A stretch of DNA of 32,691 bases from Reclinomonas americana ATCC 50394 (taxonomy: Eukaryota): contig PS015163.1 in NCBI GenBank assembly GCA_048213135.1, positions 92,597 through 125,287 on the forward strand, written 5' to 3'. The notes under the pieces are model-generated. The model ran no database searches. It was given only the letters and a program-made list of their open reading frames with translations, and had not been told where the DNA came from. Positions 1-32,691 of this stretch are shown here, one piece after another. Numbering within the stretch: position 1 is the first letter of the stretch; each line of letters opens with the position of its first letter. The position numbers and the translations under genes were made by a program.

Positions 1-410
1 ATTCATCTTTTCTTCTTCTGCTGCTGATGCTGCTTGTGCTGCTGTTTCTCCATCTTCTCTCTCTCTGTCTCCCTCCCCTTTTTCAGTTCTTCTTCTTGTT
101 CTTCGTCTTCTTCTCCTTGTAGTTCTTCTCATTCTTCTTCTTCTTCTTCTTCTGCAGCTGCTGCGAGCAATGCTTCTTCTCAACTCTCTCTCCCTCTCTC
201 TCTCCCCCCTCTTCTGCTTCTATCCTCGCCTCTTCTTGTTCTTTTTGTTGTCGCTGTTGTTGGTGTCGTTATTCTTCTTCTTCTTCCTCCTTGTTGTCTT
301 CTCCTGCTTCTCATTCTTCTTGTTCTTTCTTCTGCTGCTGCTCCGTCTGTTCCTCCTTGTCCTCCTCCTCCTCCCATTCTTCTTCTTCTTGCTCTTCCGT
401 CTCACAGTCA
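1..410. repeat. Low-complexity (CTT/CT/CTG)n tract, intronic
   Basis: Runs of tct/ctt/cct/gct triplets downstream of the GTGAGT donor at 415 (-); the source of spurious poly-S/L/E ORFs. Confidence 0.8.
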
Positions 411-415
411 CTCAC

Positions 416-685
416 CCACTGAATCACTTGATCCCTGCGCAGTTCCTGCACATGCTCCGGTCGCTCACGCGTCACCGCCGTGTAGAAGTTCTCCAGCTCG
501 ACCTCGCCGTGCCCGCGAAACACCGCACAAGCAAGGTAGTTCCAGCTCTGAGAGACAGAGAGAGAGAGGAAGAGACAGAGTGAGTGAGAAAGGGATGACT
601 AAGTGCGCTTAATGTCGACTAGGCGACGCCTTAGGTGCCANNNNNNNNNNNNNNNNNNNNACGGACGGACCGTTACGGTTAGGTC

Positions 686-721
<36 letters not shown>

Positions 722-770
722 TGTGTGTGTGTGTGAGTGTGTGTGTGTGTGTGTGAGTGTGTGTGTGTGA

Positions 771-809
<39 letters not shown>

Positions 810-1080
810 AAAGAGTGTGTGTGAGAGAGAGAGAGAGAGTGATCCAGTGAGAGGGTGACGAGTGTACGTGTGGTGTGCAAGTACGTGAGTGACAGGCGAG
901 TGAGAGGATGCAGTGTGTGAGAGAGCGTGTCTGTGTGTGCTTGCAAGTCTCTCTCTCTCTCCTTGTCTCTTCTCTCACACACACCTGCACATACTGAGCG
1001 GCCTCTGCAAAGGGAACAACGGGCTCTGTTGGCTCAGGCGGCGGTTCATCCTTCTTCGCCGGTGGCTTCTTTGGCGGCAT
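416..1080 (-). CDS. 5' part of a multi-exon gene running off the left edge; tentatively SPAG17/PF6-like flagellar central-pair protein
   Basis: Exon 1080-985 (ATG...CAG|GT) and exon 547-416 (cag|...TGG|GTGAGT) join in phase 0 to give MPPKKPPAKKDEPPPEPTEPVVPFAEAAQYVQ-SWNYLACAVFRGHGEVELENFYTAVTRERPEHVQELRRDQVIQW. The resemblance to the SPAG17 N-terminus (AAQ[FY]..Q..W...A.V.G) is weak and from memory. A 20-N gap lies in intron 1. Confidence 0.45.
688..840. repeat. (GT)n/(GA)n microsatellite in intron
   Basis: Directly visible dinucleotide runs. Confidence 0.95.
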
Positions 1081-2099
1081 TGTTGATGTCAAAGACTTGC
1101 TGAAAACGGCCAAGCATGACAATGAGTCATTTGCAATTGTACATGTCCAAATGATAAGTCACGCGAAACGCCGCGAAAGAGAAAGTCAAAGAAACGGGGC
1201 ATCGACGTCTACCTGCTGGCGGTGTAGCTCCTTGTGATTCTGCACGACGTCTCTCTTGAACAGGTGATCAAGAATGGAGACCCATGGTCAGAGACTCATG
1301 CCACTGATGACCATACACCCCCTTGCGCATGCGTTGACGGCAATCCTTTTTTCGCTGCGCAGGCGTGGTTCATTGATGTGCATCGTCGCTGCTGCATACT
1401 GTCATCATCATTCCATCTATGAGCACTCTGGGATGGTTTGCCAACACCTCGTCGGGTGCCCTGGCCCACAACGGAGCGCACCCATTTGGCCACATGCCAG
1501 GGATTGCTGTGTACCATATCCGCGTCAGCGAGAGTGCCGTCAAGACTGATCATGAGAGCTGCGCGTGGACGTACAGTTTTTGCATTCAACTTGAACTACA
1601 TAAACACCCGGTGCCCCCTCCAATGGCACATAGCGCCGCGTAAGTACTGCGACAAACTTGGCACTCTCATCACACGGTGGTTGCCTCTCAGCTGACATAG
1701 TGTTGATTGGCCAGGGTTGTCTGGGACAAAGATCCAATGTTTATGTTTCAAGCGAGCTCCATTCTTTTTGGGGGTTTCTGCGAGGTATAGAATGAGACTC
1801 AACCTGTGTCAGTAACCCCCTCTGTAGGGCAGCGCGGTGGTAGTGATTCCTGTCTTTCTCTCCAACCTGCTACGTGCACATTCGAGCTGTTCAATGAAGA
1901 GCGATTGACTCTCTTGCAAGAACGGGTAGTGGCCAGGCGCCGCATGAATATTCTTGCCCTCAAACTCAGAGGACGATGCATGCACAGCTAGTGGCCAGCG
2001 GTCATGGGGTCTGTGGCTTCGAGAGCTGTAAGTGCTAAACCGGAGAAGTTTCACTCATCGGCTGCGATTCACAGCTCCTCAATCTCCACGCGCTGCGGC

Positions 2100-2930
2100 T
2101 CAGTTCAGCACAAACAAGCGGTAGCCGACAAAGTCGTCGTAGGTGTAGGTGGCGCGATCGAAGCCTGTGCCGCACAATGTCAGTCTCTTTGCGCGCGGAG
2201 AAAGGAAGGGGATTTGATTTTTTCCGCACCTGGATCATTGATGAGGAAGTTGCCATTGTCGTCCCAGCCGACCAGCAGCACAAAGTGACGGCCGTTCATC
2301 ACGTCTGCGGGCGGAGCGTGTTACACAAACGCCACACATCGTGAAGAAGGAGCAAGGAGCGCAACTGGCAATGACCACGGTGTGGCCGTCGCTCAAGTAC
2401 GCCTTGATCTGGTCGGGCGTCAGGCCGGTCTTGGTGAGAATCGGGCCTGGCAGTCACGCGCGTTACACAAGGTGTGGTGGCGGATGAAATGGAAGAGAGG
2501 GGGAGAGCGTGCATACCCTTCCACGTGATGCGTGCCGGGTTGATGTTCGGCACCACCGACTCCTCCAGGTCGTTGCCGGAGTCGTAGCCGCCGTGCGACT
2601 TGAGCCACGCATTCAGCGTGCCCGGGTTAGAGGGCTGGCCCGCAATGGTGATATTGTGGCCACCGAGGCTCATGGAGACGGAGCTCTGGTGGAGGGGAAA
2701 GGGAGGGAGGGATAGAGAGAGAATGAGGAGGAGAAGAAAGAAAGGAGAGGAGGAAAGAAAGAAAGAAGAAGAAAAACAAAACAACAACAACAAGAACAAG
2801 AACAACAACAAGATGAACGAGAAGAAGAAGAAGAAGGATGCGAGAAGAAGGAGGAGGATGTGGAGGAGGAGATCAAGGAGGAGGAGGAGGAGGAAGAGGA
2901 GGAAAAGAAGCAAGGAGAAGAAGAAGAAGA

Positions 2931-2978
<48 letters not shown>

Positions 2979-3462
2979 NNNNNNNNNNNNNNNNNNNNNN
3001 NNNNNNNNNNNNNNNNNNNNNNNNNNNNNNNNNNNNNNNNNNNNNNNNNNNNNNNNNNNNNNNNNNNNNNNNNNNNNNNNNNNNNNNNNNNNNNNNNNNN
3101 NNNNNNNNNNNNNNNNNNNNNNNNNNNNNNNNNNNNNNNNNNNNNNNNNNNNNNNNNNNNNNNNNNNNNNNNNNNNNNNNNNNNNNNNNNNNNNNNNNNN
3201 NNNNNNNNNNNNNNNNNNNNNNNNNNNNNNNNNNNNNNNNNNNNNNNNNNNNNNNNNNNNNNNNNNNNNNNNNNNNNNNNNNNNNNNNNNNNNNNNNNNN
3301 NNNNNNNNNNNNNNNNNNNNNNAACAAGACGAAGAAAGAGGAAGACCAACAACACAGGCACGAGCATGATGCAAGCATCCCTCTCTCTCAATCTCTCTCA
3401 CTCATTCCTCATCTCAATCACTCAGCAGCATGCGCACATTCTCATCCTTCCACACAGTCTCC

Positions 3463-3501
<39 letters not shown>

Positions 3502-3943
3502 TCTCTTCTTTTGTTCCGAACCATGAGGCATCCCACAGCGCACACAGTCTCCGTCTCAATCAAGTCCTTGCCCCTGCACACACACACACGCACACAAGAG
3601 AGAGAGAGTGAGAATGAGCACACACACACACACACACACACTCTCTCTCTCTCTCACGCACCAGCGCGAATCACACTGCTTATACAGCGGATACGCAAAC
3701 GGAGTAACACCATCAGGCGTGAACTCAGTCTGCACACGCACACACGCACACACGCACGCACACACACATACACACACACACACACACACGAATGAGTTTA
3801 TTATCAGACACACACAGAGAGAGTGCATTCTCTCATTGCTTGCACGCAACAGTCACATGTCGCAACAAGCGCGACTCTGTCAGTGAGGCCAGCAGTGCCA
3901 CACTCACAAGCAGAGAGATCAGCAGGAGAGCACTCGACTTCAT
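2100..3943 (-). CDS. Secreted peptidase C39-like (papain-fold, Peptidase_C39_2-type) protein, 7 exons
   Basis: Exons 3943-3851 (or -3857), 3729-3662, 3573-3522, 2685-2517, 2446-2366, 2304-2230 and 2164-2100 splice in frame. Signal peptide MKSSALLLISLLVSVALLASLTES, then YKQCDSRW, GCLMSSVSM (Cys), NPGTLNAWLKSHGGY, VIANVMNGRHFVLLVG (His), INDPGF (Asp), ending YRLFVLN*. Confidence 0.85.
2700..2978. repeat. Purine-rich (GAA/GAG/AAC)n and (GA)n tract in peptidase intron, ending at an assembly gap
   Basis: Directly visible; gap 2979-3322 follows. Confidence 0.9.
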
Positions 3944-4086
3944 GTCTCAGACAACAATAACGAGAGAATGACGGATTGGCAGCTCTTCGGAGGACATGAT
4001 TGCCCTTTCGATATTGATATGTGCTTGTGGCAAACCTATCTCCTGCATCATCCTCAAGTCGAATTCATCAAGTTTCACACATGACA

Positions 4087-4408
4087 GGCCTTTTCCCAGA
4101 CACAAGAATTCCATGCATCATTGTGCCATTCCTTCCCCCCCTTTCTGTTCTCAGACACAAGCAATCCATCCACCAGCACACGCCACGTGCTATTCCTTCC
4201 CCTTTTTCGGTTCTCACTTGAGGCACTTGGTACTTTGCAGCACTCACTGGCCCTTTCCCAAACATACATCATCGTGCCGTTCCTTTCCCCTTTCCTGTCC
4301 TCACTTGAGGCCCTTGATACTTCGTAGCTGGCCCTTCCCTCACACAAGCATTCCATTCACCAACACAGCGCCATTCCTTCCCCCTTTTCCGTCTCCCTCT
4401 CACTTGAG
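4087..4408. repeat. Degenerate ~90-100 bp tandem repeat (about 3.5 units) at the 3' end of the MFS gene
   Basis: Recurrent blocks g(t/c)gcc(a/g)ttcct..cccctt, ctcacttgag (4213, 4300, 4399) and ggcc(c/t)tt(t)ccc. Confidence 0.7.
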
Positions 4409-7400
4409 CAGGTGCGCCACATCGTCGACATTGACGCCGCGCGAATTCAGCAGCGACGACAACTGTGACCAGGTGATCGAGTCGGTGCCGTGCTGGTGGC
4501 GCGCCTCACGCATGAGGGCCTCCAGATCCTCCGGCTGCAGAACAGAGTGGTCGCGCAGTGTCGAGTGCACGTGCAGGAGCGACATGGATGAGGGAGCCGG
4601 CAGCGCCAGAGTGCTCATGGTGCGTGCGGCGCCGGGCGTGGCAGCCGCGGGAGTGGCGGTGGCGGTCGCGGTGGTGGGAATCAGCTCAAAGTGCTTCGGG
4701 TTCACCGGGCGCACGACGTACTGCGCGGCGAAAGCCAAGCTCATCAGACCCACCATGGTGTACCTGCGGACGACTGCGTGTGAGTTCCCTCTCCTTGTCA
4801 AACATAAAACCGCCTCGCCACGCAACATGGTGCTGTTGTAGAGGAACGGCGTCGGGTCGACCGTGCCGGGCGGCATGATTTCCACCAACTTTGACAGCGT
4901 CAGCGTCTTGGTTTCGATGAGATCCGACGCCTTCTCCACTGGCGCCAGGAACTTCTCTTGGAACTTGCTAGGGTCCACCTGGGGTGAGGAGGAGAAAAGA
5001 AAGAGAGAGAGAGGGAGATGCAGTGAGCTTGCGCACAGAAAGTACAATCGAGAAAGACAGAGGTTGGAGGAGCAAGAGAGAGCAACTGCGCAGTCGATAA
5101 GAGAATCCTCAACTCTCCTCTCTCCAGCGTCTGTTTCACGTATACATTTCTCTGTGTCCATTTCACTCTCTCACTCTCTCTGAATCCTCGATCCTCCTAC
5201 CACTCTCATTCACATCCGACATATCCTCTCTCTCCCTGAATCGATTTCCCTCCCATCTCGCGCGCGCCCTCTGTGAAAATTTGTACCTCACTTCTCCATT
5301 TTTGCAGCTCTCTCTCCTCACTCGATCGCTACTTCTGTGCACACTCTCACGCTTGCGCTCGTCAGTCTCTCACAGTGACGACTTTCAGTCTCCACCTCAC
5401 TCTCTCGCCACATATCCTCTACTGCATTTGTAATGCGCTGTTTTCTCTATCACTCTAGCACTCTCCCCTCCACTCTGTGCACACGAAAACACTTCTCGCT
5501 CCCTGCCTCTCCGACTCTCACAATTGCGCTCCTCAGCCCCGCCTCGCTCTCTTGCCTCCTTTCATCCTTGAACTTAAACCCTCTCCATCCGCTAGCTCTC
5601 TTTGCGTCTCACTCTCCCCTCCGCGCTCTTTTTCTTTCCACCTCTTCTCGCCACCTTCCTCTCCAACTCTCACACTTGCCTCAGCCCCCGCCTTCCTCTC
5701 TTGCCCCCTTTCGTCCTTGATCTTCATCTCTCTCCTTGCCTGCTCTCCCTCACTCTCCTTCACCACCTCTCTCTCCCTTCCGTCCACGCCACTCTCTCTC
5801 TCTCTCTCTCTCTCTCCCCCCCCCTACCCTCCTTCCCCTTCCCCGCTCCTTCTCACCTTGGTCAGCAAATCATCGATCGCCGCCTTCTCCGCCCCGCTGC
5901 GCTGCGTCAGCACCACAATGGGACCGGCGAGAGAGCCCGTGGTCGAGCCGAGCAGCATGCGTCCGTGATTGGCGCCCACATACTTGGCGCCAAACAACTC
6001 GGCCTCGTAGGCCGGCAGAATGGCGTAGGTGCCGCCCATGAACGAGACGGCGAGCCACGTCACTCCCACAAACGCATACAACATCACCGGCGACTTGCTC
6101 TCGATCACCGAACTCACAATGGTCGGTGTAACGAGGTACCTGGAGGGAGGAGGAGACAAGGCCAGGAAATAATGAGGCAGACGCCATGCTATAGCACAAA
6201 GAGCTCGCGCGCTCGAGGCGCAACAGAGGAATACTGCCGAGGGTGAACAGCGTAAAGGCCTTGCGCACGCCAAACTTGTCGGCGAATTGCGCCCACCCCA
6301 GACGACCGCCGAGGTTGCCGGAGGCCAGCACCAGCAAGAACGCAGAGGCGAAACCCGCGGTCACCAGCTCCGGCAGAGAGCGAGTGAAAATCTCACTCAT
6401 CACTGCCGCGACAAGCACTCATGAGAACTACACATAGTTACGAAGAAGCACTTCCTCATCCCATTCACTCACGTACCACTCTCTCACCCCTCTAAAGTCT
6501 TTCCCACTCTCTTCCCCCTCACTCCATCTCTCTGGAACGCAACTCGGCTTCGACACGCTCATCAGCGCCACACCGCCCGTGGCCATGCACGTGAATGTGG
6601 TGGCCAGCAGCCAAAACTGCGGCGTCTTCATCACCTGCGAAAAGTGCACATTGCCGGCGGTGGAACCGAGACCCGTCTTCGGAGCAACGTAGCCGGCCGG
6701 TGCGTAGCCCGGCGCCGGACGGCGCAGAGAAAATGCCGCGAGCAGCATGATGCACATGTACGTTGCGCCAATGATGCTCAGCGCTGCGGTGGCGCCGGTG
6801 TTGCCGCTGCCGACCACATACACGCCCTGCGTGGGGGAAGCACAGAGAGCGCGTGTGTGAGTGGAGACAGAGAGGGTGGGGAGAGCGCGGCGAGTCGTTA
6901 CCTCCTGCAGCAGCGAGCCTTGTGACAGGGTGGCCAGATCCATCGAATTGGCCACGACGACCTGCGCGCGGGAGGGTGAGGGAAGAAGAGAGGCATGAGA
7001 TGGCAACGCCACACAAGATGCTACGGACGACATGGTTCACTCAATCTCACGTTGTGCAGCGACGTCACCGACGATAGAAAGAGCAGTGCACTATCCACTG
7101 TATGACAGAAACAGAGTGCCTGCTCGTCGTGTCAAGTACAGAGAGCAACAAGCATCGCAAGGCCATCCTCACGCTCGAATGGGCGAGGGGCGAGACGTGA
7201 AAAGGCTGACAGAGAATTGCAGGGTTCCATTACCCAAATCTTTACGTGTGGCCAAGATCAGAAGAGACGTGCAAGACAGAAACAAAGAGCACGATAATCT
7301 CGCCGAGGACACAGAAAACAAGATGCTGCTGTCCCATATTCACGCTCGACGAAGCACACACGAGCGATGAAGAGCAGATGCAGCAGAAATCGCGATTGTC

Positions 7401-9249
7401 GCGATAATGACAGAAGCAGCAGGGTGTACAGCCGCGACATGCAAGACAGGAGAATGACACCGACATAACGGTACCAATGCCCCGTCCTAACGCTCGACAA
7501 AGCACCAATAACTTACGGAACCACCGTTTCCCGCCCCTTCCCCTCCCCTCCCCTCCCCTATCTCCCCCTTCTCCGCCCTTTCCCTTTTCTGCTCACCTCC
7601 TTGAGCGCATCACCAACATTGGCAAACAGCTTGCCATCCTTGGAGATCACCTCGACCGCGTCGGCCGGCCCGAGATACGTCGGCAGGCGGGAGAATTTCT
7701 TCATCAAGTACGAGACCGCGGGCGCAAAGAAGAGTGCACCAGAGCCGAATCCGGCAATGGTAATGCCTCCCGCCAGCGCACGACGATCGGGGAACCACTG
7801 GATGAGCGCCTGCACCGGCGGCGTGTATCCCAATCCCACGCCAGTACCGCCTGTGGTGGTGCGCGCAGTCAGTGAGTCAGCACGAGGAGAATGGATGGAA
7901 GGGCAACAATAAAATGAACGCAACCGAGCACTCCGTAGCCAAGATACACCAGCCACAGCTGGTGCGTGGCCACTCCAAGAGCCGACAGCATCACGCCGCC
8001 ACCAAAGCACAGCGCCGCCGTAACCATGGCCGCTCGCATGCCGACACGCGTTTGCCACTTGCCGCCGAGCGCAGCAGAAATGCCCTGCATGGCCAGCACC
8101 GTGGCCATCGGGTACGTGGCCTCGGCCAGCGACCAATCCGAGGCCGCTGGCGCCACAAAACCGTACTCACGTGACAAGGCACCCGACATGGCCGACCACG
8201 CATACACCGAGCCAATGCCTGCGATCGCACAGCGTACAGTGAGAAAACGGGAGGAAAGAAGGAAACAGACCGGCGCCGCAGCACCATAAACGGACAAGAT
8301 CTAGAGGGGAATCTGTATGCCAAGCAAAAACAAACGCAGGAAACTAACGAAATGGAATGGAGGACATGCCATGCACAAAACAGGAATCACAAGAGGCATG
8401 TAACAGCTCACCAAACTGAAATGATCACGACGCAACACGACAGACAGACAAGTGGCGTCGCATATGCAGATGTGCAGTCAGAAAACAGAAAGACAAGTGA
8501 ATGAAAGAAAGAGTGTGTGACTCTCGCAGTCGATATCTGCTGAGTGACAATGGATGAATACGAGAATGTAAGCGTGTGAGAGAGAGTGCGTATGAGTGTT
8601 TCTCACTCGCCTGCATGTCTGCACTCACAGGCACGTGAGAAACAGTGCGAGACAAGTGAGAAACAGTGTGTGTCTTGCTCCCATCTTCCCTTTCTCTTTC
8701 TCTTGATCATCTTTGCACTCACAGGCACGAGAGAAAGAGCGTGTTTGTCTCACTTTCTCTCCTCCCTCTCCCTCTCTCTCACGATCAGTCTTCTTCATGT
8801 CTGGAGAGCGCGTGTGTGTCTTGCTCCCTTCCCTTTCTCATGATCATCTTGCTCCTTCTCTGAACTCACATGCCCTTAAAAGAGAGTGCGTGTGTGCCTT
8901 GCTCCCTTCCTCTCTCACATACACACACAATCATTCTTCTGCTGCAGAAGAGAGCGCGAAACAGACAAGTCAATCAGTGCCACCTCTCCTCCCCTTTTCC
9001 TCCCCTTTCCCTCCCGCTTCTCCTTACGCAACACACATGACAGCCGAGCGCAGGCACCATCATCAACCAGCGATTCGTGAACGATGGCGATGCAACACCA
9101 GTGTCGGGGCCGGCCAATCGCTGCCACAGAGAAGACGTAGACGACGACTTGGCCTCAGTGGAGGCCAGTCGCGCGACCAGAGAGCCCTTGAGTGCTGCAT
9201 GGAGAGGCGAGGTGGTGGCGCGAAGAGAGCGCGACAGAGTCGACAGCAT
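4400..9249 (-). CDS. MFS transporter, oxalate/formate antiporter (OFA/YhjX-like) family, 9 exons
   Basis: Exons 9249-9033, 8218-7925, 7850-7597, 6961-6902, 6826-6544, 6402-6225, 6139-5857, 4978-4827 and 4763-4400 join in frame. Family motifs: NRWLMMVPALGCHVCIGSVYAWS, GVGLGYTPPVQALIQWFPDRRALAGGITIAGFGSG, KTPQFWLL, NLGGRLGWAQFADKFG, GGTYAILPAYEAELFG, DPTPFLYNSTMY, VRPVNPKHF. Confidence 0.9.
8590..8950. repeat. Degenerate intronic tandem repeat in MFS intron 1
   Basis: Recurrent gcactcacaggcacg.gagaaa (twice), gagag.gcg.gtg, tgtgtcttgctccc and tgatcatctt blocks. Confidence 0.6.
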
Positions 9250-9783
9250 CTGCGTGCTCGTCTCACGCACTGAATGGAGAGGAGACGAGGTGCGCGCTGA
9301 GCTGAACAAGACGCTGATTGTCGATGGGACAGTTCGCGAGCGGACTGCATCAGTTGCCGCCGACAACTTCACAAGCACAAACAGTGAACTGCATGTCAGC
9401 TTCTGTAGCAGATAACAGCGCGAGGTCATGCAGATTGAAAGAGCGCGAAGGGAGTGACGTTGCATAATCATAAGAAGAACTTCGAATTCGCGATCATGAA
9501 TTCATGATCAGGGACGATTGTGCACGTGTGTTGTATGATATGATGACATATGTTGTATTACAGGAATATGGAGGGTCCATATGGAGCATGAGGTGCTTTG
9601 TTGTGAAGGTCATTCGTCACGTTGTCAGAATGTGGTGAATGAAATGTTTGTTCTCTCGGAGCGCCTCACAAGTCTGCTGCCCCTCTGCAGGAGATCGTGG
9701 ACTGCCTCGACACTATCCTCGATGCTTTGCCTTCCAGTATCTCTGCAATGAATCGATCAGTCCCTGACAACGTACTCCTCCTT

Positions 9784-12700
9784 TCACAGCGGCTTCCACC
9801 ACAGCGCGGTTTCGAGCATGTCGGCCTTGTCTCCGTCACCACAGGCGTGGTGTAGCTGCGTGCAACAGGCGTGAAGTCGTGAGGACACGAACATGCATAG
9901 CACATCAGCAGCTGCCCCCCCCCCCCCCTCACCACCACCAAGTCCGTCTCCTCCGGTATGTCGTTCCATTGTCTCCGCGCGACNNNNNNNNNNNNNNNNN
10001 NNNNNNNNNNNNNNNNNNNNNNNNNNNNNNNNNNNNNNNNNNNNNNNNNNNNNNNNNNNNNNNNNNNNNNNNNNNNNNNNNNNNNNNNNNNNNNNNNNNN
10101 NNNNNNNNNNNNNNNNNNNNNNNNNNNNNNNNNNNNNNNNNNNNNNNNNNNNNNNNNNNNNNNNNNNNNNNNNNNNNNNNNNNNNNNNNNNNNNNNNNNN
10201 NNNNNNNNNNNNNNNNNNNNNNNNNNTAGCAACTCGATTCCGCTGAGTGTGTTGACCTGGTGGAGGTCGAACCAGTCGATGCGCAGCCGACCGAGGCGCA
10301 CATGCACATCCACCAGCGCATTCATGAACTGCTGATCCTGCAGCTCCGACCAGTGCTGATTCAACTGGCCCAGAGCGGCCGCAAACAGTCGCAGCGCGTA
10401 CACAGTCGGTCGCACTGTCCATGCACCCGTGTTGATGCTCAACGCACGCTGGTGGGCGGCGCAAACATGGGATGGAATGCCCTTCTGCAAGCATGGATTG
10501 AAGGGCAAGTTAGAGAGACAAGCCAACTACTACAAGCATTCTCCAAAACTAGCCAGTTGCTCACCGAGCCGAAGTCTGACAAACTATTGGGAATCGTGTA
10601 CGACCAGGGATTGCGGGTACGCTCCCTTGGTACGCCCGCCAGCATCAGCGTCGCATCGTGGTCAGTACCGCCGTAGAGATCGGCGTGGAAGATGATGTCG
10701 GGCGGAATGTCGTACGTCTCCGACGCCGACCACAGTTGCGGCAGGTCCCACACTGGCCGCACAAATACGGCATCCATGTCGGCGTAGAATGGCTGCACAC
10801 CGCATCGCAGCAGCAGGTAGCCATACATGAAACGCAAGTTAATAGCGGGTGGGAAGCCATTCGCATCGTGCGGTCGGTCGACCATCCTGTGCGCGCACAG
10901 AGTGCGTTGGTCTTCGACTCATCGCCCCTCTCCCTAGCACTCTGCTCACCAGCCCGACTCGTCGAGGATCACACCCGCGTCCCGATCAGGTCCCAGTACT
11001 TCCCTGACGGCCGCCACCGTCGTCTCGTCGGCGCACACAATCAGCGGGAGCAGCCGCTCGCCGTGCGCGGCAAAGAACCGGGCCATCCACACTCTTATTA
11101 GTTGCAGATAACGCTCTGAATTCTTTGGCGCCAGCTGTACCGCTGTGAACACCACCAATCGATACGGCGAGGTGGGGCCCGCTTGCATAGTCATGCGCGG
11201 ATTCGCCAACACCGCCGCCAGCCGGTCCAGCATTAGCCGACTCTCCTGCATCGGTGGTTCCTGCAAGGGTAACAGCGACTGTGGGGTGGGGGCGAGGTGA
11301 TTTCCTACGGCAGCTGCCGCCTCCACGAGTGCCGTCTCGTCTGTGAGCACGCGCCACATCTCCGTCTCCAGCTCGCGACAGAGGTCGGCCGGATAGAACT
11401 CAATGCGTGGATACTCGGCCGTCCGCTTGCTGGTGCGCAGTGCGGCCGACAAGGTGTGCACGGGAGGCTCCGAGCGGTCCGGCAATGGTGGAGGCGCCAT
11501 GGTGAGGCTGCGCTGAGCAAACTGCGGACCGAGAAACTCGCACTCCAGTTCGTTTACCACCAGGTCCGCACCTCCTGCCAACAAAGCTGATAAGACAGCG
11601 AGTCCGCATGATGAGAGTACATCACACGTGGCACCACACAAACCTTGCAACGAGAGGCAGCGGAGATCGGCAGGCATCGATGCCTGTGCCGACGAAGAAA
11701 CCGACAATCGCAGCATCGGCGAGGCGTATCTCCACTCAGCGAAGAACTGACGGTTCCGCGCAGCTGGTGTCAGCGTCAATGGTTTTTGCCACTGCAAGAG
11801 TCAAGGTGCGAACATGGACAATGAGCGCAACATGACGCACGTGACGCGGCATAGTTTACGCAACACTCCAGTCGGCAACAAAATCGCAAAATCGCTTGCG
11901 GTTGTCTGCGAGTTTGTTGTCGTCGTTCTGCAAGTGGCATGCATGCCCATAAGTCAGCTTTCGTTTGATGAGACTCGGTACACCTATTGTCCGCAAGGGA
12001 AACTGGCCATGGTAAGCACGGACTTGCAGCACGCTCTCCGCACCTTTGTCAACAAGCTCCAACTCTGCCGCAACACCTCGCGCGCCACATCACTGTCCTC
12101 GCCAACTGCAGCCAACACTGCATCGACGGTGAGACAACTCAGGGTGAGAGCGATGGCGACTCATGATTACTCACCTGCGCCCCACAGTGTTGGCGCCGAG
12201 TACGTGTCCACATGCACATCCTTCGCTTGTGATGAACCCTTGGGCGTCACAGACACAGTCCACTTTCGCGCAGGGTACATGACAAAGCGCGGCACATCCA
12301 TGCGGTACACCATGATTGCCATCTCATCCTCAGTCATTGGTGTGACGGCGCCACATCCAACGCGCCTCAGCTGCATTGTCTGAGGGGCGAAAAGGGTAAG
12401 CGTGCGTGTACGTGCATGTGTGAGACAGACAAGGAAGGAGCAATGACAGCGCTGGCAAACCTGCAGAGCTGTCAGCACGTTGGAGGCGACCCGTTCAACG
12501 AGCTCCTCAGTCAGTGGAGAAGAGAGTGCGTGCGCTGTCAGGGCTTCTCTCACTGCAGGTAGCGGCATGCATTACCAGCATGAGAGAGGAAAGGGTGAAA
12601 CAAAAAGCCGAGCATGCTGCGAACACACACCAGCTTCGCCGACGGTGTCATGCTCATGACTGACAGTCACCACCACCACTTCACCCCCAATGTCGATGAG

Positions 12701-12892
12701 AGGCACCGTCACAACCTGTGCAGACTGTGCAGGATCCAACACACGTCGAGGGATCGCCAGCCGCGGGTCGTCACCCACTGGCTCACCGCGACACACAGTG
12801 AGGAGACAGAAAAAGATGACAAGAGGAAAAAGGAGAGGAAGAGAGCTGGTGCATGGGACACAACACGGAGGCCTTATTCGCATTCCTCGCAT
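9784..12892 (-). CDS. Nucleotide-diphospho-sugar transferase (GT77 / Nucleotid_trans-like) with long N-terminal region, copy A
   Basis: Hydrophobic N-terminus LPLLFPLVIFFCLLTVCRG. GT-A signatures LLRCGVQPFYADMDAVFVRP (DxD), INTGAW, DQQFMN and C-terminal VVLHHACGDGDKADMLETALWWKPL*. About 10 GT-AG introns; small gap at 9984-10226. Start at 12892 or 12883. Confidence 0.75.
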
Positions 12893-12902
12893 CAAATGAG
12901 AA

Positions 12903-12920
12903 GAAAAGCGCGCGAAAATT
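12903..12920 (-). promoter_or_regulatory. Conserved TTTCGCGC (E2F-like) element just upstream of GT copy A; also at 16547-16564 upstream of copy B
   Basis: aaaagcgcgcgaaaattg versus aaaaagcgcgcgaaattg retained about 10 bp upstream of the first in-frame ATG of both paralogs, while flanks have diverged; matches the E2F consensus TTTSSCGC. Confidence 0.35.
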
Positions 12921-13036
12921 GAATGCACTGCGGACAACGCAGCGGACATTACTTACATTTCACCGAAAAGTTATCATGCGCGCGCACCAGCCACAGATGC
13001 TCAAGCAACAACAACTGAACTGAAAAAATGAACGAC

Positions 13037-16000
13037 TTACAGCGGCTTCCACCACAGCGCTCTGATGAGCATGTCAACCTTGTCCCCAGCCCCACAAGCG
13101 TGCACCTGTACAGTGGCACGAATGAGCACATTGATCTGCAGTACCCGTATGGGAACGAAAAAGTCCCCCTCTCACCACCACCAAGTCCGTCGCCTCCGGT
13201 ATGTCGCTCATCTGTCTTCGTGCCACCAGCAATTCGATGCCGCTCACTGCGTTGACCCGGTGGAGGTCGAACCAGTCGATGCGCAGCCGACCGAGGCGCA
13301 CATGCACGTCCACCAGCGCATTCATGAACTGCTGGTCCTGCAGCTCCGACCAGCGCTGATTCAGTTGGCCCACCGCGGCCGCAAACAGTCGCAGCGCGTA
13401 CACGGTCGGCCGTGCTGTCCACACTCCAGTGTTGATGCTCAACGCACGCTGGTGGGCTGCGCAAACACGTGCTGGCACCTTGCCCTACAAGACGCACACG
13501 AAGAATAGTACAGCGGCGCACGCAGTGAGTGAGTGAGTGAGAGCGATGTCGAGAGAGACCCTCAGCCTGCTTACCGGACCAAAGTCCGACAGACTGCTGG
13601 GAATCGTGTACGACCAGGGATTGCGGGTACGCTCCCTTGGCGTCCCCGTCAGCATTAGCGTTGCATCGTGGTCGGCAATACCGTAGAGATCGGCGTGGAA
13701 GATGATGTCGGGTGGGATTTCGTAGACCTTCGACGCCGACCAGAGTTGCGGCAGGTCCCACACCGGCCGCACAAACACGGCATCCATGTCGATGTGGAAG
13801 GGTTGTACGCCACATCGCAGCAGCAGGTAGCCGTACAGCGTACGCAGGTTGATCACAGGCGGGAATCCGGCAGGGTCGCGTGGTCGGTTGACAGTCCTGT
13901 GAGTGCACACAGCGCTTGTTGGTATTGCTGCCCTCTAGCTACACTAACGACCCCGCTCCCTCTCCTCACCAGCCCGACTCATCAAGCAGCACACCCGCAT
14001 CCCGACCAGGTCCCAGCACTGCCTTGACGGCCGTCGCCGTGGTCTCGTCACCGCACACAATCAACGGCAATAAACGATCGCCGTGCGCGGCAAAGAACCG
14101 AGCCACCCATATTCTGATCAGCTCCAGGTAACGCGCAGAGTTCTTCGGCGCCAACTGTACTTCTGTGAACACCACCAGCCGATACGGCGAGTTGGGGCCC
14201 GCTTGCATAGTCATGCGCGGATTCGCCAACACCGCCGCCAGCCGGTCCAGCATTAGCCGACTCTCCTGCATCGGTGGTTCCTGCAAGGGGAACAGCGCAT
14301 TCGGGGTGGGGGCGCGGAAGTCATTCACGGCGGCTGCAGCCTCCGCGAGTGCCGTCTCGTCTGTGAGCACGCGCCACAATTCCGTCTCCAGCTCGCGACA
14401 GAGGTCGGCCGGATAGAACTCAATGCGTGGATACTCGGCCGTCCGCTTGTTGGTGCGCAGCGCGGCCGACAAGGTGTGCACGGGAGGCTCCGAGCGGTCC
14501 GGCAATGGTGGAGGCGCCATGGTGAGGCTGCGCTGAGCAAACTGCGGACCAATGTGCTCACATTCTTGCTCGTCCATCACCAGGTCCGCACCCCCTGCCA
14601 ACGCCGGTAAGACCTCACGAGGCCCAGCGACGAGAATGCACCACCACACGTGACACCACACAAACAAACCGTTCAAGGAGAGACAGAGGAGATTGGCTCG
14701 CATCAACTCCTGTGCCGACGAGGAAGCTGACAGCAGCAGATGCGGCGTGGCGTATCTCCACTCGGCGAAGAACTGACGGTTCCGCGCAGCGACGAGTTTC
14801 TCCGCAGCTGGTGTCAGCGTCAATGGTTTTTGCCACTGCAGTGGACACTAATGGTGAGCTGACGCGGGTGTGTGTCGCGCCATGAATTACGCAACATTCC
14901 AATCGGCAATAAAGTCGCAGAATCGCTTGTGCCGACGGCTTATCCTCCTGTCTTTCTGCTCACAGCATGTACGTCGAGAGAGTCAGCTCGAAAAGGGCAA
15001 TGGGCGGTGAGAGATGGAGTACGATGGATAGAAACTGCGAGTGAGGACGAGAGGGAGAGAGAGAGAGAGAACTGCCAACCCTGCTACCCTCTCCGCACCC
15101 TCAACAACAGGCGCCNNNNNNNNNNNNNNNNNNNNNNNNNNNNNNNNNNNNNNNNNNNNNNNNNNNNNNNNNNNNNNNNNNNNNNNNNNNNNNNNNNNNN
15201 NNNNNNNNNNNNNNNNNNNNNNNNNNNNNNNNNNNNNNNNNNNNNNNNNNNNNNNNNNNNNNNNNNNNNNNNNNNNNNNNNNNNNNNNNNNNNNNNNNNN
15301 NNNNNNNNNNNNNNNNNNNNNNNNNNNNNNNNNNNNNNNNNNNNNNNNNNNNNNNNNNNNNNNNNNNNNNNNNNNNNNNNNNNNNNNNNNNNNNNNNNNN
15401 NNNNNNNNNNNNNNNNNNNNNNNNNNNNNNNNNNNNNNNNNNNNNNNNNNNNNNNNNNNNNNNNNNNNNNNNNNNNNNNNNNNNNNNNNNNNNNNNNNNN
15501 NNNNNNNNNNNNNNNNNNNNNNNNNNNNNNNNNNNNNNNNNNNNNNNNNNNNNNNNNNNNNNNNNNNNNNNNNNNNNNNNNNNNNNNNNNNNNNNNNNNN
15601 NNNNNNNNNNNNNNNNNNNNNNNNNNNNNNNNNNNNNNNNNNNNNNNNNNNNNNNNNNNNNNNNNNNNNNNNNNNNNNNNNNNNNNNNNNNNNNNNTACT
15701 CTGCTGCAACGCCTCACGCGCCACATCATTGTCCTCGCCAACTGCAGCCAACACTGCATCGATACCGAGACAACTCAGTGCGCGAGTGATGGCGTTTCCT
15801 CGTTGCACTCGCGATTACTCACCTGCGCCCCACAGTGTTGGCGCCGAGTACGTGTCCACATGCACATCCTTCATTTGCTGCACGCCGCTCTGCGCCACAG
15901 TCACCGTCCACTTGCGTGAAGGATACATGACAAAGCGCGGCATATCCATGCTGAAAATGGGGTCTGCATTCTCATCCTCAGTCGCCGGCGCGTGGGCATA

Positions 16001-16537
16001 ACATCCGACACGCCTCAGCTGGATCGTCTGAGTCGAGAAGAGTGAGTGAGAGAGAGAGGAGGGGGGGCCACAGGTGGATGATGATACGAACTTGCAACTC
16101 TGTCAGCACACTGTGGGCGACTTGTTCAACAAGCTCCTCAGTCACTAAAGAGGAGAGCGCGTGCATTGCCAACGCCTCTCTCACTGCGTTTGCAAAAGCA
16201 GTATCAGCAGCAGCAGAAAGGGAGAAAAAGCGAACCAATGCAATCAACTTGCAGCACACACACACACACGCTCACCAGCATCGCCGATGGTGTCATGCTC
16301 ATGCCTGACAGTCACCACCACTTCCCCGCCAAAGTCAACGACAGGCACCACCACTTGCTGTGCGGCGAGAGCAGGATCCAACACACGTCGTGGAATTGCA
16401 AGTCGTGGATCGTCACCCAGTGGCTCACCACGACACACAGCGAGCAGAGAGAGAAGGAGGACCAGAGGAAGAAGAAGAAGAGGAAGAGAGTGTGTGAGTG
16501 GGCCGCGACATGGAGGCCGTCTTCGCGTTCGGAGCAT
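13037..16537 (-). CDS. Nucleotide-diphospho-sugar transferase (GT77-like), tandem paralog copy B
   Basis: Same exon order as copy A: MLRTRRRPP...LPLLLLPLVLLLSLLAVCRG; LLRCGVQPFHIDMDAVFVRP; INTGVW; DQQFMN; VHACGAGDKVDMLIRALWWKPL* (TAA 13039-13037). Gap at 15116-15696. Confidence 0.75.
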
Positions 16538-16750
16538 GTTTGTGGGAAAAAGCGCGCGAAATTGTGATTGGTCCCGCCAGCAATCAACGTCGTCGCGCTG
16601 CGGTATGAGCGACAAGCTTCAACATGAGTCTGTGGCGGAAGCACCCTGCAGCCATGAACGTGCACGTGTAGACTTGTTTTTCAATCGCGTGGATCTCTCG
16701 CGATCGAGCTCCGTTCGAATTCCGCCTCACGATCTCCGTTCATTGTTGCT

Positions 16751-17440
16751 TCACTCTCCTCCCTCCTCCCTCACGTGGTACACACTGACCTCCACTCCGT
16801 CGACGCGATCGTGGCTGTACTCCAGCCGACTCTCGTGGAACGTCGAGGTGAACTGCGGCGCTCCCCGCACGTACTCGAGGTAATCCGGCGCCCCGGGATA
16901 GATGACATTGTCGGCCACCACCGTCGTGCCATCGCGCAGCAGCTTGTACTGCTCGAGCAGCTTGATGTCGCGCAAGTACACGTCCTTCCAGTGATCGACA
17001 AACACAAAGTCAAACGACGCAATGCCCGTGCGCTCGGCGAGCTCCGACAGCACATCCTGCGTCGCGCCATTGATAATGTGCACAATGTCGTCGACTCCAG
17101 CAAAGGCCACCATGGCCGTGGCGAGCTCGTAATAGCGCGGGTTCATCTCCACACTGATCAACCGCACCCGCTCCTCCGGGTGAACGTGCCGCAGACGCGT
17201 GGCGATGCGGATGGCGGAGTAGCCGAGGTAGGCGCCCAGCTCCAGCACAGTGCGCGGGGCAGCGCGTTCCAGGGCCTCGTCGAGGATGCGGCCCTTGACG
17301 TCGCCCACGTTCATCAGGAACTGTTGCTCCCAGCCGAAGCGATCGATGGCATCGAGCACACTCTGCGCATCGCCGCGTCGGGCGTGCTCCTGGACAAAGG
17401 CCACAGCTGCGTCTTCGCGTTCTCCACTCGCAGTAGTCAT
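16751..17440 (-). CDS. COMT: Catechol O-methyltransferase (class I SAM-dependent, Mg2+), intronless as seen
   Basis: 229 aa ORF with MNVGDVKG, VLELGAYLGYS, SVEMNP, FVDHWKDVY, VADNVIYPGAPDYL and LEY...VDG, the canonical COMT SAM/Mg/catechol motifs. A gap begins 7 bp upstream, so an extra N-terminal exon cannot be excluded. Confidence 0.92.
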   Translation of the reverse strand: MTTASGEREDAAVAFVQEHARRGDAQSVLDAIDRFGWEQQFLMNVGDVKGRILDEALERAAPRTVLELGAYLGYSAIRIATRLRHVHPEERVRLISVEMNPRYYELATAMVAFAGVDDIVHIINGATQDVLSELAERTGIASFDFVFVDHWKDVYLRDIKLLEQYKLLRDGTTVVADNVIYPGAPDYLEYVRGAPQFTSTFHESRLEYSHDRVDGVEVSVYHVREEGGE

Positions 17441-17679
17441 CGGAGCANNNNNNNNNNNNNNNNNNNNNNNNNNNNNNNNNNNNNNNNNNNNNNNNNNNNN
17501 NNNNNNNNNNNNNNNNNNNNNNNNNNGGGTGTGCGAGCATCGGTGACCCTTAAATTTTTCGAAAGTGAACCCTTAAGTTTTCCTGGGCCTCTTCATGTAC
17601 CCCTTAACTTTTTGGCATCCTTGTACGTCATGGATCCCGGGCAGCTGCAGCCTCACCGCNNNNNNNNNNNNNNNNNNNN

Positions 17680-18394
17680 AACCAGAGCCAGAGGCGGACC
17701 CGGAGAAGTTCGACTGCGACGAATTTGCGTTTCTCCTGCTGCCCATCTTCCTCGCCGTCTCCTTCGCGAACGCGCTTGCCAATGGAACCACCACCAGCTC
17801 CACCACGATAAGACAGTACGGTGTTGACATTGCACTCGCGTGGAACAGCAGTGCAGACCACTGTTCTGAAATGGATTTGAGTGCGACAGCGGAACCACAG
17901 ACGCAAATGAGCCACCACTCACCGATAAGGAACAGCACCGATCTCTGTGCCTGCTGTAGGAGGTCACTTTGCCAGGTAGGTCGCCACGGTACAAGGTCAT
18001 AGTCATTGTTGGTCTGCATGCTTCGCCCTGCATGGGAGGCTGGAGACGAGGAATGCAGTGAGCCGCAAAATGTGCGGAGAATTAACACTGTGCCAGCTGT
18101 GCATGTGCTTGTGTGCTTGAGTGCATGTGTGTGTGTGTGCGTGCGTGCAGTTGCAGTGGTTACCAAGTCTGGCGCAAACGCAACATTTCCGCAGGAGAGA
18201 ATTCGAAGATGCACACTCCACTCCTCGTCTGCTTGGAGAACAGTGAGACTTGCGCGATCTCCACTGTCGGGCAAGGCCAGCTGCTCTAGCACGTGAGTGT
18301 TGAACAGTGTCGTTGTCGATAGCTCAGCAAAACGGAGCGCGCGCTGCGCGCGGCCAGCATGCAGTGGGGTTGTAGGTACGGTTGACGATGCATT
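17680..18394 (-). CDS. Probable fragment of an unidentified spliced gene between gaps
   Basis: Open frame from 18394 (NASSTVPTT...LEQLALPDSGDRASLTVLQADEEWSVHLRILSCGN) ending at a GTTGCG donor-like site followed by a CA-repeat intron-like stretch, plus a further GTGAGT...ttcag intron. The downstream frame is ambiguous. Confidence 0.3.
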
Positions 18395-18658
18395 NNNNNN
18401 NNNNNNNNNNNNNNNNNNNNNNNNNNNNNNNNNNNNNNNNNNNNNNNNNNNNNNNNNNNNNNNNNNNNNNNNNNNNNNNNNNNNNNNNNNNNNNNNNNNN
18501 NNNNNNNNNNNNNNNNNNNNNNNNNNNNNNNNNNNNNNNNNNNNNNNNNNNNNNNNNNNNNNNNNNNNNNNNNNNNNNNNNNNNNNNNNNNNNNNNNNNN
18601 NNNNNNNNNNNNNNNNNNNNNNNNNNNNNNNNNNNNNNNNGCACGAACAATCTAATCA

Positions 18659-18777
18659 AGTTGTCGCACAGGACGATGATAGGGCGGGGGGTGTGTATGA
18701 TGGCTCAGCATTGGAGATCATGCGCTGAGGAGGGAAGTGGTAGCTGCAAGGGAGGAGAAAGAGGAGAAGGAAAAACT
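18659..18777 (+). repeat. Direct repeat copy 1, immediately downstream of the RNA ligase stop
   Basis: agttgtcgcacaggacgatg (20/20) plus a 64-bp core 18714-18777 matching 20245-20308 at 59/64 by manual alignment. Confidence 0.9.
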
Positions 18778-18781
18778 CTGT

Positions 18782-20158
18782 TCACTCATCTTCACCAGCG
18801 CCAGCACCACCATCGCCACGGCGCCTCAGCTTCTCCAGCACCTGGCGACCCCTGTGGAGCATCTCAGCGGTGGGGTCCGCCGGCAGCTCCTCCTCCTCCG
18901 GATCCGCTGGATCCGTCGAAGAGCTGCCTCCTCCAGCAGCCGCCTGTGCCGCCGGCACCAGCACCTCACGGCACTCCTCCAAGGCGTCGCGGCACAACAG
19001 GTCTACCCACGCTTCCTCCGACTCGAGTGCCGACCACTGACGGTTGTACTTGTCCAGCAGGCAGCGGAGACGGTCAGCGGTGACCAGGCGAAGGGCCATC
19101 AGGCGCGGCGTCATCTTGAGCTTGCGCGGCGCAGTCTTCTTCGCAGCACCGGCCGCCGCATGAAGCTCGTTCTTGCCAAAGACCATCTCGCCCTTGTGCT
19201 TGCAGCGAGCGTAGTAGTTGACCCACACGCAGCGGCGGCCGCTCTTGTACTCGCTCACATGCACCAAGGGCTCCGTCTGGCGAATGACGTGACCCTCGCG
19301 CACATACGGCCGAATCGTTGCCAGCGCCGCGGGGTCGTCCTTCAGCACCAGCGCCGGAATTCCCGTCGGCTCCCGCAAGTGATCCAGCGACCACTGCACG
19401 CACTCGGCCAGAGGGCCGGCAAAGATCGTGGTCACGCAGTGCAGGCCCACCAACTCGCACAAAGCCTGCACTTGATCCAGCGGCAGGAAATGCGCCTGCA
19501 GTCGGCGTAGCTCCTCTCCATCGTCCTTCAGCTCGTCGCGATCGACGTCCTCCGCTGCTGATCCTGCCGGCTGCGGGGCCACCACCGCCACGTCGAAAAT
19601 GGCAAAGGCCTTGTCATGGCGGTAGTGCGCACCGACACCCTTCTGGACGCCAGCGCCATACACCTCCCCGTAGAACTGCACCGACACGGCGTCGGGCAGT
19701 GGCAACGGACGCTCCAGTTCGCGCACAAACCGACGAAAGGCCGGCGCCAGTGAGTGCAGGTGAGACCAGGCTCCAAACAAATGCGGTTCGCTGCGACCCT
19801 CGCCGCCCTCTCGTTGGATGACAAGAGGACCCAAGGCCACACTGCGCGAGGCCACGTGCAACGGCAGGTCGTCGTCCACCACTGCATCTGCAGTCAACGG
19901 CACGATAACGGAGCAGTTGGCGCCGTGCAGTTTCTCCGTCACCACACACGGGGCGCCTGGGTGCAAACGGCCACGCGTGTTGTGTACGTGGTCATCCTCG
20001 TCGCCATTGCGCAACCCGCGGTGGAATAACTTCTCGGAGTAGTTGTCGAAGCTGGGGTAGGGCAGGAAGGGTGGCGCGCGCACGTGCACAGACATGGTCC
20101 TCAAAAAGAAACGAGCAGTCTGGCAAGACGCATGAAAAAGTGTGGGCGTTTGTCGCAT
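18782..20158 (-). CDS. ATP-dependent RNA ligase, Rnl2 family (T4 Rnl2 / kinetoplastid REL-like), intronless
   Basis: Motif I VTEKLHGAN (KxHGxN is Rnl2-diagnostic), Ia ASR, III FYGEVYGAGVQKGV, IIIa FAIFDV, IV REGHVIR, V RCKHK. N-terminal FLPYPSFDN; C-terminal domain LVTADRLRCLLDKY...DALEE. ATGs at 20158 (458 aa) and 20095 (437 aa). Confidence 0.88.
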   Translation of the reverse strand: MRQTPTLFHASCQTARFFLRTMSVHVRAPPFLPYPSFDNYSEKLFHRGLRNGDEDDHVHNTRGRLHPGAPCVVTEKLHGANCSVIVPLTADAVVDDDLPLHVASRSVALGPLVIQREGGEGRSEPHLFGAWSHLHSLAPAFRRFVRELERPLPLPDAVSVQFYGEVYGAGVQKGVGAHYRHDKAFAIFDVAVVAPQPAGSAAEDVDRDELKDDGEELRRLQAHFLPLDQVQALCELVGLHCVTTIFAGPLAECVQWSLDHLREPTGIPALVLKDDPAALATIRPYVREGHVIRQTEPLVHVSEYKSGRRCVWVNYYARCKHKGEMVFGKNELHAAAGAAKKTAPRKLKMTPRLMALRLVTADRLRCLLDKYNRQWSALESEEAWVDLLCRDALEECREVLVPAAQAAAGGGSSSTDPADPEEEELPADPTAEMLHRGRQVLEKLRRRGDGGAGAGEDE

Positions 20159-20208
20159 GCGAGGTGAATGAAGTGTTTCGTTGTGCGGACGCGCGTTTAC
20201 ATAACAGT

Positions 20209-20308
20209 AGTTGTCGCACAGGACGATGGACGATGAGTGCGGTAGAGATCATGCGCTGAGGAGGACAGTGGCAGCTGCAAGGGAGGAGAAGGAGGAGAAG
20301 GAGAAACT
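20209..20308 (+). repeat. Direct repeat copy 2, upstream of the RNA ligase start
   Basis: Same two blocks as copy 1 with a shorter spacer between them. Confidence 0.9.
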
Positions 20309-20506
20309 AATTTTCATTGGTGTTCGACCGCGACGTCGCGCTTTTTCGGCCAAAATCGATCACTCTACGAGGTCAGGATCTGCAGCCTTCGCTGCCCCTG
20401 CACACCACAGATGCCTGCGCTCTTGAGCATGCTCGACACCTGGTCTGTGCTTTGACTTGACTTGCACAGCTGCAGGACAAAACCGATCTACTCTCTCGGG
20501 TGGAGC

Positions 20507-20775
20507 ATGCGATCTCTTCCGCTCCTTGTGTGCGTTCTCGCACTATGCCTCGCGCTGTGCCTTGCCGCCTCCAGCACACCACCATCGCGACGCTACCAAG
20601 CCGACGGCTCCGAAGTTGCTTACGATTACCTCGACGCCGATGACGACACCAGCAATGAGCAGGCGCAGGCAGTCGCAGTGCACTCCACTGCAGTCACTCC
20701 CTTCTCATGCGCGATCGGAAAGACCGATCTCAGCTCGCTGACGTTGCGTTGAGCAAGAGAGAGAAGTGAGAGAAA

Positions 20776-20809
<34 letters not shown>

Positions 20810-22672
20810 AGTGTGTGTGTGTGTGTGTGTGAGTGAGTGAGTGAGTGAGTGAGTGAGTGAGTGAGTGAGTGTGTGTGTGTGTTTGTGCACGTGTGCAATG
20901 TCCACTTTCGTTCTGCTGTGAGGCCGACCACGTGTGTCTGCGATGCGGATGCTGATGCTTGTGGTGATGTGTGTCAGTGGGTATAATCGCGCGGTGTTTG
21001 GCGATGAGGATCTGGATCCGCCGGGTTATGAGTACGTTGCGTGAGTGCAGCAGTGGTGTGATCGGGTCTTTGGTTTTTTGTGATCTCTCCTCCTGTGTGT
21101 GCGTGAGTGAGTGAGTGAGTGAGTGTGAGAGAGAGAGAGAGAGCTTCACTGGTGTGCTGCGCATTGGTGATCGCTTTTCATCTCACTTCATCTCGATCAT
21201 TTGGAGAGCTGTCGATCGCTTCCCCGCTCTTTACTCACGCTTTCTCCTTTATCTTGAGGAGCTTTTCATCGCTTTCCTATTCGTCGCGATCCTACTCTCC
21301 ATTCCGCTCTGTATTGCTCCTGTCGATTGTTCCGCCAGAGTCTGCGTTCGTTGCTCGCCATCGTTTCCCCACTCAGTCGTTTCCCCCTCCATGATTCACT
21401 CTCCTTCATCACAATCTGCGTTCAGTTGCTCGCCAGCGATCGCTTCCGCCGCTTTGCATGTTTCCTTCTCAGCTCTATTCCACTACATTCTGCGTTCTGT
21501 TCCTTGTCTGTCGCTTCCCTGCTCTCCATCCACTCTATTGATACTTGCCTCCAGGGTTCACTCTCCTCATCACAGTTTGCGTTCAGTTGCTCGCCAGCGA
21601 TCGCTTCCACCGCTTCGCACGCTCTTACTCATCGCTGTTCCACCACATTCTGGCGTTCTGTTCCTTGTCAGTCTCTTCCCTGCTCTTACATGGACCCACC
21701 CACCACTGCATTCTGCGTTCTGTTGCTCGCCAGCGATCGTTTCCCTGCTCTCTCCATTCACTCTGTGAAGCGCTCTTTTCGCTCTCCCCTCCCACACTAC
21801 CGATCGCCTCCATTGCCGTGCGCTTCTCTCCGTTTAGATCGCTCACTTCCTCCCTTGCCTCCCGCACAGCAAGTCATGATCTGCTCCGCCATCTCGTCCA
21901 AGGTGAGCATTGTTGCATCTCTTCCCTTCCACCTCCCACTCCTGCTCATCGCCTCTCCCACACAGGGCCAATGCTCCGGTACTCGCACACTCACTCCATT
22001 CTGCCCCTCATCCTCCCTTGCTGATCACTCTCTCCCTTCCGCAGGCAACCCCGTCGATCGCCCCGCCGCCGTGCTGCAGCGACGACCGGCCTCGGCCACC
22101 ACTCCGCTCTGCAAGAACTGCGGCGCCTTCAACGCCAACACGACGCTCGAGTACATTGATCCGATGAACGAGTCCGTCGGCGTGCGCCTGATTTACCGCG
22201 ACGGCGCCAGCTACAGCCGCCTCCGCGCCTACCGCACGTCGTACATTGATTTCTACTGCAACAAGACGATTGCGCCGGAGCAGGTGCAGATGCACTACAA
22301 TGGCGAGGACCGCACGCACGGCGTTTACCACTTCCGCATGGACACTCCCGTGGCGTGCCCAGTGGAACCGCCCCCACCAGGTGCGTGCAATCCGTGCTCT
22401 CTCTCTCACACATGTCCCTTGGCACCCCTCTCCCTCTTACCCAACACCACACAGGCGGCATCAATGTGACCGCTGTCGTGATCGGCTCCATTGGCGGCGC
22501 CATTGTTTTGGTGGCTGCTGTTATCATCATCATCTTCCTCGTGCGCCGCAACCGCCGCTTGCAGGCCGACGTGACCAAGTTCCGCGAGTGGGAGAAAACG
22601 CAGACGGCCTCGGTCAAGAACCCGTACGGTCAGCTGCAGGAGGATCCACGGGCTGGCTCCATTCAGATTTGA
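20507..22672 (+). CDS. Type I membrane protein with a single MRH domain (cation-dependent mannose-6-phosphate receptor / ATG27-like), 6 exons
   Basis: Exons 20507-20742, 20978-21035, 21870-21902, 21966-21978, 22045-22380 and 22455-22672. Signal peptide; C....DLSSL, YEYQVMIC, GVRLIYRDG, RTSYIDFYC, YHFRMDTPVAC; transmembrane AVVIGSIGGAIVLVAAVIIIIFLV; tail with YGQL sorting motif. Confidence 0.8.
20760..20885. repeat. (GT)n/(GA)n/(GAGT)n compound microsatellite in intron
   Basis: Directly visible. Confidence 0.95.
21340..21770 (+). repeat. Degenerate intronic minisatellite
   Basis: tgcgttc(a/t)gttgctcgccagcgatcg recurs near 21417, 21578 and 21714 (partial near 21343), with cattctg(c/g)...gttctgttccttgtc near 21487 and 21646. 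Confidence 0.75.
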
Positions 22673-22749
22673 GTGTGTCGGGGTGGCTGTTCACGCGGTA
22701 TCTCGTTGTTGTTGAGCACAGTGAAGTTGTGCTTTTTATCACCACCAGT

Positions 22750-23869
22750 TCACTTGACTCGATTCCACTCGTCGTAGCGCAGTAGATTCTCGGCCAGCAC
22801 AGCGGAGAGGTGCGAGGCCACCACCCCCACGTGCGCGGGTGTAGTGGTGGCGACGACAGTCGGTAGAGCCTCGCGCATCAACGCCGTGGCCGGCAGTGCC
22901 ACCAACCACGGAGGCCACACCTTGTCGCCATCATCGCCCACCACAAACGCCACTCGATCGTGCGACCGCCTCGTCTGCGCCCACTGCTGTGCATCCTGCG
23001 ACACCTCCACAGCGCGCGCCAGCGCCTCTGGAGTCAACAGCAGCAGGTGCCGCCTGTACGCCTCCTTGAACAGCGCAACGCACACCTCGTGCAGACGCTG
23101 CGTGATCTCGTCGCACACACGCGGATGCACGTGCACCTTGCGGGTCCACACGCGGCTAAAGATCTCTGTTGTGATGTGGCATGTGAGCTGCTGACACAGC
23201 GTGTGTCGTCTCGCCTCACGTCCTCCACTCACCCTTATCGGCCGCCATCTGCACCACTGATCGTCGTGCAGTCACGTACACACCGCCGAGGGTGCCGCCC
23301 TCGAATCCCCACTCACGCACACTCACATCCGCGTGCGACGCAAGCGCCCGCGCGCCAATGTCAGGCATCGCCCACTGTCGACCTTGCTCATCGGAGGCCC
23401 GCACGAAGCGAATGAGAAAACCTGACGACAAGATATGAGACACTGAAGTAGAGGAAGAAGAAGAATGGAGAGAAGCAAGGAGAGGAGAGAGGAGAGAGGA
23501 GGAGGAGGAGGAGGAGGAGGAGCAGGAAGAAGAAGAAGAAGAAGAAGGAGGAGGAGAAGAAGAAGGATAAGAAGAGGAACAAGAGCAAGAAGAAGCCCGC
23601 TACTTTCTCCCCTTTCCTCTCCCCTCTCCTCTCCTCTCCCCTCTCCTCTCCCCTCTCCTCTCCCCTCTCCTCTCCCCACTCCTCTCCTCCCCCCTCTCTC
23701 AACTTCTTGGGTACGCCTGCTGCAGCACAATGCACCGTCGCACAGGCGCCAACCATCGACTCACTGCTCCTGTGCAGACACAGAGAGGACCATGAGTCGA
23801 CCTCGTGCGTGAAAGACAAGCCAAGCAGACGCAACAGTGCGGGTTGCACCACGGAGGTCGCAGGATCAT
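22750..23869 (-). CDS. Hypothetical protein, about 232 aa, 4 exons
   Basis: Exons 23869-23836, 23763-23704, 23421-23233 and 23165-22750 join in frame (MILRPPWCNPHLSRWLAP...SFLIRFVRASDEQGRQW...EIFSRVWTRKVHVHP...LRYDEWNRVK*). The last two exons are firmer than the first two; no family recognised. Confidence 0.55.
23450..23700. repeat. (GAG/GAA)n followed by (CTCTC/CCTCT)n low-complexity tract in intron
   Basis: Directly visible purine block followed by a pyrimidine block. Confidence 0.85.
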
Positions 23870-24149
23870 TGACTTTGTTGCCCACCTTTGTTGACCCTTT
23901 GACCGTTACAAATTTTCGTCGTCACTCGCGAGAAAAGTCCAGCGCGCGCGCACACACTTACTCCCACACGCACACAGATAGTCACTCTCCGCGTCTGCGC
24001 CTCTCATGCATCGCACACCGCCAGTGTCGGCGAAGAAGCCCATGCAGTTGCGTCGCACTCAATGGCTTCAGTGTGTCACTCACTCGGTCTCATTCAGTGC
24101 GTGTTCGTGCAGTGGCCTGAGCACAGCCAAGTCGGTGCGCTTTCACCAC

Positions 24150-26845
24150 ATGGCGCCCGTGGATCAGAGGTGCTTGCGTCGCACACACTCTTGCCCCCAT
24201 GACACACACTCGCTCTTCCGCTCACTTGTGCTTGTTGCAGCACGGCGATTGACGAGGTGACGCGTCAATTGGTGTTCTCACCGTCCACACCCGGTGGCGC
24301 CCTGCCGCGTCGCAACAAGGCAACAGGAGGCACTCCATCGCACGCAGCCGGCACTGTCATTGGCACGCCAGGAGGCGGCAATGCAGAGACTGCTCCGGTC
24401 AAGGTCAGCAATCAACAGTCGCGGTGCTCTTCTTGCTCGTCGCCTAACCACCCCCCCCCCCCTCCTCTCTCTCTCTCCTCCNNNNNNNNNNNNNNNNNNN
24501 NNNNNNNNNNNNNNNNNNNNNNNNNNNNNNNNNNNNNNNNNNNNNNNNNNNNNNNNNNNNNNNNNNNNNNNNNNNNNNNNNNNNNNNNNNNNNNNNNNNN
24601 NNNNNNNNNNNNNNNNNNNNNNNNNNNNNNNNNNNNNNNNNNNNNNNNNNNNNNNNNNNNNNNNNNNNNNNNNNNNNNNNNNNNNNNNNNNNNNNNNNNN
24701 NNNNNNNNNNNNNNNNNNNNNNNNNNNNNNNNNNNNNNNNNNNNNNNNNNNNNNNNNNNNNNNNNNNNNNNNNNNNNNNNNNNNNNNNNNNNNNNNNNNN
24801 NNNNNNNNNNNNNNNNNNNNNNNNNNNNNNNNNNNNNNNNNNNNNNNNNNNNNNNNNNNNNNNNNNNNNNNNNNNNNNNNNNNNNNNNNNNNNNNNNNNN
24901 NNNNNNNNNNNNNNNNNNNNNNNNNNNNNNNNNNNNNNNNNNNNNNNNNNNNNNNNNNNNNNNNNNNNNNNNNNNNNNNNNNNNNNNNNNNNNNNNNNNN
25001 NNNNNNNNNNNNNNNNNNNNNNNNNNNNNNNNNNNNNNNNNNNNNNNNNNNNNNNNNNNNNNNNNNNNNNNNNNNNNNNNNNNNNNNNNNNNNNNNNNNN
25101 NNNNNNNNNNNNNNNNNNNNNNNNNNNNNNNNNNNNNNNNNNNNNNNNNNNNNNNNNNNNNNNNNNNNNNNNNNNNNNNNNNNNNNNNNNNNNNNNNNNN
25201 NNNNNNNNNNNNNNNNNNNNNNNNNNNNNNNNNNNNNNNNNNNNNNNNNNNNNNNNNNNNNNNNNNNNNNNNNNNNNNNNNNNNNNNNNNNNNNNNNNNN
25301 NNNNNNNNNNNNNNNNNNNNNNNNNNNNNNNNNNNNNNNNNNNNNNNNNNNNNNNNNNNNNNNNNNNNNNNNNNNNNNNNNNNNNNNNNNNNNNNNNNNN
25401 NNNNNNNNNNNNNNNNNNNNNNNNNNNNNNNNNNNNNNNNNNNNNNNNNNNNNNCGCGTCTCTTCTTCGTCTCGTCCGCCTACCCACCCCCCCTCCCCTC
25501 CTCTCTCTCTCTCCCTCTCCCTCTCCCTCTCCCTCTCCCTCTCCCCTCTCCCCTCTCCCCTCTCCCTCTCCCTCTCTCCCCGACTCACAGGTGTTCCTTC
25601 GTCTGCGCCCCATGGAGGATCCCACCGAGGCCAGCAACGTCCGTATCAACGACGACAGCACAGTCACGCTTGTGCCGCCACCTGCGCTGGGTGGCCGTCA
25701 AGTGGACCGCAACGAGCGCACGTTTACGTTTCACCGCATCTTTGATGCACACGCCTCGCAGGTGCGACGAGAGCGGGCGGGCACACACACACACCCCACA
25801 CATTGCGCAGTGTTCTCACTGGAGAATCTGCGTGTGCGTAGGATGACTTGTTCAGCACGTGCGCAATGCCGCTGGTCAACAATTTGTGCGAGGGCCAGTC
25901 GGCGCTGCTGTTTGCCTACGGCGTGACGAATGCCGGCAAGACGTACACCATTCTTGGTACGAACGAGCACGAGGGCATTCTGCCGCGGTGCTTGCGTCGC
26001 ATCATCGGGCTCGTCACGACCCACAATGCGCACCGCCACGACACTCGACGCGGCGAGGAGGGTGAGTGCACTCGTGCCGCACACTCTTTCTCTGCCAATT
26101 CACTGACGTGTCGCCTCCTCCCAGAACCCGCTCTATCGCACTTTGACAAGCAATACGTGTACAGCGTGGTTGTCTCGCAACTGGAGATCTACAACGAGCG
26201 CTGTTTCGACTTGCTGGCGGGTCCACCGCAGTACGACTGCGCCGCCGATGTGGGTGCCAGTCGCCGAGCACCGCTCGACATTCATTTCCGCGACAACCGC
26301 GTGCATGTCGTGGGACTGGAGGAGCGCCCGCTTCCAGACCTCGAAACGGCTGCCGATGTGCTGGCGCACGGCATTCGCAATCGCCAGACCGCTGTCACCG
26401 CGGCCAATGAGCTGTCGAGTCGCAGCCACAGCGTCTTCACCATCAAGCTTGTGCGACACAACCCGTCAGTCGTTGCGTGCCTTTTGTGAGTGGCCGAAAG
26501 GAGGCGAGCGTATGCTCATCCTCACACACGCTTGAGCAGATTGGGCCGACCGAAGAAGTCGGTGTGTTGAAGCTTGTCGACTTGGCTGGCTCCGAGCGCG
26601 CCTCCAAGACCGGCGCCGACGGCGAACGCCTCCGTGAGGCCATGCAGATCAACTCATCGCTGCACGTGCTTGGCAAGTGCCTCGAGGCGCTGCGCAAGTC
26701 GCAAAAGTCGGAGCAGCGCGTCCCCTTCCGCGAGAGCAAGCTCACTCGCATCTTCCAGGACACGTTCCTCGACGGTGGACGGGTGGTGCGTCAGTCACAG
26801 AGTGTCGCTGTTTGCGTTGGCAGTGCTTGCTGGCTGCTGCAGTCT

Positions 26846-26885
<40 letters not shown>

Positions 26886-29800
26886 NNNNNNNNNNNNNNN
26901 NNNNNNNNNNNNNNNNNNNNNNNNNNNNNNNNNNNNNNNNNNNNNNNNNNNNNNNNNNNNNNNNNNNNNNNNNNNNNNNNNNNNNNNNNNNNNNNNNNNN
27001 NNNNNNNNNNNNNNNNNNNNNNNNNNNNNNNNNNNNNNNNNNNNNNNNNNNNNNNNNNNNNNNNNNNNNNNNNNNNNNNNNNNNNNNNNNNNNNNNNNNN
27101 NNNNNNNNNNNNNNNNNNNNNNNNNNNNNNNNNNNNNNNNNNNNNNNNNNNNNNNNNNNNNNNNNNNNNNNNNNNNNNNNNNNNNNNNNNNNNNNNNNNN
27201 NNNNNNNNNNNNNNNNNNNNNNNNNNNNNNNNNNNNNNNNNNNNNNNNNNNNNNNNNNNNNNNNNNNNNNNNNNNNNNNNNNNNNNNNNNNNNNNNNNNN
27301 NNNNNNNNNNNNNNNNNNNNNNNNNNNNNNNNNNNNNNNNNNNNNNNNNNNNNNNNNNNNNNNNNNNNNNNNNNNNNNNNNNNNNNNNNNNNNNNNNNNN
27401 NNNNNNNNNNNACGCGCGCTCTCCCCCACTATTTCCCTCACTCTCTCTCTCTCTCTTTTCTCTTCTCTTCTGTGTTCACTCCCTCTCTTGTTGCCTACTC
27501 TTACTGTTGTCACGCGCTCTCTCCCACTCTTCCTCTCTCTCTCTCTCTCGTTCTCTCCTCTTCTGTGTTCACTCCCTCTTGTTACCTTCTCTTATTGTTG
27601 TCACGCGCTCTCCCACTCTCTCTACCTTTCTCCTTCTCCTATCTTCGTTCCTTATCCACTCACTTCCCATCTCTTCCCCCAGGTGATGATTGCCAATGTC
27701 AACCCATCGGCCCGCGAGTACGATGAAACCTCCAACACCTTGCACTACTCCGCAATCGCCAAGGGCATTCACACGGTCAGCCGCGTGGACACTGGGCGCA
27801 AGCGCATCTTTGCCTCATCGCCTGGCATGGCCTCGGTGGCGTCGTCGGAAGGTGTGCACTTCGTCTACTGCGATATTTGTCGTCGTTTCCAGAAAACATG
27901 CTAACGCGCTGGCACAGCGTACTTGGAACTCGTCGAGTACAACGAGCATCTCATCAACGAAATCGACCTGCTGCGCCGTCGGGTACGCCGCAGCTCACTC
28001 TGTGTGACTCGAATCTCTCCCACCGCTCACCTTTTTCTTGTGACAGATTCTCGAGGACGACATCCGCCACAGCGAGGCACTGAACGAAACGAGGGAGATT
28101 CTTGCCAGCGAACTCGCACTCAAGCTGGCTGAAACGCAACGCTTTTACGAGGATCTCATGGAGGAGCAGGTTTTTTTTCATGAAAGCGGAATGGTTTTCC
28201 TCTGCCGTCCCTCTTCAACTGATCACCTCGTCTCGCACAGCTGGCCGACTGTGAGCTTAAGATGGAGCGCAAGATCGCACTGTTTGAGCGGCATGCAGGC
28301 CTTGTGGCACCAGCTGACGTTGCGCAGCCGGCGAACTCCCTCGGAGCTGCAGAGATTGCCAGTCTGCGTGGTGCGTTGCGTCCTCACTTGCTTCCTCTTT
28401 CTTTCTCTCACTCCTTCCCATTTCTCAGAATCACTCTCGCAACTGCAAGACGCCTTCAAGAAGCAGCTGGAGTGCGCCCACAAGGAAACTGCGCGTGTCA
28501 TGCACGAGCTGGAGGAGCGGAACAATGCGTACCTGCAGCTGCAACGAGACTCAGCTGCCGCCGAGCGTCAGCACGCAGAGAACAGCCGCCAGCAGGAGGC
28601 CGTGATCATGTCACTGAAGCAGGAGTTGGTGGTGGCGCACAGTCGCTCGCGCGCTCTCGAGCAGCAGAATTTGCAGTTGGAGGACGAAAAGTCATTGGCC
28701 CTCGCCGAGGTTGCCTCACTGCGAGGTGCAGTCTGCTCTCACTCTCGCACCCGCACACGCACTCACACGCTTGCCCCGTTGCCCTCACATTCACTTCGCG
28801 CCACACAGAGGAACATGCAGAGCAGGCCCAAGAGCTGTTGCGCAAGCGAGACAGCATCTCGTTCTCGGTGAGCAACAGCACGACAGCCGTGCCTTGCTAA
28901 CCGTGCGTGTTCATCTCACCCTATTGCTTTGCTGCTGGCAGGACGAGGAGGCGCAGCATGAGGTTGAAATGCTGCGCGCACGCCTGCAAGTGGCCGAGCT
29001 GCGCACTGCCGAGTTGAAGGACCTGGCTGAGCAGCTGAAGCAGCAGCTGTACTTCCAGCTGCAAAAGGAGACAGTCACCACCACCGTACAGTGGGAGGAA
29101 CCAATGGAGGAGGACGATGAGGAGGAAGAGGAGGAAGACGCGGAGAAGAAGGCTCGCCGTCTCAGTCGCAAGCGGCCATCAGATCAGAGCACCGAGGCTC
29201 TGGAGGCGCACATTAAGTTGTCGCCGCCAGCTGCCTGGCTGCGCGAGCGCCTTTCTCTCACTGTCGCTGCCTCACCGACGAGCGCCAGTCCGGTGGTGTT
29301 GGCCCAGCCACGCAGTCCACTGCCGCTCACATTCGGTGGCAACGGGTCTTCGTCGACAATGTCGCCAGCCCCCGCACCAATGGTCATGGCTCCGCGTCCA
29401 CTGGTGGTGACGACGACCACTGCAGCTGCGCCGCCGGCCGAGACTACCCGCAAGCAGCAGCCACGACGCACCACGAAAAAGAAGGCCGCTACGCCATCAC
29501 CGCCACCGTCGCCCATGTCGCCGCCGCGGCAAGCACCCGCCGCAGAGGAGCTGGAGAAAGAGGACGCTGCGATGGCCGGCGACCACGAGGACGAAGACGG
29601 AGAAGAGGATGAGACTGGCGAGGAGCCGGTGGCGCGAGAGGAAACGGCAGTGCTGCGAGAGCGGTTCCCGTTCTCACCCGACAGCATGCCCGCGGCGCGT
29701 GTTAAGAAGAGTTGCGACAATCTCAGCTGCTCATGTCAGGGGATCCCTGTCTGACTCCATTCCGTGTATATTGCAGCGTTTGGTCAAAAGGTCAAGGCCT

Positions 29801-30333
29801 TTACGAAAAATCTGTTCAGCAAGAAGAAGAAGACCAAGGACCCGGAGGTAATTTTTCTCGTCTCCTTCTTTTGCTGTAGGCTTGCCCGCCGCAGTTGCTC
29901 ACCTGCCCATGTACAGCGCGCATTCATGGACTCACCGTCGTTCATTGTCGCCGAGAATGAGGCGGCAAAGGACAAGGAGAATTCGCCGGCCAAGCTCGAC
30001 TTTGCCGATGCCGCAGAGCCGCCATCTCCGACCGCGGACGAAGTGGCCGTCGCTGCCGCCTCACCGGTGGTGGAGACCAAGCCAAAGAGCAGGTGAGAAG
30101 AAACAAAGCGTTGTGTGTGTGTGACTGCATGACGAGCTCCTCCTCACGCGTTTTTATTGTGCGCTGCAGCGGCCGCCGAAAGCTGCACAATGTGGAGAGC
30201 AAGCCGGCCGAATCGCGGGTATGTTCTCTCTACCTCCTCCATCCTGTCCTATCGAGCTCATGGCGTGCTGCAGGGACCCACACGCACACCAATCGCCAAG
30301 CGCACGCGCAATCGCACGGCCGTGGTCAAATAA
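24150..30333 (+). CDS. Kinesin-6 family motor (KIF20/MKLP2-like), about 17 exons
   Basis: VKVFLRLRP, P-loop AYGVTNAGKT (kinesin-6-type GVTxxGKT), EIYNE, SSRSHSVF, LVDLAGSER, VPFRESKLTRIFQ, MIANVNP, then coiled coil, Pro/acidic low-complexity region and C-terminal TPIAKRTRNRTAVVK* (TAA 30331-30333). Large gaps fall within introns. Confidence 0.9.
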
Positions 30334-30486
30334 GCGGAGCTCTGCTGCCCCGCTGATATCGAGCGCGGGTGTGCAGGATAGCCGCCACCCGTGCAATGTT
30401 TTTCCCACCCTCCCCGCCACCGCCACCGCCACCCGAATGTATATAGACAGCATCATGATCGACATTTTATTTTGACCGCGCCTGGC

Positions 30487-30811
30487 TTAATAGTAGTAGT
30501 GCTCGTTTTCCGCATCATACTGCGCACACAAATGGTGAGGGACAGCGAGCCAACAGCAACAACAACACATGACCAGCCAACCGCCACGCAACATCGGCGT
30601 CAATGTCGACGCAATTCTCTAGCGCCACTCTGACCAGGCGAACCATGGTCTCGTAACTCGAGTAATCGGAGAGGCTCAGCGTCCACCCGCACGTGGCGGC
30701 GCGGGGGAGCTGGTCAATGTCTCCCTCGTAGTACACCTGCAACCTCTGTGCTGTACCACCCGTGCGCGGCAAGCGACTGCTTCCAGAGATGAAGCGGAGC
30801 AGTTGCGAGCG
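30487..30811 (-). CDS. C-terminal lobe of a HECT E3 ubiquitin ligase (last two exons)
   Basis: Exon 30811-30593 RSQLLRFISGSSRLP...LPRAATCGWTLSLSDYSS...ALENCVDIDAD (catalytic Cys in AATC), spliced to 30519-30487 YDAENEHYYY*. Confidence 0.85.
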
Positions 30812-30866
30812 CTACAACAGACAAACAAACAGTGAGACCACAGGCANNNNNNNNNNNNNNNNNNNN

Positions 30867-32198
30867 CGCAGGAACGCAATGCACTGACGGTGCACTTGTC
30901 CAATGCCATGCTGCGCGTTCTGCGGGCGCAACCGGCGGCGTTGGTGGCTCGTTCGGTATGTGTGTGTGTGTGAGTGGCGCAATGTCGTGGTTTTCGTGCA
31001 GCAGTTGCTAATGTTGATTTCACCGTGCAGCAACAACTGTCGGCTGCGTTGAATCGTGTGCCAGCTACGCCGGCGATCAAGGAGCTGCGAGGGTGGCTCT
31101 CCACGGTGGTGAACGGGAACTTTGGAAATGAGGTGAGCTTCTGACGGCAAGAGTGTGTACAAATCAGGCTGCTGACTGGTTGTGTGTGTGTGTTGTGTGT
31201 GTGTGTCAAGTCGCTGCTCATGGGCACCGTGTGTCTGCTGACTGGCGGCTTCCCCGTGCCGCGGTCGTCGTCGGTGTGGGCTGCTATCAACGACGACGGC
31301 AGTGGTACCGTGTCTGATTACACCAAGGGCTGGACATCGCGACTGAATGCATTGTTGATTGAGGCTGTGGACAAGGTGCGTTCCACTCTATGCATGTGCC
31401 TGCGCGCGGACGATCAATGGTTGCCCACCGCGCGCGTGTGTGTGTGTGTTTTCTCTTTTCTGCTGTCGGCAGACGGACGCATTCACCCAGGCATCGCCGT
31501 TCTACCGCCTGTTTGGGACGGACGCTGTTTCGAGACCGCTCACCGAGGTACCGTGTGGGATCATTGTCTTACAGGTGTCGCCATGTGTTTCACTGTGCAT
31601 CTGTGTGCTACTTGTTCTCCAGTTGGACTCGTCGGTGGCGGACGGCATCAAGCAGCTGCCGAGTTTGATGGTGAAGCGGCGGCTGAAGCTGCTGCAAATC
31701 TTCAACACGCAAGTCGTGCAGGAGGCAGAGTCGCTTGTCGACATTCAGTATGCCGATGCTTCGCTGCTGAAGAGCGTCTGCCGTCTGCGCTCGGTGCTCA
31801 CCACGTCGGTCAGTCTTGCGTGTGTGTGCCTATTTTCTAGATGTCCATTTGCGCTTATCGCATTGTCATTGGGCATTTGTCGGATCAGACCAAGATGGCC
31901 TTGGTGCGACTGCTGGCGGCCCGGCTTCCCGCCAGCTACGCGCAGAGTGTCACGATTGATCGCCGGCAGGCGTCTGACGGCGTGGGCGGCTCGTCGGTGT
32001 TCGAGCAGCTGTGCGAGCAGCTGTTTGCTACGCCCGGTTGCATGCGTAATTTGAATCAACCATGGTCGTGTCGCTTCACTGGCGAGGGTGCCTCGGATTG
32101 TGGCGGTCCGTACCGCGACTCGGTGTCGCACATGATCACTGAGTTGATGTCGGATCGTTTGCCACTCTTTGTGCCGAGCCCGAACACTGTGGATCGAG
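30867..32198 (+). CDS. Internal exons of a HECT E3 ligase up to the start of the HECT N-lobe (HERC-like)
   Basis: Six GT-AG-bounded exons in frame, including RRLKLLQIFN and SVFEQLCEQL...WSCRFTGEGASDCGGPYRDSVSHMITELMSDRLPLFVPSPN, the typical start of a HECT domain. Confidence 0.82.
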
Positions 32199-32560
32199 GT
32201 GCGAGAGAGAGAGAGAGGAGAGAGAGAGAGCGCGAGAGAGAGAAGGGAGAATAGAGAGAGAGAGGAGGAGAGAGAGAAGGAAGAAGAGAGAGAGAGGAGG
32301 AGAGAGAGGAGGGAGGGAGAGAGAGAGAAGAAGAGTAGTGTGTGTGTGTNNNNNNNNNNNNNNNNNNNNNNNNNNNNNNNNNNNNNNNNNNNNNNNNNNN
32401 NNNNNNNNNNNNNNNNNNNNNNNNNNNNNNNNNNNNNNNNNNNNNNNNNNNNNNNNNNNNNNNNNNNNNNNNNNNNNNNNNNNNNNNNNNNNNNNNNNNN
32501 NNNNCAGGCGCCTGTGAAGATGCTGTCGGGCGGATAAGCTGGCTGACACATGTCACACAG

Positions 32561-32691
32561 CGTCACCGATGACCTCGTGTATCTGCGCTGCATTCGCGAC
32601 ATTGTTCGCCTCTGTCCGGAGAACCCATATCTGGTCGAGAATGCCTCACAGATCGCCATGTCGATGGCAGAGCGGGTGGTTGCTGCGCCGG
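32561..32691 (+). CDS. Partial exon, possibly from the same large E3 gene
   Basis: After cacag|, an open frame VTDDLVYLRCIRDIVRLCPENPYLVENASQIAMSMAERVVAAP runs to the window end; no HECT motif. Confidence 0.4.

Follow-up and report, generated by a model that had tools for sequence, protein, structure and literature searches.

Does this locus use two kinds of 5' splice site and, if so, how is the second kind related to the first? The sequence-only reading proposed that fifteen introns start with GTTGCG, that this donor is used when the exon does not end in G, and that it represents the ordinary donor element with cleavage moved by one base. We followed up these claims in a sample of one window, i.e. 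the whole stretch of 32.7 kb that was analysed; the source eukaryote is GC-rich.

GTTGCG donors and the support for their introns

A direct sequence check bears out the description of the motif: GTTGCG is present at all 15 claimed +1 positions and strands, the seventh base is T (GTTGCGT) in 12 of the 15, and exon position -1 is A, C or T in 14 of the 15, the sole exception being 7924 with G (ctcg^GTTGCG; the caret marks the boundary). Likewise, all eight GTGCG donors named for contrast have G at -1, and the related GTTGAG at 23703 was found in the sequence (Table 1). GTTGCG occurs 37 times in the window compared to 24.4±4.4 times in 100 dinucleotide shuffles, none of which reaches 37, and GTTGCGT 17 times compared to 5.1±2.2 (3.3-fold; 0/100 reach 17), 12 of these 17 being claimed donors. 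Sorted by the strand of the gene models, 25 of the 37 GTTGCG are sense, 10 antisense and 2 intergenic, and subtracting the 15 donors leaves 10 sense versus 10 antisense. A donor-blind gene finder accepting any GT picked GTTGCG for 4 of 38 introns, and when the acceptor was defined as YAG plus a loose branch site, GTTGCG was the commonest hexamer (6 of 35 picks; binomial p=1.3e-6 against its background of 37 in 3667 GT sites). The donors 2365, 4826, 6543 and 7924 were picked in both donor-blind runs, and 6224 was picked with the YAG plus branch-site acceptor. In our hand-curated catalogue of 54 donors, 48 with paralogues collapsed, the motif accounts for 15/54 and 14/48, respectively, i.e. ~29% of the window's donors, which upholds GTTGCG(T) as a frequent and rule-bound donor class. 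At the level of predicted junctions, we regard the observation of GTTGCG donors as confirmed.

Table 1. Donors and introns of the GTTGCG class, related sites and ordinary GTGCG donors used for contrast. MFS junctions are compared with homologues.
Feature	Coordinates	Strand	Exon -1	Donor	Length (nt)	Basis or remark
C39-like peptidase gene intron	2305..2365	-	A	GTTGCGCTC	61	sole in-frame GT..AG pair
Peptidase gene first intron	3730..3850	-	T	GTTGCGTGC	121	phase 0; ambiguous
MFS intron 8	4764..4826	-	T	GTTGCGTGG	63	LYNSTM^YTM gap-free
MFS intron 6	6140..6224	-	T	GTTGCGCCT	85	GSIPL^YLV gap-free
MFS intron 5	6403..6543	-	A	GTTGCGTTC	141	SVSKP^MMSEIF gap-free
MFS intron 2	7851..7924	-	G	GTTGCGTTC	74	GVLG^GTGVGLGY gap-free; sole in-frame pair
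MFS intron 1	8219..9032	-	T	GTTGCGTAA	814	HVC^IGSVYAWS gap-free
Tandem unit 1, between small linking exons	11792..11864	-	T	GTTGCGTAA	73	in-frame exon chain
Unit 0, paralogous copy of 11864 intron	14836..14895	-	T	GTTGCGTAA	60	paralogue alignment
Possible sixteenth donor, absent from earlier list	18178..18184	-	T	GTTGCGT		ends open frame
MRH-domain membrane protein intron 1	20743..20977	+	C	GTTGCGTTG	235	sole in-frame GT..AG pair
MRH gene intron 2	21036..21869	+	C	GTTGCGTGA	834	phase 0; likely
Sole GAG form of the class, doubtful donor	23698..23703	-	A	GTTGAG		motif present, upstream of ATG
Possible 5'UTR intron	23770..23835	-	T	GTTGCGTCT	66	intron-like build
Kinesin-6-like (KIF20A-like) motor domain intron	26472..26539	+	C	GTTGCGTGC	68	profile abutment
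Kinesin tail intron	29711..29776	+	A	GTTGCGACA	66	phase 1; ambiguous
HECT gene fragment last intron	30520..30592	-	T	GTTGCGTGG	73	profile end; plausible
Ordinary donor	2165..2229	-	G	GTGCGG		
Ordinary donor	3574..3661	-	G	GTGCGT		
Ordinary donor	22381..22454	+	G	GTGCGT		
Ordinary donor	25762..25841	+	G	GTGCGA		
Ordinary donor	26786..27682	+	G	GTGCGT		intron spans masked run
Ordinary donor	28371..28428	+	G	GTGCGTTGCGT		
Ordinary donor	31376..31472	+	G	GTGCGT		
Ordinary donor	32199..32204	+	G	GTGCGA		no placed acceptor

Nine of the 15 cases, 8 of them independent, are firmly supported as introns, the other six being plausible or ambiguous, and the donors are spread over seven or eight genes. Five of them (9032, 7924, 6543, 6224 and 4826) yield a 694-aa OFA-type MFS protein. 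When this is aligned with 40 homologues by MAFFT, all 8 junctions are free of gaps and lie inside conserved blocks in the 15 rows inspected. By this gap-free alignment with intronless bacterial homologues, the five GTTGCG junctions of the gene are fixed to the residue; the one in-frame alternative to 9032 (9041, GTCATG) would delete three conserved residues. The claim that the reading frame requires the GTTGCG donors holds for 2365, 7924 and 20743, each being the sole stop-free in-frame GT..AG pair within the ±40 nt searched, but not for six of the 15, which have in-frame alternatives or are unforced. The exon after the 2365 intron (2231-2302) matches positions 120-142 of 143 of the Peptidase_C39_2 profile below the Pfam cut-off (E 9.5e-4, 20.2 bits vs 24). 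Exon 1 of the MRH gene encodes a signal peptide and a C...DLSSL motif, and a later exon (22047-22379) weakly matches the CIMR and Man-6-P receptor profiles. The paralogues 11864 and 14895, entering the collapsed statistics as one count, have conserved flanking exons with indels of 3 and 18 nt that keep the frame, and their introns have diverged immediately past GTTGCGTAA.

Among the plausible, frame-unforced cases, the 3850 intron directly follows the signal peptide, with T^GTGACT at 3856 equally in frame, as is C^GTGTTA at 29699 for the 29711 intron. The exons flanking 26472 abut on the Pfam kinesin profile (214+3 residues, then 5 residues+223, unaligned ends being extrapolated) in a loop of variable length among solved kinesins, and A^GTCGTT at 26469 is in frame too. 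The 21036 intron joins YEY to QVMICSAISSK, presumably in agreement with the cysteine pattern of the MRH domain; in a competing model, the donor is G^GTTATG at 21025. The exon upstream of 30592 ends where the HECT profile does (254-300 of 306), and since read-through is also open, the frame does not force this intron. The 23835 intron has a branch-like GACTCAT, a pyrimidine run and CAG upstream of a likely ATG at 23368. As for the candidates outside the fifteen, a CAG acceptor at 18028 would continue the frame of the possible sixteenth donor in phase 0, and GTTGAG at 23703 is followed by a purine/pyrimidine hairpin.

We show the 3' halves of the GTTGCG introns being like those of other introns: branch-like motif distances are similar, as are median lengths (73.5 vs 72.5 nt; Mann-Whitney p=0.51). 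The seven-base start common to the class could suggest copies of a mobile intron family (introners) bringing their own donor, an explanation that we find hardly credible: in an all-versus-all blastn-short comparison of the 48 curated introns, GTTGCG introns matched one another in low-complexity runs only, and the sole true match was between two paralogous introns with ordinary donors. Lacking shared internal sequence and ranging from 60 to 834 nt in length, they do not form an introner family within the window.

The exon-final base and a register slid by one base

G at exon position -1 is found for 1/15 GTTGCG donors compared to 37/39 other donors (Fisher p=5e-10), for 1/14 compared to 32/34 with paralogues collapsed (p=7e-9), and the association holds if only well-supported introns are considered (p=1.8e-5), showing a strong tie between donor class and exon-final base. 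The proposal that GTTGCG is used when the exon lacks a final G stands with regard to this association but not to an active avoidance of G, with 1/14 observed versus ~28% expected (p=0.065). The rule is better put as an exon-final G being needed by every donor except GTTGCG. An artefact of a small sample, mis-modelled introns, decayed genes or a peculiarity of few genes could be suspected, as six of the 15 cases are ambiguous, five come from one gene and two are paralogues, and as the introns are hand-curated with sequence-predicted junctions. We consider this very unlikely given the association in well-supported introns, the five junctions fixed by intronless homologues, the picks of donor-blind gene finders, the GTTGCGT excess confined to sense strands and the number of genes involved.

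The ordinary consensus in the window is (A)G^GUG(C/A)GU, with G at +5 in 26/32 ordinary donors; as an example of such a donor, the kinesin profile is continuous across the 26786 junction (294+4 residues, then 299, the unaligned exon end being extrapolated). We derived a scoring matrix from 33 ordinary donors and applied it to the GTTGCG class, leaving out the one G>T column in register +1. As read, i.e. in register 0, it scores -8.4 bits, which is worse than 92% of all GT sites, whereas in register +1 it reaches +6.9 bits compared to 5.9±3.4 for ordinary donors, the control registers -1 and +2 giving -11.1 and -22.4 bits. Slid by one base, the class equals the ordinary consensus at every conserved column but one, a pattern that fits the same element being cut one base earlier. 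This part of the proposal is thus supported; two observations speak against it. GCG and GAG occur 14:1 in the class compared to 9:13 in ordinary donors (p=0.0016), so the class is almost only GCG and does not look drawn at random from the ordinary motif; shifting the commonest ordinary donor would give GTTGAG, which is nearly absent (1 doubtful case vs 14). Moreover, T is enriched at exon position -1 of the class (7/14, p=0.001), unlike at position -2 of ordinary donors, which is A in 17/31. T at +3 is invariant (14/14), and the start of the class is invariant over six to seven bases.

Candidate modes of recognition

We lean towards the GTTGCG donors being a genuine second 5' splice-site class of GT-AG (U2-type) introns that corresponds to the ordinary element with cleavage one base further upstream. 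The same machinery, U1 first and perhaps U6 later, would bind a single element, G-(G/U)-U-G-C-G-U, and the spliceosome would cut before the first GU of this element, i.e. G^GU for GGU and ^GUU for GUU. With this cut, the intron +1 G would replace the exon-final G and the +6 G the +5 G. Letters 2 and 3 of the element would have to be U for GU cleavage and pairing, making T at +3 a requirement of the model, and the G>U change would cost one pair, so that the rest must be optimal. The register would be the one known for rare sites in human genes; geometrically, a bulged U at +2/+3 would be equivalent, and U6 pairing in the shifted geometry is pure conjecture on our part. If true, the locus would offer a natural system in which to study the selection of intron cleavage sites.

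The standard U1 5' end (sequence as in PMC4856993) forms 2.9 Watson-Crick pairs with the class in register 0 and 4.5 in register +1, and the predicted duplex is very weak (-0.8 vs -7.3 kcal/mol), from which we infer that the shift model needs a change in U1. The strict C at +5 predicts a G opposite ordinary position +4, i.e. 5'-ACG(U/C)AC-3' instead of the standard ACUUAC; a U1 with G at position 5 (ACGUAC, as in bioRxiv 10.1101/2022.06.08.495308) gives 5.5 pairs and a mean duplex of -5.0 kcal/mol. No snRNA gene was found in the window.

The weak pairing with standard U1 would also suit a dedicated second U1 or U1-like RNA, 5'-ACGCAAC-3', complementary to GUUGCGU in the normal register, so that two donor classes would have two RNAs while sharing the 3' half, which we consider possible but rather doubtful. 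U1 and U11 serve U2- and U12-type introns, respectively. The six to seven invariant bases suggest full-length pairing, and the strict +5 C and the near-absence of GAG are more readily explained by a fixed complement than by decay of an ordinary site. Entamoeba and Mastigamoeba are described as having co-evolved U1 5' ends, and standard and modified variants reportedly occur together in Physarum (bioRxiv 10.1101/2022.06.08.495308). Such an RNA would need four changes in the U1 5' end, however, and it leaves unexplained both the agreement with the ordinary consensus after a one-base slide and the need of all other donors for G at -1.

Alternatively, a sequence-specific protein or later U5/U6 contacts could define the class instead of U1 pairing, making it an extreme case within the known division of 5' splice sites into an exon-side (AG//GU) and an intron-side (//GURAG) type. 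This accounts for a -1 G or an intron-side motif as known 5'/3' compensation (PMC11732430, PMC11842720), and the T enrichment at -1 is unexplained by U1 pairing. We judge it unlikely, as the exact match to the slid consensus would be coincidence and as the class, being without +5 G, should pair poorly with the U6 ACAGA box (box as in PMC11732430, PMC11842720). The likeness to 5'/3' compensation (PMC11842720) lies in the either/or of exon-side G and intron-side motif; unlike there, ordinary donors here have both G at -1 (32/34) and mostly G at +5, and in the normal register both are missing from the class, whose motif is GUUGCGU and not GURAG.

Relation to known donor classes

Literature text searches retrieved no description of a GTTGCG donor class. 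U12-type donors have the consensus (A/G)TATCCTT and a branch consensus TCCTTAAC. They are likewise a second, highly conserved donor class independent of the exon-final G; neither consensus is present here, and unlike U12-type introns the GTTGCG introns resemble other introns of the window in their 3' halves. Closest to the shift model are human shifted-register 5' splice sites (Roca & Krainer 2009, as described in Tan et al. 2016, PMC4856993), and the latter treats the shifted register as an accepted mechanism for human cells. In these sites, the donor also starts with GUU, U1 pairs displaced by one position and cleavage occurs at GU; the intron +1 G takes the place where the exon -1 G normally sits, as it would here. 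Validated non-canonical registers combined amount to 1.5% of human 5' splice sites and U12 sites to 0.36% (PMC4856993), whereas here one motif makes up more than a quarter of the donors, in a register that we infer from sequence. Further differences are the invariance of the class, GCG instead of AAG, and the near-absolute requirement of all other donors for G at -1. For the human bulge +2/+3 register (Roca et al. 2012; Tan et al. 2016, PMC4856993), 68 sites were predicted before and 54 after curation (table 3 therein). GU(U)GCGU can be drawn accordingly as GUGCGU with one U looped out, but this does not explain the dispensable exon-final G.

Atypical donors are also described for other lineages. 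Ostreococcus uses GTGCGTG with standard U1 (Irimia & Roy 2008, PMC2483917), the ordinary class here (G^GTGCGT) sharing its atypical +4 C, and Mamiellales and Thecamonas combine GTGCG-type donors with standard U1 (bioRxiv 10.1101/2022.06.08.495308); the accessible parts of these two sources make no mention of a GTTGCG class for the three. The best protein hits of the window point to no close relative, and none of the near-identical kind came from the annotated genomes of these three groups. According to the same preprint, Entamoeba has the donor GUUUGUU with U1 AACAAAC, sharing U at +3, and Mastigamoeba GUGCGC with U1 ACGUAC, sharing C at +4. The common idea is a U1 5' end that tracks the donor, with one consensus per genome in Entamoeba and Mastigamoeba and two coexisting classes here. 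The GTGCG donors of the window end in T, A or G, whereas those of Mastigamoeba end in C.

Donors reading GTTGCG and the exon-final G

The sequence-only reading of the window had listed 15 5' splice sites (donors) that read GTTGCG and had proposed that they form a second donor class used in a shifted register, next to ordinary donors of the type G|GTG(A/C)G. The observation itself was confirmed. All 15 motifs, each named here by the position of its first intron base, were located where they had been claimed, 12 of them extending to the heptamer GTTGCGT and 14 having a base other than G before the cut, and G precedes the cut in all eight of the GTGCG donors that had been named. Over the whole window GTTGCG occurs 37 times compared to 24.4±4.4 times in shuffled sequences and GTTGCGT 17 times compared to 5.1±2.2 times, neither count being reached in any of 100 shuffles; since the claimed donors account for 12 of the 17 heptamers, the leftover matches the chance expectation. 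The surplus is confined to the sense strand, with 25 sense, 10 antisense and two intergenic copies of GTTGCG, i.e. 10 versus 10 when the 15 donors are subtracted.

Our curated set comprises 54 donors, or 48 once six paralogous pairs are collapsed, and GTTGCG makes up 15 (14 after collapsing) of these, a share of about 29%. The last exon base (-1) is G in 1/15 GTTGCG donors versus 37/39 others (Fisher p=5e-10), in 1/14 versus 32/34 with paralogues collapsed (p=7e-9) and in 1/8 versus 23/24 if only well-supported introns are counted (p=1.8e-5). Both non-G exceptions among the other donors, 16774 and 23703 (GTTGAG), are doubtful; in the case of 16774 the methyltransferase frame may simply end seven codons further on. 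Within the GTTGCG class, avoidance of G at -1 does not reach significance (1/14 compared to about 28% expected, p=0.065), and the rule is better phrased as a requirement placed on all the rest, every donor except GTTGCG needing an exon-final G.

Evidence that the sites are donors comes from several sides. A self-written Viterbi gene finder, which scores codon usage, permits any GT..AG intron and contains no donor information, chose GTTGCG in 4/38 introns (7924, 6543, 4826 and 2365). With a YAG acceptor placed after a loose branch-like motif, GTTGCG became the commonest donor hexamer, used in 6/35 introns while constituting 37 of the 3,667 GT sites in the window (binomial p=1.3e-6). A self-training version with donor and acceptor matrices ballooned to 228 introns and was discarded. 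Splicing the eight proposed introns out of the OFA-family MFS transporter gene yielded a 694-aa product, which we aligned with 40 homologues sharing 40-55% identity, several carrying source annotation as bacterial OFA transporters. All eight junctions fall gap-free inside conserved blocks in the 15 of 40 homologue rows inspected, the three ordinary junctions being as clean as the five GTTGCG ones.

We further enumerated every stop-free in-frame GT..AG pair within ±40 nt of each intron model. For 2365, 7924 and 20743 no pair other than the model was obtained; 9032 has two solutions and each remaining site has several. Intron removal restores the reading frame at residue resolution for the five MFS introns and by uniqueness for 2365 and 20743. 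Donors 11864 and 14895 are paralogous: their flanking exons are conserved, differing mainly at third codon positions and by in-frame indels of 3 and 18 nt, and the introns diverge in sequence and length immediately past GTTGCGTAA. At 26472 the Pfam kinesin profile runs unbroken across the junction, via extrapolated unaligned exon ends, and a GTCGTT donor 3 nt upstream (26469) is likewise in frame; loop length varies among solved kinesin structures, which do not discriminate between the two. Site 21036 is a likely donor on domain logic, 3850 (versus 3856) and 29711 (versus 29699) are ambiguous, the intron at 30592 is not required by the reading frame, and 23835, like 23703, lies upstream of the probable start codon. 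The claim of 15 donors is thus firm for nine (eight independent) and plausible for six. We rejected GTTGCG at 28837 as a donor, as it is exonic (Leu-Leu-Arg) and flanked by the ordinary donors 28726 and 28868. The ordinary plus-strand donor G|GTGCGTTGCGT (28371-28381) has GTTGCGT four bases into its intron, a tandem of both motifs.

Intron type

Each of the 48 curated introns, those of the 15 GTTGCG donors among them, starts with GT and ends with AG, and a branch-like motif and a pyrimidine-rich stretch precede the 3' AG as in spliceosomal GT-AG (U2-type) introns. The AG is preceded by YTVAY at a distance of 10-38 nt in 13/14 class introns and of 7-47 nt in 25/28 others, this distance not differing between the two groups, and intron length is alike as well (median 73.5 versus 72.5 nt, p=0.51). 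The U12-type consensus has the donor (A/G)TATCCTT and the branch sequence TCCTTAAC; with donors reading GTTGCG(T) and 3' ends carrying CTCAC, CTGAC or CTCAT-like motifs we rejected a U12-type identity. An introner or mobile family was rejected on the basis of an all-vs-all blastn-short comparison of the 48 introns, in which class introns matched only in low-complexity runs. Having no common sequence beyond the donor, they are ordinary introns and not members of a mobile family.

Splice-site register and pairing with U1

From the 33 donors not starting with GTTG we derived a position matrix. Read as they stand (register 0), the class donors score -8.4 bits on average, below 92% of the window's GT sites, whereas slid by one base, so that the intron +1 G occupies the -1 column (register +1), and with the single G>T column ignored, they reach +6.9 bits compared to 5.9±3.4 for ordinary donors (leave-one-out). 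The control registers -1 and +2 give -11.1 and -22.4 bits. The poor canonical match thus turns into a good one upon shifting by one base, and the pattern is well described by the earlier proposal of a single element whose cut site differs by one base between G|GTGCGT and |GTTGCGT. Such a shift would make the exon-final G dispensable, would place C at +5 and G at +6, and would account for the invariant T at +3, as the second letter of the element must be U for cleavage before GU.

The earlier interpretation is partly supported, as a pattern in sequence; the shift by itself leaves over the strict C and the T-rich -1 position. GCG and GAG are found in a ratio of 14:1 within the class, the GAG case being doubtful, and of 9:13 among ordinary donors (p=0.0016). 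The exon base at -1 is T in 7/14 independent class donors (p=0.001 versus flanking exon composition) and is not A, unlike the -2 position of ordinary donors; the shift model does not explain this T enrichment, and nor does U1 pairing. T-ending codons are found before class donors within a GC-rich coding context.

With the standard U1 5' end, as printed in PMC4856993, the number of Watson-Crick pairs formed by class donors is 2.9 in register 0 and rises to 4.5 in register +1, and their predicted duplex energy averages -0.8 kcal/mol compared to -7.3 kcal/mol for ordinary donors. A hypothetical U1 with G at position 5 (ACGUAC) would form 5.5 pairs at -5.0 kcal/mol in register +1, and a hypothetical ACGCAC 6.5 pairs at -7.0 kcal/mol. 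The strict C could then reflect a U1 that pairs with C at this position, shifted sites thereby offsetting one lost pair. The main rival explanation places the GTTGCG donors in the normal register and assigns them to a second U1-like RNA complementary to GUUGCGU. Rfam searches of the window gave no snRNA, neither at gathering score nor at E≤1. The most far-reaching model is a genome-wide two-register donor code, put forward tentatively and judged somewhat less likely than not, in which the same snRNPs would bind one seven-base element G(G/U)UGCGU, cleavage would always occur before its first GU, and the U1 5' end would be changed to ACG(U/C)AC; in about three of ten introns the cut would then be offset by one base from the U1 (possibly also U6) helix.

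For human sites the shifted register and the bulge registers are established, all validated non-canonical registers amounting to 1.5% of 5' splice sites (PMC4856993), and the known split between AG//GUNNN and NN//GURAG donors is described as an either/or of exon-side and intron-side strength (PMC11732430), from which the window differs as its intron-side motif is not GURAG. Diplonemids, whose donors read (G)/GTATG (PMC12621601), were rejected as the source lineage. Entamoeba and Mastigamoeba have atypical consensus donors with co-evolved U1, that of Mastigamoeba having G at position 5, ACGUAC (bioRxiv 10.1101/2022.06.08.495308), and in Mamiellales and Thecamonas donors with C at +4 go together with a standard U1 (bioRxiv 10.1101/2022.06.08.495308; PMC2483917). 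Full-text searches, judged by listings and abstract openings with figures and supplements being unsearchable, returned no description of GTTGCG/GUUGCG as a donor. While the shifted register itself is known, its lineage-wide and rule-bound use would appear to be new.

The choice of the exact cleavage site after the departure of U1 is still studied on a few odd human sites and on mutants. If about 30% of the introns of a genome match the ordinary consensus solely after a one-base shift, and the remaining donors require an exon-final G, such a two-register code would offer natural test cases in the hundreds or thousands and make clear predictions for the U1 5' end sequence and for mutants at -1, +2 and +5. 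It would add a third, two-class case to the few examples of donor/U1 co-evolution and turn the uncoupling of U1 register from cleavage, hitherto observed at rare sites in human genes, into a routine and selectable whole-genome feature. Gene predictors relying on standard donor models would rank the class below most random GT sites and mis-annotate about one third of introns.

Genes, relatives and sequence quality

The window is eukaryotic, with numerous short introns and a G+C content of about 57.5% without N; genes were called from ORFs, Pfam and homology.

Features of the window with positions, strand and remarks
Feature	Position	Strand	Remarks
C39-like peptidase gene	~3943 to 2100	minus	Pfam match below cut-off
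OFA-family MFS transporter gene	9249 to 4400	minus	8 introns
Class junction HVC|IGSVYAWS	9032	minus	gap-free, MFS
Class junction GVLG|GTGVGLGY	7924	minus	gap-free, MFS
Class junction SVSKP|MMSEIF	6543	minus	gap-free, MFS
Class junction GSIPL|YLV	6224	minus	gap-free, MFS
Class junction LYNSTM|YTM	4826	minus	gap-free, MFS
Three tandem units of a multi-domain family	17446 to ~9300	minus	include catechol O-methyltransferase-like (COMT-like) domain
COMT-like domain	16775-17446	minus	part of the three-unit tandem family, 9300-17446
Candidate extra donor T|GTTGCGT	18184		absent from the sequence-only reading
RNA ligase gene	20095 to 18785	minus	intronless, very divergent; Pfam PF09414, E 4.5e-14
Membrane protein gene	20508 to 22672	plus	weak below-cut-off mannose-6-phosphate receptor (MRH) profile matches
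Unknown-family gene	23368 to 22750	minus
Kinesin-6-like gene	~25590 to 30475	plus
HECT fragment	30487-30845	minus	flanks 20-N run 30847-30866
HECT fragment	30869-32690	plus	flanks 20-N run 30847-30866
N runs	641-660; 2979-3322; 9984-10226; 15116-15696; 17448-17526; 17660-17679; 18395-18640; 24482-25454; 26886-27411; 30847-30866; 32350-32504

The best protein identities across the window genes range from 41 to 65%, with top matches of 65% for the MFS exon and 53% for the COMT exon; in the nearest MFS clade, one cluster includes a jellyfish protein. For the RNA ligase a word search gave no match, and a search of 1.8 billion representative proteins gave 11 weak relatives at E≤1e-3, the best with 41% identity, from which the lineage seems very poorly sampled. 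The ESM Atlas returned no more than the family for COMT and nothing for the unknown domain, and a short exon (2367-2444) of the peptidase region found no Pfam placement. A metagenome scan yielded only relatives of at most 54% identity, probably bacterial, so that it offers no orthologous introns for comparison.

The 3,207 N of the 32,691 bases form 11 runs. The long ones sit in introns or spacers and are bordered by (GA)n, (CT)n or (GT)n; most runs are probably masked microsatellites, and the three of 20 N may be assembly gaps. Across one of these, 30847-30866, a HECT domain end and a HECT-like gene diverge, which may reflect an assembly mis-join or an inversion. No tRNA was found in the window, and the only Rfam matches at E≤1 are low-complexity ones to miRNA models at 23480-23700, several of them plant models and none near the gathering score. 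A long purine run is followed there by a pyrimidine run capable of forming a hairpin, which we read as a low-complexity artefact within a possible 5'UTR intron.

Besides the COMT-like domain, the tandem family contains two domains without a Pfam match and a common last exon ending in ...DTYSAPTLWGAG, and its units are connected by small in-frame exons. The donor GTGAGTAAT at 12174 and 15822 contains an in-frame TAA, so that intron retention would terminate the protein there. Units 1 and 2 both keep an upstream (T/C)AG acceptor; some 28 nt past the TAG acceptor of unit 1 (13485) there is a further CAG, and in unit 2 (10485) the aligned site reads CCG. Judged from this alignment, the pair resembles acceptor turnover on a small scale between paralogues.

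Follow-up and report, generated by a model that had tools for sequence, protein, structure and literature searches.

PMC4599027 and PMC4408790 describe the Rnl2 family of RNA ligases as rare and patchily distributed, eukaryotes providing 'only a few examples', and the former gives kinetoplastid RNA editing as the only known cellular role of Rnl2-type ligases and calls them rare in other eukaryotes. The described systems against which the present gene can be set are phage T4 Rnl2 (structures 2hvq and 1s68), the editing ligases REL1 and REL2 (1xdn), the Rnl2-type ligases of non-kinetoplastid protists (DpRNL of Diplonema papillatum and five Rnl2-family genes of Naegleria gruberi), and the nick-sealing Rnl5 ligases (Naegleria NgrRnl and Deinococcus DraRnl, 5cot). 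The catalytic residues of DpRNL are reported in PMC4599027 to be non-canonical, and PMC4408790 defines Rnl5 by its N-terminal domain, without a C-terminal appendage.

The ligase gene considered here lies between two direct repeats in a 32.7-kb stretch of DNA that we call the window. We take the gene to be genuine and intact, a single-exon gene in the nuclear genome of a eukaryote that has introns; it would long have been resident in that genome, its flanks would represent an old local duplication, and we put the probability of this reading at roughly 60%.

The ligase gene, its counterparts and its surroundings

The gene occupies positions 18782..20158 of the minus strand as a single exon of 458 codons, running from ATG to TGA with no internal stop or frame break, and its GC content by codon position (0.70/0.46/0.74) resembles that of other coding ORFs in the window. 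The first 22 residues form an extension that is arginine-rich, free of acidic residues and not conserved among the relatives; a second ATG at 20092 would give a 436-aa form whose start matches the start of those relatives. Little sequence precedes motif I, and that little is poorly conserved; the C-terminal tail (residues 450-458) is of low complexity. The protein matched Pfam RNA_ligase PF09414 over residues 70-298 with an E-value of 3.9e-14 (53.6 bits, cut-off 27), and it aligned end to end with 11 relatives (alignment A2, 12 rows), from an N-terminal YPSFDN block to the C-terminal helical domain. All of the nucleotidyltransferase motifs that mark an Rnl2 member (KxxG, Ia, III, IIIa, IV and V) were found, namely motif I at K76 (EKLHGAN), Ia at R105, III at G164-E165, IIIa at F188-D189, IV at R287-E288-G289-H290-V291 and V at K320/K322; K76, R105, G164, E165, F188, D189, R287-V291 and K320 were invariant in 12 of the 12 rows of A2, and K322 was conserved in at least 90%.

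From A2 and from profile alignments to T4 Rnl2 and TbREL1, the nucleotidyltransferase domain was placed at approximately residues 70-343 (19129..19951, minus strand), and the C-terminal helical domain (approximately residues 351-449) with the tail (450-458) at 18785..19107 on the same strand, as the counterpart of the T4 Rnl2 C-terminal domain. A direct search of the ligase protein gave no match to Pfam T4_Rnl2_C at E ≤ 0.01; the T4 Rnl2-like C-terminal helical domain was recovered through the clade profile, the A2 profile and the Foldseek match to 2hvq. By hhalign, the clade profile A3 matched A4, a set of six relatives of which five exceed the T4_Rnl2_C cut-off and the sixth scores 26.7 bits against 27, with a probability of 100 and an E-value of 1.8e-45 over 306 columns covering both domains. 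The A2 profile matched T4 Rnl2 over chain residues 2-301 of 335, again in both domains (E-value 9.2e-46), with the motif blocks of our ligase falling on EKIHGTN, AKRT, FGEF, FDI, AEGYV and KCK of the phage enzyme. The AF2 model of the ligase is a moderate one (pLDDT 64, pTM 0.66), and its best Foldseek matches were T4 Rnl2 2hvq (1e-12), 1s68 and REL1 1xdn (3.6e-10). Judged on its motifs and modelled fold, the protein is an Rnl2-family ATP-dependent RNA ligase, and the sequence-only reading was right to call it a complete two-domain Rnl2 ligase with no introns. By family knowledge, the enzyme would form a covalent lysyl-AMP on K76, pass the AMP to the 5'-phosphate at a nick, and then, as the 3'-OH attacks, close duplex-RNA nicks of the 3'-OH/5'-PO4 type; the C-terminal domain is predicted to help bind the nicked duplex.

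T4 Rnl2, which shares the two-domain layout and the nucleotidyltransferase motifs, is the best structural and profile match to our ligase, yet it is barely detected by a single-sequence search (E-value 0.33), and identity to the phage enzymes is only ~24%. The ligase is also longer than the T4 chain (458 aa versus 335 aa), carries extra loops at approximately residues 195-215 and 301-347 in addition to its N-terminal extension and low-complexity tail, and is encoded on a eukaryotic nuclear contig. The editing ligases are themselves eukaryotic Rnl2-family enzymes with the same catalytic fold, and 1xdn had the lowest Foldseek rmsd (4.3 Å) among the top five matches. We rejected orthology to REL1/REL2, as phmmer returned no REL1 chain at E ≤ 10 and the A2 profile matched TbREL1 with an E-value of 9.6e-26 versus 9.2e-46 for T4 Rnl2. 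The host further differs in having cis-spliced GT-AG introns, which would not fit a trypanosomatid. A kinetoplastid origin of the DNA, suggested by its GC content, microsatellites and polypyrimidine tracts, was rejected on the introns of the kinesin gene and the lack of a close REL1 match. DpRNL and the five N. gruberi genes, with which we compared the ligase by description, resemble it in being Rnl2-type in protists other than kinetoplastids; compared with DpRNL, the window ligase differs in retaining all canonical catalytic residues. The Rnl5 enzymes, which include a nick-sealing eukaryal RNA ligase, share the nucleotidyltransferase fold (Foldseek E-value ~1e-6), but measured against their definition our ligase has the reverse layout, with a short N-terminal part and a C-terminal domain, and the Rnl5 structures rank below Rnl2; membership in Rnl5 was thus rejected.

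Of the neighbouring genes, the kinesin gene has at least three GT-AG introns and is cis-spliced, and the HECT gene and a sugar-transferase-like gene are split over frames. The statement in the sequence-only reading that most genes here have many introns is correct only in part: the downstream neighbour of the ligase, a catechol-type O-methyltransferase (16751..17440, minus strand; Methyltransf_3 E-value 4.9e-20), is contained in one ORF of 229 codons. A 246-N assembly gap (18395..18640) lies between the ligase and this gene, and the O-methyltransferase ATG is 7 nt from another gap. The window is a draft with 11 gaps; the ligase and both repeat copies are inside one gap-free stretch, 18641-24481. 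Rfam and tRNA scans of the window gave no matches. Low-complexity purine/pyrimidine tracts resembling the GA-rich third of the repeat abound in the window, which also contains microsatellites.

The flanking direct repeats

Comparison of the window with itself confirmed the imperfect direct repeats claimed earlier, consisting of a 20/20 block (18659-18678 identical to 20209-20228) and a 59/64 core (18714-18777 versus 20245-20308, 92% identity, five substitutions). Copy A (18659..18800) has a clear part at 18659-18777 (119 bp) and a probable weaker extension to ~18800, while copy B (20209..20332), the 5' flank of the ligase, has a clear part at 20209-20308 (100 bp) and a probable extension to 20332. 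The coordinates also agree with the claimed spacing, with 4 nt from the stop codon to copy A and a 50-nt leader from copy B to the first ATG. On the minus strand, copy A presents a polypyrimidine tract, then TTGCAG, then the two conserved blocks. An ATG at 20252, within copy B, opens an 86-codon ORF that overlaps the ligase start in another frame.

The claim that the repeats bracket the gene held in that both flanks are duplicated, and requires amendment at the 3' end of the gene. Beyond the core, 14 of 24 positions matched (P(≥14) = 0.0043 when 20,000 position pairs drawn at random served as the null), and the resemblance between the copies probably persists for 24-30 nt after the 64-bp core ends, so as to include the last codons and stop codon of the ligase; because of this, the repeat probably overlaps the end of the ORF rather than cleanly bracketing it. 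The extension of copy A spans the ligase stop codon and last six codons, and that of copy B retains a TGA at the position of the stop. With the probable extension included, the 143-column alignment of the copies has 102 matches, 21 mismatches and 20 gap columns, the ~19-20 gap columns that distinguish them falling in the middle of the repeat. The 18 nt beyond copy A matched the sequence beyond copy B at 6 of 18 positions. Identity is uneven, as the 20/20 and 59/64 blocks adjoin poorly matching stretches, and this could reflect selection or gene conversion instead of simple decay. Excision of the ligase by recombination between the repeats is possible in principle.

The window was searched for further copies of the repeat and the ligase. 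Two 20-mers tested each had exactly two matches (≤3 mismatches), a count of two or more being reached in 0 of 100 shuffles, and nhmmer recovered the two copies (E-values 3.4e-46 and 2.1e-37) ahead of a next match at 0.78; tblastn of the ligase protein against the window found only the gene itself, all other matches having E-values of at least 0.91, and thus no second ligase copy or pseudogene. That the repeat belongs to a dispersed family, e.g., of short interspersed elements, miniature elements or a widely shared UTR module, and is present on both sides of the ligase by chance, is therefore improbable in our view, as exact-word, mismatch-tolerant and profile searches agreed on only two copies in 32.7 kb, both in the same orientation and tight against one ORF, and inspection of the copy ends revealed neither terminal inverted repeats nor target duplications that match. 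Such a family would fit with the low-complexity tracts of the window, which resemble the repeat's GA-rich third, and with the positions of the breaks: assemblers often break at repeats, and here the assembly breaks 18 nt from copy A, and a contig from public reads ends within copy B at 20258. This contig of 498 nt and depth 2 was the one recovered from three public DNA runs of one sample; it covers 19760-20258, is ~97% alike, and has no joints or loose ends.

This read-derived contig includes neither copy A nor the junction of copy A with the ligase. The draft has 11 gaps, one of them 18 nt from the start of copy A, so copy A might be an artefact, for instance one in which reads of copy B or of the other haplotype were misjoined to the 3' end of the ligase. 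We regard this as very improbable, since the whole gene and both copies are within the one gap-free stretch, and the five core substitutions and ~19-20 gap columns show the copies to be distinct sequences, not a duplicate placement of one.

That the coding region lacks introns and lies between direct repeats, although the genome does have introns, is also what would be seen if the ligase were a retrogene, reverse-transcribed from an intron-containing parent and flanked by target-site duplications. This origin we find hardly credible: the 4-nt spacer between the stop codon and copy A holds no poly(A) remnant or A-run, each of the five closest relatives came back as one complete protein, and at ~100-140 bp the repeats far exceed the target duplications usual in retroposition. 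An LTR- or TRIM-type retrotransposon was rejected, as no primer-binding-site-like sequence follows copy B, no matching 5-bp target duplication was found, and the purine-rich run before copy A is just the coding tail of the ligase. A transposon or LTR element was likewise rejected, the 5 nt outside the two copies being different and the 30 neighbouring ORFs scanned encoding no transposase, integrase or reverse transcriptase.

Relatives, composition and the origin of the locus

Among 1.84 billion representative proteins we identified only 10 homologs of the ligase at E ≤ 0.001, and only four of these 10 belong to its clade, the nearest relatives being 29-39% identical and forming a small separate group. 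In a 28-row tree the ligase was placed in a five-row clade with P0001, P0002, P0003 and P0005 (SH-aLRT 99), and the comparison with phage and viral rows proposed in the sequence-only reading did not connect it to them, as all eight viral-contig rows and both named phage rows were outside this clade. P0001 carries an RRM_1 domain. The relatives were annotated just as 'hypothetical protein', the exception being P0006, outside the clade, which was annotated as 'Rnl2 family RNA ligase'. By these sequence comparisons the clade is small, deep and set apart from phage enzymes, and is not that of the kinetoplastid editing ligases; its description as eukaryote-type is one we infer from the RRM fusion and the low-complexity tracts. 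The extreme sparseness of the family would be expected equally from an old transfer.

Searches for a donor gave no close homolog in any of the four sets scanned. Phage matches were 24-30% identical, the named ones being rnlB of T4-like phages; viral-contig matches were 22-38% identical over segments of at least 100 residues; prokaryote matches were 24-31% identical, with 46% on one 53-residue piece; and a scan of metagenome contigs with the clade profile A3 gave no close homolog. A word-indexed protein search returned no match from the single ligase protein and P0005 alone from the A3 profile. A pattern scan for close prokaryotic relatives of the O-methyltransferase, whose presence would have suggested a two-gene foreign island, found none. 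The composition of the ligase is that of its surroundings: its codon usage correlates with that of the neighbouring host exons (1,902 host codons) at an RSCU r of 0.90, above the value for any of the 10 host exons when each was compared with the other nine (0.53-0.86), and GC3 is 0.76 for the ligase versus 0.74 for those exons. Because the gene is compositionally native and a member of a separate deep clade, we consider it long-resident. A recently transferred gene was rejected on this host-like codon usage and on the best relatives outside the clade being 22-38% identical over at least 100 residues, and the earlier description of the locus as a horizontally acquired cassette is accordingly unsupported as a recent event. 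On present data the flanking duplication is not evidence of recent horizontal transfer; an ancient transfer of the ligase is possible.

Insertion or circle integration with target duplication is a possible origin of the repeats. The ligase ORF would then have arrived without a promoter, as a cassette of viral or bacterial origin or derived from an extrachromosomal circle, and its insertion would have duplicated ~120-145 bp of host target; the polypyrimidine-AG leader shared by both copies would mean that the incoming gene acquired a duplicate of the 5' region of the gene downstream. A single event would account for the repeat-ORF-repeat arrangement, the insert would be compact (a 50-nt leader and the ORF, with no 3' UTR of its own), and where the repeat enters the C-terminal tail of the ligase, which is not conserved, the reading frame could have run on into host sequence. 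The coding region is intronless next to the kinesin and other genes that have introns, and, according to a database look-up and PMC4599027, most members of the family are viral or bacterial, those of eukaryotes being scattered. Against this are the fully host-like codon usage of the ligase, the lack of a donor among phages, viral contigs, metagenome contigs and prokaryote genomes, and the results of a Pfam scan of 30 neighbouring ORFs, in which there was no transposase, integrase or reverse transcriptase. Target duplications of more than 100 bp are also not known to be typical of insertion mechanisms. In agreement with the sequence-only reading, the 30 ORFs likewise offered no kinase/phosphatase partner. 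We hold an insertion of this kind to be somewhat unlikely, and since the repeat is 8-17% diverged any such insertion would be old.

The reading we favour is that the flanking repeats derive from an old local segmental duplication of ~120-145 bp that probably takes in the final codons of the ligase. A unit of ~1.55 kb composed of leader, ORF and repeat would have been doubled by unequal crossing-over or by tandem duplication, with later deletion of its upstream copy, and the ligase itself would have been inherited vertically with patchy loss or gained long ago. Retention of the TGA in register in copy B would be expected had the upstream flank formerly been the end of a further copy. Only 2 kb from the ligase there is a 3-kb tandem duplication (9786-12885 versus 13039-16530, 75-91% identity) with divergence comparable to that of the repeat (8-17%), and because of it a tandem-array remnant, the alternative offered by the sequence-only reading, fits the window better than a horizontal cassette. 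That proposal is countered by the lack of a second ligase in the window, which is why it needs both a duplication and a deletion, and also by the poor match of the sequences beyond the two copies and by the uneven identity along the repeat.

Possible roles of the ligase

A bolder reading, which we consider distinctly unlikely, is that the locus captures the domestication of an incoming intronless RNA-repair gene that was inserted in the 5' leader of the O-methyltransferase gene, duplicating ~120-145 bp. The ligase and the O-methyltransferase would then have a polypyrimidine-TTGCAG acceptor and leader blocks in common, and the 20/20 and 59/64 blocks would have been conserved for RNA processing, e.g., as alternative 3' splice sites whose choice decides between inclusion and skipping of the ligase. 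In a still bolder variant, the arginine-rich N-terminal extension would target the ligase to mitochondria, and the editing ligases would thereby have a counterpart outside the Euglenozoa.

Returning to the favoured reading of a long-resident gene with an old local duplication at its flanks, the flanking duplication offers a test case for single-gene duplication, insertion or loss in this genome. The ligase is an addition, intact and with canonical motifs, to a very small clade in which one member is fused to an RRM, and for these reasons it is a reasonable candidate with which to ask what purpose the sealing of nicks in duplex RNA serves in a eukaryotic cell.

The ligase gene and its product

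The ligase is encoded on the minus strand at 18782-20158 in one uninterrupted reading frame of 458 codons from ATG to TGA, and the protein matched Pfam RNA_ligase (PF09414) with an E-value of 3.9e-14 (53.6 bits against a cut-off of 27). When we searched PDB chains with the single sequence there were no matches at E ≤ 0.001, and at E ≤ 10 T4 Rnl2 alone was found (E-values 0.33 and 0.51). A profile built from the ligase protein and 11 relatives (alignment A2) gave far stronger matches: T4 Rnl2 was hit with an E-value of 9.2e-46 (residues 2-301 of the 335 in the chain), its N-terminal fragment with 9.8e-36 and Trypanosoma brucei REL1 with 9.6e-26. Foldseek searches with an AlphaFold model of moderate confidence (pLDDT 64, pTM 0.66) placed full-length T4 Rnl2 (1e-12), 1s68 and REL1 (3.6e-10) at the top, above Rnl3, Rnl5 and Trl1 ligases. 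K76 (within EKLHGAN), R105, G164-E165, F188-D189, R287-E288-G289-H290-V291 and K320 were invariant in 12 of 12 rows of A2, with K322 nearly so, and in the profile alignment these motif blocks fall opposite their T4 Rnl2 counterparts. A Pfam scan of the ligase protein alone found no match to T4_Rnl2_C; a profile of the ligase clade aligned across the C-terminal domain with T4_Rnl2_C-bearing relatives (probability 100, E-value 1.8e-45, 306 columns). The PF09414 match, the A2 profile, the motifs and the C-terminal alignment bear out the sequence-only reading that this is a complete two-domain Rnl2 ligase.

Residues 1-22 (20093-20158, minus strand), which precede the second methionine, include three arginines and no acidic residues, a composition resembling a mitochondrial presequence. 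Since the relatives in A2 do not share this 22-residue N-terminal extension, it may not be translated. A 498-nt contig from a public DNA run spans 19760-20258 and is ~97% identical to the window, from which it differs by 13 substitutions and four single-base indels, including three single-base deletions within 8 nt that would jointly preserve the frame. These differences cluster in two low-confidence predicted loops of the ligase and in the 5' leader, and the contig could represent an allele, another strain, a paralogue or read error.

A repeat pair around the ligase

The direct repeats described earlier on either side of the ligase were reproduced, both as a 20/20 block (18659-18678 and 20209-20228) and as a 59/64 core (18714-18777 and 20245-20308). 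Copy A, on the 3' side of the gene (18659-18777), is 119 bp and copy B, in the 5' flank (20209-20308), is 100 bp, with ~19-20 gap columns separating them mid-repeat. Each of two 20-mers tested occurred exactly twice in the window at ≤3 mismatches (0 of 100 shuffles gave two matches). A profile of both copies matched two places in the window only (E-values 3.4e-46 and 2.1e-37, the next best being 0.78); a dispersed element, of which these would be two copies, is a less likely explanation. An assembly error is also less likely, as no gap interrupts the stretch that holds both copies, and substitutions plus an indel distinguish them; a contig edge is found 18 nt from copy A, which is usual assembler behaviour at repeats.

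Past the 64-bp core, weaker similarity continues for 24-30 nt more, covering the last six codons and stop of the ligase (14/24 matches; P(≥14) = 0.0043 from 20,000 random position pairs), and copy B retains a TGA in register. On this alignment, the duplication thus probably takes in the non-conserved tail of the ORF instead of cleanly bracketing the gene. Identity was 83% in ungapped columns (102/123) of the full 143-column alignment including this probable extension; it is patchy, with two near-perfect blocks next to poorly matching stretches, which hints at constraint or gene conversion. On the ligase strand both copies carry a polypyrimidine tract followed by TTGCAG, resembling in sequence one of three kinesin 3' splice sites, the polypyrimidine-rich CTCTTCCCCCAG site. 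An ATG within copy B opens an 86-codon ORF (19992-20252, minus strand), which extends over the ligase start codon in a different frame; the context of this ATG, GCGCATGATCTC, is kept in copy A, where the frame ends after ~21 codons.

With low-complexity DNA excluded, the window held only three duplications, including this pair. The others are a tandem array of three copies of a ~160-bp unit (21386-21744, 86-94% identity) and a large tandem segmental duplication (9786-12885 against 13039-16530, units of ~3.0-3.6 kb, 75-91% identity), so tandem duplication clearly occurs at the ligase locus. Because it does, and because the 83% identity of the ligase repeats falls within the range of the large duplication, we favour the reading that the repeats are left over from a ~1.55-kb [leader-ORF-repeat] unit once present here in tandem, whose upstream copy would later have been lost. 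Upstream of copy B, the tail and TGA kept in register agree with this, but the scheme requires two events and the window retains nothing of a second ligase. The main rival is one insertion or circle-integration event that duplicated its target.

The array at 21386-21744 sits in a pyrimidine-rich stretch that separates the ligase from a plus-strand ORF; this ORF weakly matches the mannose-6-phosphate-receptor repeat (PF00878, E-value 0.005, below cut-off). The large duplication bears minus-strand ORFs with weak matches to Nucleotide-diphospho-sugar transferase (PF03407; E-values 0.0016 and 0.00078, below the Pfam cut-off).

Neighbouring genes

The source organism, a eukaryote, has spliceosomal introns, and the kinesin motor gene (25579-27802, plus strand) has at least four exons spread across three reading frames with GT-AG boundaries. 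Positions 57-214 of the Pfam profile are encoded by exon 2 and positions 221-296 by exon 3, which is in a different frame; one intron is 80 nt, one ~50-65 nt, and one is long and CT-rich with an assembly gap inside. The sugar-transferase-like ORFs are likewise broken up. A short minus-strand ORF at 30518-30811 encodes the C-terminal end of a HECT domain of the ubiquitin-ligase type (E-value 1.2e-13); the remainder of that gene seems to be located upstream, in other frames and across two gaps. A catechol-type O-methyltransferase directly downstream of the ligase (16751-17440, minus strand; Methyltransf_3, E-value 4.9e-20) occupies one 229-codon ORF, so the ligase is not alone in being intronless; the contrast drawn by the sequence-only reading stands against the kinesin gene but not against this neighbour. 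An assembly gap lies 7 nt from the O-methyltransferase ATG; we found no paralogue within the window and, by pattern scan, no close prokaryote relative. In line with the earlier remark that no transposase or kinase/phosphatase partner is visible, none of 30 neighbouring ORFs scanned matched a family of transposases, integrases, reverse transcriptases or polynucleotide kinases/phosphatases.

The contig is a gappy draft, with 11 runs of N (3,207 bases in sum) between 641 and 32504. At least three of the gaps adjoin (GA)n or (CT)n microsatellites (2979, 26886, 27411), and (GT)n and (GAGT)n repeats form long tracts at scattered places in the window, e.g., at 20759-20900 and, just beyond the 641-660 gap, at 682-830. 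Microsatellites probably account for some of the contig breaks.

Composition, relatives and descent

Relative synonymous codon usage (RSCU) of the ligase correlated at 0.90 with that of ten neighbouring exons (1,902 codons), each of which correlated at 0.53-0.86 with the other nine, and GC3 was 0.76 in the ligase and 0.74 in those exons. Matches in phages comprised 20 records, mostly annotated as RNA ligase 2 or rnlB, those listed being 24-30% identical. Relatives were encoded in 22 of 598 candidate stretches of viral contigs (22-38% identity) and 17 of 597 of metagenome contigs (25-31%), both over segments of at least 100 residues, and in 5 of 537 of prokaryote genomes (24-31%, with 46% on one 53-residue piece); none of these four sources yielded a donor-like sequence.

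A word-indexed library of 5.8 billion returned no relatives, and an exhaustive phmmer search of 1.84 billion representatives found 10 at E ≤ 0.001 (best 4.4e-24). In a quick IQ-TREE analysis (28 rows, 341 columns kept, loci with an ORF <250 aa left out), the ligase fell in a five-row clade with four of these proteins (P0001, P0002, P0003 and P0005; 29-39% whole-alignment identity to it), on a long stem with SH-aLRT 99 and with no viral or phage rows inside. The clade looks eukaryotic from the RRM_1 domain of P0001 and the serine-, threonine- or asparagine-rich tracts of several members.

The earlier observation is thus confirmed, and its interpretation as a horizontally acquired cassette is only partly supported: host-like codons, the lack of a donor among the sources searched and the separate clade argue against a recent foreign cassette, and an ancient transfer fits. 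Two published accounts describe Rnl2 as scarce and scattered, with a few eukaryotic examples, and give Naegleria five Rnl2-family genes (PMC4599027, PMC4408790). Our results are compatible both with ancient transfer and with vertical descent plus much loss.
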